Part shown: positions 1 to 64,000 of the stretch, piece after piece
Position numbering within the stretch: position 1 is the first letter of the stretch
How the letters are laid out: every line of letters starts with the position of its first letter
Virus record (IMG/VR): IMGVR_UViG_3300027963_000035
Coordinates: 1 to 64,000 of that record
Length of the DNA stretch: 64,000 nt
Direction: 5' to 3' (one strand)
The notes under the pieces: generated by a model
Databases searched by the model: none
Told to the model about the DNA's origin: nothing
Seen by the model: only the letters and a program-made list of their open reading frames with translations
Position numbers and translations under genes: made by a program

Positions 1-216
1 CCCAAGGTTTACAAGGAACCCAAGGTTTACAAGGAACCCAAGGTTTACAAGGAACCCAAGGTTTACAAGGAACCCAAGGTTTACAAGGAACCCAAGGTTT
101 ACAAGGAACCCAAGGTTTACAAGGAACCCAAGGTTTACAAGGAACCCAAGGTTTACAAGGAACCCAAGGTTTACAAGGAACCCAAGGTTTACAAGGAACC
201 CAAGGTTTACAAGGAA
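1..216 (+). repeat. Perfect 18-bp coding tandem repeat (cccaaggtttacaaggaa) x12, Gly-X-Y collagen
   Basis: Twelve identical copies read directly from the sequence. Confidence 0.97.
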
Positions 217-917
217 CAACTGGCAGTCAGGGAATTCAGGGCGTTCAAGGTTTAACCGGCCCAGTTGCAGGATCAGCAAATCAAATAGTATATAAAAATG
301 CTAGTGATAGTCCTGCTGGAACAGGATTATTCACATTCACAGAAAGTGGATCAATATTTCAAATTGACAATATTAGAATTGATGGCAATACAATATCTGT
401 TACTAACGGCGCTAATATTACTTTATATGATAGTGCCAGTATATCATCTAATGATGGTGCTAATATTACTTTAACTGATAATATTGAAATATCATGCGGA
501 GGTGATATCGGCTTAAATGGAGCTTCTATCATCTTAACATGTGATCCTTCAGCAACTATAGAACTAAATGGGCCAGTTAATGTTAATGGCGATCTTACTT
601 TTGATAGTTATACTGAAAGTGTTGTAGCTAATGGTAATAGTGGAGCTAGTAAAACTCTAAGTTTGGCCAGTGGAACTGTTCATACTTGTACCCTAACGAA
701 CAACTGCACATTCACTATGCCAACAGCAACTGCAGGAAAGAGTTTTAGCTTATTCCTTAATAGCGGCTCTGGAAATTATATGGCCACTTTTACTGGAGTA
801 AGATGGGCTGATAGTGCCACTCCTACAGCAACTATTACTGCTAGTAAAGTTGATATATATAGTTTTATTAGTGATGGCTCTTTTTGGTATGGTAGTTTCT
901 CTCAGAATTATGGTTAA
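3..917 (+). CDS. Collagen-like tail fibre/virion protein, 5' truncated by the window edge
   Basis: The frame is open from nt 3 (caa ggt tta caa gga acc = QGLQGT repeats, Gly every third residue) through to the track ORF 663..917, which is in the same frame. It ends at TAA 915-917. Confidence 0.85.
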   Translation, partial: QGLQGTQGLQGTQGLQGTQGLQGTQGLQGTQGLQGTQGLQGTQGLQGTQGLQGTQGLQGTQGLQGTQGLQGTTGSQGIQGVQGLTGPVAGSANQIVYKNASDSPAGTGLFTFTESGSIFQIDNIRIDGNTISVTNGANITLYDSASISSNDGANITLTDNIEISCGGDIGLNGASIILTCDPSATIELNGPVNVNGDLTFDSYTESVVANGNSGASKTLSLASGTVHTCTLTNNCTFTMPTATAGKSFSLFLNSGSGNYMATFTGVRWADSATPTATITASKVDIYSFISDGSFWYGSFSQNYG

Positions 918-922
918 AAATT

Positions 923-1984
923 ATGTTTAGTATAAGACAAAATTTCACTCAACGATCCACACGACTTCCCAAAAAAAGTCAACTGTTGACTTTAAATACT
1001 GCTTATTTAGCTCAACCATTTGTAAAAGTTGTTGGTAAAAACCAGAACACATTGGGCTTGGATGTATCATACAACGCACAGCCTTTTGTTGCTGCCTATA
1101 ATAATAGATTGAACGGTCTGGAGAGGACCGTATCCAATCATATGGAAGTTGACAAATGGCTTGCTAACATCTATTGGAATGCTGGAAGTGCAAACTCCAC
1201 AACAATAGCAGCATTAAATACTTTTTGCAATGCAATAGATAATGCGGGAATAAGAATCAAATTTTATCGTCTTAATTTATTTTGTGGCAACAACCTACAA
1301 GCATGTTGTGTTCCACTATACACAAGCACATCTTATTATGATCAATCTTTAGGCTTGGCCGTAGATATGAACAACGGTTTTGTTAGTGGTGATTATAATG
1401 AAACGGGATCTAATGGAGGATTGTTGGGAGATGGAACAAGCAAGCATTTAAGAACAGGACTAAGACCAGATAAGTTGCCATCTGGATTTGAATATAATTG
1501 TCACTTATCTGCTTATCGTAAAACAGCCGGCAATACTCAAGCCCTTATGGGATCATATTATTACGATACTTCAATTACTGCCAATAGGCATAATTATGAA
1601 ATATCTCAAAATAGCATTAGTCTTAATACAACTGGAGGACCAACAATTCCAACAATAAGTGGTTATCCTGCGTTTCAACTGGGAATTCGCTACTCTTCTT
1701 CAAATGCTATAGCCTATACTAATTCAACTGCCGGAACACCCTACACAGCTTCTATAACAGCATTTGCTACAAATGTGCCTTTCACAATATTCGGTAGAAA
1801 TTTAATCACAGGATCTCCGCCATCAGATGGAGGACAATCTGCTTTTGGAACATACACTGTCACTTTTCTAACAACATCTTTACTTGCAGGATACTCTATA
1901 GGATCCTCATTATCTTCATCAGAAGCAGTAGCATTTTATAATGCAATTCAAGCATTTCAAACATCTTTAGGTAGGAACGTATAA
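923..1984 (+). CDS. Virion structural/tail-associated protein, probable lectin-like beta-sandwich
   Basis: 353 aa ORF, rich in S/T/G/N, lying between fibre genes. It has a duplicated YxAQPFV N-terminal motif. Confidence 0.55.
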   Translation: MFSIRQNFTQRSTRLPKKSQLLTLNTAYLAQPFVKVVGKNQNTLGLDVSYNAQPFVAAYNNRLNGLERTVSNHMEVDKWLANIYWNAGSANSTTIAALNTFCNAIDNAGIRIKFYRLNLFCGNNLQACCVPLYTSTSYYDQSLGLAVDMNNGFVSGDYNETGSNGGLLGDGTSKHLRTGLRPDKLPSGFEYNCHLSAYRKTAGNTQALMGSYYYDTSITANRHNYEISQNSISLNTTGGPTIPTISGYPAFQLGIRYSSSNAIAYTNSTAGTPYTASITAFATNVPFTIFGRNLITGSPPSDGGQSAFGTYTVTFLTTSLLAGYSIGSSLSSSEAVAFYNAIQAFQTSLGRNV

Positions 1985-4900
1985 TGCCAACATTTTTTTT
2001 AGACTACGAAAATGGAAACGACAATTACTCAGGAACTAGCTTTGCTTTACTAGCAAGTGCGGCAGACGGAGCAACAACAGCAGGATCCAGTTCTGTTTTT
2101 GGAACGTTCTCTTCAGCAAGTGCAAATTTTTTAAATAATGGAACATTGGCCCCAACAAAAAATCTTGCTTGGTATTCTAATTGCATGTACTTGAATAGCA
2201 CAGCCACAGCATCATTTATAGAAAAAGATTTAACAATCGGGCCCAGCGGAGTAGATGCCTCCGTATATAAATTGATGGAAGACAGTCAAACTAGCTCAGG
2301 ACATTGGTGGGCCAGCACCACATGGTACAATCCATTTGCTGCAACAACTCAGTATACGGTATCTGTGTATGTTAAGGCTGCTGAGAAAAATAAGGTAATT
2401 TTAAGACTAGACAATGATGCCAAGGCCGCAAGGTTTAATCTTAGTAGTGGAACAGTAGAGCAGACCGGGGCAAGTGCAACATCATCAATAAGCAGCATAG
2501 GAAACGGATGGTATAGAATATCCATAACAGCTACCACTACTGGAGCATCAGATAATATTCAAATTATTCTCATACCAAGTAGCAATACCGGGTTGGCTAT
2601 TACCTCCTATGACGGAGATAGCATTAGTGGAATATATTTATGCGGCTTACAAATAGAACAAGCATCATCAGCAACAGCATATGAAAAACCTCCGGAACAA
2701 TATTTGAGTTTATTTAATGGAACAAGCTATATAGCATACCATATAGTTCAAAGGATAAGTTCTACTAGCTTAAGAATAAACCAAACTCCAACATCAGCAA
2801 CAGCAGTATCGTCCCAAAGCAGTAGGCAATATTATATTGGTGGAAGATGGAAAACCTTTTCTAGCACAGGAGCATCGGCCACAAGATTGGCAAGTGATGA
2901 CACTTTACGAATAATGAGTAGTACCGATCCCACTAGTATTGGCAGTGGTACTTGGGTGGGTTCAAAAATGCAAGGAAGTTCTAGTATAAATAGTACCACA
3001 AATGCATCTCCTATTGTTGTAAGTTGTGCTAGTAGTATGGCTACTTTAGGAATAAGCAATGGAGATACTGTTGTATTAACTGGCCATACAACTAACACTA
3101 ATGCTAACGGAACATGGGAGGTCACTAGTGTTAGTGGATCTACTTGCGCTCTTGTAGGATCAACAGGAAACGGAGTTGGAGGAACTGTTGGATTTTTAAG
3201 AAAAGTTTCCAATCAAAGAGTAATATTATCATCATCCCCAATAGTTAATATTGCTAGTCACGGAAATAGAGGCAACGGAAGAACAGCATGGACAGCACAG
3301 ACTGCCGACATAACAACATCTTTGGCTACTACTGATGTTTTGGGTGGCATTAAAGAGGGCGACTGCTCAGATTCCATAGCGGTTGGAGCAAACTTCACCA
3401 CGGGATTGGCATCATACAAAGCTACCGGAACTTTGAATCTTAGCGGATACCAACAAATCAGTTTTTGGATAAAACAAATATCAGGCACAATCGGAGCATC
3501 TGGAGCATTGTCTTTAAAGTTATGCTCTGACACAGCAGGGGCAACAGCAGTAAACACATTCAACATTGAAAACTTGACGGTACTCAATAGATGGACTCCA
3601 ATAACCATAGATCTTGCTACCAACTTAGGATCAAGCATTCAGAGTATAGGATTCTATGTGAATACTGACAACGGCGCTCAAACATTCGTATTATCTAATA
3701 TTATTGCTTGCAAAGCAAGTTCTAGTGCAGATAGTCTCAATCTTTGTTCTTTGATTGGTAAAAATACTAGCGGAGAAACTTGGTGTGGAATCCAAAGTAT
3801 TAATGGAACAAGAGTAATGCTAGATACTAGTGGACAATTTGGACCTGTCACGATTGGATCCACTAACATACAGATACCAGGATATTACGGAACTAGTGAA
3901 ACAGTAACAACATATAAAAGAGAAACAATAAAGGTACCATTAGCGGCGGCAACTTCATCACAATCCTCTTTATTAAACTTTCAAATCGGAGGTCGAGCAC
4001 CACAATCTGCAGGAGTAGGTAATCCAATAATTTACTCTTTTGGTTGGAATAGAACTGATATGAGCACCAGAACAGGAGAAAGTTGGTTTGATGGAAGAAA
4101 TGGATTTGGTTTTGGAAATTATTCTTACTATATTGGGATGTTAACAGTAGATAGAGCTTGCTTTGTTAGATTTTATTATGGACTATTCTTGCCGGGCAAT
4201 ATGTATTCTATAGCTACTAACTGTCATTGCAATAATTGCGATCAATATGGCTTGTATGCTAGAGAACATATACGTTTCACATACGATACAATTTATTGTT
4301 GCTATTCTGGTGCTGGAGGACTTTTTGCATTCAGTCAGCCAGGACAAACAATTTTTAGAAATATGGTTGTATGTAGTAATAATGGAGCAGGTATCACATA
4401 CTACAATGCTATTTATAGTATATTAGATACTTTCACAATTAAAAATAATATTAATGGAATAGGTATTATTCAAGCTCATAATTTAACTGCAAATAATGGG
4501 ACGATATCCGATAGTTGGCAATATGGAGTAGACAATAATGGTCTTGGACATAGTAATGTTTTCAAAAATATTACATTTTCGACCAATACTACAGCATCTC
4601 ATAGAACTAATACTGGCGGACCATCATACTTTATTAATTGTGCTATGAATGATACTACTGAAGTTAGTGTTGCGAGTGTAGGATATGGTAATAATTCTAA
4701 GGTATTCTCTCACAACCATGACCAAACAAATAATCTTCACTATATATGGTGCGAATTCGGATTGATATACAGCACAACATCAGTGAGATACAGCAATAAT
4801 GGAATAGCCTGGGCGATGGCTCCTACAAACGTTAACGTAAGATCAATTAACTTTCCTTTAGATCTTAGTTTAGCAACAGTTGCTGTAAGTGCTAATAGTC

Positions 4901-5151
4901 AGGTTACTGTTAAGGCTTGGATGAGAAGAAGTGCTTTTGGCTTAGTTATGAGATTAAGAGTGAAAGGTGGACAAATAGCAGGAGTAACCAATGACGTGAC
5001 AGGCTATATGACTGCTGCGGCTAATACTTGGGAGCAAGTTTCTTTAAGCTTCACTCCTACTGAAGCTGGTGTTGTCGAAATACTAGCAGAGTGCTGGGGA
5101 GGCAGTACATTTACTGGATATGTTGATGATCTTACTATAATACAAATATGA
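1984..5151 (+). CDS. Tail fibre/receptor-binding protein with carbohydrate-binding modules and a beta-helix region
   Basis: 1055 aa, S/T/G-rich. It has CBM-like segments (GWYRISIT, NTWEQVSLSFTP) and Asn/Gly beta-helix-like repeats. Its start overlaps the upstream stop (TAATG). Confidence 0.75.
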   Translation: MPTFFLDYENGNDNYSGTSFALLASAADGATTAGSSSVFGTFSSASANFLNNGTLAPTKNLAWYSNCMYLNSTATASFIEKDLTIGPSGVDASVYKLMEDSQTSSGHWWASTTWYNPFAATTQYTVSVYVKAAEKNKVILRLDNDAKAARFNLSSGTVEQTGASATSSISSIGNGWYRISITATTTGASDNIQIILIPSSNTGLAITSYDGDSISGIYLCGLQIEQASSATAYEKPPEQYLSLFNGTSYIAYHIVQRISSTSLRINQTPTSATAVSSQSSRQYYIGGRWKTFSSTGASATRLASDDTLRIMSSTDPTSIGSGTWVGSKMQGSSSINSTTNASPIVVSCASSMATLGISNGDTVVLTGHTTNTNANGTWEVTSVSGSTCALVGSTGNGVGGTVGFLRKVSNQRVILSSSPIVNIASHGNRGNGRTAWTAQTADITTSLATTDVLGGIKEGDCSDSIAVGANFTTGLASYKATGTLNLSGYQQISFWIKQISGTIGASGALSLKLCSDTAGATAVNTFNIENLTVLNRWTPITIDLATNLGSSIQSIGFYVNTDNGAQTFVLSNIIACKASSSADSLNLCSLIGKNTSGETWCGIQSINGTRVMLDTSGQFGPVTIGSTNIQIPGYYGTSETVTTYKRETIKVPLAAATSSQSSLLNFQIGGRAPQSAGVGNPIIYSFGWNRTDMSTRTGESWFDGRNGFGFGNYSYYIGMLTVDRACFVRFYYGLFLPGNMYSIATNCHCNNCDQYGLYAREHIRFTYDTIYCCYSGAGGLFAFSQPGQTIFRNMVVCSNNGAGITYYNAIYSILDTFTIKNNINGIGIIQAHNLTANNGTISDSWQYGVDNNGLGHSNVFKNITFSTNTTASHRTNTGGPSYFINCAMNDTTEVSVASVGYGNNSKVFSHNHDQTNNLHYIWCEFGLIYSTTSVRYSNNGIAWAMAPTNVNVRSINFPLDLSLATVAVSANSQVTVKAWMRRSAFGLVMRLRVKGGQIAGVTNDVTGYMTAAANTWEQVSLSFTPTEAGVVEILAECWGGSTFTGYVDDLTIIQI

Positions 5152-5160
5152 GGTAAAAAT

Positions 5161-5340
5161 ATGGATTATAAAATTACTGAAGTCTTTCTTGATGAAGCCA
5201 ATAAATATATAACAAGAGTGGTTGTCGATGAAAACTCAACTCAGTTCTTTAAATTTGACCATTATCCAACTCAAGAAGAAGTTAATGAATTAGTTGGTGG
5301 CTATTTAGAATCTTTAAAAAACGATCAAATAATACTATAA
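5161..5340 (+). CDS. Small protein (59 aa, MDYKITEVFLDEANK...) downstream of the fibre; possible fibre chaperone
   Basis: Read by hand (below the ORF-track cutoff). A GAGGT Shine-Dalgarno lies at 5150-5154 and the stop is TAA 5338-5340. Confidence 0.7.
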   Translation: MDYKITEVFLDEANKYITRVVVDENSTQFFKFDHYPTQEEVNELVGGYLESLKNDQIIL

Positions 5341-5374
5341 TAATTTAAATACCTGCCTGCGTTAGAATATTATT

Positions 5375-6175
5375 ATGAAAAAGTTTAGTTTTATAAGTGG
5401 TTTACCAAGAAGTGGTAGTACTCTTTTATGTAATATATTGGCACAAAATAACGATCTTTTTGTTAGTAAAGCTACTAGCGGGTGCCATGACGTTCTTTTT
5501 GGAGTCAGAAACCAATGGGACAAGTTAATAGAGCACCAAGCAGAAGGCGTTGACCATGATCAGTTAAAAAGAGTTTTAAAATCAATTTTAGAAAACTACC
5601 ACACAACTAATAAAAATTTTATAATAGATAAAGGCAGAGGCTGGCTTAGTCTTATAGAGATGGTGCAATTCATTATTGATGAAAAACCTAAAATAATAGC
5701 CCCGGTAAGAAATATAAGCGATATACTATCTAGTTTTGAAAAACTATGGAGAAAAAGCACTGGCTTCTCTCAGTGGAATTTTGAACAAAATGAATACTTC
5801 AAGGCTCAAACTGTAGAGGGACGATGTGAAATATGGAGCAGTGCAGCTCAACCTGTAGGATTAGCTTACAATAGAATTAAAGATGCTATATCAAGAGGTT
5901 ATAAAAATGATATTTTATTTTTGGAATTTGAGGAGTTGACCAACTACCCAGGTCAAACTATGAAGAAAATTTATGATTATTTAGAATTGCCATATTATAT
6001 TCACAATTTTACTAACATAGTACAGGTGACAAAAGAGGATGATTCCGGTGTTCATAGAATACCGGGTTTGCATAACATAAGACCCGTTTTGGATCCGGTG
6101 CCCAGTGATGCTGACAAAGTTTTAGGAAATTTTTTATTAAACAAATACTCTAATTTAGAAATATGGAGAAATTAA
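5375..6175 (+). CDS. Sulfotransferase (PAPS-dependent)
   Basis: 5'-PSB loop ISGLPRSGSTLL, 3'-PB-like VRNISDILSS, and FEELTNYPGQTMKKIYDYLEL. Confidence 0.9.
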   Translation: MKKFSFISGLPRSGSTLLCNILAQNNDLFVSKATSGCHDVLFGVRNQWDKLIEHQAEGVDHDQLKRVLKSILENYHTTNKNFIIDKGRGWLSLIEMVQFIIDEKPKIIAPVRNISDILSSFEKLWRKSTGFSQWNFEQNEYFKAQTVEGRCEIWSSAAQPVGLAYNRIKDAISRGYKNDILFLEFEELTNYPGQTMKKIYDYLELPYYIHNFTNIVQVTKEDDSGVHRIPGLHNIRPVLDPVPSDADKVLGNFLLNKYSNLEIWRN

Positions 6176-6176
6176 T

Positions 6177-6629
6177 ATGGGAATATTAGATAACAACAGC
6201 CAGCAACCGTCAGAGATGGTTGCGAATAGAATTAAAAATCAAACTCGTCAAACATATGTTATGATGGTAAATGCTTTTAACGAAGGAGCTAGGATATTTT
6301 GGCGAAATCCACGAGGATTACTACCAATAGAGATAACTACAGCTTTAGGCAAAGATGCAAAAGAAGTTTTTGAACTTCATGGTAAATTAGGTCAATTATT
6401 ATGGTCTATAAAACCAGAAGATATATCTGAAGGTTTGTCTTTAGTTGGAAGTTTTTCTTATAATGAAGATGGAACTGTAACTGTAGAACCACCTGCTACT
6501 GAACCACCTGCTACTGAACCACCTGCTACTGAACCACCTGCTACTGAACCACCTGCTACTGAACCACCTGCTACTGAACCACCTGCTACTGAACCACCTG
6601 CTACTGAACCACCTGAGCTTGGTCAATAA
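6177..6629 (+). CDS. Hypothetical protein with a C-terminal (EPPAT)n tail
   Basis: 150 aa ORF coupled to its neighbours. Confidence 0.7.
   Translation: MGILDNNSQQPSEMVANRIKNQTRQTYVMMVNAFNEGARIFWRNPRGLLPIEITTALGKDAKEVFELHGKLGQLLWSIKPEDISEGLSLVGSFSYNEDGTVTVEPPATEPPATEPPATEPPATEPPATEPPATEPPATEPPATEPPELGQ
6486..6615 (+). repeat. 15-bp coding tandem repeat gaaccacctgctact x8 plus a partial copy (EPPAT)
   Basis: Identical copies read directly from the sequence. Confidence 0.95.
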
Positions 6630-6631
6630 TT

Positions 6632-7612
6632 ATGTTAGTTAAAAACTGTGTGGAGAATGGGGGCTTTATAGCTCCTTTGATTGTTCCTATTGATTCTATG
6701 ATAGGTCCATCATTAACCAATCCTACTATATATATTAATAAAATTGGAGAGATTTTTGTCAACCTCAGGAATCTTAATTATGTGCTATATCATAGCGAGA
6801 ATGGAGTTTTTGAGCACAGTTGGGGACCACTTTGTTATCTTCATCAAGAAAATGATCAAAGGTTGGTAACAAATAATATTTTATGTAAATTAGATGAAAA
6901 CTTTAATATAAAAGATAGTAAAATTATAGACACCACTTTTTTGGATGAAAATCCTATGTGGGAATTCGTTGGATTGGAAGACGGAAGATTAGTTGAGTGG
7001 GATGATAAGTTATTTTTAAGCGGAGTCAGAAGAGATACTACGGTAAACGGCGTTGGAAGAATGGAGTTGTCTGAGATAGTTTATAAAAAAGATAAGTTAA
7101 TAGAAAAGAGTAGATTACGTATTCCCGCACCGGGCATTGACAATAGTTATTGTGAAAAAAATTGGATGCCAGTTTTAAATAAAAAGTATACTTATGTTAA
7201 ATGGACAAACCCAACGGAAGTTGTTGAAGTAAATCCTGAAGATAAAACATGCAAAACAATCGTATTGAATGAATATAAAAAGTTAGAAACCGGAGATCTT
7301 AGAGGTGGCTCCCAGCTTTTATTTTTAAACGATAATTATTTGGCCATAGTTCATGAAGTAAATTTATATAGCTCAGAAGCTGGAAGAAAAAATGCAATAT
7401 ACACACATAGATTTGTTGTGTGGAATAAAGATTTTGAAATTATTGAGATCTCAGATTCTTTTTCATTTATGGGGGCAAAAATTGAATTCTGTTGTGGCAT
7501 GGCCGACTATAAAGATAAATTATTAATAACTTTTGGATTCCAAGATAATGCGGCCTATATTTTGGGAATGCCAAAAAATATATTAGGAAAATTTTTAAAA
7601 ACTTATGAATAA
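6632..7612 (+). CDS. Five-bladed beta-propeller glycosidase/phosphorylase-like protein (GH130/GH43-like)
   Basis: Motifs GLEDGRL, CEKNWMP, LRGGSQL and IEFCCGM, typical of viral GH130-like proteins found beside glycosyltransferases. Confidence 0.7.
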   Translation: MLVKNCVENGGFIAPLIVPIDSMIGPSLTNPTIYINKIGEIFVNLRNLNYVLYHSENGVFEHSWGPLCYLHQENDQRLVTNNILCKLDENFNIKDSKIIDTTFLDENPMWEFVGLEDGRLVEWDDKLFLSGVRRDTTVNGVGRMELSEIVYKKDKLIEKSRLRIPAPGIDNSYCEKNWMPVLNKKYTYVKWTNPTEVVEVNPEDKTCKTIVLNEYKKLETGDLRGGSQLLFLNDNYLAIVHEVNLYSSEAGRKNAIYTHRFVVWNKDFEIIEISDSFSFMGAKIEFCCGMADYKDKLLITFGFQDNAAYILGMPKNILGKFLKTYE

Positions 7613-8867
7613 AGAATTATTAGATTACATAAAAGACTCTGATAAAGATAAAACTAATTTTAATCTAGCATTGTGGTATGAAAACCAAAAACACCTTGCA
7701 CCGGCCTGTAGTTATTATTTAAGGTGCGCAGAACTTACTAAAGATGAAAATTTAGCATATGAATGCTTATTAAGACTTTACTTGTGTTACTATAATTTAT
7801 CAAATAGAGGTTATACTTGTGAAAATTTATTAAAAAGTGCTATTAATTTGAAGCCAAAAAGCCCAGAGGCATATTTTTTCTTAAGTCAATTTTTTGAAAG
7901 AAAACAAAATTGGATGGATGGATACTTATATGCTTCGATAGCTCTGGAGACTACAAATTGTCTCCCTTCTAATTTAATAACTACTTTTGAGTATTCATCA
8001 AAATACATGCTTGTTTTTCAAAAGGCGGTTTGTTCTTGGTGGTATGGAAAGCCAAAAGAAGCAAGAAAACTTCTTAGAAAATTAAAAGATGAATATGGAG
8101 ATCAACTTAATGAAACTTATTTAAAGTTGGTAGAAACGAACCTGATCACATTGGGCTCTGGCTCTGTTGAGCAGAGTTCTGCTACTTATTCCAAAAATTC
8201 TGATTTTGATTTGAGTTTTAAGTTTGAAGGATCTGACAATATTGAAAGAAATTTCTCTCAGGTTTATCAAGATCTTTTTGTTCTTGCTGCTTTGAATGGA
8301 AAGAAAAATGGAACCTACTTAGAGATAGGTTCTGCCCATTCTCTTCATAATAGTAACACAGCTTTACTGGAAAGAGAATTTGGATGGACTGGCGTTGGCA
8401 TAGAGATGAAACGTGAGTTAGTTGATATGCATGATAGAGAAAGAACCAATAAAGTTTTATGCGAAAATGCTCTAAAGATAAATTATGAAGAACTTTTGAG
8501 AAATAATTTTTCCAATAATGTTATTGATTATTTACAAATAGATATTGAACCTTGTAAAAACACATTTGAAGCATTACTATTAATTCCATTCGATAAATAT
8601 AAGTTCAAAGTAATAACATATGAACACGATCACTATGTCGATATAACAAGAAGCTTCAGAGATAAATCTAGAAGATATTTGAGAAGCATGGGATATACTC
8701 TTGTCTTTAATGATATATCTCCTTATGAAGATTGTAGTTTTGAAGATTGGTGGGTTCATAAAGATTTAATTGATAATTCAATATTTAAAAAATTAATTTC
8801 TACTCCTAAGCGTGAAATTAATTTAGCTAAAGATATAATGCTTAAAAAAAAAAAAATAATAAACTAA
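7605..8867 (+). CDS. TPR-like N-terminus plus FkbM-family SAM methyltransferase
   Basis: Helical TPR-like repeats, followed by YLEIGS, GVGIE, IDYLQIDIEP and VITYEHD. It ends just after an A13 run. Confidence 0.75.
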   Translation: MNKELLDYIKDSDKDKTNFNLALWYENQKHLAPACSYYLRCAELTKDENLAYECLLRLYLCYYNLSNRGYTCENLLKSAINLKPKSPEAYFFLSQFFERKQNWMDGYLYASIALETTNCLPSNLITTFEYSSKYMLVFQKAVCSWWYGKPKEARKLLRKLKDEYGDQLNETYLKLVETNLITLGSGSVEQSSATYSKNSDFDLSFKFEGSDNIERNFSQVYQDLFVLAALNGKKNGTYLEIGSAHSLHNSNTALLEREFGWTGVGIEMKRELVDMHDRERTNKVLCENALKINYEELLRNNFSNNVIDYLQIDIEPCKNTFEALLLIPFDKYKFKVITYEHDHYVDITRSFRDKSRRYLRSMGYTLVFNDISPYEDCSFEDWWVHKDLIDNSIFKKLISTPKREINLAKDIMLKKKKIIN

Positions 8868-10165
8868 AAGGAATAGGTCCTGTTAATTTTATTGGTATTG
8901 AAGAATCTTTAGAAAGAAGAGAAAATCTTAAAAAACAATTTTTGAGTCATGGAATAACAAATTTAATTCCTCATATATTTAAAAGGTATCATGAATATAA
9001 TTATAAGTTGAATGGAAATCTCGTTGATAAATTACATGAAAATAGTAAAGGCCCCATAACATCTCACATCAAAGCTCTAAAAAAATGGTATGACTCTACA
9101 AAAGAAGATTATACATTTTTTTGTGAAGATGATCTTTCATTAGAACCTGTGTCTTATTGGAACTTTACATGGGAAGAGTTTATCGATAGTCTTCCAAATA
9201 ATTGGGAGTGCGTTCAATTATCTTGGATACGCCCAAATAATGTCGATGTAGAATTTAGACAAAGACTAGCGGATGATTGGGGTGCAGCGGCATATTTGAT
9301 AAAAAGAGAGTATGCTAAAAAGATAATAGACAGTTATTATGTCAATGAAAATGAATTTAATCTGGACATAAATAATAATTTAATCCCCATTGTAGAAAAC
9401 ATAGTTTTTTCTGGGTTGGGTACAGTCTATAATATTCCAATATTTGTAGAAGACGTAAAAAATGTAAAATCAACATATCTTGGTAAAGATCCTACAGAAA
9501 TAAATGGACAGGGAGAATATCACTGGGATTCTTATAATTGGATAATTAATTGGTGGAAGAATAAGGGTCAATATATCAATCTTAATGATATGATTAAAAA
9601 AATTCCTCATATTTATGATAAGCCTCAGTTTGGAGAAAATTGGTTCACATACGCCAAACTATACAGAGATATGGTTCTTAGTTCATCCTCGGGCAGTCGA
9701 TTTGTTGAAGTTGGGTCTTGGAAGGGAAAATCTTCTAGCTTTATGGCTGTGGAAATTGCAAATTCAAATAAGAATATAGAATTTTATTGTGTTGATACTT
9801 GGATGGGAAGCTCGGAGCACAAGGAAATAAAAGAAATAGACTCTTTATATGAAACCTTTATCCAGAATATGAAACCACTGGAAGGGTATTACATTCCAAT
9901 TAAAAAACCTTCTATTGAAGCCGCAAATCAATTTCAAGATCATTCTTTGGACTTCGTGTTTATAGATGCATCTCATGAATATGAGGATGTTAAAAATGAT
10001 ATAAAGGCTTGGCTTCCAAAAGTAAAGAAAAATGGAATACTAGCTGGTCACGATTATTACACTGGTGAACAAAACTATCATCCTGGTGTAAAAAAGGCTG
10101 TCCATGAATGTTTAAATAACTTTATAACTTATGATGATTGTTTTGTATATAAAAATAATTTATAA
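8846..10165 (+). CDS. Glycosyltransferase family 25-like domain fused to a class I (Methyltransf_24-like) methyltransferase; no in-frame ATG start
   Basis: The frame is open from 8846, and the GT25-like N-motif (VNFIGIEESLERRENL) lies upstream of the track start 8942. It also has FFCEDD (DxD-like) and WGAAAYLI, then VEVGSWKGKSS, DFVFIDASH and LAGHDY. Confidence 0.7.
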   Translation, partial: KKKNNKLKGIGPVNFIGIEESLERRENLKKQFLSHGITNLIPHIFKRYHEYNYKLNGNLVDKLHENSKGPITSHIKALKKWYDSTKEDYTFFCEDDLSLEPVSYWNFTWEEFIDSLPNNWECVQLSWIRPNNVDVEFRQRLADDWGAAAYLIKREYAKKIIDSYYVNENEFNLDINNNLIPIVENIVFSGLGTVYNIPIFVEDVKNVKSTYLGKDPTEINGQGEYHWDSYNWIINWWKNKGQYINLNDMIKKIPHIYDKPQFGENWFTYAKLYRDMVLSSSSGSRFVEVGSWKGKSSSFMAVEIANSNKNIEFYCVDTWMGSSEHKEIKEIDSLYETFIQNMKPLEGYYIPIKKPSIEAANQFQDHSLDFVFIDASHEYEDVKNDIKAWLPKVKKNGILAGHDYYTGEQNYHPGVKKAVHECLNNFITYDDCFVYKNNL

Positions 10166-10181
10166 TTTAATATATATTCAT

Positions 10182-10451
10182 ATGAAAAAGTTTAAAGATT
10201 ACATTAAAGATAAAAAAGACCACAATGTTATATTGACCGGATTAAATGTTGACGAAAATTTTTGGAATAATTTTCTTTTGGTTATCAATAATAGTCAAGG
10301 ATTATCTGATCTTTTAGGAGTTTCTAAAAATAAGATTTCAACTTGGAACAAAAAAATAAGAGATGCTTTAAAAGAACATGAAAATAGAGATCAAAAAGTT
10401 TTAAGAAATAAAAAGATCATCAGAACTGGTCTTAAAAATTCTTCCAAATAA
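10182..10451 (+). CDS. Hypothetical protein with a CTS-like N-terminus (MKKFKDYIKD)
   Basis: Internal ATG of track ORF 10131..10451. Confidence 0.6.
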   Translation: MKKFKDYIKDKKDHNVILTGLNVDENFWNNFLLVINNSQGLSDLLGVSKNKISTWNKKIRDALKEHENRDQKVLRNKKIIRTGLKNSSK

Positions 10452-11175
10452 ATTCTTTTTTATTCTTATTTGATATTTTCTTTCTATTCCAATCTTTGTA
10501 TAGCTTTTTATATAATAAACTATCACTACCACTTAGTATTATTTTGCTATTGGACTTCATTAAAACTTTAGATAAGTCTATGTGCTCTTCTTCTGTCATG
10601 TAATCTTTATATGGACACTGTGATTTTCTATTTTTAACATATCTTGGTGGATCACAATACATCAAAACATTCTCGCTATTAAATATTCCAATTATTTCTA
10701 TAGCCGTATTATTAAAAACAAAAACGTCGGATAATTTTAGAGATATCTGATTCAAGTTCTCCACATTAGTGTTCCAGCTTTCAATATTTTCTATTTTTTT
10801 TCTTTTATTTTTTGAATAACAATAGTTTTTGCACAATCCCCCTCTGCTTGTTCTGTATAGGATATACTGATTTATGGCGTAATCTACATTGTTCTTAAAC
10901 TTATTACGTTTTAATTCTTTTTTGAAAGTTTGTTGATTATAGTTGATTTTTTTAAGTTTGCTTATTGCTTTTTTCCCATCATCTCTCATCACTGTTAAGA
11001 AGTTACTTATTCCATTATTTAAATCATTTAATACTGTTATTTCTGAATTTTCTTTTTTGAGAAACACATTGCAGCATCCGCAAAAAGGCTCGCAATAAAT
11101 GAGATCCTTATGGTTTTCTGGCATTTCTTCTAATATTATATCGGAAAGTTTTCTAGATTTCATTTGGCCTTTCAT
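10432..11175 (-). CDS. Dam-family DNA adenine methyltransferase with divergent motifs
   Basis: YCEPFCG (motif I), VLNDLN and MYCDPPRY (motif IV variant). Confidence 0.8.
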   Translation of the reverse strand: MKGQMKSRKLSDIILEEMPENHKDLIYCEPFCGCCNVFLKKENSEITVLNDLNNGISNFLTVMRDDGKKAISKLKKINYNQQTFKKELKRNKFKNNVDYAINQYILYRTSRGGLCKNYCYSKNKRKKIENIESWNTNVENLNQISLKLSDVFVFNNTAIEIIGIFNSENVLMYCDPPRYVKNRKSQCPYKDYMTEEEHIDLSKVLMKSNSKIILSGSDSLLYKKLYKDWNRKKISNKNKKEFIWKNF

Positions 11176-11371
11176 CTTCTTCTATTTTATTTACAAAAGC
11201 ATTACAAGCTGTACAGCTAACATTAAAATGTCCGTAACCCTTAAGTTTTCCAGGCCAATACCAGCCCAACGGATTCTTTTCATGACAATTAACACATAAA
11301 ACACTCATTATCTTTTTTTCTTTTGCCGTGTTTTCGTCTATATAAAAGTAGCAATCTTCTTGAATTTTCAT
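11153..11371 (-). CDS. Small Cys-rich (zinc-ribbon-like) hypothetical protein
   Basis: CVNC...CTAC pairs; start overlaps the dam-like gene. Confidence 0.55.
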   Translation of the reverse strand: MKIQEDCYFYIDENTAKEKKIMSVLCVNCHEKNPLGWYWPGKLKGYGHFNVSCTACNAFVNKIEEDERPNEI

Positions 11372-11458
11372 GAGTTTTTACTTTATTATGTAATAGAGTC
11401 GATTTTTTTCAATTTTTGCTCTTATTTTTTACCGTAAAACCAATAACTATATTACATT

Positions 11459-13969
11459 ATGGCATGGTCAGACTATTTTAAATTGTTTACATTTGGTTTC
11501 CAAAAGGATCCAAGTTCTAAGGTACAAGATACTAAAAATCTTACTGGGGCAGGCATCGCTCAAGCGGATGCCCTGCAGACATTTGCCGGTGATGATGTAG
11601 TTAATAATCCAGGTGGACTGATGGCATATCGTCAAACAAACGATATGATCGATATAACCACCCTAACGAATAGAACTGCTAGATACAAGGAATATGAGAG
11701 GCTTAGAAATCTACCCGAGATAGAAACTGTTGTTACGGTAATATCCGATGAAGCATGTGTTAGCGGAAACACAGAAATAAGCACTCCTTTTGGACTTAAA
11801 AAAATTGAAGACTTGGTAAAAAACAACCCAGATGAAAGATTTCTAGTTTATTGCTACGATGAAATTTCTAAAGATTATACCCTTGGCTGGGCATATAATC
11901 CAAGATTGGTTAAGAAAGAGAAAACAATAACCATAATATTGGATGATGGAAGCAAATTCACAGCTACTAGTGATCACAAAGTTTTAAACCGAAATGGGGA
12001 TTGGGTGGAAACAGGCTCCTTGAAAGAAGGAGACACACTCATGGCATTCTATAGATTGCCTGTAAATAATTATCAAACTAAATTAAATAAAAATCAGTTC
12101 CCCAGAGTATTTACATACAACAAAGGTTGGACTCACGAGAGAATGTTCGTTGATGAATGGCGAACAGGAAAAGTAGAAGAAGAAAATAAAAAGACATCAA
12201 AAATACTTCACATGTTAAGTAAAGGATTGGCTTTAAATAAAACATGTGAGTTAATCGGAATGACAGTTCCGGGTGTAATTGCTAATTTAAAGAGGATTGG
12301 GTTCACTACCACCGAAGTTCATAGATTAAGTAAGAAACAAGACCGCCGCAGAGTTATAGGTGTTTTCAAAAATGAAACAGAAGAAAATGTATATGATATA
12401 AGTGTAGAAAAACATAAGTGCTTTTGCACAGATAGTGTGGTCTTACATAATTGTCAAAAAGACACAGAAGGTAACATATGCAAATTGGAAATATCAAATG
12501 AAGAAGTTAGAAAAGAATTAGAATTCTTATTCTTCCATCGACAGATGTTGAATATAAATAAAAATGGGTGGAGCTGGTTTAAGAATCTTTGTGTGAATGG
12601 AGATCACTTCTTAGAACTGATAATAGATCCAGATAATCCGGAGGACGGATTATATAAAGCCATATCCCTGCCAGCAGAGACTATGTATCGCATAGAAACT
12701 ATCCGGGGTAAATTAATAGAATTCCAACAGAGTAAAGAAGGGCCGGACTATAGTGCTTTGATGAACCCCATACCATTGGGTCAAGATAATTTCGATCTTC
12801 AAAAATCTACTGCCATAAGATTCAACTTAAATCAAATCGTTCATTTCAGAATAGGAGAAGATAGAAAATTATTTTATCCTTATGGAGTGAGTTTGATAGA
12901 ACCAGCCAGAAGCCCTGCTCATCAATTAAGATTGATGGAAGATGCCATGGTCACATATAGATTAGCTAGAGCACCTGAGAGAAGAGTGTTTTATGTAGAT
13001 GTTGGTCAATTACCACCATTTAAAGTTGATAGCTTAATCGATAGAATGAAGGACCAGTTCAGAAAAAGAAAAATAGCCATGGGAAGCGGTTCCAGTGCTA
13101 ATCAAGTAGATGAAAGATGGCAGCCACCTGCAGTAGATGAAGATTATTGGTTGCCATTAAGGCCGGGCAGTAACACCAGAATAGAAACTCTTCCTGGGGC
13201 ACAGAATTTAGGTGAAGTTGATGATGCAATTTATTTTAGAAATAAACTTTTTGTGAGTTTAAATTTTCCAAAAAGTTATTTTAGTGGAGAGGACGTCAAT
13301 GCTACGAGAATGACTTTATCCGCACAGGATGTTAAATTTGCAAGAATGATCGAGAGATTACAATCTTCTTTTGAAGATGGGCTCTACGACATAGCAGATA
13401 GACACCTATATCTTCGTGGATTTCCTCAAGAACTCTATAAAGATCTTAAAATAAAGATGACTCCTCCAAGCGATTGGAGAGAATTAAGTAGAGCTGAAGT
13501 TGTTAATTCTAGATTAAATGTTGCCACACAACTTAAAACAGCAAATTTAATGAGCGATTATGATATTTACACTCAGTGGCTTCAATACAATGATCAAGAA
13601 ACTTCTGAGATGCTTAGTAGATTAAAGATTCAAAAACTAGAAGAATTAAAGATTCAAGTTTTATCTCAAAATCCTCAATTATTGGGGGTGGGCATTCCTC
13701 AAGAAAATAACGGAGATGAAACTGAGTTATCCGCAGTCCCTGGCGGCCCCGCACAAAATTTAGAGGCTCCTTCCGAAGATAGTGGAGAAACTGAAACTGA
13801 AACTCCTCAAGAAGAGCCCGCTCCATCTGAGGAGGAAACCTCAGAGGATAATAATGCCAAACCCCTCCCAGAACCAGATAAGCAGGATGTTGAAAAATAC
13901 GGTCTAGAAATAAAGGATTATGAAACAGAAATGGATAGTGAAAATCCAGACTACTCTATAGACGGTTAA
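11459..13969 (+). CDS. gp20: Portal vertex protein (T4 gp20-like), intein-containing
   Basis: Conserved gp20 motifs LMEDAMVTYRLARAPERRVFYVDVGQLP, EDYWLP, IETLPGAQNLGEVDD and VKFARMIERLQ, with an acidic C-terminal tail. Confidence 0.95.
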   Translation: MAWSDYFKLFTFGFQKDPSSKVQDTKNLTGAGIAQADALQTFAGDDVVNNPGGLMAYRQTNDMIDITTLTNRTARYKEYERLRNLPEIETVVTVISDEACVSGNTEISTPFGLKKIEDLVKNNPDERFLVYCYDEISKDYTLGWAYNPRLVKKEKTITIILDDGSKFTATSDHKVLNRNGDWVETGSLKEGDTLMAFYRLPVNNYQTKLNKNQFPRVFTYNKGWTHERMFVDEWRTGKVEEENKKTSKILHMLSKGLALNKTCELIGMTVPGVIANLKRIGFTTTEVHRLSKKQDRRRVIGVFKNETEENVYDISVEKHKCFCTDSVVLHNCQKDTEGNICKLEISNEEVRKELEFLFFHRQMLNINKNGWSWFKNLCVNGDHFLELIIDPDNPEDGLYKAISLPAETMYRIETIRGKLIEFQQSKEGPDYSALMNPIPLGQDNFDLQKSTAIRFNLNQIVHFRIGEDRKLFYPYGVSLIEPARSPAHQLRLMEDAMVTYRLARAPERRVFYVDVGQLPPFKVDSLIDRMKDQFRKRKIAMGSGSSANQVDERWQPPAVDEDYWLPLRPGSNTRIETLPGAQNLGEVDDAIYFRNKLFVSLNFPKSYFSGEDVNATRMTLSAQDVKFARMIERLQSSFEDGLYDIADRHLYLRGFPQELYKDLKIKMTPPSDWRELSRAEVVNSRLNVATQLKTANLMSDYDIYTQWLQYNDQETSEMLSRLKIQKLEELKIQVLSQNPQLLGVGIPQENNGDETELSAVPGGPAQNLEAPSEDSGETETETPQEEPAPSEEETSEDNNAKPLPEPDKQDVEKYGLEIKDYETEMDSENPDYSIDG
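11756..12451 (+). mobile_element. Intein (232 aa) in the portal protein with a degenerate central endonuclease/HTH remnant
   Basis: N-junction DEA|CVSGNTEI, block B TSDHKVL, block F VYDISVE and C-junction VVLHN|CQKD (Cys +1). Confidence 0.93.
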
Positions 13970-16521
13970 CTATACAAGGTATAACTTATACCTGGAAAAT
14001 AGGCAGATCTGTTGGCCCCTCCCAATAAAGAGGTGAGATCAGAATAGCTGCCGCCTGTATCATTGACAGTGTTTCTTGAGGTGCCTCTAATAAATTGAAT
14101 TGCAGTTAATTGATTTATATTTCTGTTGGTTGTGGCGTGGGATGCTATCATGCCACATACTTGTGGACTAGCCATGCTTGTTCCGCTTAATTTTGACACA
14201 TAGTATGTAATTGGTTTTCCGATACTTCTAATATCAGGAATACTTGGATATCCGGGAAAAATACTGTGTGTCGTTGAAGCTATCATATCCCCAGGTGAAT
14301 AAACATCTACTCTGGGTCCTGTATTGCTCCAAGTATTTTTTGTTTCTGCTACCAATCTACTTAAAGATCCTACGCTAATTACATTTGGGCAAGCCGTTGG
14401 ACTTGATCCTCTGTGATAATACGTCTCATACATGAATTCAGTAAAATATATTGGGTCCACTCCTTCTGGTAGATACCAACCAAATCCTGGGACTACCACA
14501 TTTAGTTTATTGTCATAATCCGGTCCTCCTGGCACATCTATTTTGGTAGAATTATTGCCCGCCGCCCCTACAACAACTACTCCAGAATTCATCAGGTCTG
14601 TTAAATCTGCTTCCATAGTAATAGTTCTTATTCCTATGTCTATGAATCTTTTACCTTGCATCAATGGATCCGAGTAAGCATAAGATATTAATCCAAAATT
14701 ATTTAATTGTTCTTTTGAAAACCCTCCTCCATTTGTAAATACCACATTTGGTGGTGAGGTATATCCGGAACCTTGATGTGTTATATTTATTCCTATGATT
14801 TTTCCTTGATTTACCCCGGTGCCCAGCACCGCTCTTGCCTCTGCCTTATTTCCGGTTTTAACTCCATCCACCACAGAATTTCCGCCATAAAAGCTAACAA
14901 TTGGATCGGAGGTGTAGCCTTCTCCACACAACCAGGTGTATTTTATACTTTCAACAACATATCTTTCATATATTGTTCCATTTATATTATCTTGAACTAT
15001 CTTATAAGTTGGTTCTCCGTGATAGTCTATAAAAATATCGCCGTTTTTAATTGTACTCAAATCACCATCTGTGTGATTATCCTCAAATGCAAGTATGCTT
15101 ATTTGAGCTGGGGTGGAAGGATTTCCTCCGCTTAATATAACTTCTGGAAAATTTAAATACCCTGATCCTCCATTATTAACAATGGGTTCATTCAAAACCC
15201 CAGACTTTATTTTACATGTTGCCCGTGCTGTTCTTCCTCCATTTGGAGGAGGAGGGAAAGTTATAGTAGGAGGCGTAGTATATCCACTTCCCCTGTTTTG
15301 CATCTCTATATAATAAATTCCAGACCCCTCAACCATCCTAATCGATCCTCTACCTCTTGCCGTTTGGCCTCCCGCAGGAGCAGGGCTGAATGTTATCGGA
15401 ACCCACTCAACCCACGAAGTTGGATATCGCTCGCAGGCAGCGCAAGGATACCCCTCCCCAGGATCGGTTATTGTTATTTCATATATTGTTCCATTTCCAA
15501 CTGGTGCTTTTGCTCTGGCTTGTCCTCCCCCGTAAAATGACACTGTCGGTTCATTTGTATAATTTTTTCCCTGATTTGTAATGGCTCCAGAAACAACCTT
15601 GCCAGAATCAACAGTTGTTGTTGCTGTGGCCCCAGAATAATTTCTTGTAGAAGTATATTTTACGCCTCTGTATGTTACGTCTATAATATTTCTGACATCA
15701 ATTCCACCAATGCCAACCCCGTAGCTATGATTTGTTATAGTGGGATTTTTTGTTCCTTTTTTAATATTTACTGGTTTATTTTCGTGCCAGACTTTAATAG
15801 CATGTAAATATAGATCATGCGGACCATCTGACCTCCAATCTCGGCCGTCGACCATCTCTGCGTGATATGGTGATATGTTATATATATTTGCTTTTGGTGC
15901 CCAACCCTGAGTATTTCCGGCTATTGTTCCTCCTACATGAGCACCGTGATTGTTATCTTCTGTTTCTAGATAATTGTCTGGATTTACATATGGTTCATAA
16001 TTGTATTTTTCATATGGCCGGAAATTATCCGGAACCCCATATGGATATAAAACATTGAACCAATCTATTTGGTTTACTCTGCTTCCGCCTGTTCCATCTT
16101 TTCTTAATGCAAACTCTGGATTATTTGGGTCTATGTGTCCATCTACTACAACAACATCTACATCTTCTCCTGTTGGTATTCTGTAGATTGCTGCTACTGC
16201 ATCTGACGGCGCAGCTTGCATTCTTATATTTTTTTCTTCACCATAATCACGACCAGGATCTAGAATCAGGGGTTTTATTTTATAAGGGATTTTCTGTTGA
16301 ATTGCTTCCACTCTTGGATCTTTTTCAAGTTTTTCTGCTTCTTCTTCTGTTAATCTAAAAGATAAAACTCTTCTTTGTAAATTTGTGTTATTTAAAGCTA
16401 AACATTTTTTTTCCGGAATATATTCATCTCCCGAGTCTTTTTTCATGTCATCTAAGAATGAAGTCTTATCTTTTATGTCTTTTAATACTAAATTATATAT
16501 TTTTTCTTTCATGTTATTCAC
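13966..16521 (-). CDS. Subtilisin-like (S8) serine protease with inserted virion-protein-type repeats
   Basis: Catalytic motifs DVVVVDG, HGAHVGG, AAGN and GTSMASP. About 350 aa of G-x-GYT-x-x-P-x-V-x-F-x-GG repeats are inserted between the His and Asn motifs. Confidence 0.9.
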   Translation of the reverse strand: MNNMKEKIYNLVLKDIKDKTSFLDDMKKDSGDEYIPEKKCLALNNTNLQRRVLSFRLTEEEAEKLEKDPRVEAIQQKIPYKIKPLILDPGRDYGEEKNIRMQAAPSDAVAAIYRIPTGEDVDVVVVDGHIDPNNPEFALRKDGTGGSRVNQIDWFNVLYPYGVPDNFRPYEKYNYEPYVNPDNYLETEDNNHGAHVGGTIAGNTQGWAPKANIYNISPYHAEMVDGRDWRSDGPHDLYLHAIKVWHENKPVNIKKGTKNPTITNHSYGVGIGGIDVRNIIDVTYRGVKYTSTRNYSGATATTTVDSGKVVSGAITNQGKNYTNEPTVSFYGGGQARAKAPVGNGTIYEITITDPGEGYPCAACERYPTSWVEWVPITFSPAPAGGQTARGRGSIRMVEGSGIYYIEMQNRGSGYTTPPTITFPPPPNGGRTARATCKIKSGVLNEPIVNNGGSGYLNFPEVILSGGNPSTPAQISILAFEDNHTDGDLSTIKNGDIFIDYHGEPTYKIVQDNINGTIYERYVVESIKYTWLCGEGYTSDPIVSFYGGNSVVDGVKTGNKAEARAVLGTGVNQGKIIGINITHQGSGYTSPPNVVFTNGGGFSKEQLNNFGLISYAYSDPLMQGKRFIDIGIRTITMEADLTDLMNSGVVVVGAAGNNSTKIDVPGGPDYDNKLNVVVPGFGWYLPEGVDPIYFTEFMYETYYHRGSSPTACPNVISVGSLSRLVAETKNTWSNTGPRVDVYSPGDMIASTTHSIFPGYPSIPDIRSIGKPITYYVSKLSGTSMASPQVCGMIASHATTNRNINQLTAIQFIRGTSRNTVNDTGGSYSDLTSLLGGANRSAYFPGISYTLYS

Positions 16522-17734
16522 CCCATCCTGAAATATTATTTTGATTTATCATTCTTAATAATCCCCAATTAATATAATTTTGATCAATATCTCTAGATCT
16601 ATTATAATTTGATATTGAACTAACCTGCATGTTGTCGAAAATACAATTGGCGCCCAAAGCCCTTATGCCTATACCACCATATCCTGGGATGCTTGTATTA
16701 ACGGCAGAAACTATTTGTGTATTATTAAAATACAGTGTTAAAGAACTTCCCAATGTTTTAAAAGCTAGTACGCCTACGGTGTTTGTAGAATTTATTGGTG
16801 ATGAACTTAGTAATGACCATGATCCATTGTTGGACCATATTTGACCGTAATATGTAGTTCCATTTTTTGCAATCATTCCCAAATACATATACCCATCACC
16901 AAATACTCCATATGGATCGGCTGTATATCTAGTTATAATTCCTCCTCCTGAACCCACAGGCATATATGATCTTGCTGCTCCCGTAGGTATCGATGAATTT
17001 ATTAAATCCACATAACAACTAATAAAAGAATCTTTTTCTCTTATTCCATTAAGTGTCATTAAAGAGATGGATGGATCCACGCCCACTGCAGAATTATTAG
17101 ATATTATAAAATTTCCTATGCGTTCACGCCAATAACCTGATATGTAAGGGTTATTTTGTCTGTTGAAATCATCATAGAATGGCAAGGATGCTTCCACTAT
17201 TGCTGGAGGAGCTATTGTTAGAGTAGGAGTGCTGGTTAATGTGGGCGTGCTTGTTTTGGTAGGAGTTAATGTTGGGGTTGATGTTGGGGTGGGAGTGGAA
17301 GTTCTGGTTGGTGTTAAAGTGGGGGTGGAAGTTTTAGTTGGAGTTAATGTTTTAGTATTGGTTGGTGTAGGAGTATTTGTTAAAGTAGGAGTAGGCGTTT
17401 TAGTTGGAGTTAAAGTTGGAGTACTTGTTTTTGTCACTGTGGGAGTGGGAGTGACTTGCATTAAGGTCATACCTCCTATCCAACTGGATGAGCATGCTGG
17501 TATTACTGTCCATCCTACCCCGTTCCAGAAACAATGATAATTGTCTACGCAACTGGTGTAGTTTGATCTGTTTTGTGTTCCTGGTGCGGTTTGAGATGCC
17601 GATGATACTTTGTAGTTTCTCGCTGATTCAATTTTTGCTATGTAATCTAAATTTCTCTGATCCCAGGATAAAGAATTGGGTGCACCGTATCTCGCTCTTA
17701 AATTAAAAGGATCACTAAAAACAATGTTCGCCAT
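16514..17734 (-). CDS. Virion/adhesin protein: Pro-Thr linker plus C-terminal concanavalin-like lectin domain
   Basis: A long (TPT)n linker followed by FYDDFNR...GGIGIRA...IFDN, a LamG/ConA-type sandwich. Confidence 0.65.
   Translation of the reverse strand: MANIVFSDPFNLRARYGAPNSLSWDQRNLDYIAKIESARNYKVSSASQTAPGTQNRSNYTSCVDNYHCFWNGVGWTVIPACSSSWIGGMTLMQVTPTPTVTKTSTPTLTPTKTPTPTLTNTPTPTNTKTLTPTKTSTPTLTPTRTSTPTPTSTPTLTPTKTSTPTLTSTPTLTIAPPAIVEASLPFYDDFNRQNNPYISGYWRERIGNFIISNNSAVGVDPSISLMTLNGIREKDSFISCYVDLINSSIPTGAARSYMPVGSGGGIITRYTADPYGVFGDGYMYLGMIAKNGTTYYGQIWSNNGSWSLLSSSPINSTNTVGVLAFKTLGSSLTLYFNNTQIVSAVNTSIPGYGGIGIRALGANCIFDNMQVSSISNYNRSRDIDQNYINWGLLRMINQNNISGWGE
17218..17455 (-). repeat. Imperfect coding Pro/Thr low-complexity repeat (TPTLTPTKTS...)
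   Basis: Seen in the translation. Confidence 0.85.
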
Positions 17735-17743
17735 TTAAAAAAC

Positions 17744-18151
17744 CTATTTCTCGCCTTTCCATGAAATTCTTTTACTTGATTTTTTTTTATTTTTATTTTT
17801 ATTACAGGCTGATAAAACAGGTCGGCACGCAGGATATTCTCTTTCTGTTCCTTTGCCTGTTTTTTTTCTTCCACAAGGTACTAATTTTCCTTTTTTACTA
17901 GCCTTACAATCTATCCATCCACCTGTTTTTCTGCTGAACCAACCATGAAGTCCCTGTTCTTTTTCTTTATTGAAAATTGATTCTTCAAGATTTTCATTTT
18001 TTGAGTTGCCCCAATTTTTGGCTCCTTTTTTTCTACACTGGACCAATGCGCCTGACGAATATGCAGATGGAAAAACTGAATATCTACTTTTAACCTTATA
18101 ATAACAAGCGTCTTTTTCTTCGTTTATTAGCCATTCTTTAAAATTTTTCAT
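17744..18151 (-). CDS. Basic Cys-containing protein with a CTS-like N-terminus (MKNFKEWLINE)
   Basis: DACYYKVKSRYSVFPSAYSSGALVQCRKKG-type module, recalled from T4-like cyanophage hypothetical proteins. Confidence 0.65.
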   Translation of the reverse strand: MKNFKEWLINEEKDACYYKVKSRYSVFPSAYSSGALVQCRKKGAKNWGNSKNENLEESIFNKEKEQGLHGWFSRKTGGWIDCKASKKGKLVPCGRKKTGKGTEREYPACRPVLSACNKNKNKKKSSKRISWKGEK

Positions 18152-18212
18152 AGTACTTTATATATTAAAAATTCAAACATAAAAAATAACAAAATTATTA
18201 ATATCTACTTAT

Positions 18213-18887
18213 ATGAATGATGCGATTATAATAAGCGATATTCATTTAGGCAGTGATGTCTGTCAAGCTAAAAAATTGATAAGTTTTTTTGTTACGATTG
18301 AGGATGGAACGAATCCTACAAAATCTATTATTTTAAATGGAGATTTATTCGATAGTTGGGACTTTAGAAAATTAAAGAAAAGTCACTGGAGGGTTTTATC
18401 TTACATAAGAAAACTTTCAAAAAAAGTTAATATAATTTGGGTAGCAGGAAATCATGACGGGCCAGCAGAAGTTATATCTCATTTATTAGGAGTGGAATTT
18501 TTAGAAGAATATATTCTTTATAGTGGAGATAAAAAGATACTTGTTCTCCATGGAGACCGATTCGATAGCGTGATATCCAATCAACCAATGTTAGTTTACT
18601 TTGCTGATAAAATTTATAAATTGATACAAAAAATAGATAAAAGTTTTTATCTTGCAAAGCTTGCAAAAAAAAGTAGTAAAACTTTTATGAGAAATGCTGA
18701 GATCATAGAAAAAAAGTCTATTGAACATATGAAGAAAATAGGCTGCAATGTTGTTTGTTGCGGACATGTGCATTATGCAAACTCTAAACCCCACACAGGT
18801 TATTATAATAGCGGAAGTTGGACGGAATTACCTTGCAATTATTTGACTGTTAAAAATGGTGTTATAAATCTCTATAATTATTTTTAA
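18213..18887 (+). CDS. Metallophosphoesterase, UDP-2,3-diacylglucosamine hydrolase (LpxH/YbbF)-like
   Basis: ISDIHLG, LNGDLFD, GNHD, HGDRFD, CGHVH and NSGSW. Confidence 0.85.
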   Translation: MNDAIIISDIHLGSDVCQAKKLISFFVTIEDGTNPTKSIILNGDLFDSWDFRKLKKSHWRVLSYIRKLSKKVNIIWVAGNHDGPAEVISHLLGVEFLEEYILYSGDKKILVLHGDRFDSVISNQPMLVYFADKIYKLIQKIDKSFYLAKLAKKSSKTFMRNAEIIEKKSIEHMKKIGCNVVCCGHVHYANSKPHTGYYNSGSWTELPCNYLTVKNGVINLYNYF

Positions 18888-18889
18888 TA

Positions 18890-19180
18890 TTATTTAAAAT
18901 AATTCTCTAAAACTACTGTTGGGTTATCGCCCAATATTTCCAATAATCTTGCTTCAACTTGTGCTTGAGTATAATCACCAGCAGTAGTATAGGAATCATT
19001 TTCCCATAACACTATTTGTTTTTTAAGTGGAGGTATTGATGCCTTGGCTATTTTTTGATTTTCATTATCAATTATTGTAATATTTAATTCTTTTAAAACT
19101 AAAGGAGGAATACTTCTTTTTCTTCCATTTTTTAACACTACGTCGGGCATGTTTATTGTGATTGGATTTTGTAGTTTCAT
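18890..19180 (-). CDS. Small tail-fibre-associated protein (paralogue of 23110..23382)
   Basis: Shares LWExxSYxxxGxYTQxQxEARxLExLG with 23110..23382. Confidence 0.7.
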   Translation of the reverse strand: MKLQNPITINMPDVVLKNGRKRSIPPLVLKELNITIIDNENQKIAKASIPPLKKQIVLWENDSYTTAGDYTQAQVEARLLEILGDNPTVVLENYFK

Positions 19181-19182
19181 TT

Positions 19183-19887
19183 TTATTTTCCTTTAAATAA
19201 TCTGGGCATATCCACTTCATCATTAATGTTTGTTGGTTCTGTTGTGGTTGGTTCTGTTGTGGTTGGTTCTGTTGTGGTTGGTTCTGTTGTGGTTGGTTCT
19301 GTTGTGGTTGGTTCTGTTGTGGTTGGTTCTGTTGTGGTTGGTGTGTATTCTACACTCGCATTCTCATATAGTTCCACGTCCTTAAAATAGTATTTTCTTA
19401 AATTGTCTATTTGCTTCTGCGTGAGATTCGGCTTCTCGCCGTCCTCGCTTTCGTTTTCCTGCTCGGGCGGCGTCATCCCAAGCGCCTCCGAAAGTGCGTT
19501 TATTCCCTCTGGGAACTTGAAGCACTTTATGTCCTTTTGGTGTTTTATCCTGTTGCTCTGCGGTTCGATGTGAACGTTCATTATGCATTCGCCCCTGAAA
19601 AGGTCTTCTATCACCTCGTCCACGGTCCTTCCAAAATTTGCCCTTGAAAATCCGCTCCTGAACCTTTCCACCGGGTCCCTTATGAGGGCATAGGCGTCCC
19701 CGTCAGGAAAGCTGCTGGACGGGCAGATGAATTGTGGCTTGGGATCCGTTTTGTTAGGATGTTTTTTCTCGAGCCTTGGGAGGAGCTCAGGGTAGAACTG
19801 TTTGATTATTGCCCTTGCGAAACTTGTGCTTCCCGACCTAGGGATGAAGGCGAGGTATTTGTTGCTTGGTGTCTTGAAGTAGTTCAT
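19183..19887 (-). CDS. Sulfotransferase (Sulfotransfer_2-like) with a C-terminal (PTTTE)n tail
   Basis: FIPRSGSTSF, LIRDPVERFRSG and HIEPQ. The start at 19887 overlaps the upstream stop (TAATG). Confidence 0.85.
   Translation of the reverse strand: MNYFKTPSNKYLAFIPRSGSTSFARAIIKQFYPELLPRLEKKHPNKTDPKPQFICPSSSFPDGDAYALIRDPVERFRSGFSRANFGRTVDEVIEDLFRGECIMNVHIEPQSNRIKHQKDIKCFKFPEGINALSEALGMTPPEQENESEDGEKPNLTQKQIDNLRKYYFKDVELYENASVEYTPTTTEPTTTEPTTTEPTTTEPTTTEPTTTEPTTTEPTNINDEVDMPRLFKGK
19235..19339 (-). repeat. 15-bp coding tandem repeat x7 (PTTTE)
   Basis: ggttctgttgtggtt x7 on the + strand. Confidence 0.95.
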
Positions 19888-22800
19888 TAGCAGTCGCTCC
19901 CCGTTTCTATATACCATCCAGGACCACCTTGTCCCTGTTCCCAGGAGAAGTGGTTGTTTATCATATAGTTGATTGCATCTTGTACGTCGCATCCGTAGGT
20001 TACCGCTTGGATATAATTCTTACTCCCACCGGCAGTGCTGTCACCCAGAGACTCAAAGAATTTTATCCATGCGGTAGTGTCCATGTTGTTTTCAGGATTA
20101 TCCCCGTAGTAGTTTATTATTCTGAATTTTGCCTTTCCATTGTATCCCGCCCATGTTCCGAAGCCATAGGCCAAAACCGACTCTAGGGACGGGGTCCCGC
20201 CATTGTTTGAAATGTCTATGTAGCTCAGGTTTCTCAGTCCGCTTACGTTCACGCTCGTTATGTTTGGCCCCGATATACCCAGGGTTTCGAGTGACTTCAG
20301 GCTAAGTACATCTAGTACATCTAGCTCTGTGTTTTGAATGTCTAGTTCAGCTATTCTGTTCATTCCTCTGAGGCTTCCAACTTCCGTGATGAAGTTCAGG
20401 GCTTGGTAGGTAACGAACGATGTTATTCGTTCCCAAGTAGGATTCCCATCCATACTACATGGTTGAATGGTTATGTTTCGAAAACCCGTCATTTCAAATT
20501 GATTTATTATGTAGCTCAAATCTACATAAGGTGTGGACTCTATGGTTGATATGTCTCCATTAATTTTTACATATGAGCATCCACCCACTATGAACGTCTT
20601 GTACCCCGTATGGTCTGCGTTCACCGTGAGGCTCAGTATGTCGGGGTAGCAGTCCCCGGTGGTGTTGCATATTATCCTTCCCTCGACCCTCGTCCCGCTC
20701 TCTCCGACTCCGTGGTTCAAGCCAAGAAGATCTCCCCATGTTGTGGCAGTCACGTTGTACTGGGTCATTCCGCTTTCGCCGTTGAGCGTCAGGTCGTTAA
20801 GGACGAGGAAGTCTCCAAGGGTTGAATTCCCGTAGAGGGCGCAGCCACCAACGTAGAAGTCCGACCTCAGGTTGGGCGGATCATATCCGTCGATCGGACG
20901 ATACTGGCCTTCGCTCCACCCCTCCCAATCAGGTGATCCGTAAGTGTTATACAGCCAGTCTGAATTAAGCCCCGGGCTGTAGCTCATGTTGCCGTGGGAG
21001 TTGTCGTAGAAATACACATCGCCAGGGCATGCTACGCTTCCCAGCGTTGAATTGTCGTGGCAATATATTTTGCCTTCTATGAGTGGAGGCTTGAATGTAT
21101 TTGTTAGGATCACGTCGTCGTATAGGTGGACGTCACCCAGGAAAGTGCCCGCACCGCCAACAATGCCCGTGCCGTATATTTTTGTTTTTCCGTTTATGGT
21201 TCCAAAATAATAAGTTCCATTGTTTCCATCATAAGCGTAGTTTGCTGCGGAGGTTAAAATGGCGTCCCCGTTTATGGTTCCGCCATTTTGACCTCCATCC
21301 ATATATATATCGCCCGTTACTGTGCCAATATTCCATGAACTATAGAATTCGGCATTTCCTCCGATATTTCCCGAGTTGTTTCCATATTGGAACGCTGCAT
21401 TCCCTGTGACGTTCATTGTAGAGTTGAAATTACTGAAGATTGCGTTACCGTTGACGGTTCCTCCGCCGCTTTGCTCGTAAAAAATTGCGTTTCCGTTTAT
21501 TGTTGGTGACCCGCCGCTGACTGACCCCGCAAAGCCACATATTAAGCTGCCATTTACGGTCATCGATCCTACGAGCCTGTATTTTGTAATTAAGTTACCG
21601 TGAACTAAAGAGTTAAATGGCAAATTTCCGTAGTCTGATGCATCTGTGACGTATGTGTTGCCATACAATGTGCAATTAGAAAATCCTGAGTATTCTATTC
21701 CGGAAGAACCGCCGCAGTAAGAGATTATTCCGTTTGTGGCGTGTATGGTGGAGTTGCTGAACAACGTACTTAATCCTGAATCCCCGTTAGACGTCAGTAT
21801 AAGCTTCCTTACTGTAATGTTGACTCCGCTGATTGAGGCATTTTGTGCATAGACTATATCTTTTTCCCCGGGTAGCGATGTGCTCTGCACAGTATGCTCC
21901 TCATCAACCCACCAGTTATTAAGGTTGGTCCAACTGTTGTCGTTGGCGATGTTGTTGAAGTAGAGCGTCCTTGAATCCAAGGATGGGTGGTCTTCAACAA
22001 TCACGGAAAGTGCTTCTGTTGGTGGGAGGAATTCGCCACTGTATACGGCTCTTCCCTTTATGACTCTGAACTCCTTGAGGTATCCGTACAAATAAAAGGC
22101 CCCCATTCCGTCCTCTTCCCAGGCTCCTATCCTCAGCATGTTGGATCTTCCAAGGTCCGCTGAGACCCCGGTGAGCTGGAAGACCCTTTCTCCGTTAACG
22201 AATATGTTGAATTCCCCGCCCTTCCTTGTCATTGCGATGTGAGCTTCCTGGTCGATGGGAATGTTTTCATCCGGATACCAGTTGTATGTTTCTCCGTTTA
22301 TCACCAGGCTTTCTGCTCCATAAGTCCTGAGCTTTATTTTCCCGCCCAGGTTGAATATTGTTCCTATGGTGCCCCAGCCGTCGTATGGGATGTAGATTTT
22401 CGACTCTATTGTGAAGTCTCCCCTTCCGAATCCGAAGTCCTTTTCGTCCTTAGTCTCAAGGTAGCTTCCATTCCCGTCGAAGAAGCACTTAGATTCCTTG
22501 ATCCTTGTATTTCCCTTGACTTTTATATGCTTGTTTTCAATGGAGCAATCGGTGAATATTGTGCTGTTTTCCCTGCCGTCCATGTGCAGGAGCAATGAGA
22601 CCTTTTCCGTCTTGCTCAGTCCTAGTATGTTTCCGCCGCCTAGTCCCTTTGCTTTGCCTGAGCAGGTGGTTTCTGATGAGTTTATGTAAACCACATCAGA
22701 GTCTATTAAACTTATTGATGCCGAATTTACTGCGCCGGCCTTGCAGTCCGTTAGCACGGTCGATCCGCCACTTATTTCTCCGATTTCAACGGTTTTATTG

Positions 22801-23099
22801 CTTATTATGCTTATTTTGTGTGGAGCCCCTATTATCCCTCCCAAAATGCTTGATTGACTGTCTACCCCACGAACAGCAATCCTTGAGGGCCAATCGTAGC
22901 CATCCAGGCCCATACTTGCGATATCCACCCCGAGGAAATCGCCCGCACCAAAATCAAGCACCTTGAGTCCCGTCCCTGCATAGGCCACTTCGAATGCCTT
23001 CTGTGCTGTCAAGTATGGATTTCCACTGCTCCCGTCTCCTGTGGAGTCGTTGCCTGTGGTTCTTACGTATATCGGTGTGTATTGCTCTAGGTTTGCCAT
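19887..23099 (-). CDS. Tail fibre/adhesin: LamG domain, beta-helix repeats and leucine-rich-repeat C-terminus
   Basis: SLLLHMDG...HIAMTR...GYLKEFRVIKG (LamG), GNAIF/GNAEF repeats and LxxLxI LRR-like repeats. Confidence 0.8.
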   Translation of the reverse strand: MANLEQYTPIYVRTTGNDSTGDGSSGNPYLTAQKAFEVAYAGTGLKVLDFGAGDFLGVDIASMGLDGYDWPSRIAVRGVDSQSSILGGIIGAPHKISIISNKTVEIGEISGGSTVLTDCKAGAVNSASISLIDSDVVYINSSETTCSGKAKGLGGGNILGLSKTEKVSLLLHMDGRENSTIFTDCSIENKHIKVKGNTRIKESKCFFDGNGSYLETKDEKDFGFGRGDFTIESKIYIPYDGWGTIGTIFNLGGKIKLRTYGAESLVINGETYNWYPDENIPIDQEAHIAMTRKGGEFNIFVNGERVFQLTGVSADLGRSNMLRIGAWEEDGMGAFYLYGYLKEFRVIKGRAVYSGEFLPPTEALSVIVEDHPSLDSRTLYFNNIANDNSWTNLNNWWVDEEHTVQSTSLPGEKDIVYAQNASISGVNITVRKLILTSNGDSGLSTLFSNSTIHATNGIISYCGGSSGIEYSGFSNCTLYGNTYVTDASDYGNLPFNSLVHGNLITKYRLVGSMTVNGSLICGFAGSVSGGSPTINGNAIFYEQSGGGTVNGNAIFSNFNSTMNVTGNAAFQYGNNSGNIGGNAEFYSSWNIGTVTGDIYMDGGQNGGTINGDAILTSAANYAYDGNNGTYYFGTINGKTKIYGTGIVGGAGTFLGDVHLYDDVILTNTFKPPLIEGKIYCHDNSTLGSVACPGDVYFYDNSHGNMSYSPGLNSDWLYNTYGSPDWEGWSEGQYRPIDGYDPPNLRSDFYVGGCALYGNSTLGDFLVLNDLTLNGESGMTQYNVTATTWGDLLGLNHGVGESGTRVEGRIICNTTGDCYPDILSLTVNADHTGYKTFIVGGCSYVKINGDISTIESTPYVDLSYIINQFEMTGFRNITIQPCSMDGNPTWERITSFVTYQALNFITEVGSLRGMNRIAELDIQNTELDVLDVLSLKSLETLGISGPNITSVNVSGLRNLSYIDISNNGGTPSLESVLAYGFGTWAGYNGKAKFRIINYYGDNPENNMDTTAWIKFFESLGDSTAGGSKNYIQAVTYGCDVQDAINYMINNHFSWEQGQGGPGWYIETGSDC

Positions 23100-23109
23100 T
23101 TTTTTTACT

Positions 23110-23382
23110 TTATTTGGTTGGTTCTACGTATAGCTTTGCGAGTTCTTTTGCTGGTTTGCTACCGAGCAGTTCGAGGTATCTGGCCTCCGCTTGCTCCTGT
23201 GTGTAGTTTCCTATGGCGTCGTAAGACGCCCCTTCCCACAAGGTCAATGTCTTGTAGAAACGGGAGGATTGCGCCTTGCATACTTTGGTTTTTTGAATGT
23301 CAATTACCACAAGGGGCAGCTCGCTCACATTTATTTTCTTTCCTTTTACTTGCACTTCTAGTGGCGGGTCGAATTTGATCAT
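23110..23382 (-). CDS. Small tail-fibre-associated protein
   Basis: Paralogue of 18890..19180; directly follows a fibre gene. Confidence 0.7.
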   Translation of the reverse strand: MIKFDPPLEVQVKGKKINVSELPLVVIDIQKTKVCKAQSSRFYKTLTLWEGASYDAIGNYTQEQAEARYLELLGSKPAKELAKLYVEPTK

Positions 23383-23394
23383 GTTTTGTCCTTT

Positions 23395-26202
23395 TTATCC
23401 GAGGAATCCTGGTCCGTTTATTGCCTGTTTATTTGTGTATGTTTTTATTAATCCTTCTGTGCCGTATTCACCTGCCCTGGTGTCGATGTTTGATATTGTG
23501 CTGTCTATTGCCATGGCGTGGCCCCCATGACCCCCACCCGCTATAGGCCCGGCTAAATCCATCAAGTTTATTTCGCTGTTTATTATTGTTGCCTTTCCTC
23601 CAATTCCGCCCTTCTGATCTTCGGCAAACCAGTCACCGTGCGGAAGGCCTCCTTTAGATTCTATTTCTTCCACCACACTATCCAATATAAATATTGTTCC
23701 TCCATGTCTTCCAAAACCACTATTCTCGCTCGACAACGGCCTTCCCCCGTTTGAATATATTGTGTTGATATTGCATCCTAATATGATGGCATCTCCCCCA
23801 TCCCCTGCAGGATCTCCTCCTTGACCTGGATTTAGATTGATTTCTTTTATTGTGGAATTTATGCCGGTGAATACACCTCCACGTCCGTTTCCCGTCCAGT
23901 ATGGCTCAGAGGCCGCACCATCACCTCCCGTTAAACTAATGGCCGACACAAGTGCGTTGTTTAACCTTATTTCTCCTCCATTGCCCGCTCCTAAAGTGGC
24001 ATCTGAATCGCCCCCGTTTGAATTTATGTTTAATATGCTAACTTCTCCGTATGTTAATATATCGATATTTCTTCCATTGGTTGATGTTGTTATTGCCACA
24101 TCTTCGTCGTAGTCCCATACTGCGTCCCGTCCATTGAAAATTATATTGCCCATGGCTGAAGCCGGTTTAAATTTGGCCGGCAGTTTCCATGTCCCAACAA
24201 GTTCAGATGGACCGTATTGGTTATTTGTAGGATATACGCTTATATTGTTGGGCCCCGATGTAAAAGTTAAGTACGCCAGACCTTTTTTGGATGTGCTCCC
24301 TTCGGCCCACTCTACAATGTAGACTCCTTGCAAACTAGTATTTGAGAATGCATTCGAATTGTTAAGTAAAAATTTATTCTCTAGATTGGTGGCCCCAATA
24401 AAACGTATTCCGCCACCTCCTACATTCGGAGTTCCATCTGTTGCGAATCCATCCGAGAGCAAGTTTGCGCCTCCCAATTCGGTGGCATATTGAAGATCTT
24501 CTTCTGATATTATTACTTCTTTCCATGGCGATCCATCTGCGTTGGCATTATTTCCTCTTAACGCTATATTGTTTGGCCACTCTGTGGCTTCCCCGTGATT
24601 TCTGCCTGGTCCAGCGTCTGCGATCCAGACATCGTCTTGGGGATACAAGGCCTTAACATCTATCAGATAATTCTTGGGAGTGTCAAAATTCCACAGAAAG
24701 CTGGCTGTGTGTAATCCTACCGTGGATCCAAAATCATCCGGGGAACTGGGCGTGAACGTACTTGTGTAGACTGCGGCTTCGTTGAATATTCTTATTCCGC
24801 TTATGTATCCGTCAAAAAAATCGCCATTATCGTAATCGTAGCCTATATCTAATCCGCATTCATAGTCGAAGTATTCGACGTCGACTCCTCCATGAACCCC
24901 AAAAGCATATCCTCCAGTAAAATTATATGTTGATTCTAAATTTCCATTTAAGTATATCTTAAACACTCCTCCATTTGCAACCATTGCAAAATGAGTCCAT
25001 TCATTTAACTCTATGTTGGAGAAGGTATTTCCTACTGAGGAGGCTACACCGGCGTTCGTCCTAGAAACAGAAATTACATTATTAGTGCCATATGCTGACA
25101 ACCCCAAAGAATCTCTTGTGCAGATATTTACCTTCCATAATGGATGAGTTTGTGAATTAGATCCTTGATTAAACAAGTTGCTCAGAAGTGTGTAGCTTCC
25201 ACTTGTTTCGCTTTTCATATAGAACCAAAATTCCACAGTAAAAGTTTCCTGTATGTTTGCTCCTTGCACAGGAAGAACATTTAAGTAATCTGTTGATCCA
25301 TTGAAACTAGCACATTTTACCCCGTCTACGGTTGTTAATTTTGGAACCAAATGATACGCAGTCACAAATCCCTTTTGAATTGTGTTATATGGACTTTGTG
25401 GTGTGGATATGTCATTATTGTTATTTCCACTATTTGAGTCTACGTATATCACTCCATCATAATTTTTCGAATAATCATTGAAAACTGTGTTTTCTGATAT
25501 TGTTCCCGTGTTATACGAATAGTCGTTGAAAACTGTGTTTTCTGGTGTTGTTCCTGTGTTATATGAATAATTGTTGAAAATCACATTTAATGTTGTTGCG
25601 CATTCGTCGCCGCAATATTGTATTAAATTTTGTTCATTGGTTGAATGATCATTGAATACAATCGAACCAATATAAATACCTCCATAATTACGACTATAAT
25701 CATTGAATGTGATATGGGCAAGGTAGAGACCCGCTGACAACCTGCTATGATCATTGAATACGACCTCTGTGTCCCATTCGTCTCCATCATTTAATGTTGA
25801 TTCTGCAAGTGAATAGTCATTGAATGTGACTTTTCCATGAATATAAAAATCGCCTGCGATAGAATAATCATTGAAGACTGCATTCCCGGTTATGGTGGGG
25901 AGAAGGCCTGCGGTCGGGGACGCAGCATAACTATGATTATTGAAGGTCGCAGTTCCAAGAACAATCACCGACGTTTGAAAAGGTTTATAGGCCCCGCTGG
26001 GCTCTTTTTCCGAGTTGTTTGTCAGATTGTTGACAGTGGGCGCACTTCCTGAATTACTTGTCAGCCGTTCGTATATTTCAACATCATCACTGCTTGTTGG
26101 AAGCTGGGTTGCGGGGGTAGAGAAAGAATCATCAAGCCACCAGTTTCCCAGCGTTGACCAGTCTTCGTTTCCAACGGCGTTGTTATAATAAAGAGTTGCC
26201 AT
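23395..26202 (-). CDS. Tail fibre/adhesin: beta-helix (FNDYS repeats), LamG domain and Gly-rich C-terminus
   Basis: Start reassigned to MATLYYNN (26202), just after the upstream gene. It has FNDxSxN repeats and FTVEFWF...WTHFA...DGYISGIRI (LamG). Confidence 0.8.
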   Translation of the reverse strand: MATLYYNNAVGNEDWSTLGNWWLDDSFSTPATQLPTSSDDVEIYERLTSNSGSAPTVNNLTNNSEKEPSGAYKPFQTSVIVLGTATFNNHSYAASPTAGLLPTITGNAVFNDYSIAGDFYIHGKVTFNDYSLAESTLNDGDEWDTEVVFNDHSRLSAGLYLAHITFNDYSRNYGGIYIGSIVFNDHSTNEQNLIQYCGDECATTLNVIFNNYSYNTGTTPENTVFNDYSYNTGTISENTVFNDYSKNYDGVIYVDSNSGNNNNDISTPQSPYNTIQKGFVTAYHLVPKLTTVDGVKCASFNGSTDYLNVLPVQGANIQETFTVEFWFYMKSETSGSYTLLSNLFNQGSNSQTHPLWKVNICTRDSLGLSAYGTNNVISVSRTNAGVASSVGNTFSNIELNEWTHFAMVANGGVFKIYLNGNLESTYNFTGGYAFGVHGGVDVEYFDYECGLDIGYDYDNGDFFDGYISGIRIFNEAAVYTSTFTPSSPDDFGSTVGLHTASFLWNFDTPKNYLIDVKALYPQDDVWIADAGPGRNHGEATEWPNNIALRGNNANADGSPWKEVIISEEDLQYATELGGANLLSDGFATDGTPNVGGGGIRFIGATNLENKFLLNNSNAFSNTSLQGVYIVEWAEGSTSKKGLAYLTFTSGPNNISVYPTNNQYGPSELVGTWKLPAKFKPASAMGNIIFNGRDAVWDYDEDVAITTSTNGRNIDILTYGEVSILNINSNGGDSDATLGAGNGGEIRLNNALVSAISLTGGDGAASEPYWTGNGRGGVFTGINSTIKEINLNPGQGGDPAGDGGDAIILGCNINTIYSNGGRPLSSENSGFGRHGGTIFILDSVVEEIESKGGLPHGDWFAEDQKGGIGGKATIINSEINLMDLAGPIAGGGHGGHAMAIDSTISNIDTRAGEYGTEGLIKTYTNKQAINGPGFLG

Positions 26203-26209
26203 AAAATAA

Positions 26210-26665
26210 TTAGTATCCCGGGATAAAGGCCACAACGTCCCACTTGTCTCTGCCGGCATGATAAGTGGCCGCAAACAGATCGGTCTTTCCTGTGACTTCG
26301 CTAACCGGAAGAGGATCTGTTGCTCCGTCTGGTAGTGCGAATTTATTGCCTAATGTTAGTGTATATCCCGCATCTATCCAATTCATTCTTATCTTGATGG
26401 TTTTTCCGTCGACGGCACTGCCCGTCCAGGTAGGGTTGCTTATCGTCACGTTGTTGTCCACATCTACGTCGAATATGTCGCCGGAACTGGCGTTTATTGA
26501 TATCGATGTGTCAGTGCCTAGGTCTACCACTGTAGGCTTATAGAGAGATGCAATATCTCCTAATTTTATTTTTTCTGTTAGTGTTCCTGCGGCATTTGTT
26601 GCTGGCACAACTGCATCTTTATTTGCTGAGCCCAATGGTAATTCTGATATTTTTATATCTGCCAT
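26210..26665 (-). CDS. Tail/fibre-associated structural protein
   Basis: 151 aa with an MADIKISELP N-terminus typical of phage fibre proteins and an AAGGA Shine-Dalgarno. Confidence 0.65.
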   Translation of the reverse strand: MADIKISELPLGSANKDAVVPATNAAGTLTEKIKLGDIASLYKPTVVDLGTDTSISINASSGDIFDVDVDNNVTISNPTWTGSAVDGKTIKIRMNWIDAGYTLTLGNKFALPDGATDPLPVSEVTGKTDLFAATYHAGRDKWDVVAFIPGY

Positions 26666-26874
26666 TTTAATTCCTTTTTATTAAATAACATATATATCTA
26701 TACATAATTAAGGAAAATATGTTCAGTAATCTAAAATTAGAACCCACGGCGATGGAGACCCAGCTTCAACGTTAACAACTACGGTGAAGACTGTGATTTG
26801 CCCCAGAACCGCTGATTTTTTTTAAAAACTTTAAATAAAAAAAAGAAAAGTGCAAAATTACCCGTAAAAATAGG

Positions 26875-26933
26875 CTCAAAAAAATTTTTGGATAGGGGCT
26901 TGCGAGGGTTCAAGGAGTCGCTATACTGAGCCC
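26875..26933 (+). promoter_or_regulatory. Sigma70-type promoter resembling rrn P1
   Basis: A/T tract (UP-like) at about 26877-26889, -35 TTGCGA 26900-26905, 16-bp spacer, -10 TATACT 26922-26927 and GC-rich discriminator GAGCCC. Confidence 0.7.
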
Positions 26934-26941
26934 ATCAACGA

Positions 26942-26984
26942 CGTCGGAAACGATGAGTTGAAGAAAAAACTTGCTCTTTGACAA
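26942..26984 (+). promoter_or_regulatory. boxB-like GNRA hairpin plus boxA (TGCTCTTTGACA) antitermination leader
   Basis: cgtcg-GAAA-cgatg at 26942-26955. TGCTCTTTGACA at 26972-26983 matches the E. coli rrn boxA TGCTCTTTAACA at 11 of 12 positions. Confidence 0.7.
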
Positions 26985-27801
26985 TTTGAAACAAAGTCCT
27001 TGCTAACACTGAAAGGTGTTGGCGAAAAAATTAAGCCACAAGGACAATCGATGGAAACTGAAAAGTTTCCACGATCTCAAAAGCCTAATCCGTAAAAAGA
27101 AGGGCTGGGATATTACTAGTTTGCTGCAAAGCAAAAAGAGGTAGTATACGATAAAGAAGAAACCTTGAACTAAAAAATCAAGGGGGATTTTTGTCGGAAC
27201 TTTGTGGTGGGCTTCGGTAAGAGGATGTTTGACTTGTATAAATTTAAAAATTAGAAATAATTTTTAAAGACAAGAAGTCAGAACTAACGACGTTGAGGAA
27301 TTTGGGAACGCATTAGTCTTGAGAAAGACTATCCCACTGAAATCAAATGTAGCGGTCCTCTTAGTATCACGGGATAAGTTAAGGAGACAGGCAGTGTCTT
27401 TAACAACCCCTCTATTTTATTATGGAGCAACCGTGGCGACGGTGAATAGTGATATTGAGTCTGGGTGCTGAAAAGCAAAAACAACCCTAGAAACGACGTG
27501 GTGGCTCAAACACGTTAAACAAATGAGAGTGTTGTGGTGAATGTTCGGTACGAGTAAATCCAGATACTGCTAGATCAACCACTAAAGGGGTCACTGGTAA
27601 CAGGTGATATTTTGTGGGTAGTTTAGCTTTAAAAGAAATATGAGTGGCGAACGGACTACGACTGTCACATATAGGTAAAACGGTGGATGAAAAACATCCA
27701 ATGGTAGAGGAGACCTATAAGAACTGCTGTTAAAGTGACGGACTATTTTATGCGATTCATTCCTCTGTATATGAGTGGATCGTAAACTTCTTCTATCTAC
27801 T

Positions 27802-27843
27802 AAAGCCGGTTGAAACTAGAAATGGTTTCAACCGGCTTTTTTT
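27802..27843 (+). terminator. Rho-independent terminator ending the ncRNA
   Basis: 15-bp perfect stem aaagccggttgaaac / gtttcaaccggcttt followed by a T run. Confidence 0.92.
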
Positions 27844-27867
27844 GTTTATATTTTACTATTTTAGTTT

Positions 27868-28080
27868 GTGGAAGAGTATTTTTACATAAGAAGTGTTTTA
27901 AAATATTGGAACTTGGAATATCCATATACTCCAATGGGCAATGTATTAGATATCAATAAAGATATAAAATCATTAATAAAAAATTGCTATAGTTTAAATT
28001 GGACTCCACAAAGGTGTTGTTCAAGAATATATGAGATGTTCTTTTCTTCGGGAAGTCTCACCCTTAAAAAAGATGAATAA
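27868..28080 (+). CDS. Hypothetical protein (70 aa)
   Basis: ORF fills the gap between the terminator and the next gene. Confidence 0.45.
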   Translation: MEEYFYIRSVLKYWNLEYPYTPMGNVLDINKDIKSLIKNCYSLNWTPQRCCSRIYEMFFSSGSLTLKKDE

Positions 28081-28143
28081 AACTTAAAATTCAACATATT
28101 GTATTATATAAGGTATATAAGGTATATACAATAAAGGATCAAT

Positions 28144-30558
28144 ATGTTGAACATCCAGAACACAATGTCTAGGCTAAATTCTGATCACGCAGAAATAACT
28201 GCAATGGCACCGGATCTGAATTATTTCACAGATGAAGTTGAAAACTACATAAGTTGTCAATGTAATACTAGTAGAGTGAACGGCATTGCCCAACATGATG
28301 ATGGTGATATGCTTTTGGTCGGAGAAGGGTTTGTAGATGGCACGCCAGACAATAACTGGGAATGTTGCTACTCAGAGGTGGTAAAAATAAGCCAAAACGG
28401 TATCCAAGATGAAACATTTCCCGCTACAAGATTTAGTGATTCTGTCTATACTGTTGCCGTCCAACCTAATGGAAAAATATTATTAGGTGGTTGGTTCTAC
28501 AATCATTCTGTAGACGGATCTATTACAACACAAACTTCACACTATATTGCCAAATTTGATTCAAATGGTGTCTTTGACGCCAGTTTTGATTCTACATTAA
28601 ATGGCGCAATAGATGGAGTTGTGAATAAAATTCTAGCCTTAAGTGACAATACTTCGGTAGTGGCGGGCCGGTTCACTTCTAGAATTATGATCCTAAATGA
28701 TGATGGAACTCAAGTCCCGATAGAAGCAAACTCTAACTTTGACGCAGTATATGATGTTGCAATAGACTCTGAGGAAAGATTAATTGCAGTAGGATATAAT
28801 TTAGAAAGAAAACATATTATCAGATATGTATATGATAGTGGAACTTCAACATGGATTGAAGATGATACATTTATTCCTCCTGTTTTCAATAACGATAGTT
28901 TCTTGAAAACAGTTGCGGTTCAAGATGATAATAAGATAATAGTGGGCGGAAATTTTAGTGTAATCTCAGATACTGGAATAACCACAACACTATATAGCAT
29001 ATGTAGAATAAATGAAAATGGCTATATAGATACATCTTTTGGTTTAGACGCACAAGGAGCACAAAATCCTGGAATTGCTTACTACATCCCAGCTGGATAT
29101 TATGGCGAGGAAAATTTCTATCCTCCCTATATAACAAAGATTGAACTTTTAGATGATGGAAAAATGATTGTTGGTGGTAATTTCAATGCTTTCGGATATC
29201 CCGGAGACACACCATCAGTTAGAAATAACATCTGTAAAATTAATTCAGATGGATCACTGGACAGTTCTTTTGGCGGAGCAAATGATTTCTATGGAAATAA
29301 TCGATCTAGTAATCAAATAGATAATAATTCATACTACCCATCAGTAAATGATATATATCAAGTATCTTCTGGCGATATATGGGTTGGTGGATATTTTATT
29401 AAACCAAAAAGATACTATGTTAAATTAAATTCATCGGGAACGCCAGGTTCCTTTGGATCCGATTATATGCCATTAGTAACTGGTATTGATGATGGCGGAT
29501 TTGATATGTATGATGGCGGTAATTTCTTTAATACCAATCTAACTCAAATCTATGATGATATTAAAGAAGATGAAGTAGATTATGATCTTTCCATTCCTTC
29601 CACTCACACCCAGATGCCCAATGAAGTTTCTTTTGGTCCTCAATGGGCAGCAGGAGGTGCTTCAAAGAATATTTATTCACCAATATATTTCGACAGCACA
29701 ATAGAAGACGGAACAGATTATTTCGGAGAAGGAAGTCAATATTTCACTTCCATGTATCCTGGTATGTTTGTTTTAGTGGCCACAAATATAGATATAACTC
29801 AGTTTAGTATAACTGGAGATATCGGCGCAGACGGAGGAACTAGTTATTCAGTGGATGTTTTGTCAATAACATCTAGATCGAATGATTACACCGTATTTGC
29901 TAAGACCGTAGAAGCAGCACAAGAGGAAGAGGAAGTGGCGCCCACTCATTTAATAATTGTTCCGGGTAATAGTGATGGAATAACTCATCTTTATGACGAA
30001 TCTACAAATTATGACGATCACGCAGTCGATGGAATAACCGGTATAAAAGAAATATATGTAATAGTAATGTCTAAGCTTGATGGAAGTTTTATGACAACAT
30101 CTGAGATGGGAGATATAGCACAAAAATTCTTAGATACCATAACCGAAGAAGCCACCGTCACTACTACCACTACTACTGAGCCTTTTATTGTTGAAGCGGA
30201 AGAACCTAAATCTTGTGGTAGTACTATTTGCAACATTAATATAAGATGTTTGAAACATAATAAAGATTTAAAAATAGGATCCACTTTGAATTCTTGTGGA
30301 TGTTCTACTTGGAAATTTATTGATCCAGGTACTAAGTTAAAAGGAGGAGTACTAAGCGGATCATCAAAGAAGGGAGCATGGATTCCTGCATCAACAGTCT
30401 GTTCGCAGATGCTTTATTCGTATCCTTCAAAGGTTGTTTCTGCTGCACCGGTGACAACCACCACGACGGCCCCAACCACAACAGTGGCTCCCACAACCAC
30501 AACAGTGGCTCCCACAACCACAACAGTGGCTCCCACAACCACAACAGTGGCTCCCTGA
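28144..30558 (+). CDS. Beta-propeller (delta-60/DUF5122-like repeat) protein with Cys-rich and Thr-rich C-terminus
   Basis: Repeats VAVQPNGKILLGG, AVQDDNKIIVGGNF and DGKMIVGGNF...DGSLDSSF; TTTTVAP tail. Confidence 0.8.
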   Translation: MLNIQNTMSRLNSDHAEITAMAPDLNYFTDEVENYISCQCNTSRVNGIAQHDDGDMLLVGEGFVDGTPDNNWECCYSEVVKISQNGIQDETFPATRFSDSVYTVAVQPNGKILLGGWFYNHSVDGSITTQTSHYIAKFDSNGVFDASFDSTLNGAIDGVVNKILALSDNTSVVAGRFTSRIMILNDDGTQVPIEANSNFDAVYDVAIDSEERLIAVGYNLERKHIIRYVYDSGTSTWIEDDTFIPPVFNNDSFLKTVAVQDDNKIIVGGNFSVISDTGITTTLYSICRINENGYIDTSFGLDAQGAQNPGIAYYIPAGYYGEENFYPPYITKIELLDDGKMIVGGNFNAFGYPGDTPSVRNNICKINSDGSLDSSFGGANDFYGNNRSSNQIDNNSYYPSVNDIYQVSSGDIWVGGYFIKPKRYYVKLNSSGTPGSFGSDYMPLVTGIDDGGFDMYDGGNFFNTNLTQIYDDIKEDEVDYDLSIPSTHTQMPNEVSFGPQWAAGGASKNIYSPIYFDSTIEDGTDYFGEGSQYFTSMYPGMFVLVATNIDITQFSITGDIGADGGTSYSVDVLSITSRSNDYTVFAKTVEAAQEEEEVAPTHLIIVPGNSDGITHLYDESTNYDDHAVDGITGIKEIYVIVMSKLDGSFMTTSEMGDIAQKFLDTITEEATVTTTTTTEPFIVEAEEPKSCGSTICNINIRCLKHNKDLKIGSTLNSCGCSTWKFIDPGTKLKGGVLSGSSKKGAWIPASTVCSQMLYSYPSKVVSAAPVTTTTTAPTTTVAPTTTTVAPTTTTVAPTTTTVAP
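30469..30555 (+). repeat. 21-bp coding tandem repeat (PTTTTVA) x~4
   Basis: cccacaaccacaacagtggct: three exact copies and one degenerate copy. Confidence 0.9.
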
Positions 30559-30619
30559 TCAATTATTTTATAAACAATACTATATAATTTATACCAACAA
30601 ACATAAAGGAATAACAAAC

Positions 30620-31057
30620 ATGTCAGACTCTAATTTAGAACTCAGTCCAATTCTCAAAAACTTAGCCTCAGAAGGTGGATTAGATACAGCCATATTAAAC
30701 GGAAACAGTATCCAAAGAACTTTAAACATGGTTGACTTTGATGGAAAAAAAATAGTTTCTAAAAAAGACGGAGATGTAATAACAGTTTCTGATGGTGGAG
30801 AATACTTGGCCCAAATTATTCCAAGTGAATTTGTTGAAGCAAGAGGAGATTGTTCTGACTCGGAAACCCTTTGCGATAGTGTTTGTGTTAATTTAATGAC
30901 TGATGAGAGTAATTGCGGAAGTTGTGGTAACGAGTGCCCAGTAGGATATACCTGTGTAAGCGGGGTTTGCATTGCACCAACACCAACACCAACACCAACT
31001 CGCACAGTTACTCCAACTCCAACAAGAACTCCAACCCCAACACCAACTCGTGCGTAA
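30620..31057 (+). CDS. Protein with a Stig1-like Cys-rich module and Pro-Thr tail
   Basis: CVNLMTDESNCGSCGNECPVGYTCVSGVC followed by (PT)n. Confidence 0.7.
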   Translation: MSDSNLELSPILKNLASEGGLDTAILNGNSIQRTLNMVDFDGKKIVSKKDGDVITVSDGGEYLAQIIPSEFVEARGDCSDSETLCDSVCVNLMTDESNCGSCGNECPVGYTCVSGVCIAPTPTPTPTRTVTPTPTRTPTPTPTRA

Positions 31058-31349
31058 AAAATTCCTAGAATGGTTAGAAGAAAAAGACCCAGAAGTCTAT
31101 AATGAAATACTAGGAACACTTGCTCTTGCTGGTGGTGCTGGCATGTTAATTGCCCCCAAGGCCACTAAATATGTAGCCAAAAAGGTTTTTGATGTTGGTG
31201 CCAATGTCACAGGCCACGCTCTTAAAAAAGGAATAGATCTCACAGCAGATGCCATAAAAGGTGGCACTAAACTTGCTGGTAAAGGGATTTATCATGGATC
31301 AAAAATGGCTGCAAAAGGCATAAAAAATGCCATTAGCAAAAAAGAATAA
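31050..31349 (+). CDS. CTS-like protein (MRKKFLEWLEE) with a Gly/Ala-rich hydrophobic segment
   Basis: GTG start at 31050 overlaps the upstream stop; same frame as track ORF 30972..31349. Confidence 0.6.
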   Translation: MRKKFLEWLEEKDPEVYNEILGTLALAGGAGMLIAPKATKYVAKKVFDVGANVTGHALKKGIDLTADAIKGGTKLAGKGIYHGSKMAAKGIKNAISKKE

Positions 31350-31801
31350 TGAATTTCAAAGAATATATACAAATCAGAGAAATTGAAAATTCACTCAATG
31401 AAGTGAGTATGACCGCAGTATCAAAAGGCTTATCCAAATTAATAGATACCCCAGAAAATATAGTATCGGCTTTATATAAGGCTTACAGAGTCATGAAAGC
31501 CACAGCATTCCTCGCTGCTTTAATTTATATGGGGTTTAGACTTGAAATGGTGAGAGCATTGCTTCCTTGGTTAGCACCATTTATAGACAAAGCTGGGGCT
31601 CTTGTATTGGCATCTGGGGCCGGTTTCTTAGAACAATCCTTCTCTAAGTTATCATCATTATACCCAGAACTTGTAGATTGGCTCTCAGAGCAAATCGGCA
31701 CCAAAGCAGTATTCAAAGCTGGTGAAGATGCCTATCAAATAAATAAAAAGGTATTAGGTCCAAGTTTTAGACCATATTCTGGACCAACTGGGAAGTTTTA
31801 A
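31349..31801 (+). CDS. CTS-like protein (MNFKEYIQIRE) with hydrophobic helices
   Basis: 150 aa ORF, translationally coupled to the upstream gene. Confidence 0.65.
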   Translation: MNFKEYIQIREIENSLNEVSMTAVSKGLSKLIDTPENIVSALYKAYRVMKATAFLAALIYMGFRLEMVRALLPWLAPFIDKAGALVLASGAGFLEQSFSKLSSLYPELVDWLSEQIGTKAVFKAGEDAYQINKKVLGPSFRPYSGPTGKF

Positions 31802-31824
31802 GTGGTTAAATAGTATATAAATCT

Positions 31825-32541
31825 ATGAAAACATTTATTGAGTGGCTAGAATTAAACGAGGCTCGATTTTTTTCTAATTTGTTTGGAGCCAAGAAACAAG
31901 TTGCTCCACAAAATGTGAATCAAGAAACACCAGAAGAAAAAGAACGTAGAAGACAGTCTGATGCTCACGATGATGCAATGAGGATGTTGGTTCCTGGTTA
32001 TAAGCCCTCTGAAAATAAGACCAGTATATCACAACCTAACCTACCAAAAATCTCACAACCTCAACAACAAAATAAACTATCAAAGGCTTTGGATTTGCCT
32101 AAATCTGGGGGTAAAACGCTATTTGATCAACTATATGATTTAGTGGGAGACAAAATACTACCGATTCAGAGAATGAGATCTGAGTCTGATTATTCTCTGA
32201 AGAATTCATCAAATAGTTCTAGATTACGTGAGGCCTATTCATGGCTGTCTCGGGCTAAAAATTACGGAGATGACAATTACGGACTGTCGGTCTCTGAAAT
32301 CGACAAGGCAATTAATATCATAGAGAAGATGTTCAAGGATGAGCTGGGAGCAGTTGCCTTCCCAGACGAAGAAGTAGTTGTTCCGTATGCCAAACCAGAT
32401 TGGAATCCGAAGGATTATCACATCAGTGACGCAGGGATAAGTAGTCTTGAAGAGCCTGCGAAGGTAATAGTAAAAGGTTTCAGATATAGTGGAAGGACTA
32501 CACCCGCTATAATTAGTATAAAAGCCTTTAAAAATTCCTAA
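31825..32541 (+). CDS. CTS-like protein (MKTFIEWLELNE) with a weakly GrpE-like C-terminus
   Basis: 238 aa ORF. Confidence 0.65.
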   Translation: MKTFIEWLELNEARFFSNLFGAKKQVAPQNVNQETPEEKERRRQSDAHDDAMRMLVPGYKPSENKTSISQPNLPKISQPQQQNKLSKALDLPKSGGKTLFDQLYDLVGDKILPIQRMRSESDYSLKNSSNSSRLREAYSWLSRAKNYGDDNYGLSVSEIDKAINIIEKMFKDELGAVAFPDEEVVVPYAKPDWNPKDYHISDAGISSLEEPAKVIVKGFRYSGRTTPAIISIKAFKNS

Positions 32542-32609
32542 AAGAGGAAAAGTATTTAAACTTAAATTTTGTCATTTGTACTCCTATACATTAAACAATA
32601 GGAGTGCAA

Positions 32610-33332
32610 ATGACAAGAAAGAAAACAAGTCCCGTCTGGATTTTAAATAAAAAAGAAATTCAAGAGCTTTTAAATAATTCTAATAGTTTCGTTGAAGTTT
32701 TAGAAAAAATAGGATTAGATGCACATAGCGGAAATCATAGAACTCTTAAAGAAAGAATAAAACAAGATTCGCTTGATATTAAAGAGCTGGAAAAGAGGAG
32801 GAAAGATAGGATAGGACAGTTTTCGATTAAAAATAAAATACCTTTAGATGAAATAATGGTAGAGAATTCAAGTTATGGAACAAACCATCTCAAAAAAAGA
32901 ATATTAGATGAAAAAATGTTAGATTATGCTTGTGAAAAATGTAAAAACAATGGTAATTGGCTAGGCAATAAGTTGGTCCTACAACTAGAACATAAAAATG
33001 GAAATTCTAAAGATCACAGGCTGGATAATCTTTGCTTTTTATGTCCAAACTGTCACACACAAACATCAACTTATGCCGGTAAGAATAGCAGCTTAAAAAA
33101 AAGTAGAATATGTATTGAATGTAAGGGCCCAACTAAAGGTAAGGGAACTAAGTGTAGAAGGTGTGCTTCTCAAAAACAACCAAAAAAGTTTTTTGTTACA
33201 AAAGAAGAGCTTCAAAAGTTAGTTGAAATATATCCTCTTACAACAATAGGAAGAAAATTTGGAGTGTGTGGCAACTCAATAAAGAAAAGATGCAGATCTT
33301 TCGGAATAGAAAATAGTAGAAAGAAAAAATAA
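32610..33332 (+). CDS. HNH homing endonuclease with flanking HTH/Zn modules
   Basis: CEKC...LQLEHKNGNSKDHRLDNLCFLCPNCH; AGGAG Shine-Dalgarno at 32600-32604. Confidence 0.9.
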   Translation: MTRKKTSPVWILNKKEIQELLNNSNSFVEVLEKIGLDAHSGNHRTLKERIKQDSLDIKELEKRRKDRIGQFSIKNKIPLDEIMVENSSYGTNHLKKRILDEKMLDYACEKCKNNGNWLGNKLVLQLEHKNGNSKDHRLDNLCFLCPNCHTQTSTYAGKNSSLKKSRICIECKGPTKGKGTKCRRCASQKQPKKFFVTKEELQKLVEIYPLTTIGRKFGVCGNSIKKRCRSFGIENSRKKK

Positions 33333-33348
33333 GCGGGATAAGAGAGTC

Positions 33349-33756
33349 TTAAAAACCTATTTTCTCTACTTTTTTAACGTCTTTATTTTTACGTAAACTC
33401 TCAATAAAAGACTTAACATTTTTTAGTTTCTCTATCTTAACTTCATAAGTATTATCGGAATTTTGTTTAACACTAACAACAGTTCCTCCACTAGCCGATA
33501 CCATTTCTGAGATACTCTCTGGGTTGTCTAAAACAACCATAACACTCTCTGAAGAACTATTATATGAAACGCCAACAATTAAAAATAAACAAAAAGTGAG
33601 TGCAAATAAGAGAGGATTAAACCAATTTATTGAAGACTTTGGTGAGTCCACTATTCTTCCCATGTCAACAACAAGATCTTCGTCTGTCCCTCCACTCTTT
33701 CTAAGAGAGTCCAGGTACCCAGGCAGATTCTCAAGATTCATTGGTTGTTTGCTCAT
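33349..33756 (-). CDS. Single-pass membrane protein, hypothetical
   Basis: Hydrophobic segment LLFALTFCLFLIVGV. Confidence 0.6.
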   Translation of the reverse strand: MSKQPMNLENLPGYLDSLRKSGGTDEDLVVDMGRIVDSPKSSINWFNPLLFALTFCLFLIVGVSYNSSSESVMVVLDNPESISEMVSASGGTVVSVKQNSDNTYEVKIEKLKNVKSFIESLRKNKDVKKVEKIGF

Positions 33757-33792
33757 AATATTATATATAATAATTGCATATATAATTTAACT

Positions 33793-33966
33793 ATGTCAAA
33801 TTACACTGTGGATCTATCGCCGCCACTCTTCACCAATGTAGCTGCAGGTCAACAAGAAGTTGATTTAGAAGGTAGAACACCACAAGAAAAAGCAGAGCTT
33901 ATCAGAAGTATGCTCGATAACTTAAATGATGATCATCCATTAGTGGTTAATATTAGGAGTATGTAG
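33793..33966 (+). CDS. Small hypothetical protein
   Basis: Internal ATG of track ORF 33745..33966. Confidence 0.4.
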   Translation: MSNYTVDLSPPLFTNVAAGQQEVDLEGRTPQEKAELIRSMLDNLNDDHPLVVNIRSM

Positions 33967-34446
33967 AAGAAGTTTGTAAACCAAAGCATCCCAAGAAAGT
34001 TTCTTCTCCTTTAGTAAGATATCCACTCTACCACCATTAAGAGTATCATCTGGATAATTTAATGTAATGTTTTTAAGTTCCGGTAATATCCCAAATTCCC
34101 GAGCCATATCAACTGCTAAATTTTTATAATACACATTATATTTAATCATTTCTTTTATTGCTTTTTTTCGTAAATGAAAATATTTATGTTGTCTAAGATG
34201 CATTATTAATAATGAAAATCTACTCCAATCTTTTTTATCAAAATTTTGAAATTCTAAGTTTGGAAACAACTTTATAAATTTAGAGATTGTTTCTTTATCG
34301 TTAAAAACATCGTCCCTACTTGTTTGGTGTTTTTTAACAAAATCATCCACTATTTTTTGCGACCAGCCGGATGCCTTTATATCAGCAGCAAAAACACTTC
34401 TTAATTTTTGATCATTTTGTTCAAGATCAAATAATTCTTTATTCAT
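33940..34446 (-). CDS. Hypothetical helical protein (weakly DUF6624-like)
   Basis: ELFDLEQNDQKLR...LLIMH pattern. Confidence 0.55.
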   Translation of the reverse strand: MNKELFDLEQNDQKLRSVFAADIKASGWSQKIVDDFVKKHQTSRDDVFNDKETISKFIKLFPNLEFQNFDKKDWSRFSLLIMHLRQHKYFHLRKKAIKEMIKYNVYYKNLAVDMAREFGILPELKNITLNYPDDTLNGGRVDILLKEKKLSWDALVYKLLLHTPNINH

Positions 34447-34485
34447 TATAACAGGTATCTTTATGCGTGTTCAATAAAATTAAAC

Positions 34486-34959
34486 TTAAGATTGTTGAGA
34501 TAATTTATAATAATTTGCTAATTCGCTCTCTAGGCCATTGATGTATTCAACTATTTTATTATAGTTTCCTTGCTTAACATCATCAACTACCCACTGTGGT
34601 GCTGTGTTGCTATTTAAATCACGATTATTCATTATAAAAGCAAGAGCAGAGTTTATTATTCTAAATTCAAAGTTATTTGCAAAAGTAATCTTTCTGTCGA
34701 AAGGCATTAAGTTTTCTGCTACCATTTTGAAATGTCTTTTTATATGATCTAAAAGAACATCTGGTTTAGCTTGATTTTGTTTTGAACCTACAACTCTTTC
34801 TAATTCTTTTAATATTTGCCTGCTCTGCCCTATAGCCTTTACAAATGCATCTTTTAATCGGGGATCAGTATTGGCTCCACCTTGAGCTGGTTGTTTGGTG
34901 GCTACAAAACCTTGTTGTTGTGGATAGTTCTCGTTTAACCATTCATAAAATGTTTTCAT
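34486..34959 (-). CDS. CTS-like protein (MKTFYEWLNE)
   Basis: 157 aa ORF with an AAGGA Shine-Dalgarno. Confidence 0.7.
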   Translation of the reverse strand: MKTFYEWLNENYPQQQGFVATKQPAQGGANTDPRLKDAFVKAIGQSRQILKELERVVGSKQNQAKPDVLLDHIKRHFKMVAENLMPFDRKITFANNFEFRIINSALAFIMNNRDLNSNTAPQWVVDDVKQGNYNKIVEYINGLESELANYYKLSQQS

Positions 34960-34993
34960 AATTTTTCCTTTTCAAAATATATCTTATATCTGA

Positions 34994-35404
34994 TTAACCC
35001 CCATATGGCCAATCTTCTCTTTGTCTTCTCGTGTCAGTGACTGGAAGTCGCCATTCCCCAGTTTTAGGATCACGTATTAATCCTCTAGCTTCCTTTTTCT
35101 TCCGTTCAAGAGCTTCTTCCTCTTTCTTTTTTCTCAAATATTCTGCATTTGCACCCATTGATGCTTCATGGTCTTTTTTTGCCTGAGCCATCCATTGTCT
35201 TTTCTCTTTTTCTTCTTCTGCTTTTTTCATTCTCAAATATTCTGGGCTTCTTTTGTATCTTTTTTGTTCTGCTTCATCTTCTTCAGCAGTAGTTTTACCC
35301 ATAAGTCCCATATTTTGTAATGGTTTTCTAATGAACCCTGGTGTGTAATCCGCCATGTTTTCTTCTATGTTTTTTTCTTTGAGCCATTCATTAAAGCTTT
35401 TCAT
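34994..35404 (-). CDS. CTS-like charged coiled-coil protein (MKSFNEWLKE)
   Basis: 136 aa ORF with an AGGAG Shine-Dalgarno. Confidence 0.7.
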   Translation of the reverse strand: MKSFNEWLKEKNIEENMADYTPGFIRKPLQNMGLMGKTTAEEDEAEQKRYKRSPEYLRMKKAEEEKEKRQWMAQAKKDHEASMGANAEYLRKKKEEEALERKKKEARGLIRDPKTGEWRLPVTDTRRQREDWPYGG

Positions 35405-35453
35405 AATAACTCCTAAAATAAGATAATTTATATATACTTTAAAAAGCTATTTT

Positions 35454-35960
35454 CTACCAATTTTGTCCGATGTACTTGATGGTTTCGATTCCGCTTTTTG
35501 ATTTTGTTGTAATCCATCTTTCTTTTCTATCATTTGTTTCGTCTTTAATCACTTCGCCTTGAATTATTCCTTGTTGAAGCAACTCTTCGGGTCCCAACTT
35601 AACCATGGCCTGGGGAACTTGATTAGCTCTACCAATGAATTTTGTACTTTTGACTCCGTTGGCCCATCTGGTTTCGATGCTTCTAGCACCAGTTCTGTCG
35701 GTTATATCTTTGATAATTTCACCTTCAATCACTCCTTTTTGGAGCAATTCTTCTGGGCTAAGATTGACCATGTTTTGGGAGAGACGCCCACCAGACGATT
35801 TACGCTCTGGTTTAGAGGGAGAATATGTTTTTTTCTCATCTTGTCCTAGTTGATGACCAATCAAGGCGCCAACTGGACCACCAAGAAGAAATCCTGCTCC
35901 TGCTGCCGCTGGCTTGGATACTTCATTTTTTCCTGCCCGCCACTCTTGGAAACTTTTCAT
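35454..35960 (-). CDS. CTS-like protein (MKSFQEW) with a glycine zipper and an internal duplication
   Basis: GAGFLLGGPVGALIG, and two copies of MVxLxPEELLQxGxIxGExIKD. Confidence 0.7.
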   Translation of the reverse strand: MKSFQEWRAGKNEVSKPAAAGAGFLLGGPVGALIGHQLGQDEKKTYSPSKPERKSSGGRLSQNMVNLSPEELLQKGVIEGEIIKDITDRTGARSIETRWANGVKSTKFIGRANQVPQAMVKLGPEELLQQGIIQGEVIKDETNDRKERWITTKSKSGIETIKYIGQNW

Positions 35961-36069
35961 GATATTTTCCTTTCGTAATCTGATATCATATGTAGTTAGT
36001 GCGTGTAATTTTACCGCTATTTTTCTGGCGTGGGGGGATAAATATATATACTGTTTAATATATAAATAT

Positions 36070-37629
36070 ATGAAAAATTACCAAGAAGCAATAGTTGATG
36101 CTCCGAGCCAATCACTCTCTGATATTTTTGACCCCGAAGGAAAACTAAAGTCAGAGGTTGTTAATACTATTATCAAAGGTATCCAGGAGATAAAAAATCA
36201 ATTCCCCAATCTACCAATAGATGATTATTTCGTTGTGGGAGCAGCCGTAACTTACCAGTATTCTCCAAAATCTGATATTGATACAACAATCTCTGTCCCT
36301 CGTGCTCCTGATGATGTTTTTAAACAAGCAAACGATTGGATAGGTTCAAATTTAGATCCTAAATATAAATTTGGCGCTCGTCCATATCAATTCAAAGTTT
36401 CCAAGGGCACAAGAGGCCAATTGCAATCCTTCGATGCAGTATATGATGTTAAAAGCCAAATTAAAACAGGTAAACCAACTTGGATAAAAAAACCAGATCC
36501 AAATAAAACAAGTATGGATTTCAAAAAATTTATATCAAACCAAGAAAGCGAAGAACACGAGTTATATAAATCAATCGAGAAAACAATTAAACCATCAATT
36601 GAAAATTTATTAAAATTAATTAAAGCATCAGGTGGAGTTCTAAACGATCAAATTAAACAGCAAACTGCTGCAGTCTTGGACCGATACAAAATAATTAAAA
36701 AATTAAGATCGAAGTCCTATGACGGGCCAGCTGATTTAAGAGATCAAGATAAGATGAGCAAAAATTGGGGCGTAGGCAATATAGTATATAAATTTCTAGA
36801 CAGAGAGGGTTATGTTGATTTATTTGGAATTTTAAAAGAATTAGTAAAAAATCAATTTCAAAACTTTACATCTATTGTTGGAAAATTAATAAGCTCCCTA
36901 CAGCATGTCGTCAGTAGTTCGATTGGTTTTGGTGTAGGTCATATGAAACAACCACAAATGCAACCACGACCACGAACACAAATGCAACCACGAACAACAC
37001 GACAAGCTCCAAGGCCGCAATTGCAACAATCTTCACAACTGCAAACGGCTTCTATGTTATATAATTCTCCAATGTTATCAGAAGAAAACAATAAGAAAGT
37101 GTTAATAATTGATGTTGAATCCACTTGTGATACTAGTCCAATAACAAATGAAATAATAGAGATAGGATTATCAGATACATCTGGGGCAAAATTTCCTCCT
37201 CTATTCATAAAGCCTGAAAAATCTGAGGTAACAAAATTTTGCACAAAATTAACTTCAATAACACCCGATCAAATAGATAAGCTGGGATTAAGTCCACAAG
37301 AAGCATATAGAAAATTAAATAAAATATTTTCCATGTATGACAAATGGGCATCATATGGAGATTACGACAAAGAGATGCTTTTAAAAATGGAAAGTTTATA
37401 CGGACTAACTATTAATATGCCCGAACACGAAAACGTAAGACTTTTATTTGCACAAAAAGTATTTAATTCAAATAATCCTCAAGTTGCTCCTAAAAATCCA
37501 AAAGACGCACTTGAAATGCTTGGGATGTCTTTCAAGGGATTCAACCATAGAGGTGCAGATGATGCTATGAACATTGCAAATCTTTACAATGTTTTACAAG
37601 ATTATAAAGGCGCAAAGAATCCTCTTTAG
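36070..37629 (+). CDS. Nucleotidyltransferase (Pol-beta fold) fused to a DEDDh 3'-5' exonuclease
   Basis: VGAAVTYQYSPKSDIDTTI (hG[S/A]...DxD), a Q/P/R linker, then IIDVEST, YGDYD and HRGADDA. The start at 36070 follows TATAAATA. Confidence 0.8.
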   Translation: MKNYQEAIVDAPSQSLSDIFDPEGKLKSEVVNTIIKGIQEIKNQFPNLPIDDYFVVGAAVTYQYSPKSDIDTTISVPRAPDDVFKQANDWIGSNLDPKYKFGARPYQFKVSKGTRGQLQSFDAVYDVKSQIKTGKPTWIKKPDPNKTSMDFKKFISNQESEEHELYKSIEKTIKPSIENLLKLIKASGGVLNDQIKQQTAAVLDRYKIIKKLRSKSYDGPADLRDQDKMSKNWGVGNIVYKFLDREGYVDLFGILKELVKNQFQNFTSIVGKLISSLQHVVSSSIGFGVGHMKQPQMQPRPRTQMQPRTTRQAPRPQLQQSSQLQTASMLYNSPMLSEENNKKVLIIDVESTCDTSPITNEIIEIGLSDTSGAKFPPLFIKPEKSEVTKFCTKLTSITPDQIDKLGLSPQEAYRKLNKIFSMYDKWASYGDYDKEMLLKMESLYGLTINMPEHENVRLLFAQKVFNSNNPQVAPKNPKDALEMLGMSFKGFNHRGADDAMNIANLYNVLQDYKGAKNPL

Positions 37630-37853
37630 TAATTGTGTTAGTCGTATTTCTTGATAGTGTGTTATACCAAACCCCTCTTAATTTTTTCTATAAATCTGTT
37701 CATATTTTTCTTGTTGTAAACATGACCAAATAGGTTCATCTCAGTCCAGACTTCAAAGGGGATGTTACAACTTATTTTTCTGTTTCGGATGGAGCTGGTG
37801 CGTGAGATAATTAAAATACAATTTAAAGTTTGCTCACGAGAAGGAGCGAAATT

Positions 37854-38642
37854 TTATGTGGTGCAATATTTATTTTTAAATTCCTCCTCATCATAAATAT
37901 CTGCTTTTAATATGTTATCTGGCCCCGGGATAGGACGAAGATTCTCTAGTGAATTTATCTTTTTAATATCAAGTATTCCATGATCTAAAAATGCTTTAAT
38001 TGGAAATATATGATCTACATGCCATGCCTTATCTTTGCATTTTTCATAATCTGGGTGATTTAATATATGCTCTTGTAATTGTTGTGGAGTATAACCCAAT
38101 AGTTCGTGTGTATGGCGTGTTTTATGTTTTCCTGTGGCCTCCATGAATCTTTTAATATGTTGGCCGCACATTTTACGGAACCTTTTACGCAAACTAACAG
38201 CCTCTCTATCTGGATCATACATATGACAATTAGCCCCAGATATTTTTAATGAGCCGCACTTTTTACAATTAGGATATCTTTTAAAATTACCTAAATATGC
38301 TTCTGATTCTCTACCGCATTTACAAACATATTTGATTCTCGTCCTAGTTTTATAAATCCAAGATTCAACTAATTTACATCCATTTTTTTCACATATTTCT
38401 TTTATATCGTTGTCTTTTGTTTTAAATTTATTTGAGAGAATTTTAGGTTTGCAGTTTTCGACGCATCTTTTCCCATTTTGAACGTTAGCTAATCGCATCA
38501 TTGTTTCGTTTCCGCAAATACATATGCACCTCATGGGCTCATTATTATTTTTATAATTTGTTTCCAATAATTTAAATCCTTTTTCTTCAAAAATATGTTT
38601 TACTTGACTATAAGAAAACTTATTTGCTCCTCCGCTTGACAT
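37854..38642 (-). CDS. HNH homing endonuclease with Zn-ribbon repeats
   Basis: CICGN/CKCG repeats, then LLGYT...WHVDHIFP...NLRP...DNILK; GAGG Shine-Dalgarno. Confidence 0.8.
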   Translation of the reverse strand: MSSGGANKFSYSQVKHIFEEKGFKLLETNYKNNNEPMRCICICGNETMMRLANVQNGKRCVENCKPKILSNKFKTKDNDIKEICEKNGCKLVESWIYKTRTRIKYVCKCGRESEAYLGNFKRYPNCKKCGSLKISGANCHMYDPDREAVSLRKRFRKMCGQHIKRFMEATGKHKTRHTHELLGYTPQQLQEHILNHPDYEKCKDKAWHVDHIFPIKAFLDHGILDIKKINSLENLRPIPGPDNILKADIYDEEEFKNKYCTT

Positions 38643-38685
38643 TTTTTCCTCACTTTTAAGTTTGATTGTGTATAGCGTATTATAC

Positions 38686-38717
38686 AAAAAAACCTTGGCT
38701 GTTTCCAGCCAAGGTTT
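38686..38717 (-). terminator. Intrinsic terminator after the major capsid gene
   Basis: On the minus strand: aaaccttggctg-GAAA-cagccaaggttt followed by a T run. Confidence 0.88.
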
Positions 38718-38749
38718 AGTTTTTTAGAACCTATATCGCAAGTCCATGT

Positions 38750-40174
38750 TCAGACAATGAAGTTAGCGATGTTAAGTCTGGCATAAAATTTTGCTCCTTC
38801 TCGAAGCAACTTCTTCCCATACCTTGTTAACAGACCCTTACGTGGTGTGAAGGAATCTGGATCAAGGACTACTGGAGTCTGGGTGAGTGGCACGTATGGG
38901 CAGTAGAAGTATCCGCTGTCCATGTAGCTGTCGCCCTTATATCCCATTAGGATTTGACCTGTTGGGAACAGTGGGTCCTTGTAGAGTCTCCAACGATTGT
39001 TCACAGTTCCGACATACTGGATGCCGAGTGAGCTAGTGAAAGTCTCTGAAGGAGCTGGAGCGAAACCGGCTGTGGCTGTTTCGAATACTGAAGCAACTTC
39101 TGGACTTGTTACTAACCAATTGGCACCACCACGTAGTGTCTTACGATGAATTACGTTGCTGACTTCAACAACCTTAACGTATAGACTCTCGTAGCGTTCC
39201 TTGACTGTATCACCGAGGGCGGTGCTATAGTCCCAAGCACTGACGGTACCGGCGTTATTGCGGAGGTCACCTAGAACTTCACGGTCGATTTCTAGATTGA
39301 TTTCCTGAGCAAGAACGGCAGTTAGCTCAGCCTCGGCGTCGAGGTTGTGCTGTGAACGTAGATCTTGCTGAGCCTCATAACTCCAAACTGCCTTCAGTTT
39401 ACGAGTCTTGGCGGCAATCTCTTCGCTCTCGATGGCGAGATTGATCTCGGGCATATCACTGTTGCCTTCCATGTTGTATTCATATGATACAACTACGGTG
39501 TTGGCACTTGGATCATTATTCCAAGTTAGACTAACAGCACCAGTTGTTGGATTAAGTGTACCACTTGTTACCTTGTTACTTGGGCTGCCAACGTCGGTGA
39601 CACTCATTGTGCCGCCAGCTGAAACAACGAAAGTATTGACAACAACTGTACCATCATAAACTGTACCGGTCATTGTGCCAGCGATAACTGGAACGTGCTC
39701 AACAGTGAAAGCAGTGGTTGTGCCACCGGCGTCAGTATGGCTCTCGTTCTGAACGAACTGATGAGAGTAGAAGACGTCGAGATTGGCTGTACCATCGGCT
39801 AACTGCTGTAGTGAGTTAACGTCATCACCTGGGAATCCGCCCTTAGCGGCTCCACGGACAGCACCCTTGTTGCTGCCATATCTAAAACGGAGATAGTAAA
39901 CTAGACCGGTTGGGCCGAGCAATGGCTGGACCGAGACGATCTTGTTTGCAATCAACTGTGGGTAAACTCTGCGAACAAGTGGGATGCTGATTCTTTTGAA
40001 TTGAGCAACGTCACCTGTGTCGGTTGAAACTTCATTGATGAGTCTCTGGTTCTCGAGAAGAACAGCTGTGGTGGATCGGACGTAACGATCTTCGATGCCC
40101 TCCAACAAGCCGGTTTTCTTCCAACGACCTTCTAACTCCTTCGCTTCGTTGAGAAATTTAGCATTTATATTCAT
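38750..40174 (-). CDS. gp23: Major capsid protein (T4 gp23-like)
   Basis: SVQPLLGPTGLVYYLR, AKTRKLKAVWSYEAQQDL, EINLEIDRE and YCPYVPL. Confidence 0.97.
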   Translation of the reverse strand: MNINAKFLNEAKELEGRWKKTGLLEGIEDRYVRSTTAVLLENQRLINEVSTDTGDVAQFKRISIPLVRRVYPQLIANKIVSVQPLLGPTGLVYYLRFRYGSNKGAVRGAAKGGFPGDDVNSLQQLADGTANLDVFYSHQFVQNESHTDAGGTTTAFTVEHVPVIAGTMTGTVYDGTVVVNTFVVSAGGTMSVTDVGSPSNKVTSGTLNPTTGAVSLTWNNDPSANTVVVSYEYNMEGNSDMPEINLAIESEEIAAKTRKLKAVWSYEAQQDLRSQHNLDAEAELTAVLAQEINLEIDREVLGDLRNNAGTVSAWDYSTALGDTVKERYESLYVKVVEVSNVIHRKTLRGGANWLVTSPEVASVFETATAGFAPAPSETFTSSLGIQYVGTVNNRWRLYKDPLFPTGQILMGYKGDSYMDSGYFYCPYVPLTQTPVVLDPDSFTPRKGLLTRYGKKLLREGAKFYARLNIANFIV

Positions 40175-40219
40175 TTTTCTTACTTTCTTTTAATAGATTG
40201 ATTAGCCAGTAGAATCCGT

Positions 40220-41116
40220 TCAGTCTTCTATCTTTTTAATACCAGCTAAAATGTGCAAATCGTTAAAGTCGTGTTGAGTACCATTATTTTCCGCAATAAC
40301 AGCTTCACCAGCGACTACTTGTCCTCTCCCCATTACATTCTTGCTCTTTTCAGCTCTTTCTTTCATTTCATTAACAGTTTTTACCTGTTTTTCATTCTCT
40401 ACAGCCTTGACTTGTTCGGTCACAACTGTTTGTGCGTGGCGAACAGCCTCGGTTAGTTTTGTGTTCTCTGTCGATAGTCTTATGCTTCTGGCCTCTAATA
40501 GCTTGATTTGGCCCTTGAGATCATCAATCTGCTTCTTGGCTTCATCAACCTTAGCAGAACTGACACTTGCATAATCTTCGTCACTTAGATATTCACTTGT
40601 GATATCAACAATCTTGTCGAAAGCACTTCTGTGCTCGACAGTTCTTGGATCAGCAAGGACATCCTTCTTGGCTTGTTCATAGATTTCGGCACCCTTGAAC
40701 TGTAGAAATTGATCTACTTTGTCAACGATGTACTCTTTCATCTCGGCAAGCTTCTTGTCGTATTCTTCATAGAGGGAAACTTCAAGACTACCATTCTTGC
40801 TTCTCTCCTCTTTGAGCATTTCATAAGCTTCTTCGTAGCCCTCTTCGAGAGCTGCTTCATACTCTTCACCTTGAACTTCAAGACGATTTCTGAGTTCAGA
40901 GATGATAGCATAAGCTTCGGTATAACCTTCTTCTGCTGTCTTTTCAGCTGACTTTAGTTCATTGGAAACTTCGGCGTAGGCCTCCTCCAATTTGGAATTA
41001 AATTCAGTCTCTAGTTCTGACTTTGCATCCTTTAACATTTCTTCGACTGCTGAGCTTACCTCTTGAATCTGATCAGCAGGTAAGAGTTTTTCTAGTGCTT
41101 CTTTAATTTTGTTCAT
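40220..41116 (-). CDS. gp22: Prohead core scaffold protein (T4 gp22-like)
   Basis: Acidic coiled coil located between the protease and the capsid gene, with KVDQFL and an ATGA overlap with gp21. Confidence 0.8.
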   Translation of the reverse strand: MNKIKEALEKLLPADQIQEVSSAVEEMLKDAKSELETEFNSKLEEAYAEVSNELKSAEKTAEEGYTEAYAIISELRNRLEVQGEEYEAALEEGYEEAYEMLKEERSKNGSLEVSLYEEYDKKLAEMKEYIVDKVDQFLQFKGAEIYEQAKKDVLADPRTVEHRSAFDKIVDITSEYLSDEDYASVSSAKVDEAKKQIDDLKGQIKLLEARSIRLSTENTKLTEAVRHAQTVVTEQVKAVENEKQVKTVNEMKERAEKSKNVMGRGQVVAGEAVIAENNGTQHDFNDLHILAGIKKIED

Positions 41117-41802
41117 GAGCCTAAACCTCGCTTTAATGAATTGGTTGAATTTTCGATTATTGTTCCTAAACAAGCAATTAACGCTTCTTTATTAACAGTA
41201 TATATGCTGCTGCTTTCATTTTTTGCAGGAATTTCTTCCACCGCAGAAGAAATTTCTACACTTTCTTTCTTATCCTTCTTATCAGTAACCTTCTCTTGAA
41301 AAGCTGCGAAAGTGCTAGGATCAGCTACTGCGTCGAATGTTATAAGTTTATAACTTTCACCGATAACTAATACTCCATTTTCATTTACTTTTCCATTACC
41401 AACGCCTCTGCTGCTAATGCCAACTCTAACACCGTCGTTCAAAAGACTTCTCAGTATTTTTCCGTGAGGTGTGTTGAGTATTTCGCCTTCGCCCATGAGG
41501 ACATTGCCGTCCCACCAAAGCTTGGTGATGACATGGCTAGCCTTTTCAAAATGTATAATGCTGTCGGTTGGGTGATCTAACTCACCAATTAAACCTCTGT
41601 GCTTTACACATTCGTTAAGTTTTTTGACGTTCTCACTGAGAACTTCAAAAGGATATATTCTTTTGTTTTTATTAATAGCTTCAGCTTCTTGGAACTTGCC
41701 ACGGAATCTGGTTAAGCCTTTGTCCGTGACACTTTCATTTAGGTCCATGTTGAACCCACCACCGCTGCAGCTATCTACGAATAGCATTTGATCTTTTGAC
41801 AT
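41113..41802 (-). CDS. gp21: Prohead maturation protease (T4 gp21-like)
   Basis: NKNKRIYP, GELDHP, VGISSRGVG and FDAVADPS. Confidence 0.95.
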   Translation of the reverse strand: MSKDQMLFVDSCSGGGFNMDLNESVTDKGLTRFRGKFQEAEAINKNKRIYPFEVLSENVKKLNECVKHRGLIGELDHPTDSIIHFEKASHVITKLWWDGNVLMGEGEILNTPHGKILRSLLNDGVRVGISSRGVGNGKVNENGVLVIGESYKLITFDAVADPSTFAAFQEKVTDKKDKKESVEISSAVEEIPAKNESSSIYTVNKEALIACLGTIIENSTNSLKRGLGS

Positions 41803-41820
41803 TGTTTTTCTCCTTTATAT

Positions 41821-43608
41821 TTATTTGGCAAAAGGATTCTGAAGACCTGGCCAAGTATCTTTACCTTGGTTTGTTCCGAGATCTTCACCATCCTTATCAA
41901 CTCCTTTTTCGCCCTTCATCGTGAATTCCATTGCATTTGGAATATAAGGATTAGTTAATGATGGATAGACGTGGTCACCGCCAACGTTGCCCCAACCATT
42001 ATCTTTCATCTCATCATCTAAATCGTTTACAATAGTCTTGCCATCGCTAACTGGAGCTGGGCTATCGACTACACTCTTGTCCTCAAGATCAGCAGCTGGG
42101 CTGTAACTTTTTCTTGCCTTTTCACTAAGCGATGGGTGATCCCCATTAACACTCATTGTTGGCATACTGTCAGCCCAATCTTCGCATCCGAGATTACTCT
42201 CATAGATATCCTTGAGGTAGTTGGCAACAAACTCAGCAAGTTGAACATCTGGTTCTTCTTCTTGGTTGACAACTAGGATGCACTCATCGAGTAGTTCCGA
42301 AGCTTCAGCAACAACTTCTTTGTCGCCAAGTTTTTCGGCTAATACTTTGAGGTTCTCTAGAGCCTCAACTAGATCTTCGAAAACCTTGAGATCAGCACTG
42401 GCTGATTCATCAAGATACTTGTAGAACTTGTCAGCAACTTCTTTGAATCCTGGATACTTGTCTTCGCACTCTTCACAAACTGTGGCACCAGCTAAATTTG
42501 TGATTTTGTTAACACGATCTGAATAAGCATTGTGAGCGGTTCTTAGTAGACCCTCAGCAATGAAATTGCAGGTATTATCATCAAAATTTCTGGCTCCAAC
42601 TGTCTCAAGGGCTTCTTTAACCATTGAAGATAGTTCTTCTTGAGTGACATAAACTAGTTCTGGAAAATTCTTAACAGCATTCTCTAAACTTGTCTCAAGC
42701 ATGTTGTTATCAGAAATATTGTTGTACTTCTTGATTTGAGCAACACTCTTGACGAAGTTTTCATTCTTTACAAGGCATTTGCCTTTGCTTCTGAGAACCT
42801 TGACTTCGGTGTCGAGAGTCTTCCAATCGAAACTTAATACTTTGCCTTCATTTACTTTGCTTACTGTTGGAACTTTGATTCCAACGATATCACCTTTATC
42901 GTTTTGTTCAACGATGCATTCTTTGTAAACATGGCCCATTTCTTTGTGATTTACATAACCAAGAACGTTCTCTGTTAGGCTGGTCCATTCCTTCATAGTC
43001 TTAACAACATAAATTCTGGCTCTTGGATTGCTGATGTTCTTAAGACGACGCTTGGCACTGGCTGTCTTCATCTTGAGGTAGTTCTTGAGGCTAGCACGCT
43101 TTCTCTTTGTTTTCATCATTGAGCGAATACGTTTGGCAACAAGGCTTCTTGGCTGCTTCTTGTGGAACAATTTGCTCCTCTTGCCAGTTGGCTTGCTTAA
43201 CTTAACTTTGAAACCTTCTGAAATTAGGTTTCTTCTTACTGATGGCATATTGAGATACTCGCTAAGAACTTCTGAAGCGACTTCTTCTTTATTCTCAAGA
43301 AGATTATCAATCATGTCAGAGATGAGTTTCTTTGACTCATTCTTTTCTGTCTCTTCATCGATTACTAGTTCTTCGATGTTTTCTAGAGCAAGATTATCGT
43401 TGGTTAGTTTGTAGTTGGCACGAACGATATCTTCGTTTACTGTCTTGTAAACAACTTCTGACTCATTAAAGAACATGAGTTCAAGTTTTTCTGTTTCAAG
43501 AATTGTTGCAAGAAGCTCCTCAGCTTCGATTAGCTCCTTCTCAACTCTGGATACTGACTCATTCTCCATTTTCTTGAATTCATCATAATTGATTAATTTA
43601 CGCTTCAT
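41821..43608 (-). CDS. Large acidic head-associated/prohead core protein (putative)
   Basis: Directly upstream of gp21. Glu-rich with many L/I-x-E sites and a basic insert; AGGGAG Shine-Dalgarno before ATG 43608. Confidence 0.6.
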   Translation of the reverse strand: MKRKLINYDEFKKMENESVSRVEKELIEAEELLATILETEKLELMFFNESEVVYKTVNEDIVRANYKLTNDNLALENIEELVIDEETEKNESKKLISDMIDNLLENKEEVASEVLSEYLNMPSVRRNLISEGFKVKLSKPTGKRSKLFHKKQPRSLVAKRIRSMMKTKRKRASLKNYLKMKTASAKRRLKNISNPRARIYVVKTMKEWTSLTENVLGYVNHKEMGHVYKECIVEQNDKGDIVGIKVPTVSKVNEGKVLSFDWKTLDTEVKVLRSKGKCLVKNENFVKSVAQIKKYNNISDNNMLETSLENAVKNFPELVYVTQEELSSMVKEALETVGARNFDDNTCNFIAEGLLRTAHNAYSDRVNKITNLAGATVCEECEDKYPGFKEVADKFYKYLDESASADLKVFEDLVEALENLKVLAEKLGDKEVVAEASELLDECILVVNQEEEPDVQLAEFVANYLKDIYESNLGCEDWADSMPTMSVNGDHPSLSEKARKSYSPAADLEDKSVVDSPAPVSDGKTIVNDLDDEMKDNGWGNVGGDHVYPSLTNPYIPNAMEFTMKGEKGVDKDGEDLGTNQGKDTWPGLQNPFAK

Positions 43609-43775
43609 TAGTTTCTCCCTAAGATAATTTTGTTTTTGCAAAAAGGTTCGATACTAGTTTAGTATATTGTTGAATAAAACCTTAAATGTATATACACTTT
43701 TGCCTTTAAAAATTTTTCAAAAAAAACATATATACATTTTAGTGTTAGTTAAACAAACAAAATTAAAGGAAAAAT

Positions 43776-44126
43776 ATGAAAAGTTTTCAAGAATATTTAA
43801 AAGATAATAATAGTGTTTCTGAAGTCACAGGTATGAATGTTGGAAAAACAGCCTATGGCACCGCTAGTTTCAGCAACAGCGAAGCAGAGCAGCTCACTCA
43901 CATGATGAAGGTTGTTGATATGGCAATCGCTGAGAACCCACAGAGATTTATGAATGCTCTAAGAGGCATTGCTTCAAACAACCCAGAAATGGAACTATTG
44001 ATCTCAAATATTAATCTTCCAAAACTCAAGATGGCTGCTAAGAAACATGTTGAAGAGAATGAGGCTGCTGAAGATCATGATTCAATGGGTGGAGATGAGT
44101 CAAAATATCTACCAAAAGGCATGTAA
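43776..44126 (+). CDS. CTS-like protein (MKSFQEYLKD)
   Basis: 116 aa ORF with an AAGGA Shine-Dalgarno. Confidence 0.7.
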   Translation: MKSFQEYLKDNNSVSEVTGMNVGKTAYGTASFSNSEAEQLTHMMKVVDMAIAENPQRFMNALRGIASNNPEMELLISNINLPKLKMAAKKHVEENEAAEDHDSMGGDESKYLPKGM

Positions 44127-44408
44127 TTGAAAAGTTATAAGGAATACCTCCTGGCAGAAGGTGCTAAAAAAGATTCTGACAAGAGGTCTAAAGATAAAGA
44201 TGATACGAGTCAAAACTCTGCCATAATGGAGTTGGCAGAGAAGCTTCAGAGTGTTTTTAAGAAATATAGCTTGATAACTAGACGAGCTGCTTGGAATAAA
44301 CTTAACACAAAAAAGGGGGATGAGGCAATTGATGACCTCATCAAGAACCCCGCAAGATCCTTAAATGCTTTTAAAAAGCTATCTAATCAAGGAAATCAAG
44401 GAAAATAA
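44127..44408 (+). CDS. CTS-like protein (MKSYKEYLLAE)
   Basis: TTG start abutting the upstream stop. Confidence 0.65.
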   Translation: MKSYKEYLLAEGAKKDSDKRSKDKDDTSQNSAIMELAEKLQSVFKKYSLITRRAAWNKLNTKKGDEAIDDLIKNPARSLNAFKKLSNQGNQGK

Positions 44409-44467
44409 AGCTTAAAATTATTTTTTGAACCCCAGAACCATAAATAATTATAGATCAAGGAGGATCT

Positions 44468-45142
44468 ATGAAAAGGATTTCATGGGTTTTATTAATTCTG
44501 TTTTTAGGGTCTTTCGGCCAGATTGACTGTCTTTATCCAAATCCCCTTTTTGCTAGTAACATTAACCCTGTTGCTAGTTATGAGGGGGAGGAAGATGAAG
44601 ATCTTTCGAATGTCCAGGTCCCTATACCATTCGAAGATCGTGTGCCAAACAGAACTGGTATCCAGTGCGTTTGGTGCAGCTTCGAAACAATTGCAAGGTA
44701 TGCGAAGGAAACACGGTTGTATGATTTAACAAGAATGAAAGAATACCAAAGCTATGCAGGCCCCAGTGCTGCTAGGGCTATGCTTGAAAGATTCAGCGTT
44801 AAGCATGAAATGACAACGAAGGGTGATAGAAATTTATTGATAAAAGGCTGCCAAATTGAACGTAGAGGCGCTGTTTTTGCTGTTCCTGGCCACATGATGA
44901 CAATGGTTCATTATGATGAAAAGGCCGGAGTAGTAAAATATATCAATAATAGCGATCCTCAACTTAAGATTAGAACTTGGAATATGAACGAGTTCAACAA
45001 AAGGTGGGATGGCTGGGCAGCTATCATCTATGCAAAAGAAGACATAATACCTAACAAATACAGGGTATTAGAATTGCCAATAATCGACAGGAATGTGTTG
45101 CAAAGAGAATATAGCAAAGACTATATTTTAATGCCAAGATAA
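44468..45142 (+). CDS. Secreted papain-fold cysteine peptidase (C39-like)
   Basis: Signal-peptide-like N-terminus, QCVWCS (Cys) and GHMMTMVHYD...NNSDP (His/Asp); GGAGG Shine-Dalgarno. Confidence 0.7.
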   Translation: MKRISWVLLILFLGSFGQIDCLYPNPLFASNINPVASYEGEEDEDLSNVQVPIPFEDRVPNRTGIQCVWCSFETIARYAKETRLYDLTRMKEYQSYAGPSAARAMLERFSVKHEMTTKGDRNLLIKGCQIERRGAVFAVPGHMMTMVHYDEKAGVVKYINNSDPQLKIRTWNMNEFNKRWDGWAAIIYAKEDIIPNKYRVLELPIIDRNVLQREYSKDYILMPR

Positions 45143-45149
45143 CGAATGG

Positions 45150-45185
45150 AGCCGATCAATTATTTTTTAGTTGATCGGCTTTTTT
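45150..45185 (+). terminator. Intrinsic terminator
   Basis: agccgatcaa / ttgatcggct stem followed by TTTTT. Confidence 0.8.
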
Positions 45186-45716
45186 CTTCATTTTAGTCTT
45201 GTATTTTAGATTTTCCTGACGTCGGGAAAATGGTGTGGGTGGTAGGTCATTTATGCTCATGTGAGGATCGGCAGAATACTCGCTTGCTTTTGGACTGCGC
45301 TCATTTTCTGGATCTGGCATACTCTGATTTACGAATCCTTCTTTTTTATTATAGTCGAGGTGATGAAACACATCATCCATATACTCGCCTGCTAAATTTA
45401 GTTTTGATTTAATCCAGTCTTTTAGTTCTTTTTCTTTATCAAGTATCTTTTCTATTTCTTTTGCTTTTTCATGGATGCTTCTCAAATCTCCCATTGCCAT
45501 TTTGTTATTGTCTTCGTTCTGTTGTTTATAGTATTTTAAATAATCAAGAACGGTATTAAGATAATCCTCGGTGTGAGTTAGTTTTGCTTTAACCCAATCT
45601 TCGAGTTCTACATTTGGCTTGACTATACCTAATAATTTTTCACTGTATTGAACTATCTTGTGAACATCATTTTTTGAATGTTCGAGATTTTCTAAGAATG
45701 TTTTGAAGTTAAGCAT
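45156..45716 (-). CDS. CTS-like protein with a duplicated helical module
   Basis: LEDWVKAKLTHTEDYLNTVLDYL and LKDWIKSKLNLAGEYMDDVFHHL. Confidence 0.7.
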   Translation of the reverse strand: MLNFKTFLENLEHSKNDVHKIVQYSEKLLGIVKPNVELEDWVKAKLTHTEDYLNTVLDYLKYYKQQNEDNNKMAMGDLRSIHEKAKEIEKILDKEKELKDWIKSKLNLAGEYMDDVFHHLDYNKKEGFVNQSMPDPENERSPKASEYSADPHMSINDLPPTPFSRRQENLKYKTKMKKKADQLKNN

Positions 45717-46365
45717 ATTTTATCTATTGTTTTCTCTCTATTATTTTATGCAGAAAAAAGAACTATTATTGGTGATTACACACTATAGAGAAAATAATGT
45801 TTTAGTTGATACATTGAATACTAATAAGAGAATACAAAAAATAGACCTACAGTTATACAAAGATATAAATAATCTTTTTTCTCTAGGATCTATTAGAAGC
45901 GGATATAGAAAAAATCCCCATATTTATATGGATCCTCTTTACTATAATCATCAATTCTGTTTTGCTCCTTTATTAAATTTTTGTAAATTTATTTATCTTG
46001 TAAATAAGCCAAGATTAGTGATGCCAAATCTAATCGGGAACAAAACGTACAGCTCAGAGTCGTGTTTAAACTATTATTGTTTTAGGCTTCGCAAGATCTA
46101 TGAAATGATAAGAAAAACTCCCAAGCAAAACTTTAAAGTCTATTTTGACGAGGAGTTTACCCTACCTGAAACTTACAAAAAAATTCAAGAGTTCTTAGAT
46201 TTAAAAGAAGAATTTAATATCAGAAAAGAAAATAGTGTTGCTGACTTTAATATCAGCAACACTATTCTTGAAAAAGCAAATGAGTGTTATGAAAAATATA
46301 GGTTTAAAATCAAGGGGCTACAGGGGCAGGAGCAGGAGCACCGCCTCTTGGAGCCATTGGCATAG
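45703..46365 (-). CDS. Hypothetical protein, possibly a degenerate sulfotransferase fold
   Basis: C-terminal FDEEFTLPETYKKIQEFLDL resembles sulfotransferase C-termini; no PSB loop seen; start uncertain. Confidence 0.45.
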
Positions 46366-46825
46366 AAACTTGGGCATCCTGCATTTTTGGAATGTTCTCT
46401 TTCTCCTTCATTAGTCCCTTTAGAATTCCGCCAAGATAAGAAGCAACTGTTTGTCTTGGATTGGTCGAAGATGGCATACTTGCAGTTTGTGGATTTTTTT
46501 GAAGTTGATTCACAAGATCGTTTAAAACTCTTGCCGCAGAATCAAACTTCGAAGCAGGGCCGGCTAATGTATCGGCGGCTTGAGCAGCACCACCTTTGAT
46601 ACCGCCACCGTCCCAAACATTTTTTCCAAATTGCTTGGCAGCACTCCAGGCATTTTTGCCAAATGCCTTTAGGCTATCCATGAAACCTTCGTCAAGTTCC
46701 ATCTCGGGAGCGTTTTCTAAAATATATTCGGCGGGATTGATGTCCATCTCAACCATAAGTCCTGCAATGCTCTCAACTAGTGTGTCGATATTTTTTTGTT
46801 CAATAAACTCATTAAATGTTTTCAT
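46310..46825 (-). CDS. CTS-like protein (MKTFNEFIEQ)
   Basis: 171 aa ORF with a GAGGA Shine-Dalgarno. Confidence 0.7.
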   Translation of the reverse strand: MKTFNEFIEQKNIDTLVESIAGLMVEMDINPAEYILENAPEMELDEGFMDSLKAFGKNAWSAAKQFGKNVWDGGGIKGGAAQAADTLAGPASKFDSAARVLNDLVNQLQKNPQTASMPSSTNPRQTVASYLGGILKGLMKEKENIPKMQDAQVSMPMAPRGGAPAPAPVAP

Positions 46826-46909
46826 TATATTCCTCTTGATTAAAAGATTATAGATTATATACTACTCTAGTCTAAATTTTTATCCATTTTTTGAAAGAAA
46901 CAAAATTTT

Positions 46910-47335
46910 ATGATTAATGCTTTGGTTGAAAGAATAAATCAAGACCTTAAAAATGAGTGGAAACATCATTGCTTTTATCTTCATAATGCAAGTAATATAG
47001 TTGGATTGCACGCAAAGGAATACAAAGAGTGGCTGTTGGAACAAGCTGCCAGTGAAATGCAACACATCGTCCAATTCTCTGATCTTATTACTGGGCTTGG
47101 GGGCTCTCCTGTAAAGGTGCCGAACGATTTTCCATCCTTGAGCGATCCAAGAGAAATTCTCGAATACGCAGCAAAAATGGAAGAAGAGGTTATAAATAAC
47201 TATTATCAGAGAATAGCTGATGCTGAAAAAATAAACGATCTTAATAGTTATTGGGTAGTTATATTTTTGGAAAAACAGATGGAAGATAGCAGGAAAGATT
47301 TGGATGAGATAAGACAGATGCTAAAAGGAATATAA
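46910..47335 (+). CDS. Ferritin/bacterioferritin-like diiron protein
   Basis: NEWKH, ASEMQH, KMEEEV and EDSRKDLDE: four-helix-bundle ExxH pattern. Confidence 0.8.
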   Translation: MINALVERINQDLKNEWKHHCFYLHNASNIVGLHAKEYKEWLLEQAASEMQHIVQFSDLITGLGGSPVKVPNDFPSLSDPREILEYAAKMEEEVINNYYQRIADAEKINDLNSYWVVIFLEKQMEDSRKDLDEIRQMLKGI

Positions 47336-47625
47336 TGGTTTTTTCTTTAGATTTTGACAACACTTTCACAGAAGATCCAATATTTTGGAAGTGGTTTATT
47401 CTTAAGGCAACCTCTAGAGGCCACCGAGTTTTTTGTGTAACTGCCCGGACAGAAGAACAAAAAAATATAGATGAAGTACAGGGTAGCTTTGGGTCTTCTT
47501 TGGAATTAATAGAAGATGTGATATTCTGCAATCATCTTCCTAAAAAAGATGTTGTCGATAAACTTGGTGTGAATATTGATGTCTGGATAGACGACAAGCC
47601 AGAAACAATTATATTCGGTTTATAA
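47335..47625 (+). CDS. Minimal HAD-superfamily phosphatase
   Basis: LDFDNT (DxD), VTAR and WIDDKP. Confidence 0.75.
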   Translation: MVFSLDFDNTFTEDPIFWKWFILKATSRGHRVFCVTARTEEQKNIDEVQGSFGSSLELIEDVIFCNHLPKKDVVDKLGVNIDVWIDDKPETIIFGL

Positions 47626-48412
47626 TTCTCTTTGCAATCTTGGACACATACTCTAAAGAAGGGGTGTGGTCCATTTTAGATAAAAGATTTATTGGATTAT
47701 CGGATGCCATGGAGAAATTCATATCATTACTTTTATATAGTTTTTTATTAAACATGGGATTAACTCCATGCCTATAGCTTATTATATCTTTTAATTGACT
47801 CTCTATTAGATTTCCTTCGATATCATTACTGGCTAATATTTTACTGACTTTATGTTTGCACAAAGTCGCAAATAATGCCACTTTATCAACTTGATATTTG
47901 TTTGGATCCAATCCCACCATTTGACATAATATTGCCATATCCTTAAAGAAATTTAATGATAATTCATTAAAAACAAACACTTCACCCAGATTAAGCCATT
48001 TATCCATTTCATTTTTTGATAGTCTAATTAATTTGGCATATCTTTTATTATAAACAAAGTCAGGATCAATAGAAAATATAAATTGTTTATCTTGTATTTT
48101 TATATCTTTTTGTATGACTGTATCGGGATCTAGTACGGTCACGGGTAAACTTAGTATGTTGTTCTCCATAAGAGTGTAAAGAGAACCCCATTTATTTAAT
48201 TTGAGTATACCTGTTTCTCTGCCTATATTTTTATGAATATATTTATTGGCATGTGTTGAAAGATTTTTATTATTTTTAAGATACTCTTTGTCTGCCTGAG
48301 CCACCGATATATATAGATTGTCCTCTAGACCCAATACCTTGAAGCTTTCTATCAATAATTCTAGTTGCCAATTATGGTAGTAAGAATCTTCTACCGAGAC
48401 AAAATAATTCAT
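47609..48412 (-). CDS. GT-A glycosyltransferase resembling plant GT95/GT96 (Hyp-arabinosyl/Ser-galactosyl transferases)
   Basis: FVSVEDSYYHNWQLELLIESF, LNKWG and VLDPD parallel the recalled SGT1/HPAT motifs FSVEC-x-x-YFDWQ...HSF, NKP and ILDAD. Confidence 0.6.
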   Translation of the reverse strand: MNYFVSVEDSYYHNWQLELLIESFKVLGLEDNLYISVAQADKEYLKNNKNLSTHANKYIHKNIGRETGILKLNKWGSLYTLMENNILSLPVTVLDPDTVIQKDIKIQDKQFIFSIDPDFVYNKRYAKLIRLSKNEMDKWLNLGEVFVFNELSLNFFKDMAILCQMVGLDPNKYQVDKVALFATLCKHKVSKILASNDIEGNLIESQLKDIISYRHGVNPMFNKKLYKSNDMNFSMASDNPINLLSKMDHTPSLEYVSKIAKRIINRI

Positions 48413-48843
48413 ATTATTTCTTGATCTGTTCCTCTGCTACAATATCTTTTTTTACTGCACATGGTTGATTCATCTACGTTACTCATTCCATCTGTGCTTA
48501 ATAGAAAGTATCTCTGATATAGTCTATAGACTTCGCTATATGCAACTCCCCATGATGCATCGTGGGAAAAATCATCGAATTTGTCTTGACTATCCAAGTT
48601 ATCTAGTAGATGATTCCAAGCACGGGCATGTGCCCATTCATGTAAAAGAGTGTCTATAGCAGAATCTTCTGGCAGATCTCTGTTAATTCTTATAAAGAAT
48701 TTCTTTTTATATTTTACACAATCTCCATCAAGACATCTTCCCATTGCCACTCTTCTAACGCTGATTTCATACGCTAAAGGGCAATGCTTTTTAAGAATTT
48801 TAACTACATCTTTGTAATCTGTAAATTTATTTTTCATTTTCAT
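48409..48843 (-). CDS. Small HExxH zinc metallopeptidase (SprT/ImmA-like)
   Basis: DTLLHEWAH and a distal H (FSHDASWG). Confidence 0.7.
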   Translation of the reverse strand: MKMKNKFTDYKDVVKILKKHCPLAYEISVRRVAMGRCLDGDCVKYKKKFFIRINRDLPEDSAIDTLLHEWAHARAWNHLLDNLDSQDKFDDFSHDASWGVAYSEVYRLYQRYFLLSTDGMSNVDESTMCSKKRYCSRGTDQEII

Positions 48844-48939
48844 GATCTCCCTATTATATCTTAATCGAGCCTGGAATAAAACACTATTGTATTTAGATTT
48901 ATTGGGATTAACTTTAATGTTTAAATATAATTAAATAAT

Positions 48940-48984
48940 TTTTTTGTCGTAAGTGCTTTTAAAATAAGGACTTACGACAAAAAA
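48940..48984. repeat. Perfect 15-bp inverted repeat in a divergent intergenic region
   Basis: ttttttgtcgtaagt (15-nt spacer) acttacgacaaaaaa. Confidence 0.9.
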
Positions 48985-48994
48985 CAATTGCTAT

Positions 48995-49023
48995 TGAAAA
49001 GCATTGAATTGTGGTGTATTCTA
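48995..49023 (+). promoter_or_regulatory. Sigma70-type promoter
   Basis: TTGAAA-17 bp-TATTCT upstream of 49068. Confidence 0.55.
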
Positions 49024-49067
49024 ATTTGTGAATTGAATAATTTATACTTTAAATAGAAAGAAATTAA

Positions 49068-49349
49068 ATGGAGATCAAAGTTTTGAAGCTCGTGAGTGGA
49101 GAAGAATTCATATGTGCATTGGAGGCAAAAGATGATTTCTATGTAGCCATCAAGCCCCAAAAGTTCCTTATGACCCAGAATGGAATCGCAAGTATGCCCT
49201 TGATTCCATACTCGAAAGATGAAAAGTATTTGATTCACAAGAGCCATGTGATATTGACATGCGAGCCAGATGATGATATCAAAAACGTCTATAACTCAGA
49301 GCACGGTACAGGCGTTGTAATTGCAAAAAATAGTATAATAAAGGGTTGA
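49068..49349 (+). CDS. Sm-like fold protein conserved in T4-like phages
   Basis: IKVLKLVSGEEFI...P-x-x-PY...P...Y-x-x-x-H/F-G pattern. Confidence 0.6.
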   Translation: MEIKVLKLVSGEEFICALEAKDDFYVAIKPQKFLMTQNGIASMPLIPYSKDEKYLIHKSHVILTCEPDDDIKNVYNSEHGTGVVIAKNSIIKG

Positions 49350-49825
49350 AAATGCCAAAAAAGATTTGTGATAAATGCAAAAAAGAAAATGGTGTAAGAG
49401 CCAGAAGATGTAAATTTTGTGATGCCGGCTTTGCATTTAAAATAAAAAAAGATAAGCCCAAGGCAACTAGAATAGACTGGAAGGAGCTCCAAAGCGGAGA
49501 CATTATAAAAGTTTTGGGTGGTGGTCCAATATGGAAAACATCCGACAGCCCTTCTTCTAAAACAGAGGTGGAGGAATATGATGATGAAGACGATGATGAC
49601 AACGAAGATGAAGATGGTTCTTCGAACTTAAAAAATAAAACACGTGACAAAATTTTAATGGGTTATCGTGGAAAGTTCAAAGTTTTTAGATTAGATCAAA
49701 ACGGAATAGTCGCCTATGGAATAGAAAAGAATTCTGGCTATTGTCATATTTGGATGGCTGAAGAAAAATTAATTGATGGTAAATTATTAAAGAGGCCTCA
49801 CAGGATAACCAAAGTTGCATGGTAA
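49346..49825 (+). CDS. Zinc-ribbon hypothetical protein with an acidic insert
   Basis: CDKC...CKFC; EEYDDEDDDDNEDED. Confidence 0.6.
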   Translation: MKMPKKICDKCKKENGVRARRCKFCDAGFAFKIKKDKPKATRIDWKELQSGDIIKVLGGGPIWKTSDSPSSKTEVEEYDDEDDDDNEDEDGSSNLKNKTRDKILMGYRGKFKVFRLDQNGIVAYGIEKNSGYCHIWMAEEKLIDGKLLKRPHRITKVAW

Positions 49826-50571
49826 ATCATGCTTATATTAAGGGGTTTAGCACTTTACCTGATTTAAAGAAGATAAACCCAGAACAGGTCTTTGAAAAAG
49901 ACAGAAAAGATTCTGAATTTATACAAAAAGAAAAAAGAATTGCTCTATCTCAGCAAGAATTCTTTTTTGAAAACCACATATCTGAAGATATATATGAGTC
50001 CTGCGAAAGGTTCATACTGGATAATTACCCCATAAGTCTACAGAGTGGAAAATATATCGATATAGCCAGAGAAATAGATGAAGATCTAATAATTCATAGG
50101 ATAAAAAATAATAAAGATTGGATGGCTAGTGGACATGTCTGCTTCCCCAGTAGTTGGAATCCGGCTGAAAAAATAGGCATGTCTTTTGATGAGTTGCATT
50201 CTCCAGTTCCAATGAGTTTAAAAAATAGCACTAAAATAGTTAATGCAATAATAAACTCTGGGATATTTGAAAGATATCTTTGGAGTGTGGTTCATGAGAG
50301 GAAATATAACTATCATCCAAGGTTTCCATTCATAAATTTTGACAAGAATGACCCTAAGGTTTTTATAAAAATAGAAAGACAAGTCACCGTAGGATTCCCA
50401 GATAAGGGTTTTTGTCTTTTTATTTTAAGACAGTACCTGATTGATGAAGAGGATATAGACAAAGAAAGCTTGATTAAAACAATAAATAATATGACAGAAG
50501 AGCAAAAAAAATATAAAGGTCTGTCAGATTCTAAAGATTTAATTGACTATCTTGGGCAAAATATTTCTTAA
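49819..50571 (+). CDS. DUF3445 / haem-dependent oxidative N-demethylase alpha-subunit-like protein
   Basis: EDLII...GHVCFPSSWNPAEKIGMSFDELHSPVP, ERYLWS and IERQ. Confidence 0.75.
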   Translation: MVNHAYIKGFSTLPDLKKINPEQVFEKDRKDSEFIQKEKRIALSQQEFFFENHISEDIYESCERFILDNYPISLQSGKYIDIAREIDEDLIIHRIKNNKDWMASGHVCFPSSWNPAEKIGMSFDELHSPVPMSLKNSTKIVNAIINSGIFERYLWSVVHERKYNYHPRFPFINFDKNDPKVFIKIERQVTVGFPDKGFCLFILRQYLIDEEDIDKESLIKTINNMTEEQKKYKGLSDSKDLIDYLGQNIS

Positions 50572-51351
50572 AGATTTTTTGTCATGTATCGTGTATTCTT
50601 TTCTTCCATACTGTACACCATTTTTGCACTGATTAAAATATACTGAATCAAAGAATAGTTTATCTGGTTCTACTAAATAAATTTCTATATCATTATTATT
50701 TAAATGTTGATTTATATCTCTTATCATTATCTCATACAAACTAATATCGAGTGCTCTAAAGGCCATTTCTAATGGCTTTAAAATTCCCTTTGCGCCTTCC
50801 CAATAAGAAAGAGTTAAAGGTCTACCCATTATCACATATATTTCGTTATATCCTAAATCTATGCATTGTTTTAATGGCGCTAATTGGCGACTGCCGGCAT
50901 CAACCCAGCCGTTTCTATCTTCTACTAGTCCTGTAATTGCAACGCTTGAAAGCACATTTTCCTTAAACTCATCTGCTGTTATTCCTTTATTGGAAACATA
51001 CATCATCTCTCCAGAATGAATATTTAACTTAGAAACTATACTTTCACATACTGGGGTGTTCTTTAATGCGTTGGAAACTATTTTTTCCATTGGTTTTTGA
51101 TTTAACATCCCTGTTTTTCTCCAGGGAAAGTAATTAATCCCAAAAACATCAAATATGTTTTTTATATTAGACCACATATCTGCAACACCTTGTGGCCCCA
51201 AATAAGCATAACTAGCTGCGCATATACTCCCAGAACTGATCCCTATTGTTAATTCTGGTTTTATATTACTCTCATATAGAGATAAAGCTATTCCCGCTTG
51301 TATACTTCCTCTAGCTCCTTCTCCCGTAAAACAAAAAGCAGTTCTTTTCAA
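50539..51351 (-). CDS. Patatin-like phospholipase
   Basis: GEGARG (oxyanion), GISSG (GxSxG) and VDAG (catalytic Asp). Confidence 0.88.
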   Translation of the reverse strand: MKRTAFCFTGEGARGSIQAGIALSLYESNIKPELTIGISSGSICAASYAYLGPQGVADMWSNIKNIFDVFGINYFPWRKTGMLNQKPMEKIVSNALKNTPVCESIVSKLNIHSGEMMYVSNKGITADEFKENVLSSVAITGLVEDRNGWVDAGSRQLAPLKQCIDLGYNEIYVIMGRPLTLSYWEGAKGILKPLEMAFRALDISLYEIMIRDINQHLNNNDIEIYLVEPDKLFFDSVYFNQCKNGVQYGRKEYTIHDKKSLRNILPKIVN

Positions 51352-52004
51352 GGTAGTTCTTTCTTTTTAACATATCTCGATAATGGTGCCGGACTTGAAC
51401 TTGGTTGTTCTGATTTAAATATATCTTTTAATCTACTATCTTCTTCTTCTGCCCGAGTATCTAATTTTTCTTTACTTGCGGCAGCAAACCAAGATCTTAA
51501 TTTATCTATTTGTTTTTGATCTATCTCTTTTTGTTTTGAAATCACATCCTCTATCTCTTTTTCTTTATATTGACTTGCAAATTTTTTATATTGTCTTTCA
51601 GATAATTTAATCCAAAGGTTTTTGGCGCCCATTGCATCCAGTTGCTGTTGATCTCTTGGTATTAGCTCCCTGCCCATTAGATCTTTTTTTAGGTATAGTT
51701 CATCTATGGATATAATTGTTAATCTTTGATTATATAGATTTAGAACCTTAACAGTAGAATTTCTTACTTCTACTATTTTTGCGATTTGATTCTTCGATAC
51801 TTCCGGACCTAAATCTACTATATCACCTATTGAGATGGCCATTCTTTTTGCATCTTCGTCTGATATATCCGTTCTTTGATATGCTGACGATCTCCTCGAC
51901 AGACTAGTTTTTTCCCTGGATAAACCACTATCCAGGGGCATGAACTCAAAGTTTTCATAAAACTCTGGGTGGTTATCTACTATCCACTCTGAGAAAAGTT
52001 TCAT
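51348..52004 (-). CDS. CTS-like protein (MKLFSEWIVD)
   Basis: 218 aa ORF. Confidence 0.65.
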   Translation of the reverse strand: MKLFSEWIVDNHPEFYENFEFMPLDSGLSREKTSLSRRSSAYQRTDISDEDAKRMAISIGDIVDLGPEVSKNQIAKIVEVRNSTVKVLNLYNQRLTIISIDELYLKKDLMGRELIPRDQQQLDAMGAKNLWIKLSERQYKKFASQYKEKEIEDVISKQKEIDQKQIDKLRSWFAAASKEKLDTRAEEEDSRLKDIFKSEQPSSSPAPLSRYVKKKELP

Positions 52005-52033
52005 GCAGTATATATGCAGCGTCTATATTAAAT

Positions 52034-52264
52034 TCATTTAATAAGCATGTAGATTAAGACTAATATCTGGGCTGCTATCACGCCAAGTAAAACCTTATCT
52101 GTTACCGATGGGTATGAATCTTTACTTTTCTTCTTGTCTGCAACCTTTGCTTCTAATTTTTTGATCATATCTACTTTTTTGGTTGCTGGTTCTAGAGATT
52201 GGGCTTTTACTACGGTGTTCTTTTTTGGTTTTGAATTTCTTTGTGGTTTATTTTTTTCGTTCAT
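52034..52264 (-). CDS. Small basic protein with a C-terminal transmembrane helix
   Basis: Lys-rich, ending VLLGVIAAQILVLIYMLIK; AAGGA Shine-Dalgarno before ATG 52264. Confidence 0.55.
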   Translation of the reverse strand: MNEKNKPQRNSKPKKNTVVKAQSLEPATKKVDMIKKLEAKVADKKKSKDSYPSVTDKVLLGVIAAQILVLIYMLIK

Positions 52265-52308
52265 GTGTTTCCTTTTCTTATAATATATAGAGTAATAATT
52301 ATCAAAAA

Positions 52309-52824
52309 TCACAGGTTCCATTTTTCTTTCAAATAATTAATTAAACTTGATTTCTTTTCTTCAAATTTTTCTTTTCTAATATCTTTTTTCTGTTTTTCGT
52401 ATTCTTTTTCTCTCTTCTCTGCTATTAGATATAATTTTTCTACTTTTGATTCCCATTCCTCATCTGGGTAGTAGCTCTCCAGTTCACCTGCGATTTCTTC
52501 ATAAACTTTTCTTGAATTATAAAAGACCTTTATCAATTTATCATCACTAAAAGCCAATATTTCTAAATTATATCCATTTCTGAGTCCATCAAAAGCGTGG
52601 CCAATACATTCTGAGTATTCGTTTTCGTCCATTGTTCTTATATCGTTTTCATTGGTGTTCCAGAAATTGTCATAAATTATATAATTGCTTTCTTCATTAT
52701 GTCTTATAATTGGTTCACCTACATTTTTGGCTATCAAATATAGCTTTCCATTGACTCCCATAAACTGTTTTTTCACAGCTTCTATTGTTCTTTTTTCTTT
52801 TATTACCTGTTCATTGAATTTCAT
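52309..52824 (-). CDS. Hypothetical protein
   Basis: 171 aa ORF preceded by two TATAAATA motifs on the minus strand. Confidence 0.65.
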   Translation of the reverse strand: MKFNEQVIKEKRTIEAVKKQFMGVNGKLYLIAKNVGEPIIRHNEESNYIIYDNFWNTNENDIRTMDENEYSECIGHAFDGLRNGYNLEILAFSDDKLIKVFYNSRKVYEEIAGELESYYPDEEWESKVEKLYLIAEKREKEYEKQKKDIRKEKFEEKKSSLINYLKEKWNL

Positions 52825-52896
52825 TTTAATTTTTTCTATTTATATGAACTATATATTTATAGAAGTATATACAACTTTAGAAAAAAGGAGTTTTCT

Positions 52897-54264
52897 ATGT
52901 GGGGCTTATTTAAAAAAGTATTTGGTAAGAAATTAATCTCTGATAATCCTTCTGCTCCCATTCAATTTTGGGTAAATGATCCAACTTTACCTGAGCTAGT
53001 AAAAGAAATACCGGCTAATTCAACTCCTTCTTTGCCCATGAAGGTCGATGGGTATAAGGGTTCGGGTCATAAAGTAGGCACCCCCGAGTGGAGAGCCGCC
53101 AGTTGTTATGGAATTTTAGTTAATACCATGGACAATATTATTCCAAAGATTAAAAAATTTCCACAAAAGTGGGCCGCAACAAAACAATTAACTGTCTACC
53201 CTGTGGCCGGCAAGGAATTAAATGCATTCTACGATAGAAGAAGTTTAAAGTTTTTTTATGAATTTGATCCGGTTGCAAAGAAGAACATCTATTCCGCAGA
53301 CTCTGCTGACATAGTTTCTCATGAATTGGGTCACGCTCTACTAGACTCTATCCGCCCAGATTTTTGGAACGTTCAATCTTATGAAATATGGGCTTTACAT
53401 GAAAGTTTTGGAGATATAGTTGCTATAACAAGCATATTAGAAAATGAAGATGTTATTAAATATATAATAAAGGAAACTAAAGGAGACTTATCTAAAAGCA
53501 ACTCAGTGTCAAAGCTTGCCGAGCAATTTGCAAAGATTTTATTTAATTTAACAAAAGGGAAAGGCGGATATAATCCTCATTCATTGAGAGACGCCGCTAA
53601 TGAATTTTATTATGTTGCCCCTGAAAATTTAAGGAATGAGACCCCGTATAACATTCTCAGCAGAGAGTGTCATAGTTTTAGTAGAGTTTGGACAGGCGCC
53701 TGGTATGAATGTTTAGTTGAGATTTACAACGATAGTGTCAAAAATGGATCCTCTCCTATTCAAGCTTTAATATTTGCAAGGAACATAACTTTTCATTATT
53801 TCGTAACTGCGGTATCCCAAACCCCCATCACAAACAGATTGTTTGATGCTTTGGCGCAAAAAATGATAGCTATAGATGCCGATAACGGATCAAAGTTATC
53901 ATCAATTTTAACCCGAGTTTTTACAAAAAGAAATATATTATCCACTAATGTTAAATCTTTGTCTTTAAATGATATCTCAATCCAGAGTTCCGGTGAGCCC
54001 ATAAAGAAAATAAGAATTTCAGATTATTTTGAAAGATCTATGGTGTTAAATCAAAAACTATATGATTTAGAAATCGAAATTCCCTCTGAAAATAGGGTAG
54101 AATTTAATAAGGATGGCATTGTTTCCCTGTGTGTTAGGAACGATTTTCAAGAGAACGCCAATATTGCAATTATGTGCATCAACACTCTAAGTGCGGGAAA
54201 TCTAATAGATAACTTGTTTGTTATTGAAAATAATAAGCTAGTTCGCCAGAAATTCATAAATTAA
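52897..54264 (+). CDS. Zinc metalloprotease, thermolysin/fungalysin (M4/M36)-like
   Basis: LNAFYD, VSHELGHALLD and ALHESFGD; AAGGAG Shine-Dalgarno. Confidence 0.88.
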   Translation: MWGLFKKVFGKKLISDNPSAPIQFWVNDPTLPELVKEIPANSTPSLPMKVDGYKGSGHKVGTPEWRAASCYGILVNTMDNIIPKIKKFPQKWAATKQLTVYPVAGKELNAFYDRRSLKFFYEFDPVAKKNIYSADSADIVSHELGHALLDSIRPDFWNVQSYEIWALHESFGDIVAITSILENEDVIKYIIKETKGDLSKSNSVSKLAEQFAKILFNLTKGKGGYNPHSLRDAANEFYYVAPENLRNETPYNILSRECHSFSRVWTGAWYECLVEIYNDSVKNGSSPIQALIFARNITFHYFVTAVSQTPITNRLFDALAQKMIAIDADNGSKLSSILTRVFTKRNILSTNVKSLSLNDISIQSSGEPIKKIRISDYFERSMVLNQKLYDLEIEIPSENRVEFNKDGIVSLCVRNDFQENANIAIMCINTLSAGNLIDNLFVIENNKLVRQKFIN

Positions 54265-54441
54265 TTTTTTAAAATAAACATACTATATATAATTTTGTGT
54301 CAAAACTACTTTATTCCTATGGGTTTATAGTTATTCATATAGTTTTAATCTTAGTGTTTTGATATTGAATTTTAGAAATAAGTTGTTAAAATGACATCGC
54401 ACTTAATTTTAATTTAATAATCATTAAAGAGAAAGGCAGAA

Positions 54442-54819
54442 ATGGCAAGAGTTATCGACTTCGAAACAATGGAAATTGTGAATTTTTGTTATTTCTTGGA
54501 AGCCTCTGACGATTACGATGATTACGATGATAATGATGAATGGTATAAAGAAGACGAAGACGATAATTATGATAACGATGAAGATGATAAGGAATATGAT
54601 TATGAGTGGTATAAAGGAGAGGACGATGAAGATGAGGATGAAGACGACGATCATGAATACGAATATTTAGATGAAGATGAAGATGAAGATGAAGATGAAG
54701 ATGAAGATGAAGATGAAGATGAATGGTACAAAGACGATGAGGATGATTATGAAGATGAAGAGGAAGAAGATTATGAAGATGAAGAAGATGAAGAAGACGA
54801 TGATGATTATGAATACTAA
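54442..54819 (+). CDS. Extremely acidic low-complexity protein (Asp/Glu/Tyr-rich)
   Basis: About 70% D/E after residue 19, three EWYK motifs and gatgaa x9 at 54670-54723. Confidence 0.7.
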   Translation: MARVIDFETMEIVNFCYFLEASDDYDDYDDNDEWYKEDEDDNYDNDEDDKEYDYEWYKGEDDEDEDEDDDHEYEYLDEDEDEDEDEDEDEDEDEWYKDDEDDYEDEEEEDYEDEEDEEDDDDYEY

Positions 54820-54835
54820 ATGAATAGATAATTCT

Positions 54836-56608
54836 ATGGCCGATTATAGCGAATACTATTATAAGCTTTACGATAAAAGATATTACACTCTTCATCCTTA
54901 TGAATTAGCAATTAATCCTGAAGAGACAATCGAAGAAACAAATCTTTATGATCTTGAGACACAAAAAAAAGAACTATTAAAATGTGTCGATAGTTTTGAA
55001 TATTTTTGTCACAAATATATTAGAATATTGCATCCAACAAAAGGACTTGTTCCTTTTGTTTTGTTTAATTACCAAAGAAAAGTAATTAAAGATTACGAGA
55101 ACAATAGATTTAATATAATCTCTAAATTCAGACAGGGAGGATTGACCACTGTCACTCTCTTGTGGGGCTTGTGGAGATGTATGTTTAAACTCGATCAGCA
55201 GGTTATGCTTCTTTCTAAAACTGATCGTGAAGCCACAGAAACTGGCATGATAGTAGATAGAGCAGTAGAAAATCTTCCGGTTTGGTTGATCCCTAAAAAA
55301 ACAAGTAAATGGAATGATCATTTAAAAATGTTTGTTGACACAGGCGGAGCTTTAAAGTTCTATTCTCCGGAAGCTGCTCGTGGTAAAAGCGTAACATTTT
55401 TAATTATAGACGAAGCGGCGTTTATTCCTGAGATGGAAAAGCATTGGAAGGCTATGTGGCCTGTATTAAGTACGGGTGGCAGTTGCACTCTGGTTTCTAC
55501 TGTTAATGGCGTTGGAAATTGGTATGAACAAACCTACAACGACGCTCGAGAAGGCCGAAATATGTTCCATGTAATAGATTTGGATTACTGGGAGCACCCT
55601 GAGTATAATGATCCTAAGTGGGTTGAAGAGCAAAAAGCTCAATTGGGCGAAAAAGGTTTTCTACAAGAAGTTCTTAGAGAATTTTTAGGATCCGGAGAAA
55701 CATATATCCCTTCTGCTCTAATCAGAGAAATGTCTGAGTTTACAATTCACAATAATCCTATTAAAAAGTTATTTCCAAAATGGGTCAATAAAACAGGAAG
55801 GGCCGCACAGCTAGATGGAGCAGATAACAATAAAGGAGCGCTCTGGGTGTGGAAAGAGCCTGTCGATGGAAAAGAATATATCATAGGAGCAGACTGTGCT
55901 GAGGGAATGGGAGAAAACGCAGATAGTAGTTGCTTCCATGTTCTTGAGATGGATACTTTGGAACAAGTTGCTGAGTTTTATAGTAATTTAGTCCCCCCTC
56001 ACATATTCGCACAAATATTAAAAGAGGTGGGCGTGTATTACAATACCGCACTTGTTATTGTTGAAGCAATGTCCCCTGGGGGAGCAGTATTAAGTTCGCT
56101 TGAAAATACTTTATATTACGAGAATATATTTTATGAAACTAAAAAAAGTGGCACTCAAACTCCTGGTTTAAAAGTGAACAGAGTTAATAGGCCATTATTG
56201 CTTGAGGCTATGCAGAACAGAATCTTAAACAAAGCCATTAAAATAAATAGTTCGAGATTCACTGCAGAATTACAAACATTTCAATACAATCCAGTGACCA
56301 AGAAGGCCGAGGCCCAAAAAGGGAAGCACGATGATGCCATAACTGCTCTTTGTGCTGCTATTTATGTAAGAGACAAACTAATAAACGATGTGCCAATTGG
56401 TGCTGATGCACCTAAGGAAATGCTTAATAAAATACAGGATGATGTGTATCAAGAAATTAAAAGAGAGCTATTCAATAGTTCTTATGAAGATTTTGTAGAA
56501 GAAGAAATAAGTTTCACCTCAAACGACAGTCTAAGTTCGGCTGACGAAGAAACTCTTATTAATATTTATAGAAAAAATTCAAAACTACTTGATGAATTTG
56601 GATGGTAA
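54836..56608 (+). CDS. gp17: Terminase large subunit (T4 gp17-like)
   Basis: SKFRQGGLTT (Walker A), LIIDEAAF (Walker B), STVNG, GADCAEG and HDD (nuclease). Confidence 0.95.
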   Translation: MADYSEYYYKLYDKRYYTLHPYELAINPEETIEETNLYDLETQKKELLKCVDSFEYFCHKYIRILHPTKGLVPFVLFNYQRKVIKDYENNRFNIISKFRQGGLTTVTLLWGLWRCMFKLDQQVMLLSKTDREATETGMIVDRAVENLPVWLIPKKTSKWNDHLKMFVDTGGALKFYSPEAARGKSVTFLIIDEAAFIPEMEKHWKAMWPVLSTGGSCTLVSTVNGVGNWYEQTYNDAREGRNMFHVIDLDYWEHPEYNDPKWVEEQKAQLGEKGFLQEVLREFLGSGETYIPSALIREMSEFTIHNNPIKKLFPKWVNKTGRAAQLDGADNNKGALWVWKEPVDGKEYIIGADCAEGMGENADSSCFHVLEMDTLEQVAEFYSNLVPPHIFAQILKEVGVYYNTALVIVEAMSPGGAVLSSLENTLYYENIFYETKKSGTQTPGLKVNRVNRPLLLEAMQNRILNKAIKINSSRFTAELQTFQYNPVTKKAEAQKGKHDDAITALCAAIYVRDKLINDVPIGADAPKEMLNKIQDDVYQEIKRELFNSSYEDFVEEEISFTSNDSLSSADEETLINIYRKNSKLLDEFGW

Positions 56609-56871
56609 ATATGACTCCTAATTATGAAAAAATTATTTATTATTTAAATTTAGCTTATGCTAATTGCGGAGATTCATTTAAAGCAGAAGATATTAAACAT
56701 TCTATTAAATTATTAATATCTAATGTTAATCAACTGGATATTAAAAACAAAAATAAGATAAAAAAACAACAACAGGAAGTAAATAAGCCTGGTAATAAAT
56801 ATAAATATCCTGTAGAATCTATTCAAGCAATAGATGAAATGATAGAAAAAGAAAAGAGAGAAAATTTATGA
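56602..56871 (+). CDS. Hypothetical protein
   Basis: 89 aa ORF coupled to the terminase. Confidence 0.55.
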   Translation: MVNMTPNYEKIIYYLNLAYANCGDSFKAEDIKHSIKLLISNVNQLDIKNKNKIKKQQQEVNKPGNKYKYPVESIQAIDEMIEKEKRENL

Positions 56872-57404
56872 GTTTCCACTTAATGAAGATAGATAATTTT
56901 TTAATTTTAGACAAAAATAATAAAGTTAGATATCAGCAAAGAGATATCAAAAACACTTTTCACCAACAAGGGGAAGAATACATCCTCAATGCTTTATTCA
57001 AGGGTTCAGAGAATCTGGTTACTAACGGTTATTATATTGGGTTGGACGCCAGACCCACCTTAAATAGAACAGATACTCTCAGCAATATAATTGGCGAACC
57101 ACTGGTTCAAGGAAACAACTATCAGCGACAGAACGTTTCTTTTTTGAATTGGCAAATAATCAACCCTAATACTTCTGCAACCACCACTGCGTCACCGACT
57201 CTTACTCCTTATTATGCAAAAAGTGGCCCCGTTATTTTTTCATCTCTAAATTCTGGATGGAACTCTGTCACTAACATATTTCTAGCAACAACTATTGGTA
57301 GCGGAGGCAAGTTGATTTCATCTGCTACTTTGGGAACAACAGTTTCTGTTGCTATTGGTGAGAGCGTTGTTATGGAGATGAGCATTAGTCTGTATGATTA
57401 CTAG
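56868..57404 (+). CDS. Putative virion structural (tail/baseplate-type) protein
   Basis: GEEYILNALF...YYIGLD...YQRQNVSF...W...VIF...IFLAT pattern. Confidence 0.55.
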   Translation: MSFHLMKIDNFLILDKNNKVRYQQRDIKNTFHQQGEEYILNALFKGSENLVTNGYYIGLDARPTLNRTDTLSNIIGEPLVQGNNYQRQNVSFLNWQIINPNTSATTTASPTLTPYYAKSGPVIFSSLNSGWNSVTNIFLATTIGSGGKLISSATLGTTVSVAIGESVVMEMSISLYDY

Positions 57405-57447
57405 GCCAACTCAATGTTTAAATCGATTGAGGCCGAAAAATTGATTA

Positions 57448-59604
57448 TTATATTCTTTGATAACAATTAGATAACCCCACCTCAAGATTTGCTGTCCCAC
57501 TATAACTAGGGGGTTCGCAATCGCACCCTGCCAAGAAGCAAGTCATTCGGTCGGTGCCCAAACTGCCGGCAGTACTTTCCCAATGTGCGAATCCAATATA
57601 AGGTATTCTCCATATCCATTCGCACATATCTGGACACTCTGGTGGGAGGGCTTCACATTTACAATCTTTGCCTCGTTTTTCATTTTCTTTACAAGGTGGG
57701 AATCTGGGCTTCCCAGATGCGTCTTTTGCTTCATCGCAAGGACAATAACAATCAAGGTCGTCCCATAAAGGTTTTCCTCCCACTTTCGGACAGTCTTCTT
57801 TTCTTACCGCATTGGATGCCCCGGGAGCATAAACCGTGTTATCACAATCACAAGCGCATTTTCCTATGTCAAACTTAAATCCTTTAGATTCACATTTTTC
57901 TTTAATTTCATCTTTGGGGCAGACGCACATACAATAATCATCTTTTTTATAGTTTTTATTTAGAATTTTTTTGCAATCTGGAGAATCCGGATTTGATACA
58001 CACTTACACTTACACTCAGACTCATCCCATACAGCAGAACCAAGTTCATTGACATAATTGCAATAGACACACCTGCCCATACACTCAGAATATCCGAAAC
58101 CTTTAACACTTACCTCGCCCGGTGGAAAATCCCCATATCCAGGAATTTTACCTTCACTAGGGTCTGGCCATGGATCGCCCGGTTGCCAATCTCCCCAACC
58201 ACCTGCTGGAGGACAACACTCTCCTTCTTGACCAGGTTCGGCCCATTCTGGCGGTATATTCAATGGTCTTCTGGGGCCTCCGTCTGGGCACGGCGGAAGA
58301 GGGAGATTTTGATTATCGCTGCTATAGGTGATACCAGAAACAATAAAATTAAAACTATTTAAAAGCAAATAGTGTGTGGCTCCTGATGGGCCTAAAGCAT
58401 TTAATGAATTATCTGCTTGAGTTATTATTTCATTAATATCACCTAATAAATCTGAATTACTAAAAGTAAGATCTGCAGAAAACACGTCTCCAGCAGCCCA
58501 TCTTCCTAATATTGAATCTTCATTCATGGTTCCGCTGAAAAAGGTTGTGTTTCCATTTTGGGATGGAATTGTTATGATGCTTGTTGTTGTGAATGAACCC
58601 GAGCTTCCTCCAAAGAAAGAGAAACTCCCGTTCATTTTTGTGAAATTTTCTGAATTTTTTAATTGACTCGGCAGGAAATCATTAGTAAGCAAGTCTGCGT
58701 CACCAGTTAAATTAAAACTAATATCATTTATCATAAGATTCTGTAGTTGATCTGATGCTGGCTTGTAAACTTTTATTGATATTTTGTCTGATGTTGAAGA
58801 AGTGTTTATATCATAAATATCATCAAGAATCTTGATGCTCAATAATCCTCTGAATGTGTCTATGACAATTGGTGGTCCAACTGTTGTTGTTACTATAACT
58901 TGATCTAAATAAATTTCTAATATATTGTTTCCAGGATTGGTTACCGATATGTTTTCTTGATATGTTTCAAACCCATCGGCAGATATTATTAAATCAAATT
59001 GAAGAGGTTCTTCTAAACATGGTTTTATACTATCTCTTACTCCTATGCATACCATGTTGTTATGAGGAATAAAATTATTATTTAATAAATCTAAAAATGA
59101 ATCAGGATAATCTACTCCTCCCCATTTTATATTTTGTATATCTACGGAAATATTTTCTGGTATGATATTATTGTCATTCCTGACCACTAGTGTTATGGTT
59201 GTTTTTGGGAAATCATAATTATTCATTTCTACTTCTATGTTTATTAGTGTACCTTGGTTTTGATCTAATATAATTTCATTATCAAATTTTTCAAACCATA
59301 ATACTTGATTTTCTTTATTTGTTACATAATATCCTTTGATATTAACTGTTTGTCCTAAATTTTTCCATATTATTCTATTTTTATATTTATATTTTATATA
59401 ATTTGCTGGGGTTTGATTCGTTGGTTCCCATAATAGTGGATTTAAAAATTTTGGAGAATAACCAATGAACGATGCTTCTTCAAATTCAATAGAAGATGGA
59501 ATATCCTCACAATCCAAAAGATCATTTATGAATAATTTTGCGGTTAAGTTGGTTGAATTTAATAATTCTTTTAATAATTTTGAATTTAATGGTATTGTGC
59601 TCAT
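57448..59604 (-). CDS. Putative virion protein with a Cys-rich C-terminal repeat region
   Basis: N-terminal ~235 aa paralogous to 59607..60356; C-terminal CxC repeats. Confidence 0.7.
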   Translation of the reverse strand: MSTIPLNSKLLKELLNSTNLTAKLFINDLLDCEDIPSSIEFEEASFIGYSPKFLNPLLWEPTNQTPANYIKYKYKNRIIWKNLGQTVNIKGYYVTNKENQVLWFEKFDNEIILDQNQGTLINIEVEMNNYDFPKTTITLVVRNDNNIIPENISVDIQNIKWGGVDYPDSFLDLLNNNFIPHNNMVCIGVRDSIKPCLEEPLQFDLIISADGFETYQENISVTNPGNNILEIYLDQVIVTTTVGPPIVIDTFRGLLSIKILDDIYDINTSSTSDKISIKVYKPASDQLQNLMINDISFNLTGDADLLTNDFLPSQLKNSENFTKMNGSFSFFGGSSGSFTTTSIITIPSQNGNTTFFSGTMNEDSILGRWAAGDVFSADLTFSNSDLLGDINEIITQADNSLNALGPSGATHYLLLNSFNFIVSGITYSSDNQNLPLPPCPDGGPRRPLNIPPEWAEPGQEGECCPPAGGWGDWQPGDPWPDPSEGKIPGYGDFPPGEVSVKGFGYSECMGRCVYCNYVNELGSAVWDESECKCKCVSNPDSPDCKKILNKNYKKDDYCMCVCPKDEIKEKCESKGFKFDIGKCACDCDNTVYAPGASNAVRKEDCPKVGGKPLWDDLDCYCPCDEAKDASGKPRFPPCKENEKRGKDCKCEALPPECPDMCEWIWRIPYIGFAHWESTAGSLGTDRMTCFLAGCDCEPPSYSGTANLEVGLSNCYQRI

Positions 59605-59606
59605 TG

Positions 59607-60356
59607 TTAGCCAGGTTCTTGAGTTGTTGTGGTTGGTTCCTCTGTTGTGGTTGTTAGATTAATTTCTATAAATTTATTTCCAACTTCTTCTATTATTATG
59701 TTTTCTTTATATTCGCTATAACCGATGGCTGTCACAGTTATATCAAAACTCAATGGATCTCCGTGGCAAATATTTATTGTATTATCAACACCTATGCACA
59801 AGATATTTTGATTGGGGGTCCAATCACTTTCCATCAAATCCATTAAAGCATAAGGATAACTTACACTTCCCCATTTAATATTATCTATAAATATATTAGT
59901 GTTTTGTGGTTTATCTATATCTCCTTTGACTACTATTGTTATTGTATTTTTCGGATAATCATAATTATTTAAATAAACCCTAATATCCACCAGGACTTTT
60001 TGATTTTGTTGTAGTTCTATTGAGTTATCAAATTTTCCAAACCAAAGCACTTCGTTTTTACCATTGGTTACAAAATATCCATTAATGACTTCACTTTGGG
60101 CAATATTTGTGTTTCCCCAAATTAAAGATTCTTGGTAATCGCATTGTGAATAATTATTAGCTGCAATATTCAATTTCCATAAATTTGAATTTAATAATTT
60201 AGAAGAATATCCATTAAAAACTGGTTCCTGGAATTCAAAATCCAAAGGCAGGTCCTCACAATCTCCGAGATCGTTTGTGAAAAGTTTGGCTTTATATTCT
60301 CCTGAAGACAATAGCTCTTTTAGAGTAACGCTTTTTGTTGGTATTATTGCACGCAT
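59607..60356 (-). CDS. Putative virion protein, paralogue of the N-terminus of 57448..59604
   Basis: LKELL...AKLFxNDLxDCEDxP...GYSxKxLN...W; Thr-rich tail. Confidence 0.7.
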   Translation of the reverse strand: MRAIIPTKSVTLKELLSSGEYKAKLFTNDLGDCEDLPLDFEFQEPVFNGYSSKLLNSNLWKLNIAANNYSQCDYQESLIWGNTNIAQSEVINGYFVTNGKNEVLWFGKFDNSIELQQNQKVLVDIRVYLNNYDYPKNTITIVVKGDIDKPQNTNIFIDNIKWGSVSYPYALMDLMESDWTPNQNILCIGVDNTINICHGDPLSFDITVTAIGYSEYKENIIIEEVGNKFIEINLTTTTEEPTTTTQEPG

Positions 60357-60376
60357 AATATAACATATATAGACTT

Positions 60377-60823
60377 TTATGTTATTAAAGATTCCATCAA
60401 ATTTTCAATTTTTTGTATTTCTACACTATGGATTAGGTTTATGTATTTTCGATCATATGATCTAAAATATAGCCATTCTGCTCCTCCATCTTTTATGTCT
60501 AAAAGTGATATTACACTTGGGGGATTACTTGTTTTATTAAAAAACTTTTTAATTTTTGCCGGCATTGTCCCAACATCTTCTTTTTCCTGTAATAAAAAGA
60601 TATCGTAACCATCTCCATTTACTTTTATATTTCTAAAAACACTTTTATATGGATGTATACGATACCGGCAAAATATCTCTCTACCAGGTTCCGACGTCTT
60701 TTCCCCTGAAAACCAAATTGGAAAATTACTTCCAATTACTTCTATTGCCTTTTTATTATTAAGGTCATATCTTTGATTTCGGTCTAGAAATATATTGTGG
60801 CTAATAGAAAGTATTTGTGACAT
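60377..60823 (-). CDS. Hypothetical protein
   Basis: 148 aa ORF. Confidence 0.6.
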   Translation of the reverse strand: MSQILSISHNIFLDRNQRYDLNNKKAIEVIGSNFPIWFSGEKTSEPGREIFCRYRIHPYKSVFRNIKVNGDGYDIFLLQEKEDVGTMPAKIKKFFNKTSNPPSVISLLDIKDGGAEWLYFRSYDRKYINLIHSVEIQKIENLMESLIT

Positions 60824-60838
60824 AATATATAATATATT

Positions 60839-61714
60839 ATGGAAAAATACTTTTTAACCTTATTTTTAATTTTAAATATATTTAATATTGCTGCCGCCCG
60901 TGAATTAGGCAATATTGACAACATGCAATTGGTCAAGCCTATTCCTTTGAATAGGACCATAGAACTCTATGGTGCGCCAGTAGAACAAAGAGGAATAGAG
61001 TATAGGAAATATTTATCCGCTTCTTTAAAGATAAGTGTAAATGATGGTGCTGGTTCGGGTACCATTATATTTTATGACAAAAATAATAATACAGCATATG
61101 TTGCAAGTTGTGGTCATTTGTGGCAACCCGGTGTTTTAAGCTCTGATAAAGCCAAAGAAAAAAGAATAACTTGTAAGGTTATTACCTGGTATCACAATGA
61201 TACTAAATTAGAATCTCCAAGAAGCTATGAATCAGAATTACTCTTTTATAGTTTTGTGAATGGTTGCGATACTTCGCTTATTAGCTTTCATCCTGATTGG
61301 GAGCCTGAATATTTTCCAATAGCTCCAAAAGATTATGTTTATAAAGAGGGCGATATGGTTCACTCTCTTGGTTGCGATGCTGCAAAAGAAGTTGCTCACT
61401 ATAATGTTGAAATAGTAAGGCTTGAAGACCAAGATTTGGTAACAATTAGGAATTCACCAAGACCAGGCAGAAGTGGCGGTGGATTAATGGACAATAATGA
61501 TTATTACATTGGAACTTGTTGGGGAACAACAGACATAGATGGAAGTGGACAAGGATTTTTTACCCCATTATCTGTAATACATGACTTTTGGTCTAAAAAT
61601 GGGTACTCTTGGTTGCTTGTAGGAGCTGATGCAAAGAAGATTAAAATAGTAGATGGATTTAATAGAAAAACAATTAATGAAGATTTGGTATTAGTGCCAA
61701 AGTTGGCGTTTTAG
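60839..61714 (+). CDS. Secreted trypsin-like (S1) serine protease
   Basis: Signal-peptide-like N-terminus, GSGTII, SCGHL (His), DTSLI (Asp) and PGRSGGGL (Ser). Confidence 0.88.
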   Translation: MEKYFLTLFLILNIFNIAAARELGNIDNMQLVKPIPLNRTIELYGAPVEQRGIEYRKYLSASLKISVNDGAGSGTIIFYDKNNNTAYVASCGHLWQPGVLSSDKAKEKRITCKVITWYHNDTKLESPRSYESELLFYSFVNGCDTSLISFHPDWEPEYFPIAPKDYVYKEGDMVHSLGCDAAKEVAHYNVEIVRLEDQDLVTIRNSPRPGRSGGGLMDNNDYYIGTCWGTTDIDGSGQGFFTPLSVIHDFWSKNGYSWLLVGADAKKIKIVDGFNRKTINEDLVLVPKLAF

Positions 61715-62466
61715 CTTGATCTATACCAAGTGCACATTTTTCTAAAGTCGCATCTATTGCAATGATTTCCAACTCTTCCTCTTACTAATTCTGGGTCTTT
61801 CTCCACTATATTGTTGTAAGTATCCAACAATAAACTTTCTGCATTTATTAGCATGTTTTCATTGAATTTAGTTGGAACTATATCTCCTCCATCCAAATAA
61901 TAAAGGGCCGCCCTTATATTTTCTGGTTTTATTCCAAAATTCTTTTGAACCACCCTAGCGTAACAAAGAAGCTGGATGTCTTTTCTTATGGTGTCTGAAT
62001 TCTTTCTCCAAAATCCTTTTTTTGTTGTTTTATAATCTATAATAAAACATTTTTCATCTTTTATTAAGATTCGGTCTATAACACCTGTGACAAATTTTTC
62101 TTTTGGTGGCTCGAGATCATACTTAAAAAAGTATTCTGTTTCTCCATCGAATCCAATTCTGTCATTTAATTTTTTAATATTTGTTAGATGTTCTTTTAAT
62201 TTATTTTTATAATCTTTTGTTAGTTCTACTTTCTTATTTTCAAGGAGCAATTCTCCCTTTAAATATGGGTGTAAAAAACTCTCTATCTCCACTTCTCCCT
62301 TGTTTTTCACGTATTCTTCTGCTATCTTATGGACAAGTTTTCCGTATAAAAAGTACTCTGGTTCTGGTTCGGGTGACTTGATTTCAAGGTGGTATTTATA
62401 TTTGTATGCTTGTTCGCATTGATCCCAAAGTTGTTTTCTGCTAACTGATATGTGTTGTATTTTCAT
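61711..62466 (-). CDS. PD-(D/E)XK RecB/Cas4-like exonuclease
   Basis: C-x-x-x-Y...GKLVH...GVIDRI...IIDYKT...QL...CNRCDFRKMC. Confidence 0.9.
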   Translation of the reverse strand: MKIQHISVSRKQLWDQCEQAYKYKYHLEIKSPEPEPEYFLYGKLVHKIAEEYVKNKGEVEIESFLHPYLKGELLLENKKVELTKDYKNKLKEHLTNIKKLNDRIGFDGETEYFFKYDLEPPKEKFVTGVIDRILIKDEKCFIIDYKTTKKGFWRKNSDTIRKDIQLLCYARVVQKNFGIKPENIRAALYYLDGGDIVPTKFNENMLINAESLLLDTYNNIVEKDPELVRGRVGNHCNRCDFRKMCTWYRSS

Positions 62467-62491
62467 AAATATATTATAGTATAGTCTAAAC

Positions 62492-63550
62492 ATGAGTGAT
62501 ATTTTTGATAACTTTAAGAAGTGGGCTGAAAAAGCACTGGGCGATATAGTTGTTCACGGATCTGAGATCAGAGTTAATTCTGTTTTCGCAGAAGATTCAA
62601 AGCACCATTTGTGGTGCTCTCCCTCTGGCGGTAAAACTAAAAGAAAGAATGGGGTATTCCATTGTTTCAAAACCGATAAGAAGGGAAGCCTGGTAAAATT
62701 AATAAAGATAGTAGATAAGTGTTCTTATGAAGATGCCTATCTCACATTAAATGGCAGAAGCAGTATAAGAGAGCTGGAGGATAAACTTTATGACTTCTTT
62801 GATAATTTGGATGATGACCAGGAATCTCCTAGTAAAGTTCAAGAAAAAAAGACAATATCCCTCCCAGAGGGAAGTAGCTTAATAAATAGTTTACCAAAAA
62901 ATAATTTTTGGAGAAATTTAGCCGTTGAGTATCTAGAGAAAAGAAAGATACCCACTGATGGCCTATACATCTGCAGAACCGCACCATATAAAGCTAGAAT
63001 AGTTATTCCTTACTATGATAGAGATGGAGACTTATTCTATTTTAATGCTAGGCATATTGGTAAGTCTAGCCTCAGATACCTGGGGCCAGATAAGAGTATA
63101 GGTATTGGTAAAGGTGATGTTTTATTTATGGCCGGTGGAAGTTGGCCCGATAAAGATAATTTCGTCTATGTGTGTGAGGGAGAGTTTGATGCTTTGAGTA
63201 TTTTCCACTCTGGGTTAAACTCAATTGCATGTGGTGGAAAAAACCTTAGCGAAAAACAAATGTCTTTGATAAAAGACTATAAAATTGTAATCTGCTTAGA
63301 TAATGATAAAGCGGGTCTCCAGGGCAGTACATCAATGAGTATGATGGCTAGCCAGAACATGCAAACAAATGGATCCGACCAAAGACTGATGTTTGTCAGT
63401 CCGCATAAGCTGTATAAAGACTGGAATGAAATGTATGTTAAAGAGGGGCCAAGGATACTTAAAAATTATATTTTGGCCTCTAGGAAAAATTTAGATTTCC
63501 AGGCACCATTCGGGACGGGCGGAGACTATTTTAAGATCAAAACAATATAA
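62492..63550 (+). CDS. DNA primase (Zn-binding plus TOPRIM)
   Basis: FHCFKT, RIVIPYYD, VCEGEFDALS and CLDNDKAG. Confidence 0.92.
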   Translation: MSDIFDNFKKWAEKALGDIVVHGSEIRVNSVFAEDSKHHLWCSPSGGKTKRKNGVFHCFKTDKKGSLVKLIKIVDKCSYEDAYLTLNGRSSIRELEDKLYDFFDNLDDDQESPSKVQEKKTISLPEGSSLINSLPKNNFWRNLAVEYLEKRKIPTDGLYICRTAPYKARIVIPYYDRDGDLFYFNARHIGKSSLRYLGPDKSIGIGKGDVLFMAGGSWPDKDNFVYVCEGEFDALSIFHSGLNSIACGGKNLSEKQMSLIKDYKIVICLDNDKAGLQGSTSMSMMASQNMQTNGSDQRLMFVSPHKLYKDWNEMYVKEGPRILKNYILASRKNLDFQAPFGTGGDYFKIKTI

Positions 63551-63561
63551 AGGAATTGATT

Positions 63562-63927
63562 ATGGACTTGGAAAAATTTAGGTATTTTATAGGTAAGCCA
63601 ATAACTGTATTCACTGTTCATATAGGAAGGAAGTTTACAGAAAATCAATTCAATGATTATTTTACTGGCATATGTCAATCGGTTCATATTGATGGAATAG
63701 AAACCTTGCACCCAATAACAGGTTGTAAAAACTTTTTCTTTTTTAGTAATATTGTTGGGATCTGCGAAGAGCAGCAACTAGACCCAGATAATCCTGAGCA
63801 TCAGGAGATAATAAGTGAATTCAATAATAATAAATCTGAAAAGCCAGTTGATAAAAACATAGTCTTCAACAATGGAGATAATATAGATATTAATAATTTA
63901 AATATGCTTTTAAAGCCACAGAGGTAA
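63562..63927 (+). CDS. Hypothetical protein
   Basis: ORF follows the primase; AAGGA Shine-Dalgarno. Confidence 0.6.
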   Translation: MDLEKFRYFIGKPITVFTVHIGRKFTENQFNDYFTGICQSVHIDGIETLHPITGCKNFFFFSNIVGICEEQQLDPDNPEHQEIISEFNNNKSEKPVDKNIVFNNGDNIDINNLNMLLKPQR

Positions 63928-64000
63928 TTAGAAATCAAAATCAAAATCTGGGTTTTCTGATTTTAATTTATCTATTGCTTTTTTAACTGCCTCGGGAGAG

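What the first reader, a model, noticed from the sequence alone, without database searches (positions are those of the whole stretch)
5375..59660. Possible virion glycan coat: mucin-like linkers on many structural proteins plus glycan-building and decorating enzymes
Seen in sequence: Thr/Pro tracts occur in at least seven proteins - (EPPAT)8 at 6486, PT at ~17218-17455, (PTTTE)7 at 19235, TTTTTTEP and (PTTTTVA)n in 28144..30558, (PT)n in 30620..31057, VTTTVGPP in 57448..59604 and TTTTEEPTTTT in 59607..60356. The same window encodes GT25-like, GT95/96-like, GH130-like, two methyltransferase and two sulfotransferase domains. Established: some actinobacteriophages glycosylate their virions using glycosyltransferases encoded near structural genes. 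Inference: a methylated and sulfated O-glycan shield or adhesion coat, which would extend the known examples to sulfation.
Basis: inference. Interest (0 to 1): 0.68.

Follow-up and report, generated by a model that had tools for sequence, protein, structure and literature searches.

The report
Fibre-linked glycan and sulfate enzymes, huge phage
A freshwater giant phage carries real threonine/proline-rich tails on many of its proteins and real sugar-, methyl- and sulfate-transferring enzymes, but the enzymes belong to older tail-fibre-linked gene modules found mostly in phages that have no such tails, so a mucin-like glycan coat on those tails remains unproven.

Summary
The window is the first 64 kb of a 251-kb contig, about half of a huge T4-like freshwater phage. 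All seven Thr/Pro tracts exist at the stated places. Three are perfect DNA tandem repeats. One sits on a sulfotransferase-like enzyme, and one (VTTTVGPP) is trivial. Genome-wide, at least 14 proteins carry such tracts, mostly modular adhesin-like proteins without signal peptides.

The enzymes are largely real:
- a TPST-like sulfotransferase;
- a Sulfotransfer_2-like protein;
- a GH130-like protein;
- a TPR-FkbM methyltransferase;
- a GT25-like/Methyltransf_24 fusion;
- a GT-A-fold transferase (GT95/96 membership could not be tested).

These enzymes form two conserved modules beside tail-fibre genes: fibre, then sulfotransferase, then a small protein; and GH130-like, then TPR-FkbM, then GT25-like. 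The modules occur in about 70 other viral loci and two cultured cyanophages, which have essentially no T/P tracts. The enzymes therefore do not depend on the linkers.

My best reading (about 0.4) is cytoplasmic glycosylation, methylation and possibly sulfation of fibre proteins. Host-envelope remodelling (about 0.3) is the main rival. The specific T/P mucin-coat idea is about 0.12. Nothing here shows glycosylation directly.

The parts
3..917 (+). Collagen-like tail-fibre protein, cut off by the contig start. It has (GLQGTQ)12 encoded by a perfect 18-bp x 12 repeat. It belongs to the G-X-Q collagen class that often flanks the glycan cassette in other phages.
   Evidence: Pfam Collagen E 1.4e-15; phrog_5073 tail fiber E 3.6e-28; TRF; G-X-Q statistics
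923..5151 (+). Two Thr/Ser-rich proteins (353 and 1055 aa) with no family match. They occupy the fibre or receptor-binding position directly upstream of the sulfotransferase.
   Evidence: Composition; no Pfam or PHROG hit; in other lineages this position holds Mtd_N or BppL_N proteins
5375..6175 (+). PAPS-type sulfotransferase (266 aa). It is 67-75 % identical across distant phage lineages, and its nearest solved relatives are tyrosylprotein sulfotransferases.
   Evidence: PF13469/PF00685 above cut-off; phrog_27463 E 2e-57; alignment A2; PDB profile top hit TPST1 E 0.003; Foldseek top 10 all TPST, but on a low-confidence model, pLDDT 60
6177..6629 (+). Small conserved partner protein (core of about 105 aa) that follows the sulfotransferase in four other lineages. 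Here it carries an (EPPAT)8 C-terminal tail (6486-6614).
   Evidence: 95 homologues, nearly all 106-120 aa without the tail; sulfotransferase immediately upstream in L113-L120 and L127; tail-assembly-chaperone context in L125
6632..7612 (+). GH130-like protein (a beta-mannoside phosphorylase/mannosyltransferase-type family) and first gene of the conserved glycan cassette.
   Evidence: Atlas score 0.95 to a PF04041 cluster; 11 of 28 homologues give weak PF04041 hits; 54 % and 48 % identical to genes annotated 'MGP protein' and 'beta-mannosyltransferase' in cyanophages
7605..8867 (+). Protein with an N-terminal TPR part and a C-terminal FkbM-type SAM methyltransferase; second gene of the cassette.
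   Evidence: Weak TPR hits; PF05050 E 0.0086; always directly follows the GH130-like gene; 44.5 % identical over 400 aa to its S-SCSM2R counterpart, and residues 5-180 match the gene annotated FkbM in DSL-LC02
8942..10165 (+). Fusion of a GT25-like glycosyltransferase (residues 1 to about 220, EDD motif at residue 62) with a Methyltransf_24 domain (255-372).
   Evidence: phrog_2835 glucosyltransferase E 1.8e-34; PF13578 E 2.1e-22; PF01755 E 0.023; the homologous L047 segment is above the PF01755 cut-off
10432..11175 (-). D12-class N6-adenine DNA methyltransferase. It acts on DNA and is not part of any glycan pathway.
   Evidence: PF02086 E 3.8e-16
16514..17734 (-). Two-domain protein with an 80-residue degenerate PT linker (17216-17452). 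It overlaps the upstream S8 subtilase gene by 8 nt.
   Evidence: Translation; the linker is conserved but variable in L015 and L016
19183..19992 (-). Sulfotransfer_2-like protein with a C-terminal (PTTTE)7 tail (19231-19344). Homologues in sister phages lack the tail, and in L016 the homologue lies directly upstream of the GH130-like gene.
   Evidence: the tail has 6 copies in L015
28144..30558 (+). DUF5122 beta-propeller protein with a Cys-rich region, a T-run (30154-30183) and a (PTTTTVA)n C-terminal tail (30448-30555).
   Evidence: Pfam; translation; TRF 21 bp x 4 at 100 %
30620..31057 (+). Small Stig1-like Cys-rich protein with a (PT)n C-terminal tail (30977-31051).
   Evidence: PF04885 E 1.9e-8; translation
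47609..48412 (-). GT-A-fold glycosyltransferase with a DPD motif at residue 95. It lies in a non-structural neighbourhood.
   Evidence: AF2 pLDDT 88.5; Foldseek to GT6 ABO transferases E 1e-7; a homologue in another huge phage sits among AAA, SET, patatin and poly(A) polymerase genes
57448..60356 (-). Tandem paralogues (718 and 249 aa) that share an N-terminal domain. The shorter one ends in TTTTEEPTTTTQEP (59613-59654). The longer one has only VTTTVGPP (58870-58893) before a Cys/Pro-rich C-terminal part.
   Evidence: Translation; no family hits

Best explanation
The window is the tail-fibre and head-morphogenesis region of a freshwater huge T4-like myophage. The contig is about 50 % of the genome.

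(1) The Thr/Pro tracts are a trait of this phage's own clade.
- Some are old, degenerate PT linkers between domains.
- Others are very recent slippage-generated tandem repeats that form free C-terminal tails.
- They sit mostly on modular lectin/adhesin-like proteins (LamG, beta-propeller, fn3, YHYH, CotH+LTD, Cys-rich). These proteins have no export signal, so they can only reach the outside as virion parts or at lysis.
- Tracts also sit on one sulfotransferase-like enzyme and on a small fibre-module protein.

(2) The enzymes belong to two older, widely distributed phage modules that travel with tail-fibre genes.
- Module A: fibre/RBP gene, then a TPST-like sulfotransferase, then a small 106-117-aa protein.
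- Module B: GH130-like, then TPR-FkbM methyltransferase, then GT25-like (+ methyltransferase). It often lies beside G-X-Q collagen-like fibre genes.

Most likely mechanism (inferred, not shown). During infection these soluble cytoplasmic enzymes use host nucleotide sugars, SAM and PAPS to build a short methyl-capped glycan, and in this clade perhaps a sulfated one. They attach it to fibre proteins, with the TPR part serving as the protein-docking element. The T/P tails may be additional acceptors in this clade, but the enzymes do not require them.
For: Identity of the phage:
- T4-type portal, MCP, prohead protease and TerL.
- MCP 75 % identical to the 595-kb uncultured phage LR756511.
- IMG/VR record with CheckV completeness 50 %.
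- Held by freshwater metagenomes.

Operon layout:
- Fibre genes, sulfotransferase, small protein, GH130-like, TPR-FkbM and GT25-MT lie on one strand with 1-nt spacers or overlaps.

Module A:
- It is conserved with identical spacing behind Mtd_N or BppL_N fibre proteins in four further lineages.
- The sulfotransferase is 67-75 % identical across them.

Module B:
- It occurs in about 70 IMG/VR loci and 12 phage-like MAG contigs.
- In DSL-LC02 it is flanked by genes annotated 'collagen-like protein' and 'tail fiber protein'; in S-SCSM2R it lies next to a baseplate wedge gene.
- 17 of 69 non-redundant loci have a G-X-Q collagen-like ORF within reach.
- Homologues are fused into 700-1478-aa proteins with several transferase domains, like the virus-encoded glycan builders.

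Other points:
- Sulfotransferases of either family recur beside the cassette, in L016, L017, L024/25, L041 and L057.
- No TM segment or signal peptide in any enzyme or T/P protein.
- The GH130-like family was found in no isolate genome among 185,579 species, only on short MAG contigs with phage-like content.
Against: - There is no direct evidence of any glycoprotein.
- The published reading of such genes in large cyanomyoviruses is host cell-wall/LPS modification (PMC12801897; PMC1079782).
- GT25 enzymes are classically LPS-core transferases, and GH130 enzymes are classically phosphorylases.
- The position of collagen-like ORFs relative to the cassette inside the loci is not significantly closer than random (12 observed against 10.2 expected).
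- In typical T4-like cyanophage layouts the cassette lies at the fibre/phoH-gp59-gp32 boundary, a known hyperplastic region, so adjacency to fibres may be positional rather than functional.
- No recognised protein-O-glycosyltransferase family was found: no GT41, and no GT27, GT39 or similar among the window's scanned ORFs.
- The MCP has no T/P extension.
- The complex prediction for the sulfotransferase plus the small protein gave no verdict.
Confidence: 0.4

Rival explanations
1. Host-envelope remodelling. The glycosyl-, methyl- and sulfotransferases act on host LPS, capsule or cell-wall glycans during infection, for superinfection exclusion, grazer avoidance or release. The T/P tracts are plain flexible linkers with no glycan.
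For: - This is the standard interpretation for the homologous genes in large cyanomyoviruses (PMC12801897; PMC1079782).
- phrog_2835 is filed under 'moron, auxiliary metabolic gene and host takeover'.
- GT25 is an LPS-core family.
- Multi-domain GT+MT proteins resemble O-antigen polymerase/terminator enzymes (established knowledge).
- The cassette occurs without T/P tracts.
- Three further GT2 genes are scattered elsewhere in the genome.
Against: - The enzymes sit in tight, strand-consistent linkage with fibre/RBP genes across unrelated lineages.
- They carry a TPR domain rather than membrane anchors.
- No flippase, Wzx/Wzy or ABC-transporter genes were seen near the cassette in any locus inspected, although this was not searched systematically.
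- The family appears to be phage-only.
Confidence: 0.3
2. The T/P tracts are mucin-like acceptor domains on virion proteins, and the window's enzymes decorate them with a methylated, sulfated O-glycan coat.
For: - At least 14 proteins carry tracts, and six end in free T/P tails or lie within 13 residues of the C-terminus. This recalls the C-terminal glycan sites reported for mycobacteriophage capsid and tail-tube proteins (as summarised in PMC12619734).
- The small fibre-module protein has independently grown P/E/T tails in several lineages.
- The tract proteins have adhesin-type domains and no export signal.
- All four tract-rich records (G000-G003) carry cassette genes, and the tract-free relative LR756511 lacks the GH130-like and GT25-like genes.
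Against: - Five of the six tract-poor records examined still carry the cassette: DSL-LC02, S-SCSM2R and G004-G006.
- About 70 cassette loci have no long tract nearby.
- One tract is on an enzyme.
- The perfect DNA repeats point to recent slippage rather than long co-evolution with the enzymes.
- The G000-G003 agreement is phylogenetically non-independent.
- The sulfotransferase in the operon looks TPST-like.
Confidence: 0.12
3. DNA hypermodification. Some of the transferases glycosylate or methylate modified bases in phage DNA to evade restriction.
For: - Phage GTs commonly act on DNA (reviewed in PMC12619734).
- A D12 DNA methylase lies next to the GT25-MT gene.
- phrog_2675, matched by the MT24 domain, is labelled 'DNA methyltransferase'.
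- The GT-A protein 47609-48412 sits among non-structural genes.
Against: - No thymidylate-synthase-like hydroxymethylase on the 251-kb contig. The contig is only about half of the genome, so this is weak.
- The cassette is linked to fibre genes, not to nucleotide metabolism.
- Sulfotransferases, a GH130-like protein and a TPR domain have no known role in DNA modification.
Confidence: 0.06

Closest known systems
Mycobacteriophage virion glycosylation (Freeman et al. 2023, as summarised in PMC12619734)
   Same: Phage-encoded glycosyltransferases lie next to structural genes, and short C-terminal extensions serve as candidate acceptor sites.
   Different: There the acceptors are the capsid and tail-tube subunits, and glycosylation has been shown by experiment. 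Here the MCP has no extension, and the enzymes are of other families (GH130-like, GT25-like, FkbM, sulfotransferases) and are linked to fibre genes. Nothing has been shown biochemically.
Chlorovirus PBCV-1 capsid glycan machinery (A064R: two GT domains plus a methyltransferase domain). This comparison is from my own recall and was not checked in a paper here.
   Same: The virus encodes soluble multi-domain GT+methyltransferase proteins that build a methylated glycan in the cytoplasm, independently of host secretory glycosylation.
   Different: PBCV-1 is a eukaryotic virus whose glycan is N-linked on the MCP. No sequence relationship was tested, and no sulfation is known there.
'Cell wall synthesis and modification'/LPS gene clusters of large cyanomyoviruses (P-SSM2, S-SCSM1, S-SCSM2R)
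   Same: These share true homologues. The GH130-like gene is 54 % identical to the S-SCSM2R 'MGP' gene, and the TPR-FkbM neighbour is 44.5 % identical over 400 aa. GT25-type genes are also present.
   Different: Those papers assign the genes to host-surface modification without a test. Here they are joined to a sulfotransferase module and to T/P-rich proteins, in a non-cyanophage-like huge phage that has no psbA.
Tyrosylprotein sulfotransferases (TPST1/2; bacterial RaxST, the latter from recall)
   Same: The PAPS-binding PSB loop (PRSGST) is present. The best sequence-profile and fold matches of 5375-6175 are TPSTs.
   Different: Similarity is weak: E 0.003, TM about 0.47, on a model with pLDDT 60. 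The acceptor is unknown, and no conserved Tyr exists in the adjacent small protein.
PT/Thr-rich interdomain linkers of bacterial carbohydrate-active and surface proteins, and mucin PTS domains (established knowledge)
   Same: They have the same composition and variable length. The tracts lie between folded modules (CotH-LTD, propeller-fn3), and the repeats expand by slippage.
   Different: Several tracts here are free C-terminal tails on proteins without export signals. No GT27-type initiating transferase was found.

Membership tests
Mycobacteriophage-type virion O-glycosylation | Glycosyltransferase genes adjacent to virion structural genes | tested here: met
   The cassette lies directly downstream of the fibre genes 3-5151 on the same strand. 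The same holds in DSL-LC02.
Mycobacteriophage-type virion O-glycosylation | Acceptor extension at the C-terminus of the major capsid and tail-tube subunits | tested here: not met
   The MCP 38750-40174 ends 21 residues after the Gp23 domain and has no T/P tail. The tail tube lies outside the window and was not examined.
Mycobacteriophage-type virion O-glycosylation | Glycans demonstrated on virion proteins | not testable with these tools
   This needs virions and glyco-MS.
Mucin-like O-glycosylated PTS domain | Long Pro/Thr/Ser-rich tandem-repeat tracts | tested here: met
Mucin-like O-glycosylated PTS domain | A dedicated initiating protein O-glycosyltransferase (GT27, GT41, GT39 or similar) | tested here: not met
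   None appeared among the Pfam scans of 60 window ORFs. No PF13844 match on the contig. Unknown families cannot be excluded.
CAZy GT25 | Match to PF01755 above the cut-off, and an acidic EDD/DxD motif | tested here: inconclusive
   The window protein scores 15 bits against a cut-off of 24. The EDD motif is at residue 62. phrog_2835 E 1.8e-34. The homologous L047 segment scores 38 bits.
CAZy GH130 | Match to PF04041 and a five-bladed propeller with the catalytic acid | tested here: inconclusive
   There is no hit for the window protein itself. 11 of 28 homologues give weak hits (best E 0.0015). Atlas score 0.95 to a PF04041-bearing cluster. No PDB sequence hit. The fold was not predicted.
CAZy GT95/GT96 (Hyp-arabinosyl / Ser-galactosyl transferases) | Sequence membership in these families | not testable with these tools
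   No Pfam hit. The protein has a GT-A fold only, and its nearest solved structures are GT6 enzymes.
PAPS sulfotransferase, Sulfotransfer_3/TPST-like | Pfam match above the cut-off, a 5'-PSB loop and a 3'-PB region | tested here: met
   PF13469 scores 54.8 bits against a cut-off of 27. GLPRSGST and R112/S120 are invariant. The acceptor class remains undetermined.
Sulfotransfer_2 (carbohydrate sulfotransferase type) | Pfam match above the cut-off, with RSGS and RDPxxRxxS motifs | tested here: inconclusive
   PF03567 scores 16.8 bits against a cut-off of 22. The motifs are present. 24 of 30 Atlas hits are Sulfotransfer_2 clusters.
Cyanophage 'LPS/CWSM' auxiliary gene clusters | Homology to the annotated cyanophage genes | tested here: met
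   54 % and 44.5 % identity to S-SCSM2R ORF194 and ORF195.
Cyanophage 'LPS/CWSM' auxiliary gene clusters | Action on the host envelope | not testable with these tools
   The cited papers do not test this either.

The most novel reading that the evidence does not exclude
Aquatic T4-like phages carry a dedicated, fibre-linked post-translational modification system. A GH130-like/GT25-like/FkbM machine would put methyl-capped glycans on proline-free G-X-Q collagen-like fibres and other fibre proteins. A TPST-like sulfotransferase would sulfate phage proteins. Candidate acceptors in this phage are the fibre-module small protein, the fibres themselves, and the extraordinary acidic Tyr-rich protein 54442-54819 (15 Tyr and 80 Asp/Glu in 125 residues), which would become a sulfated polyanion, perhaps a DNA mimic or a head-internal protein. 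In this huge-phage clade the slippage-grown T/P tails would add extra acceptor sites. That would be the first sulfated phage virion or phage-protein modification.
Probability: 0.15. Interest if true: 0.8.

Novelty: new variant of a known kind. Interest (0 to 1): 0.5.

Why it matters
Phage virion glycosylation has so far been shown only for actinobacteriophages. The homologous genes in large aquatic myoviruses are routinely filed as host 'LPS/cell-wall' auxiliary genes without any test.

The analysis shows that these enzymes form two conserved modules that travel with tail-fibre and receptor-binding genes across many uncultured phages and two cultured cyanophages. This makes the alternative, modification of the fibres themselves, directly testable in DSL-LC02 or S-SCSM2R.

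If fibres of abundant freshwater and marine phages are glycosylated, methylated or sulfated, this would bear on host recognition, particle stability, stickiness to organic matter and immune or grazer recognition. Sulfation of a phage protein would be new.

The negative result also matters: the Thr/Pro linkers, however striking, are a clade-specific feature and are not what the enzymes depend on.

Tried and rejected
- **T4 late promoter.** TATAAATA is not enriched (16 matches against 9.6 ± 2.9 expected) and is not placed upstream of structural genes. A GTATATAC-like motif precedes several window genes, including the 28144 T/P protein and the scaffold gene, but not the enzyme operon. It is too weak to assign a temporal class.
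- **PDB sequence searches.** Single-sequence searches for 6632-7612, 7605-8867, 8942-10165 and 19183-19992 gave nothing usable. Profile searches for the Sulfotransfer_2-like and GH130-like families gave nothing significant.
- **Complex prediction.** The job for the sulfotransferase plus the small protein returned no verdict (score 0.00). It is evidence neither for nor against binding.
- **Collagen position test.** The position of collagen-like ORFs relative to the cassette was not significant (12 observed against 10.2 expected within two genes). Only co-presence in loci is reported.
- **Prolyl-hydroxylase lead.** A P4H-like 2OG-Fe(II) oxygenase (G000 119100-119735) abuts the largest PT-repeat gene. 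The adjacency is conserved only in near relatives (L098, L099) and not in the 49 %-identical L100. Chance adjacency is about 8 %, so I kept it as a lead only.
- **Bacterial context.** The search for the GH130-like family returned only short MAG contigs with phage-like content from many phyla, so it gave no host or pathway clue.
- **DNA-modification check.** No thymidylate-synthase-like gene was found, but the contig is only half a genome.
- **Host clues.** No psbA was found. The host remains unknown.
- **Reads.** Only Logan unitigs were available. They break at the EPPAT repeat, so copy number is inferred only roughly from k-mer depth. No RNA run holds the locus.
- **Literature.** No paper in the held library links sulfotransferases to phage fibres, and none mentions the beta-mannosyltransferase/FkbM pair in phages. 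Freeman et al. 2023 could not be read.

Full report
**What the window is.** The window is the first 64 kb of a single 251,265-bp contig with GC 35.7 %. It is an IMG/VR virus record without terminal repeats, and CheckV puts it at about 50 % complete.
- It encodes a T4-type portal that contains an intein (11459-13969), the major capsid protein gp23 (38750-40174), the prohead protease (41113-41802) and the large terminase (54836-56608).
- The capsid protein is 75 % identical to that of the 595-kb uncultured phage LR756511, and at most 36 % identical to anything else in the phage collection.
- Near-identical DNA is held by several freshwater and lake metagenomes.
- The object is therefore a fragment of a freshwater huge T4-like myophage. 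Its host is unknown: there is no psbA, and the bacterial-genome scan gave no clue.

**Check of the Thr/Pro tracts.**
- They fall into two kinds.
  - (EPPAT)8, (PTTTE)7 and (PTTTTVA)4-5 are encoded by 15-, 15- and 21-bp units that are 100 % identical at the DNA level. They are therefore very recent slippage expansions.
  - The PT tracts at 17216-17452 and 30977-31051 are codon-degenerate and older.
- VTTTVGPP in 57448-59604 is only eight residues long and should not count.
- Copy number differs between close relatives: six PTTTE units in L015 against seven here.
- Public unitigs break at the EPPAT repeat. Its k-mer depth is about 7-8 times the flanks in one sample and about 4-5 times in two others. 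This is compatible with length polymorphism but is only a rough measure.
- The trait is not special to the window. Across the contig 13 proteins are flagged by a strict criterion, and the EPPAT protein, which that criterion misses, brings the count to at least 14. Within-protein shuffles give a mean of 1.7.
- Outside the window the tracts lie between recognisable extracellular-type modules: CotH and lamin-tail domain; DUF5122 propeller and fn3; and in YHYH and LamG proteins near a baseplate gene.
- Six tracts end the protein or lie within 13 residues of the end.
- No tract protein, and no enzyme, has a hydrophobic segment that could serve as a signal peptide or membrane anchor. If the adhesin-like proteins act outside the cell, they do so as virion parts or after lysis. 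That is the only support for calling them 'structural', since none matched a PHROG structural family.
- One tract, (PTTTE)7, is on a sulfotransferase-like enzyme.

**Check of the enzymes.**
- 5375-6175 is a PAPS-type sulfotransferase, above the Pfam cut-off.
- 19183-19992 is a probable Sulfotransfer_2 member. Its Pfam hit is below the cut-off, it has RSGS and RDPVERFRS motifs, and 24 of its 30 nearest language-model clusters carry PF03567.
- 8942-10165 joins a GT25-like domain to a Methyltransf_24 domain.
  - The GT25-like domain matches phrog_2835 'glucosyltransferase' at E 1.8e-34 and has an EDD motif at residue 62.
  - Its own Pfam GT25 hit is only E 0.023, but the homologous segment of a 1016-aa relative scores 38 bits against a cut-off of 24.
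  - The Methyltransf_24 domain is confirmed.
- 7605-8867 has TPR repeats and a weak FkbM match.
  - Its N-terminal TPR part (residues 5-180) matches the gene annotated 'FkbM family methyltransferase' in Synechococcus phage DSL-LC02.
  - It is 44.5 % identical over 400 residues to its counterpart in S-SCSM2R.
- 6632-7612 is GH130-like only remotely.
  - The window protein itself gives no Pfam hit.
  - 11 of 28 family members give weak PF04041 hits and no other family recurs.
  - The Atlas places it next to a PF04041 cluster.
  - GenBank annotators call its cyanophage homologues 'MGP protein' and 'beta-mannosyltransferase'.
Its nearest solved relatives are GT6 enzymes, and it has a DPD motif. 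Family membership cannot be tested here.
- 10432-11175 is a D12 DNA adenine methylase and is irrelevant to glycans.
- Three more GT2 genes lie elsewhere on the contig.

**What the enzymes belong to.** The comparative data separate two modules.
- Module A: fibre gene, then sulfotransferase, then small protein.
  - The 105-residue core of 6177-6629 has 95 homologues at 45-81 % identity. Nearly all are 106-120 aa long and lack the tail.
  - In four further lineages the gene directly upstream, one base away, is the same 266-272-aa sulfotransferase (67-75 % identical).
  - In three of those lineages the genes upstream of the sulfotransferase include fibre or receptor-binding proteins with Mtd_N or BppL_N domains. 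In the fourth (L127) the upstream ORF has no family hit.
  - In one contig without the sulfotransferase, the small protein follows a tail-assembly-chaperone gene.
  - The short C-terminal tail of this small protein is P/E/T-rich in many members. It has expanded independently at least twice: (EPPAT)8 here and (PEVT/PEAT)n in P0100.
- Module B: GH130-like, then TPR-FkbM, then GT25-like.
  - It occurs in about 70 IMG/VR loci.
  - It also occurs on 12 short 'MAG' contigs from many phyla whose gene content is phage-like. The FkbM homologue follows the GH130-like gene in all 12.
  - The domains are often fused into 700-1478-aa proteins. One example holds GT2, GT7C and GT25 domains.
  - In DSL-LC02 the module lies between genes annotated 'collagen-like protein' and 'tail fiber protein'. 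In S-SCSM2R it follows a baseplate wedge gene.
  - In many loci it lies between large fibre-like ORFs and phoH-gp59-gp32.
  - Seventeen of 69 non-redundant loci hold a collagen-like ORF. These are of one peculiar kind, G-X-Q with Thr/Leu/Ile/Ser at X and no proline, and the window's first gene, (GLQGTQ)12, is of this kind.
  - The positional test inside the loci is not significant, so I treat this association as suggestive only.
- Sulfotransferases of one or the other family recur next to module B (L016, L017, L024/25, L041, L057). In L016 the Sulfotransfer_2-like gene occupies the slot directly upstream of the GH130-like gene.

- Long T/P tracts near the cassette occur only in this phage's close relatives (L015, L016, L017, L024/25).
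- Counts of the two DNA patterns over whole records:

| Record | (ACN)6 matches | (CCNACN)3 matches |
|---|---|---|
| G000 (this contig) | 26 | 4 |
| G001 | 89 | 11 |
| G002 | 2 | 43 |
| G003 | 0 | 12 |
| DSL-LC02 | 2 | 0 |
| S-SCSM2R | 0 | 0 |
| G004 (100 % complete), G005, G006 | 0 | 0 |
| LR756511 | 0 | 0 |

- DSL-LC02, S-SCSM2R, G004, G005 and G006 all carry cassette genes.
- LR756511 has no tracts, no GH130-like gene and no GT25-like gene.
- The enzymes are therefore common without tracts.
- The only agreement, four tract-rich records with the cassette against one tract-free relative without it, comes from a single clade and is not independent evidence.
- The enzymes do not depend on the linkers. 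Whether the linkers, where present, are used as acceptors remains open.

**What the sulfotransferase might act on.**
- The profile of module-A sulfotransferases finds TPST1 as its best solved relative (E 0.003, PAPS-loop region only).
- The ten best Foldseek hits are all tyrosylprotein sulfotransferases, ahead of the heparan and other carbohydrate sulfotransferases. However, the model is poor (pLDDT 60, TM about 0.47). This is a lead, not a result.
- The adjacent small protein has no conserved tyrosine.
- The window does hold a remarkable candidate, 54442-54819, directly upstream of the terminase. It has 125 residues, of which 80 are Asp/Glu and 15 are Tyr, each Tyr embedded in acidic residues (for example DEDDYEDEEEEDYEDEEDEEDDDDYEY). 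It is unique on the contig and present only in the nearest relative. From established knowledge this is what TPST substrates look like, but the link is speculation.

**Mechanism and weights.**
- Shown:
  - the tracts;
  - the identities of the enzymes, at the levels of confidence stated above;
  - the two conserved modules and their linkage to fibre genes;
  - the independence of the modules from T/P tracts;
  - the absence of export signals.
- Inferred: that soluble enzymes with a TPR docking part, encoded behind fibre genes, modify fibre proteins in the cytoplasm with a methyl-capped and possibly sulfated glycan (0.4).
- The main rival is the published view that such genes remodel the host envelope (0.3).
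- The remainder is unknown function.

**Comparison with known systems.**
- The closest experimentally shown case is mycobacteriophage virion glycosylation. The window shares the GT-next-to-structural-genes feature but fails the capsid C-terminal-extension feature.
- Functionally the GT+methyltransferase fusions resemble the chlorovirus capsid-glycan enzymes. This comparison is from recall and was not tested.
- By homology the cassette belongs with the cyanophage 'cell-wall/LPS' genes, whose function has not been tested.
- I found no paper in the held library that links a sulfotransferase to phage fibres, and none that describes the GH130-like/FkbM pair.
- I therefore rate this as a new variant of a known kind, of moderate interest. 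It can be tested in two cultured cyanophages.

- Read laying was given 5,401 letters.
- No genetic code other than table 11 was used.
- The large representative search was not used.

Noticed in passing
window 54442-54819 (+): Extremely acidic Tyr-rich ORF directly upstream of the large terminase. It has 125 aa, of which 80 are Asp/Glu and 15 are Tyr, all in acidic context, and it is partly encoded by a (GATGAA)n repeat. It is unique on the contig, present (138 aa) in the nearest relative G001, and absent upstream of TerL in G002 and LR756511. It looks like a tyrosine-sulfation substrate or a DNA-mimic/polyanion.
   Followed up: partly
G000:C1 112,950-247,458 (outside the window): A strongly enriched upstream motif, (A)GTTTCCCTCCGGTACGGT, occurs 57 times. 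Many copies lie 10-100 nt upstream of small ORFs, and all but two are on the minus strand. None lies in the window. It is probably a phage-specific early or middle promoter.
   Followed up: partly
window 11459-13969 (+): The T4-type portal gene carries an intein: the Intein_splicing domain spans residues 115-331, ahead of the Portal_T4 domain at 347-718.
   Followed up: no
G000:C1 119100-119735 (-), next to 116085-119096 (+): A prolyl-4-hydroxylase-type 2OG-Fe(II) oxygenase (PF13640) abuts, tail to tail, the largest PT-repeat protein (1003 aa with ten tracts). This recalls the chlorovirus P4H that hydroxylates viral proline-rich repeats (PMC3634087). The adjacency is conserved only in near relatives.
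   Followed up: partly
window 1-217; also G002:C1 1-113: The contig starts inside the perfect 18-bp x 12 collagen repeat, and the related record G002 starts inside a (PT)n repeat. Assemblies of this clade seem to break at these repeats, so repeat copy numbers and contig ends should be treated with care.
   Followed up: no
window 13966-16521 (-): An 851-aa S8 subtilase has an insert of repeated G-x-G-Y-T-x-x-P-x-V-x-F-like modules. It is co-transcribed (8-nt overlap) with the PT-linker protein 16514-17734. An S8 peptidase also lies near the cassette in S-SCSM2R, but it showed no detectable similarity at E 1e-4.
   Followed up: no
window 28080-28143, 40175-40220, 43642-43775, 52825-52896 and others: A GTATATAC-like motif lies 20-55 nt upstream of several window genes, including the 28144 propeller, the scaffold gene 40220, 41821, 43776, 52309 and 52897. 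It is about 9-fold enriched in upstream regions and may be a late promoter. It is absent upstream of the enzyme operon.
   Followed up: partly
window 6486-6614: Public unitigs end at both sides of the EPPAT repeat. Repeat k-mer depth relative to the flanks is about 7-8x in run X1 but about 4-5x in X2 and X3, which hints at copy-number differences between lake samples.
   Followed up: partly
G000:C1 248354-250708 (-): A protein combines a CotH kinase-like domain and a lamin-tail domain, joined by a (PTSTPTQTS)n linker. This is an unusual pairing for a phage.
   Followed up: no
window 49819-51351: A haem-dependent oxidative N-demethylase alpha-subunit-like gene (PF11927) lies next to a patatin-like phospholipase gene. 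A patatin gene also neighbours the GT-A homologue in another huge phage.
   Followed up: no

What the first reader, a model, noticed from the sequence alone, without database searches (positions are those of the whole stretch)
10182..52004. Fourteen unrelated ORFs share a T4-type capsid-targeting leader
Seen in sequence: the N-termini MKKFKDYIKD (10182), MKNFKEWLINE (18151-), MRKKFLEWLEE (31050), MNFKEYIQIRE (31349), MKTFIEWLELNE (31825), MKTFYEWLNE (34959-), MKSFNEWLKE (35404-), MKSFQEWRAG (35960-), MKNYQEAIVD (36070), MKSFQEYLKD (43776), MKSYKEYLLAE (44127), MLNFKTFLENLE (45716-), MKTFNEFIEQ (46825-) and MKLFSEWIVD (52004-). The bodies are otherwise unrelated, and most cluster around the head genes. 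Established: T4 internal proteins use a ~10-aa CTS (IPIII MKTYQEFIAE) that gp21 removes at L/I-x-E sites, and such proteins are injected with the DNA (IPI* blocks a restriction enzyme). Inference: a large, modular cargo of packaged and injected effectors, which are candidate novel anti-defence or host-takeover proteins.
Basis: partly seen in the sequence, partly recalled or inferred. Interest (0 to 1): 0.78.

Follow-up and report, generated by a model that had tools for sequence, protein, structure and literature searches.

The report
T4-style capsid address tag, expanded
A freshwater giant phage distantly related to T4 puts nearly the same 8-10-residue N-terminal tag that T4 uses to load proteins into its capsid onto at least 28 unrelated proteins, which gives a sequence-only list of proteins it probably packages and injects.

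Summary
All 14 N-termini are at the stated places; two use GTG or TTG starts and two (36070, 45716) match weakly. The motif M-K-x-[FY]-x-E-[WYF]-[LI] starts 13 of 332 called ORFs, against 0.14 in shuffled N-termini and 1 of 1143 internal Met. Fourteen more carriers lie outside the window on the same 251-kb contig, which is about half a genome. The bodies share no BLASTP similarity, and four Pfam domains begin only after the tag.

The phage has a T4-type portal, a gp21-type protease, a scaffold and a gp23-type capsid protein that matches T4 gp23 only remotely. T4 ipII and ipIII (MKTYQEFIAE) score 11 bits on the model built from this phage. The positions conserved here (4, 7, 8) are those that matter for targeting and processing in T4. 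The tag is kept across relatives from 391 IMG/VR contigs, on at least 62 cargo clusters, and in orthologues with only 31-45% identity.

My best reading is a T4-type capsid-targeting leader with a much larger cargo set. Packaging, cleavage and injection are inferred, not shown. Only about half the carriers have [LIV]-x-E just after the tag. The anti-defence role is speculative. One cargo is an HD hydrolase closest to cyclic-dinucleotide phosphodiesterases.

The parts
10182..10451 (+). Leader ORF, 89 aa, MKKFKDYIKD; basic body
   Evidence: LOO 17.8 bits; ATATATA motif 12 nt upstream; I-K-D at 8-10
17744..18151 (-). Leader ORF, 135 aa, MKNFKEWLINEE; below-threshold DUF5872 match from residue 19
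   Evidence: LOO 24.3 bits; orthologue in L070 keeps the leader
31050..31349 (+). Leader ORF, 99 aa, GTG start, MRKKFLEWLEE; hydrophobic Gly-rich segment after the leader
   Evidence: the L019 orthologue begins MKKFSEWLED with ATG
31349..31801 (+). Leader ORF, 150 aa, MNFKEYIQIRE (tag one residue shorter)
31825..32541 (+). Leader ORF, 238 aa, MKTFIEWLELNE
   Evidence: no Pfam, PHROG or Atlas lead
34486..34959 (-). Leader ORF, 157 aa, MKTFYEWLNE
34994..35404 (-). Leader ORF, 136 aa, MKSFNEWLKE
   Evidence: orthologues at 44% identity keep MKKFNEWLKE
35454..35960 (-). Leader ORF, 168 aa, MKSFQEWRAG; no L/I at 8 and no cleavage-type site; Gly-rich hydrophobic segment
36070..37629 (+). Weak leader ORF, 519 aa, MKNYQEAIVD; C-terminal ERI1/RNase_T-type 3'-5' exonuclease domain (345-506)
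   Evidence: LOO only 7.6 bits; no orthologue in the loci held
43776..44126 (+). Leader ORF, 116 aa, MKSFQEYLKD; conserved across the clade upstream of the 606-aa acidic protein gene
   Evidence: orthologues at 31-34% identity keep MKSFQQYIE
44127..44408 (+). Leader ORF, 93 aa, TTG start, (M)KSYKEYLLAE; conserved across the clade
   Evidence: ATG-started orthologues MKSFNEWVLTEE and MKSFDEFLTEA
45156..45716 (-). Weak leader ORF, 186 aa, MLNFKTFLENLE
   Evidence: LOO 8.4 bits; only near-identical orthologues held
46310..46825 (-). Leader ORF, 171 aa, MKTFNEFIEQ; acidic body
51348..52004 (-). Leader ORF, 218 aa, MKLFSEWIVD
   Evidence: no Atlas lead
41113..41802 (-). gp21-type prohead protease (Peptidase_S77), the presumed leader-processing enzyme
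   Evidence: Pfam 2e-27; T4 gp21 structure 5jbl 1.7e-17; ELDHP, GISSRG and FDAV align with the corresponding T4 gp21 segments
40220..41116 (-). Scaffold-like coiled-coil protein (start taken at MNKIKEALEKLL), the presumed docking core
   Evidence: position between protease and capsid genes; 12 [LI]xE sites against 6.7 expected; no family hit
38750..40174 (-). gp23-type major capsid protein. Its N-terminal 48 residues hold 4 of its 5 [LI]xE sites, and it begins MNINAKFLNE, in register with leader positions 7-10.
   Evidence: Pfam Gp23 1e-89; T4 gp23 structures 1e-33
41821..43608 (-). Acidic protein (595 aa from MKRKLINYDEF; 606 aa from the upstream TTG) of unknown family, not the portal; [LI]xE-rich, possibly a degradable core protein
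   Evidence: no Pfam, PHROG or PDB match; 17 sites against 9.1 expected
11459..13969 (+). T4-type portal protein (836 aa, with an N-terminal extension of about 345 aa)
   Evidence: Portal_T4 1.1e-73

Best explanation
The first 8-12 residues, consensus M-K-[TSN]-F-x-E-[WYF]-[LI]-x-x, are a T4-type capsid (prohead-core) targeting sequence.

Proposed mechanism:
1. The tag forms a short amphipathic helix with F4, W7 and L8 on one face. A flexible linker joins it to an otherwise unrelated body.
2. While the prohead is built on the portal, the tag docks its carrier onto the scaffolding core. The core is the coiled-coil scaffold protein, perhaps together with the acidic 606-aa protein, so the carrier ends up inside the gp23-type shell.
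3. The gp21-type serine protease then degrades the core and the capsid-protein propeptide at [LI]-x-E sites. It trims the tag from the roughly half of carriers that have such a site at residues 9-13. The others would stay unprocessed or be cut elsewhere.
4. The mature proteins are mostly small and basic. They would stay with the packaged DNA and enter the host with it.

Shown: the motif, its enrichment, peptide-level constraint, modularity, conservation across the clade, the presence of the T4-type head genes, and [LI]xE enrichment in the core proteins.

Inferred: docking, encapsidation, cleavage, ejection, and any anti-defence role.
For: - Enrichment: 13 N-termini observed against 0.14 expected (strict motif), 30 against 1.9 (loose motif), and 1 of 1143 internal Met.
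- Peptide-level selection, not DNA-level: F, E, L, N and Y codons in the tag follow genome-wide usage.
- Residue conservation: positions 4, 7 and 8 are hydrophobic in 96-100% of 28 own and 63 related tags, and their neighbours are not. In T4 IPIII, residues 4 and 7 carry targeting and 8 and 10 carry processing (PMC9026906).
- Similarity to T4: ipII/ipIII MKTYQEFIAE score 11.0 bits on this phage's PWM, the top 0.016% of internal 11-mers.
- Machinery present: Peptidase_S77 with homology to 5jbl, Gp23 and Portal_T4.
- [LI]xE is enriched in the capsid propeptide (4 against 1.5), the scaffold (12 against 6.7) and the 606-aa protein (17 against 9.1).
- [LIV]xE ends at residues 9-13 in 13 of 28 own and 36 of 63 related tags, against 7.7% by chance.
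- Modularity: no similarity among the bodies. AAA_33, DUF5662, RNase_T and a weak DUF5872 match all begin after the tag. The AlphaFold model of the DUF5662 cargo shows a helix at 4-10, a loose linker, and a domain from residue 19.
- Homologues of that cargo in other lineages carry other N-terminal tags.
- Conservation: 70 tagged ORFs lie around the capsid gene in 80 related loci. 98 tagged proteins fall into 62 clusters. Orthologues averaging 38% identity keep the residue class at positions 4, 6, 7 and 8 in 90% of cases.
- Clustering near the head genes, p = 2.6e-6.
- A late-promoter-like ATATATA/TATATAA motif precedes 13 of 30 carrier starts against 32 of 302 others, and also precedes the scaffold gene.
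- The bodies are basic: median pI 9.1 against 6.5 for the proteome, like the basic CTS-bearing internal proteins of T-even phages (PMC9026906).
Against: - There are no virion, processing or expression data. Metatranscriptome contigs cover only bits of the capsid and scaffold genes.
- E at position 10 occurs in only 5 of 28 carriers, and 12 of 28 have D or no site at residues 9-13.
- The cargo bodies are not depleted in [LI]xE (46 against 48.8 expected), so no signature of exposure to the protease is visible.
- 16 of 28 carriers lie far from the head genes. Some are ordinary-looking enzymes (kinase, exonuclease, HD hydrolase).
- The same cargo families carry a different tag (MNWYKKAQ) in four near-complete or complete 296-548-kb genomes with no detectable Gp23 or Peptidase_S77. 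N-terminal tagging of these cargos is therefore not tied to T4-type heads.
- The docking partner is unknown, to my knowledge even in T4.
Confidence: 0.65

Rival explanations
1. The tag is a lineage-specific address or recognition label for some process other than encapsidation. Examples would be recognition by a phage or host chaperone or an AAA+ protease (timed degradation), or recruitment to a replication or membrane assembly.
For: The HD-hydrolase and AAA_33-kinase cargo families carry another tag (MNWYKKAQ or MKIYKIAE) in other phage lineages. Four near-complete or complete genomes among these show no Gp23 or S77 match. Many carriers are enzymes and lie far from the head genes. About half lack a cleavage-type site.
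Against: The tag is nearly identical in architecture to the experimentally defined T4 CTS, including the functionally mapped positions 4, 7 and 8. The carriers cluster around the head genes. The tag shares a register with the capsid protein's own N-terminal F-L-N-E. [LIV]xE is enriched right after the tag. Other giant phages without a recognisable gp21 may still use propeptide targeting (PMC5694885).
Confidence: 0.2
2. The shared N-terminus is a nucleotide-level translation-start element, such as an A-rich downstream box or a requirement of leaderless mRNAs, and not a protein signal.
For: Codon 2 is AAA in 36 of 40 Lys codons within residues 2-10 of the tags (most of them codon 2), and codon 3 is ACA in 9 of 9 Thr, both above genome-wide usage. 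A promoter-like motif often sits only 10-13 nt before the ATG, which suggests very short 5' leaders.
Against: Codons 4-8 vary synonymously at the genome-wide rate, while the amino-acid class is 96-100% conserved, including Trp and Phe. Diverged orthologues change codons but keep the residues. Carriers with ordinary Shine-Dalgarno sites have the same tag.
Confidence: 0.05
3. The carriers are fast-diverging paralogues of one ancestral small protein, and only the N-terminus is still recognisable.
For: Many are small orphans in tandem arrays (31-36 kb, 43.7-46.8 kb, 141.6-143.2 kb).
Against: Four carry distinct Pfam matches (a below-threshold DUF5872 match, RNase_T, AAA_33, DUF5662) that start after the tag. 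DUF5662 and AAA_33 homologues elsewhere lack this tag. Lengths range from 71 to 624 aa.
Confidence: 0.07
4. The motif is a chance consequence of AT-rich gene starts (MK..., Lys/Asn/Phe-rich).
For: The genome is 30-39% GC over most of the window, and MK starts are common.
Against: Shuffling residues 2-14 within each N-terminus gives 0.14 matches against 13 observed, and never more than 3 in 2000 trials. Internal Met gives 1 of 1143.
Confidence: 0.01

Closest known systems
T4 and T-even internal proteins (IPI, IPII, IPIII and the 10 or more Ip variants) with the capsid targeting sequence (Mullaney & Black 1996; reviews PMC9026906 and PMC3012670; PMC12373910)
   Same: - An N-terminal tag of about 10 residues with the same pattern: M-K-T-aromatic-x-E-aromatic-[IL].
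- Bodies that are otherwise unrelated and hypervariable, and mostly small and basic.
- A gp21-family protease, a scaffold and a gp23 shell encoded in the same genome.
- An [LI]-x-E site after the tag in many carriers.
   Different: - At least 28 carriers in half a genome (about 9% of ORFs), against 3 in T4 and about 10 families across the T-evens.
- The carriers are dispersed over the genome as well as clustered.
- Trp is preferred at position 7 and Phe at position 4.
- E10 is present in a minority only.
- The cargos include recognisable enzymes.
- The capsid protein matches T4 gp23 only remotely (phmmer E about 1e-33 over most of its length), and the phage is an uncultured freshwater giant phage.
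- No experimental evidence exists.
T4 Alt, gp67 and gp68 (prohead core proteins processed by gp21)
   Same: Proteins incorporated through the core and trimmed at [LI]-x-E. The conserved pair 43776/44127 sits beside the head module, much as genes 67 and 68 sit between genes 20 and 21 in T4 (the T4 gene order is from my own knowledge).
   Different: No sequence similarity was detected. Their role as core components here is a guess.
Ejection or inner-body proteins of phiKZ, 201phi2-1 and SPN3US (PMC5694885, PMC7411985)
   Same: Giant phages that load many proteins into the head and process them after Glu with a diverged gp21-like protease.
   Different: Those propeptides are mostly 80-130 residues long and are not a shared short tag. 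The head module here is clearly T4-like.
Phage P1 Dar antirestriction proteins (PMC9024508, PMC12810830)
   Same: Capsid-loaded anti-defence cargo that depends on targeting during head assembly.
   Different: An unrelated head system with hierarchical protein-protein loading, not a common short leader.

Membership tests
T4-type CTS-bearing internal (packaged) proteins | A short tag at the extreme N-terminus resembling MKTYQEFIAE | tested here: met
   28 ORFs carry it. The T4 ipII/ipIII tag scores 11.0 bits on the PWM built from this phage alone. A DNA pattern written for the tag finds both T4 ipII/ipIII and these ORFs.
T4-type CTS-bearing internal (packaged) proteins | Aromatic or hydrophobic residues at positions 4 and 7, the targeting determinants in IPIII | tested here: met
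   F/Y at position 4 in 28 of 28 and W/Y/F at position 7 in 27 of 28 own tags; 63 of 63 and 63 of 63 in relatives. The determinants are as summarised in PMC9026906.
T4-type CTS-bearing internal (packaged) proteins | A gp21 processing site: L/I at position 8 and Glu at position 10 ([LI]-x-E) | tested here: inconclusive
   L/I at position 8 in 25 of 28, but E10 in only 5 of 28. [LIV]xE ends at residues 9-13 in 13 of 28, [LIV]xD only in 6, later sites in 3, and no site in 6.
T4-type CTS-bearing internal (packaged) proteins | The same genome encodes a gp21-family prohead protease, a scaffolding core and a gp23 shell | tested here: met
   Peptidase_S77 2e-27 and 5jbl 1.7e-17; Gp23 1e-89; Portal_T4 1e-73. 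The scaffold is assigned by position and composition only.
T4-type CTS-bearing internal (packaged) proteins | Bodies unrelated to each other, with the tag as the only shared element | tested here: met
   No BLASTP hit among the bodies. 98 tagged proteins fall into 62 clusters. Distinct Pfam domains start after the tag.
T4-type CTS-bearing internal (packaged) proteins | Made when heads assemble (late transcription) | tested here: inconclusive
   A late-promoter-like ATATATA/TATATAA motif lies upstream of 13 of 30 carrier starts against 32 of 302 others, and upstream of the scaffold gene. RNA runs gave no coverage of the carriers.
T4-type CTS-bearing internal (packaged) proteins | Physically present in virions, N-terminally trimmed, and ejected with the DNA | not testable with these tools
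   No cultured relative: the best phage-database match is an uncultured 595-kb genome. The complex prediction of protease with tag gave no answer.
HD-superfamily phosphohydrolase (cargo at G000:222935-223534, DUF5662) | The H...HD...H...D metal-binding pattern and the HD fold | tested here: met
   Invariant H32, H61-D62, H107, H113-H114 and D155, with H106 nearly invariant, in 63 sequences. The model has pLDDT 91.8. 18 of the 19 best VIA-align matches are HD-type or HD-related domains, led by HD-GYP (Z 8.8) and PgpH (Z 8.0). Foldseek alone was weak. Substrate is unknown.

The most novel reading that the evidence does not exclude
Giant phages may use short, lineage-specific N-terminal 'address labels' to load dozens of exchangeable proteins into the capsid for co-injection. 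The label is MKxFxEWL in this T4-like freshwater clade and MNWYKKAQ or MKIYKIAE in other, non-T4-like huge phages. The loaded proteins would include enzymes such as an HD phosphodiesterase close to cyclic-dinucleotide hydrolases, a P-loop kinase and an ERI1-like exonuclease. If so, the injected effector repertoire of uncultured phages could be read straight from sequence, and cargo families would move between lineages by swapping labels.
Probability: 0.3. Interest if true: 0.8.

Novelty: new variant of a known kind. Interest (0 to 1): 0.62.

Why it matters
Injected internal proteins are among the first phage products to meet host defences. In T4 all three of them are specific inhibitors of type IV restriction enzymes (PMC12373910).

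If the tag means here what it means in T4, three things follow. First, the CTS has been conserved, or re-invented, across phages whose capsid proteins are now only remotely similar. Second, a widespread freshwater clade of giant phages loads roughly ten times more kinds of protein than T4. The clade comprises 391 IMG/VR contigs, some over 500 kb. Third, at least 62 orphan protein families become a defined candidate list for early-acting effectors that can be tested directly.

The tag would also offer a portable packaging label for protein delivery outside the T-even phages.

Tried and rejected
- Complex prediction of the protease with residues 1-40 of the 34994-35404 carrier gave 'no answer' (score 0.00, folded without alignments). 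It is not evidence either way.
- Protein Atlas searches for two orphan cargos gave only sub-threshold hits.
- PHROGs and Pfam gave nothing for most cargos.
- PDB sequence searches gave nothing for the 272-aa ORF with an HD-like HHAEGDVFKHT motif, nor for the AAA_33 kinase.
- Foldseek against the PDB was weak for the DUF5662 model (E>1). Only the exhaustive aligner gave a consistent HD signal.
- I tested whether cargo bodies are depleted in [LI]xE, as expected for residents of a protease-filled prohead. There is no depletion against their own composition (46 against 48.8). The deficit against the proteome-wide excess is modest and non-significant.
- Laying four lake metatranscriptomes on 38.7-44.5 kb gave only short capsid and scaffold pieces and nothing on the carrier genes 43776 and 44127.
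- I first took the 606-aa ORF upstream of the protease for the portal. It is not; the portal is at 11459-13969.
- The 41-kb head region of the 595-kb relative LR756511 holds no canonical carrier, but the whole record has 12 pattern matches against 2 for the control.
- The narrow pattern shows no comparable expansion in XacN1, cyanophage P-RSM6, LR756508 or RM378. Each has 0-1 hits at annotated starts.
- A literature search for the second tag found nothing.

Full report
**What the window is**

The window is the first 64 kb of a single 251,265-bp virus contig. It is an IMG/VR record that CheckV rates at about 50% complete. Several independent freshwater metagenomes hold it.

It encodes a T4-type head module:
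- A gp23-family major capsid protein at 38750-40174(-): Pfam Gp23 1e-89 and T4 gp23 structures at 1e-33.
- A gp21-family prohead protease at 41113-41802(-): Peptidase_S77 2e-27 and T4 gp21 structure 5jbl at 1.7e-17. The ELDHP, GISSRG and FDAV stretches align with the corresponding T4 segments.
- A coiled-coil scaffold-like protein between these two genes.
- A Portal_T4 protein at 11459-13969(+).

The capsid protein is 75% identical to that of one uncultured 595-kb phage (LR756511). It is about 29-36% identical to its next-best matches in the phage collection, which are cyanophages, XacN1 and RM378. It matches T4 gp23 only remotely. This is a far-flung, uncultured member of the T4 superfamily. 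IMG/VR holds 391 contigs with close capsid relatives; the 80 retrieved are 80-97% identical, and some of those contigs are 320-530 kb long.

**Check of the observation**

31050 uses GTG, overlapping the upstream stop codon. 44127 uses TTG immediately after the upstream stop. Diverged orthologues of 44127, and the one orthologue of 31050 that I hold, begin with ATG and the same tag.

I called 332 ORFs on the whole contig with a codon-usage model. Results:
- The strict motif ^M.{1,3}[FY].E[WYF][IL] starts 13 ORFs. Shuffling residues 2-14 within each N-terminus gives 0.14 on average and never more than 3 in 2000 trials. Only 1 of 1143 internal Met is followed by the motif.
- The loose motif starts 30 ORFs, against 1.9 in shuffles.
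- In a leave-one-out PWM, twelve of the fourteen score 11-25 bits. 36070 (7.6 bits) and 45716 (8.4 bits) are at a level where about 0.6 chance matches are expected.
- The same scan adds fourteen carriers outside the window, at 93400, 100064, 111265, 111654, 120138, 133030, 142009, 142359, 142656, 167040, 170800, 182863, 223534 and 230177. That makes about 28 carriers, or about 9% of ORFs, in half a genome.

**Peptide signal or DNA signal**

Codons for F, E, L, N and Y inside the tag follow genome-wide usage. Only Lys-2 (AAA in 36 of 40 Lys codons at residues 2-10) and Thr-3 (ACA, 9 of 9) are biased. These are the same ATG AAA ACA that T4 ipII and ipIII use.

Positions 4, 7 and 8 are hydrophobic in 96-100% of 28 own and 63 related tags, while their neighbours are not. 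This i, i+3, i+4 spacing puts the three residues on one helical face. The constraint therefore acts on the peptide, with a possible initiation-context preference at codons 2-3.

**Modularity**

With residues 1-14 removed, 22 carriers give no BLASTP hit to each other at E<=0.01.

Where a family is recognisable, it starts after the tag:
- AAA_33 kinase from residue 16.
- DUF5662 from residue 22.
- A below-threshold DUF5872 match from residue 19.
- RNase_T/ERI1-like exonuclease at residues 345-506.

An AlphaFold model of the DUF5662 cargo (pLDDT 91.8) shows a helix at residues 4-10, a loose linker, and a compact domain from residue 19.

Among 120 homologues of that cargo, the 15 that carry MKxFxEW include the closest ones. 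The others carry M(x)WYK.A (37), MKIYK.A (37) or other N-termini ahead of the same domain. The cargo itself has the invariant H/HD/H/HH/D pattern of HD phosphohydrolases. Eighteen of its nineteen best exhaustive structural matches are HD-type or HD-related domains, led by HD-GYP and PgpH cyclic-dinucleotide phosphodiesterases at Z 8.8 and 8.0. That is moderate evidence for the fold and only a lead for the substrate.

**Conservation**

- The 80 related loci (966 kb around the capsid gene) hold 70 strict, ATG-started tagged ORFs.
- Own plus related tagged proteins (98) fall into 62 BLAST clusters.
- Ten diverged orthologue pairs average 38% overall identity. They keep the residue class at positions 4, 6, 7 and 8 in 90% of cases.
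- The whole LR756511 record has 12 matches to a back-translated tag pattern, against 2 for the reversed control.
- With the same pattern, this contig has 11 matches against 0. T4 has 5 against 2, including ipII, ipIII and gene 61.1. XacN1, P-RSM6, LR756508 and RM378 have 0-1 matches at annotated starts.

The expansion is therefore specific to this clade.

**Comparison with T4**

T4 ipII and ipIII begin MKTYQEFIAE. This scores 11.0 bits on the PWM built only from this phage, which puts it in the top 0.016% of internal 11-mers.

The review PMC9026906 summarises Mullaney & Black 1996:
- The first ten residues of IPIII suffice for encapsidation.
- Residues 4 and 7 carry targeting.
- Residues 8 and 10 carry processing.
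- Asp at position 10 blocks processing but not targeting.

Here, positions 4 and 7 are the invariant ones and position 8 is L/I in 25 of 28. Position 10 is Glu in only 5 and Asp in 6. [LIV]-x-E ends at residues 9-13 in 13 of 28 own and 36 of 63 related tags, against 7.7% expected by chance. So the targeting half of the T4 signal is fully present. The processing half is present in about half of the carriers.

T4-style processing of the head core is plausible here. [LI]xE is enriched in the first 48 residues of the capsid protein (4 sites against 1.5 expected, with only 1 in the remaining 426 residues). It is also enriched in the scaffold (12 against 6.7) and in the neighbouring acidic 606-aa protein (17 against 9.1). 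The capsid protein itself begins MNINAKFLNE, in register with tag positions 7-10.

**Context**

- Twelve of the 28 carriers lie at 30-53 kb around the protease-scaffold-capsid genes (p = 2.6e-6), and two flank the portal.
- A late-promoter-like ATATATA/TATATAA motif precedes 13 of 30 carrier starts against 32 of 302 others (p = 2e-5). It also precedes the scaffold gene.
- The bodies are basic: median pI 9.1 against 6.5 for the proteome, p = 5e-4.
- Several have a Gly-rich hydrophobic stretch just after the tag.

**Weaknesses**

- Nothing shows that these proteins are in virions, trimmed or injected.
- The complex prediction gave no answer.
- RNA contigs do not cover the carriers.
- The cargo bodies are not depleted in [LI]xE.
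- Sixteen carriers are far from the head genes, and some look like ordinary enzymes.
- The alternative tag MNWYKKAQ marks 33 ORFs in 26 clusters in other IMG/VR contigs, partly in tandem arrays. It is carried by the same AAA_33 and DUF5662 cargo families. Four of the five genomes tested that carry it (296-548 kb, 98-100% complete) have no detectable Gp23 or Peptidase_S77.

That last point supports exchangeable address labels. It also shows that such labels are not tied to T4-type heads, which keeps a non-capsid function open.

**Verdict**

The best explanation, at about 0.65, is a T4-type capsid-targeting leader attached to a much enlarged and partly enzymatic cargo set. The principle is known for T-even phages, where Ip genes have been found by their leader (PMC12373910). 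Its near-identical form in a distant giant-phage clade, its scale, and the label-swapping of cargo families appear not to have been described in the literature I could search. The anti-defence role is a reasonable conjecture, not a finding.

Noticed in passing
L109:147-2837, L119:3864-7194, L110, L116, L120 (IMG/VR contigs); P0013-P0120: A second, different N-terminal tag, M(N/S)WYKKAQ (variant MKIYK(I/L)AE), heads 33 ORFs in 26 BLAST clusters in other uncultured phages. Some are in tandem arrays, for example six in a row in L109. It sits on the same AAA_33 kinase and DUF5662 HD-hydrolase families that carry MKxFxEWL here. It is absent from this contig and from 80 capsid relatives. Four near-complete or complete 296-548-kb genomes that carry it show no Gp23 or Peptidase_S77 match. 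No paper in the library contains WYKKA.
   Followed up: partly
window 10160-10181, 18152-18175, 31805-31824, 36045-36069, 52005-52025 and others: The promoter-like motif (A)TATATAA(A) often begins only 10-13 nt before the ATG. If it works like the T4 late -10 element (TATAAATA; that consensus is from my own knowledge), these mRNAs would be leaderless or nearly so. Other carriers have ordinary AGGA-type ribosome sites instead.
   Followed up: partly
G000:146357-247452, minus strand (outside the window): About 55 copies of GTTTCCYTCYGGTACGGT lie on one strand, upstream of minus-strand genes. This is probably a second (early or middle?) promoter class. There are none in the window, and none within 150 nt upstream of any tagged gene.
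   Followed up: partly
window 41821-43608 (-): An acidic protein (606 aa from the TTG start) lies directly upstream of the protease and has no Pfam, PHROG or PDB match. It is conserved in LR756511. It has 17 [LI]xE sites against 9.1 expected and may be a degradable prohead core protein.
   Followed up: partly
window 11459-13969 (+): The portal protein is 836 aa. The Portal_T4 domain starts only at about residue 345, so there is a long N-terminal extension, reminiscent of the large portal propeptides of phiKZ-like giant phages.
   Followed up: no
window 8942-10165 (+): An ORF with PHROG matches to a glucosyltransferase (1.8e-34) and to a DNA methyltransferase family (8.7e-22) lies just upstream of the tagged ORF at 10182. 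This hints at DNA hypermodification, the setting in which the T4 internal proteins act.
   Followed up: no
window 37854-38642 (-): An HNH-endonuclease-like, Cys-rich ORF lies immediately downstream of the capsid gene. It is a possible homing endonuclease.
   Followed up: no
window 26700-28100: A stretch of about 1.4 kb with no convincing ORF, no tRNA and no Rfam family.
   Followed up: partly
T4 NC_000866 18966-19130 (-): T4 gene 61.1 (54 aa, hypothetical) begins MKTFKEFI, a CTS-like N-terminus outside the known ip loci.
   Followed up: no
G000:111654-112472 (+) and 182372-182863 (-): Two tagged ORFs look like an HD-type phosphoesterase (motif HHAEGDVFKHT, no Pfam hit) and a PNK-like P-loop kinase (AAA_33). 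This pairing recalls RNA-end repair enzymes.
   Followed up: no

Follow-up and report, generated by a model that had tools for sequence, protein, structure and literature searches.

A structured non-coding RNA gene in a huge freshwater phage with a promoter and predicted leader resembling those of bacterial ribosomal RNA operons

Described boxA leaders and large phage RNAs

Bacterial rrn operons are transcribed from P1/P2 promoters through a leader with boxB, boxA and boxC elements, on which a NusB-NusE-NusA-NusG-SuhB antitermination and chaperone complex assembles, and in B. subtilis these operons are described as beginning with a small hairpin directly followed by a boxA-like element (PMC13753749). 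Outside rRNA operons, rrn-type boxA elements acting without a phage N protein are described at the head of the suhB 5' UTR and of CRISPR arrays, chromosomal loci of gammaproteobacteria of which the latter are, like the RNA analyzed here, untranslated (PMC5725501; Stringer et al. 2020, as cited in PMC13753749). In a different form, phage lambda uses host Nus factors through its nut sites together with N protein. Separately, GOLLD and ROOL are large, intricately folded non-coding RNAs of phages and prophages with unknown function (PMC12286853), for which, to our knowledge, an rrn-type leader has not been described.

The locus examined here lies in the first 64 kb (referred to as the window, 64,000 nucleotides) of a 251-kb IMG/VR viral contig from a freshwater lake, which has 36% G+C, is only about 50% complete and carries in the window a portal gene, a major head protein gene and tail-fibre-like genes. 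The stretch 26666–28143 has no ORF and lies between a 151-aa gene on the minus strand and an 804-aa beta-propeller gene on the plus strand. Within it, positions 26838–27846 of the plus strand form a self-contained cassette for a non-coding RNA of about 860 nt. Compared with an rrn operon, the order of promoter, small hairpin and boxA (predicted to be single-stranded), the boxA letters and the distance from the -10 to boxA (44 nt, against 40 nt in E. coli rrsH P2 and 46 nt in a Planctomycetia 16S leader) are the same; the product is a long, highly folded untranslated RNA from which the leader is absent, and a strong intrinsic terminator ends the gene. On the other hand, the cargo has no similarity to rRNA, there is only one boxA with no spacer copy, no boxC is present, and instead of a leader-trailer helix for RNase III the boundary of the RNA lies directly after boxA. 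The locus is not a lambda-type nut site, since in nut sites boxA precedes boxB, the loop is a GNRA-like pentaloop bound by N and the target is mRNA operons, whereas here the hairpin comes first, its purine-rich loop is a plain GAAA tetraloop and boxA has the rrn form rather than the weaker lambda form. Like GOLLD, the RNA is seen in lake sequence data, but it matches neither the GOLLD nor the ROOL Rfam model, even at E<=10, and was found in only four closely related sequences. The mechanism that we propose is known, while its bearer, a huge-phage gene for an ornate RNA, is new as far as we could find, and so is the boundary at the edge of boxA, if it is indeed a cut.

Sequence and conservation of the promoter, hairpin and boxA

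The original prediction, made from the sequence alone, listed an rrn P1-like promoter, a GNRA hairpin and a boxA matching that of E. coli rrn at 11 of 12 positions, together with a second boxA-like string further downstream, and we found every one of these sequence features at its place. An A7T5 tract, CAAAAAAATTTTTGG, occupies 26877–26891 and, with the predicted start at A26934 or T26935, spans about -57 to -46, the position of the distal UP subsite (UP consensus AAAWWTWTTTT). It is followed by the -35 hexamer TTGCGA (26900–26905), a G+C-rich 16-bp spacer (26906–26921), the -10 hexamer TATACT (26922–26927) and the G+C-rich discriminator GAGCCC (26928–26933). For comparison, rrsH P1 of E. coli has a 16-bp spacer, GCGCCTCC, a G+C-rich discriminator and an A/T-rich upstream region. 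A hairpin at 26935–26961, in the boxB position at the predicted 5' terminus, has the stems UCAAC/GUUGA and CGUCG/CGAUG and a GAAA loop in the minimum free energy structures, and ten nucleotides later boxA has the core TGCTCTTTGACA (26972–26983) followed by ATTT (to 26987). The boxA is on the sense strand, 38 nt after the predicted start and 1 nt before the accumulating RNA. It is predicted to be largely unpaired in the nascent leader, where it is free in the minimum free energy structures with a mean unpaired probability of 0.5–0.58. The sequence after boxA, AUUUGAAACAAAGUCC, contains no GU-rich boxC-like element, although we regard boxC as dispensable.

To assess whether these matches could be fortuitous, we compared their frequency with expectation. 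The promoter hexamers alone are not above chance, as five promoter-like sites were found in 2.6 kb against 7.1 expected, and the 11-nt consensus GYTCTTTRANA occurs 4 times in the window against 1.2 expected. In contrast, the 16-mer TGCTCTTTRACAATTT, which lies about 50 nt into the predicted transcript, is unique in the window at 0 mismatches, and even at up to 2 mismatches only 0.35 sites are expected. The boxA fits the published consensus forms GYTCTTTAANA (10/11) and UGCUCUUUAACA (11/12) except for G at position 8, which is also seen in the B. subtilis element (PMC5725501, PMC13753749). The resemblance is stronger than originally predicted, because the E. coli rrsH leader has TGCTCTTTAACAATTT, lying 40 nt after the P2 -10 and behind a hairpin, which gives 15/16 identity with 26972–26987.

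To trace the element in bacterial genomes, we scanned about 185,000 species genomes for the 22-mer and obtained one hit, in a Planctomycetia MAG and not next to rRNA. In that same genome, however, the 16S leader reads TTGACA-17-TAGAAT, then a hairpin, then TTGCTCTTTGACAATTTG, which is 18/18 identical with 26971–26988 and lies 46 nt after the -10 and about 180 nt before the 16S gene. In two other Planctomycetota genomes the same 18-mer lies in the 16S–23S spacer, between the tRNAs and the 23S gene. By sequence the phage element is therefore a bona fide rrn-type boxA in the rrn-type arrangement. Keeping in mind that only 4 of 301 sampled Planctomycetota genomes carry the exact 18-mer and that the sample was confined to this phylum, we draw no conclusion about the host, although boxA letters might help to predict hosts.

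Three further copies of the RNA allowed a comparative test: a roughly 98% copy in a 323-kb contig (L004/L035/L074, hereafter L004), a 93% copy (L041) and an 88% copy of the 3' half only (L077). In L041 homology begins near 26838, at an A-rich block (26838–26874) ending in GAAAAGTGCAAAATTACCCGTAAAAAT, and ends at the terminator; its neighbours are different genes, and L077 has yet another downstream neighbour, so that the promoter-leader-RNA-terminator unit behaves as a cassette. Within 26838–26990 of L041 the 16-bp spacer has 6 substitutions at constant length, against 12 in the other 137 positions (Fisher p=0.0044), while there are no changes across 26922–26969, which covers the -10, the discriminator, the hairpin and most of the linker. 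The A/T tract is identical in L004 and L041, and the -35 reads TTGCGG in L041. The boxA is identical in L004 and in L041 changes in its core only from C to T, at the Y position of the consensus GYTCTTTAANA (PMC5725501). The one change in L004, C26951T, turns the loop-closing G-C pair of the hairpin into G-U. Although it rests on only three leader-bearing sequences at 93% identity or more, and thus has limited power, this is the signature of a working sigma-70 promoter and a constrained leader.

The second boxA-like string, TGTCTTTAACAA at 27395–27406, is present but is not a boxA. It is the 3' strand of a hairpin with a pairing probability of 0.99 and reads CTTTAGCAA in L041 and TATATTTGACAA in L077. 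Both keep the helix, with compensatory changes at 27380/27402 and 27384/27398, and both lose positions that define boxA. The string is a chance resemblance.

The structured RNA and its 5' end

The plus strand 26930–27845 folds with a z-score of -17, against -5.6 for the minus strand, whereas an unrelated stretch of 722 nt (8868–9589), which looked ORF-free to a crude gene caller, has no structure signal (z of -0.4 and +0.5). Against the predicted structure, 56 of 71 substitutions at paired positions keep the pair, and nine pairs show double compensatory changes. The intrinsic terminator (27802–27846), a 17-bp stem followed by a T7 run, is invariant, loop included, in all four homologues. No Rfam family reached its gathering score in the window, and nothing relevant, including any known self-cleaving ribozyme family, appeared at E<=10 in 26600–28200.

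To find relatives, we first searched public phage records with blastn, which gave no match. A synteny search with the adjacent 151-aa protein gave 31 loci, of which only the near-identical 323-kb contig carries the RNA; an ORF-free gap in another of these loci (L029) is unrelated. Five exact-pattern scans with RNA-body patterns, four in viral contigs and one in metagenome contigs, returned only L004, L041 and the partial L077, since one further candidate (L042) and ten other loci were chance hits, and no homologue below 88% identity was found.

The RNA is represented in nature, as eight lake metatranscriptome runs hold 44–67% of the sampled words of 26700–27900. When contigs from four of those runs were placed on 25400–29400, each run had a single, 100%-identical contig on the RNA and nothing on the flanking genes. 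Only two of the eight runs hold any of the major head gene, with shares of 0.22 and 0.06. The RNA, made at a high level, therefore appears far better represented than a late message that is assumed to be usually abundant, although differences in RNA stability, or RNA carried in particles, could contribute.

Three of the four contigs, from independent metatranscriptomes, start at exactly 26984, the base after the boxA core, while the fourth starts at 27017 behind an adapter; none extends upstream, and the contigs reach 27808. They have no internal breaks at sites where known strains differ, so strain bubbles are an unlikely cause of the break, and no RNA run has a word share above that expected for 26984–27808. 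The accumulating RNA (26984–27846) therefore lacks the 50-nt leader. This is what a processed rRNA-like precursor predicts, but it is also what a start at 26984 predicts, and assembled contigs cannot tell the two apart. Thus a transcription start elsewhere, which the original prediction had named as refuting it, is not excluded. The boundary reads ACA|AUUU, is single-stranded and has U at +2, resembling RNase E/G sites, and is most likely an endonucleolytic processing site.

Regarding the polymerase, the phage has two promoter-like motif classes of its own: TATATA-type motifs before structural genes in the first 140 kb, and about 55 copies of GTTTCCCTCCGGTACGGT on the minus strand of 146–247 kb, often only a few nucleotides before start codons. 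The RNA gene has neither, but a -35/-10 promoter of the host sigma-70 type. No T7-like or multisubunit RNA polymerase, no sigma-70 region 2 and no S21 was found in the roughly half-complete record. Transcription by unmodified host polymerase, the enzyme that Nus factors modify, is the simplest reading.

Proposed mechanism and boxA in other phage contigs

Cumulatively, these data lead us to favor, with moderate confidence, a model in which the gene borrows the front end of a bacterial rRNA operon. In this view, host sigma-70 RNA polymerase starts near 26934 and the nascent leader forms the GAAA hairpin and exposes boxA, which would load NusB-S10 onto the polymerase together with NusA and NusG. 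Elongation would become fast and resistant to pausing and Rho, and the 5' end would stay tethered to the polymerase, helping the long multi-domain RNA to fold during transcription. The intrinsic terminator would then stop the modified polymerase, and the leader would be cut off between A26983 and A26984, leaving the mature RNA to accumulate. Our analysis demonstrates the sequence elements, their selective conservation, the identity of boxA with genuine rrn boxA, and the existence, abundance, 5' end and structure of the RNA, whereas the start site, Nus binding and loading, the effect on transcription and folding, and the nuclease are inferred.

The original interpretation, that the phage co-opts the host rRNA transcription machinery to make a long untranslated RNA at a high level and Rho-resistant, and that this RNA could act as a Nus-factor sponge suppressing host rRNA synthesis, is supported only in part. 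The rrn-type architecture, the authentic boxA, the selective conservation, the sigma-70-type promoter and the high level of the RNA agree with it. Rho protection, however, is probably not the main benefit, because the RNA has 15.7% C and 23.5% G, only 5% of its 78-nt windows have C>G, against 26–31% in the neighbouring genes, and it is tightly folded, all of which make it an intrinsically poor Rho substrate. The chaperone and speed functions of the rrn complex (reviewed in PMC8632103 and PMC10250234) fit better. The mature RNA carries no accessible boxA and so cannot be the sponge; only an excised leader could be.

Several alternatives are conceivable but less likely. Transcription might start at 26984, with the conserved stretch 26928–26983 serving as DNA-level promoter or regulatory sequence for a phage-modified polymerase and only coincidentally resembling an rrn leader. 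The contig ends, the absence of the leader from any contig and the phage's own non-standard promoter classes would agree with this. Yet no sigma-70, TATATA-type or GGTACGGT-type element lies at the right distance upstream of 26984, a sigma-54 or extended -10 promoter was considered by eye and rejected, and the motif does not recur elsewhere in the genome as a promoter would. Moreover, both the 18/18 identity with genuine rrn boxA and the pattern of conserved hexamers and variable spacer 60–80 nt upstream would have to be accidents, and the same 17-mer heads tRNA arrays in other phages downstream of ordinary promoters. We consider equally unlikely that the leader is transcribed but its boxA-like segment works not through Nus factors but as a processing or stability signal, either as part of a weak CUUUG/CAAAG hairpin presenting the cleavage site or as the site of a phage protein, or that an unrecognized ribozyme at the 5' end of the RNA cleaves itself. 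The boundary does lie exactly at the 3' edge of boxA, within the loop of a predicted weak hairpin, and the RNA hardly needs Rho protection, but identity to authentic boxA that extends into flanking letters is not needed for a mere cleavage site, the one core change in L041 is the one that the boxA consensus allows, and no known ribozyme family matches.

Still less likely is that the point of the leader is to soak up NusB and S10 and starve host rRNA synthesis. The boxA is authentic and the RNA is made at a very high level, and one excised 50-nt leader would be produced per mature RNA, which RNA-seq size selection would miss; however, the accumulating RNA lacks this boxA, the internal boxA-like string is buried in a helix, no evidence exists that an excised leader is stable, and boxA at the head of phage tRNA arrays points to a cis role. 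The least likely reading is an inert relic of a captured host rrn leader. Although the 18/18 identity would fit a recent capture, only boxA matches, the promoter, hairpin and linker being unrelated in sequence to the rrn leaders of E. coli rrsH and the Planctomycetia genome; none of the about 185,000 species genomes carries the 22-mer in an rrn context, and the leader is at least as conserved as the RNA body. An improbable but not excluded combination is that the leader acts in cis, giving the RNA the speed and folding help of the host's rRNA transcription machine, while excised hairpin-boxA leaders, made at a very high rate, titrate NusB and S10 in trans and shut down host ribosome synthesis, with rrn-type boxA being a general phage device for all long untranslated transcripts: ornate RNAs, tRNA arrays and tmRNA.

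Considering that boxA/Nus antitermination is thought of as a device of rRNA operons, of a few host genes and CRISPR arrays and, in a different form, of lambda N, this locus would add an N-independent, rrn-type leader on a phage gene for a large ornate RNA. It also gives a concrete handle for expressing and studying such RNAs, with a promoter, predicted leader, mature 5' end and terminator, and suggests that co-transcriptional folding help from the Nus complex may matter for giant RNAs in general.

To explore whether boxA accompanies other untranslated phage transcripts, we scanned IMG/VR for the 17-mer TTGYTCTTTGACAATTT and obtained 84 stretches in 70 unique contexts. In 13 contexts tRNA or tmRNA genes follow on the same strand within 3 kb (104 genes, the first often 3–14 nt after boxA), and a further 33 lie upstream on the same strand, so that within 3 kb 137 such genes are co-oriented against 1 on the opposite strand. 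Sixteen of the loci contain no rRNA, and are therefore not stray bacterial rrn operons. Several sites sit just downstream of consensus promoters, the 17-mer often lying just downstream of a sigma-70-type promoter, and most of the arrays lack the 5' hairpin. We found no paper describing this arrangement, which looks like a general phage use of rrn-type boxA for long untranslated RNA and independently supports a cis function at the present locus. The regions downstream of boxA in these contigs fold only modestly, with z from 0 to -3.7, and no second ornate RNA was found among them. Within the genome analyzed here but outside the window, a boxA-like GTTGTTCTTTGAAAATTT lies between a GGTACGGT promoter and an intron-bearing tRNA-Leu(UAA) gene, in a tRNA cassette that is absent from the relative.

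boxA and boxA-like elements elsewhere

Outside the phage record itself, the exact rrn-type boxA 17-mer TTGYTCTTTGACAATTT was found at the head of, or inside, phage tRNA/tmRNA arrays in eleven IMG/VR contigs (L118, L123, L126, L138, L152, L155, L168, L173, L174, L175 and L176). The element was always co-oriented, with 137 same-strand genes against 1 on the opposite strand, and no rRNA lies nearby. We did not find this arrangement described in the literature searched. Within the phage's own contig, G000:C1, a second boxA-like element, GTTGTTCTTTGAAAATTT, lies on the minus strand at 213742-213760 (locus L040), in the leader between a GGTACGGT promoter and the intron-bearing tRNA-Leu gene. In the 323-kb relative the whole tRNA cassette is missing behind the same promoter. 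A 22-nt identical match to the phage boxA plus flank, TTGTTCTTTGACAATTTGAAAC, is also present in a Planctomycetia MAG (CAVRDP010000006.1, L086:2517-2538), where it is followed by a G+C-rich hairpin. No rRNA occurs within 5 kb.

Promoter-like motifs and intron-bearing tRNA genes of the phage

On the minus strand of G000:C1, in the region 146000-247500, which is outside the window, about 55 copies of a roughly 18-nt motif, GTTTCCCTCCGGTACGGT, lie upstream of genes, some only 9 nt before the ATG, and a partial copy occurs at window position 48133. This looks like a phage-specific promoter class, yet no phage polymerase or sigma factor was found in the record. A different motif, a triple TATATAagg repeat, lies at window 28090-28130, just upstream of the 804-aa gene, and TATATA-type motifs precede many structural genes in the first 140 kb, where they look like a late-promoter class. 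Further, four group I introns, all above the Rfam cut-off, were identified on the minus strand of G000:C1 at 144338-144530, 208810-209003, 213504-213691 and 227827-228020, each interrupting a tRNA gene of the phage. One of these is tRNA-Leu(UAA), an arrangement classic for cyanobacteria.

Surroundings of the RNA cassette

When window 26838-27846 was compared with L041 and L077, two loci carrying homologues of the RNA, the cassette was found to have different neighboring genes in each lineage. In L041 it follows the homologue of window gene 18213-18887, and the 804-aa gene is inverted, while in L077 it is followed by the homologue of 30620-31057. At its 3' end, the terminator hairpin (window 27802-27839), loop included, is invariant in all four homologues even though the RNA body diverges by up to 12%, which is more constraint than a plain terminator needs. 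On the other side, a G+C-richer non-coding stretch at window 26720-26815, lying between the 151-aa gene and the cassette and ending in a T8 run, is present in the 323-kb relative but not in L041. Close downstream of the RNA cassette, at window 30620-31057 and 32604-33332, lie a small protein with a cysteine-rich Stig1-like domain and an HNH endonuclease gene.

Follow-up and report, generated by a model that had tools for sequence, protein, structure and literature searches.

A roughly 1-kb putative structured RNA that matches no described RNA family in a small group of freshwater T4-like jumbo phages

What is encoded by a stretch of more than one kilobase that carries no open reading frame of appreciable length in an otherwise gene-dense phage genome? 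The window analysed here, i.e., the first 64,000 nucleotides of a 251-kb viral contig (IMGVR_UViG_3300027963_000035, also Ga0209400_1000004), belongs to a T4-type jumbo phage with a gp20-type portal protein, a gp23-type major capsid protein and a T4-type terminase. The portal protein (11459-13969) carries an intein splicing domain at residues 115-331, and tandem 15-nt repeats (ACTGAACCACCTGCT, encoding a TEPPA-type repeat) lie at positions 6540-6631, at the 3' end of a 150-aa ORF (6177-6629). The closest capsid protein among 50,697 phage records derives from an uncultured 595-kb phage (75% identity). Cellular relatives of the 804-aa DUF5122 beta-propeller protein encoded beside the locus are mostly T9SS-sorted proteins of Bacteroidota, hence a host in this phylum is a reasonable inference. 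Between the 151-aa gene (26210-26665, minus strand) and the 804-aa gene (28144-30558, plus strand), no ORF of 60 aa or more is present over 1,202 nt (26666-27867). An earlier note, made from the sequence alone, proposed that positions 26934-27843 encode a giant structured RNA with its own promoter and terminator, either GOLLD/ROOL-like or of an undescribed class. Our analysis supports the core of this inference, and of its two alternatives favours the undescribed class.

All hairpins listed in the earlier note are present at their places in the sequence. The + strand of 26934-27843 folds at -292.1 kcal/mol, against -214.0 +/- 8.3 for dinucleotide shuffles (z -9.4), whereas the minus strand gives z -4.0. 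Four 300-nt pieces of the + strand of the region give z -3.1 to -5.4, while sixty-nine background pieces of the same genome give -0.5 +/- 1.5 with a minimum of -5.6, although one or two background pieces, reaching -5.6 on the + strand and -6.0 on the minus strand, are as strong as pieces of the RNA. Furthermore, 11 hairpins with a stem of 4 bp or more and a GNRA loop were counted in 26824-27846, against a mean of 1.20 +/- 1.08 and a maximum of 5 in 2,000 dinucleotide shuffles. The GUAA hairpin of the earlier note has a bulged stem and is not counted among the 11. The terminator contains 17 pairs and not 15 as had been stated. The observation is thus real and far beyond chance.

Pattern scans, neighbour-protein searches and exact-protein look-ups in metagenome contigs revealed five distinct sequence variants. 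These are the window itself (also loci L048 and L049), a 323-kb contig (L002, 98.1% identical), L045 (98.7%), L003, which is identical to L046 from a second sample (93.5%), and a more distant type known only for its 3' half (L043, L057 and L059, 87.9%). All three assemblies of this last type break inside the RNA (L043 and L059 at window-equivalent 27373, L057 at 27314), and the two that break at the same base may derive from the same sample. Scans of IMG/VR with exact and purine/pyrimidine-degenerate patterns from three different blocks always returned the same three contigs, a metagenome scan added the single partial variant L043, and protein-anchored searches added L045, L046, L048, L049, L057 and L059. 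A scan of 185,579 species genomes gave only a chance match inside an 873-aa ORF of a Chitinophagales MAG. Phages whose DUF5122 protein is only about 45% identical, and 30 loci carrying relatives of the 151-aa gene, have neither such an RNA nor an ORF-free gap of 450 nt or more. The L003/L046 phages share the intein-containing arrangement of the portal gene, and loci L004 and L005 (same two jumbo contigs, about 100 kb from the RNA) each carry a second DUF5122/delta-60-repeat beta-propeller gene, 35% identical to the 804-aa protein.

Comparison of the variants placed the conserved unit at 26824-27846 and not at 26934-27843 (Table 1). By blastn the unit is 93.0% identical to the L003/L038 phage over 1,028 nt, against 64.8% and 74-78% (64.8-78.2% overall) in the coding DNA on either side and 58% in the 804-aa protein. 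For L043 the values are 87.3% against 76.4%, and in L045 the RNA is 98.7% identical although the adjacent protein is only 72% identical. High identity with different flanks could, however, partly reflect recent transfer of the cassette between phages rather than long-term constraint. The window lacks, at 26820-26823, a roughly 40-nt A/T-rich segment that three relatives (L002:~4650-4690, L045 and L003) have immediately upstream of the module; it contains a small hairpin (uucuuu-ugcc-aaagaa) and may be a terminator or regulatory stem-loop of the kind that flanks mobile cassettes in T4-type phages.

Table 1. Features of the conserved unit in window coordinates, with the sequence changes seen among the five variants
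Position	Strand	Feature	Observations
26824..27846	+	Conserved module: whole RNA gene with its upstream control region	Pairwise identity 87.9-98.7% among the five variants; similarity stops at about 26824 and at the end of the terminator T-run
26824..26875	+	A-rich conserved 5' segment; candidate promoter region (function inferred only)	Nearly invariant in four variants; contains TTTAAATA at 26830-26837
26876..26891	+	Small A/U-rich hairpin (P0a)	RNAalifold local consensus; U-G closing pair becomes C-G in L003 and L045; weak support
26896..26933	+	Hairpin P0b, containing the previously proposed '-35' (26900-26905) and '-10' (26922-26927)	P0a/P0b consensus has 19 predicted pairs, none broken; its G-U pairs exist only on the + strand
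26942..27200	+	5' domain, a series of hairpins: GAAA at 26947, 27011 and 27060; GCAA at 27126; ccuuga/ucaagg at 27163/27178	Stem 27002-27023 changes only by wobble-compatible transitions; stem 27047-27075 has a U-A to A-U swap
27228..27336	+	Central hairpins: 11-bp all-A/U stem with GAAA loop (27243-27268) and GAGA hairpin (27314-27331)	Almost invariant
27378..27443	+	Hairpin 27378-27404 plus two small invariant hairpins (27410-27427 and 27430-27443)	Two compensatory pairs in the L043 type (U-A to C-G and G-C to U-A); block 27407-27473 invariant between the window, L002 and L003
27531..27662	+	Long irregular hairpin domain capped by a GUAA loop	45 predicted pairs, 14 vary: 13 stay paired, 3 of them by double changes, 1 breaks
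27662..27797	+	3' multi-stem domain: cugucac/gugacgg enclosing uauaggu/accuaua and uggaug/caucca, then hairpin 27751-27784	L043 type: A-U to G-C at 27673/27716 (stem 27670-27719) and C-G to U-A in 27751-27784; L003: G-C to G-U
27802..27846	+	Intrinsic terminator: 17-bp stem (27802-27839), GAAA loop, U-run to 27846	Stem and loop identical in all five variants; similarity between phages ends immediately after the U-run

Interestingly, the neighbours of the unit differ in three phage backgrounds. In the window and L002 the order is 151-aa gene, RNA, 804-aa gene; in the window, on the side of the 151-aa gene lies also a Laminin_G_3 tail-fibre-like gene, which corrects the earlier description of the flanks as tail-fibre and virion genes. 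In the L003/L038 phage the RNA follows the metallophosphatase gene, which in the window lies 8 kb away, and the 804-aa homologue is inverted. In the L043 type the RNA converges on a methyltransferase-like gene and the 804-aa gene is missing from the site. In L045 an IS200/IS605-family element (L045:1251-2516, and L045:~1236-1300), carrying a TnpB (OrfB_IS605/Cas12f-like, minus strand) and a Y1 transposase, sits about 50 nt after the terminator, directly after a TTAC that is uninterrupted in the window (about 27888-27891), and this element and another gene lie between the RNA and the 804-aa gene. The unit therefore behaves as an independent cassette. A role as cis-acting leader, regulatory region or long 5' UTR of the 804-aa gene, suggested by its position on the same strand about 300 nt upstream in the window, is very unlikely, given the invariant terminator that separates the two and the variable arrangement in the other phages. 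An antisense regulator is equally improbable, as an nhmmer search found no complementary copy elsewhere in the window. IS605/IscB-associated guide RNAs (omega RNA, HEARO) lie at the end of, and are always linked to, a TnpB/IscB gene, but no such gene lies next to the RNA in the window, L002 or L003, and the TnpA/TnpB pair of L045 is a separate insertion.

To ask whether selection acts on RNA pairing, the minimum-energy fold of the window sequence alone was used as a hypothesis independent of the relatives, and the effect of their substitutions on it was examined. L003 breaks 8 pairs where 17.2 are expected if the same substitutions are redistributed among same-base columns (P=0.0006), and L043 breaks 4 where 17.1 are expected (P<0.0002), with 3 and 5 double compensatory changes against 0.6 and 1.1 expected. 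The same test on the reverse complement showed no effect (17 broken against 17.7 expected, and 13 against 14.5). With all five variants, 50 of 70 variable pairs stay paired, 7 of them by double changes, whereas slid controls give 17-28 kept and 0-1 double. In full, 326 pairs split into 256 invariant, 43 changed on one side but still paired, 7 compensatory and 20 with a break, and sliding the 3' partners by 1-3 columns gives 17-27 kept, 0-1 compensatory and 43-49 broken. The best-tested part is the long irregular hairpin domain (Table 1). As only five close variants exist, most pairs never vary; long-range helices also differ between predictions, and one of them (27349-27354 with about 27721-27726) is contradicted by the L057 sequence. 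The hairpin loop GGCUCA (27503-27508) is perfectly complementary to UGAGCC (26928-26933) in the 3' strand of P0b, so a long-range or pseudoknot contact is possible, although the loop differs in the L043 type, whose 5' half is unknown. A DNA-level element (replication origin, packaging site or recombination cassette) or a decaying gene, from which no functional RNA is made, might be suggested by the A/T-rich 5' 100 nt and by the different contexts of the module, in the way that mobile regulatory cassettes of T4-type phages may behave. This is very unlikely, since pairing is preserved through G-U pairs that exist only on the + strand, and conservation above that of the neighbouring genes excludes a decaying gene.

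No coding signal was found. The small ORFs of the region are interrupted by indels or stops in relatives, and substitutions fall evenly on the three phases (22/21/20). The one ORF that stays open in all variants (27319-27471, TTG start) lies in a nearly invariant block, and its few changes are amino-acid-changing hairpin compensations. A DGR template, an internal duplication or tandem antitoxin-type repeats were not supported either, as there is no second copy in the window and the only repeat is a 16-nt unit, TGCTG(C/A)AAAGCAAAAA, comprising a GNRA hairpin plus an A-run, whose two copies (27122-27137 and 27466-27481) lie 344 nt apart inside the RNA and both vary among relatives.

The promoter proposed in the earlier note (TTGCGA, 16 nt, TATACT; 26900-26927) is the only sigma-70-like match upstream, but it is not supported, as such matches are no more frequent than by chance (5 sites in 2.6 kb against 7.1 expected). 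More importantly, seven substitutions in L003 fall in its presumed spacer, five of them in pairs of hairpin P0b, and all five keep pairing (A-U to G-C, U-A to C-G and U-G to C-G, including two compensatory pairs), while L045 adds a C-G to U-G change. That is the behaviour of transcribed, folded RNA and not of a spacer. Conservation also begins 110 nt upstream of the proposed start. Hence, the 5' end probably lies 40-110 nt further upstream, most likely somewhere in 26840-26895, giving an RNA of about 950-1,000 nt. The global minimum-energy pairing of the 5' 90 nt was not supported by L003 (6 of 10 changed pairs broken), whereas the local hairpins were. Candidate promoters are TTTAAATA, which appears to resemble the T4 late-promoter motif, and a weak extended -10 near 26851-26859, but neither could be validated. 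The pattern TWTAAATA is 2-fold enriched in the window (49 against 24.2 +/- 5.2), as is TATATAC (20 against 10.5), but neither is clearly placed upstream of genes, and the Bacteroidota-type -7 motif is not enriched (202 against 200.7). The palindromic motif GTATATAC recurs in intergenic regions between divergent genes and just upstream of the 804-aa gene (28113-28129, 43688-43695 and 52865-52872) and may be a phage promoter or operator motif.

Does the RNA belong to a described family? No Rfam 15 model reached its gathering score over the 64 kb, and a cmscan with permissive filters on 26600-28200 listed only terminator look-alikes and sub-threshold noise at E<=10, which we take to cover GOLLD, ROOL, OLE, group I and group II introns, RNase P and tmRNA; likewise, no SRP, 6S, phi29 pRNA or rRNA model matched. 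A blastn search of 50,697 phage records gave nothing at 1e-5 and only chance hits at E<=10, and a covariance model built from the 27528-27670 domain found no further copies in 505 kb of related loci. Literature searches found no description of this RNA, and a paper on a possibly related lineage of aquatic jumbo phages does not mention non-coding RNA. GOLLD is likewise encoded by phages and prophages, occurs in lake metagenomes, exceeds 800 nt, has many helices and no known function, and its expression rises during lysis (PMC12286853). The RNA described here is longer, is known from only five variants and has no adjacent tRNA genes, ARAGORN having found no tRNA or tmRNA in the 64-kb window, whereas GOLLD is frequently located next to tRNA genes. 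ROOL (Rumen-Originating, Ornate, Large) is also a large, ornate RNA of phages and prophages, without a known protein partner and thought to act as an RNA-only assembly (PMC12286853), but it differs in habitat and phage type, and no tRNA island lies near the present RNA. A very divergent GOLLD or ROOL missed by the Rfam models, to which the shared lake-phage ecology, similar size and ornate folding might point, is therefore improbable. OLE and raiA-motif RNAs are large, highly conserved, structured bacterial RNAs that work through architecture and protein binding (PMC12054373, PMC12968392), but those are chromosomal RNAs of Bacillota and Actinomycetota with known genetic partners, while the present RNA is phage-borne and gave no model match.

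A new large ribozyme, processing itself or cleaving or ligating RNA or DNA, remains the main alternative, as the size, the many GNRA loops and the multi-helix junctions are typical of such molecules and blocks of 45-67 nt are invariant. It is nevertheless considered unlikely. No ribozyme model matched beyond a Hairpin-meta2 hit at 9.8 bits against a 210-bit threshold, no domain-V-like hairpin was seen by eye, and no interrupted host gene or associated enzyme was observed. The unit has its own terminator and lies between complete genes, and Pfam found no reverse transcriptase in the 29 ORFs scanned, contrary to what would be expected of group I or group II introns.

Taken together, we conclude with good confidence that 26824-27846 is very probably, in the absence of expression data, a free-standing gene for a highly folded non-coding RNA of an undescribed family, carried by a narrow clade of freshwater T4-like jumbo phages whose host is probably in the Bacteroidota. 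The RNA may be transcribed during infection from a promoter within 26824-26895 and fold into a compact body held together by its many GNRA loops and A-rich linkers docking into helices. The lack of any fixed neighbour and of a complementary target in the window, the size of the RNA, the density of GNRA loops and A-rich linkers and the invariant blocks argue against an antisense RNA, a leader or a guide RNA and for an RNA acting through its three-dimensional architecture. We tentatively favour, by analogy alone since nothing in the sequence identifies a partner or an activity, a trans-acting role as a scaffold, a cage-like self-assembly or a sink for a host or phage macromolecule, in the way that GOLLD, ROOL and OLE are thought to act; GOLLD and ROOL have been shown to self-assemble into RNA-only cages of unknown cargo (PMC12286853). 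It is a more speculative possibility that the RNA founds a new class of kilobase-sized phage RNAs that either self-assembles into an RNA-only cage or lattice or is a new large ribozyme, used by jumbo phages of Bacteroidota to remodel the infected cell.

Very few bacterial or phage non-coding RNAs exceed 500 nt, and each one found so far (rRNAs, RNase P, group I and II introns, OLE, GOLLD, ROOL) has turned out to have unusual biochemistry or architecture. The rarity of the present RNA limits the comparative evidence, and the same rarity probably explains why family-discovery pipelines have missed it. It would provide a new, well-bounded target for cryo-EM and for asking what such RNAs do during infection. 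A roughly 1-kb ornate RNA that is conserved more tightly than the phage's own structural genes would be among the largest structured phage RNAs known, and would extend this kind of RNA to T4-like jumbo phages of freshwater, probably infecting Bacteroidota.
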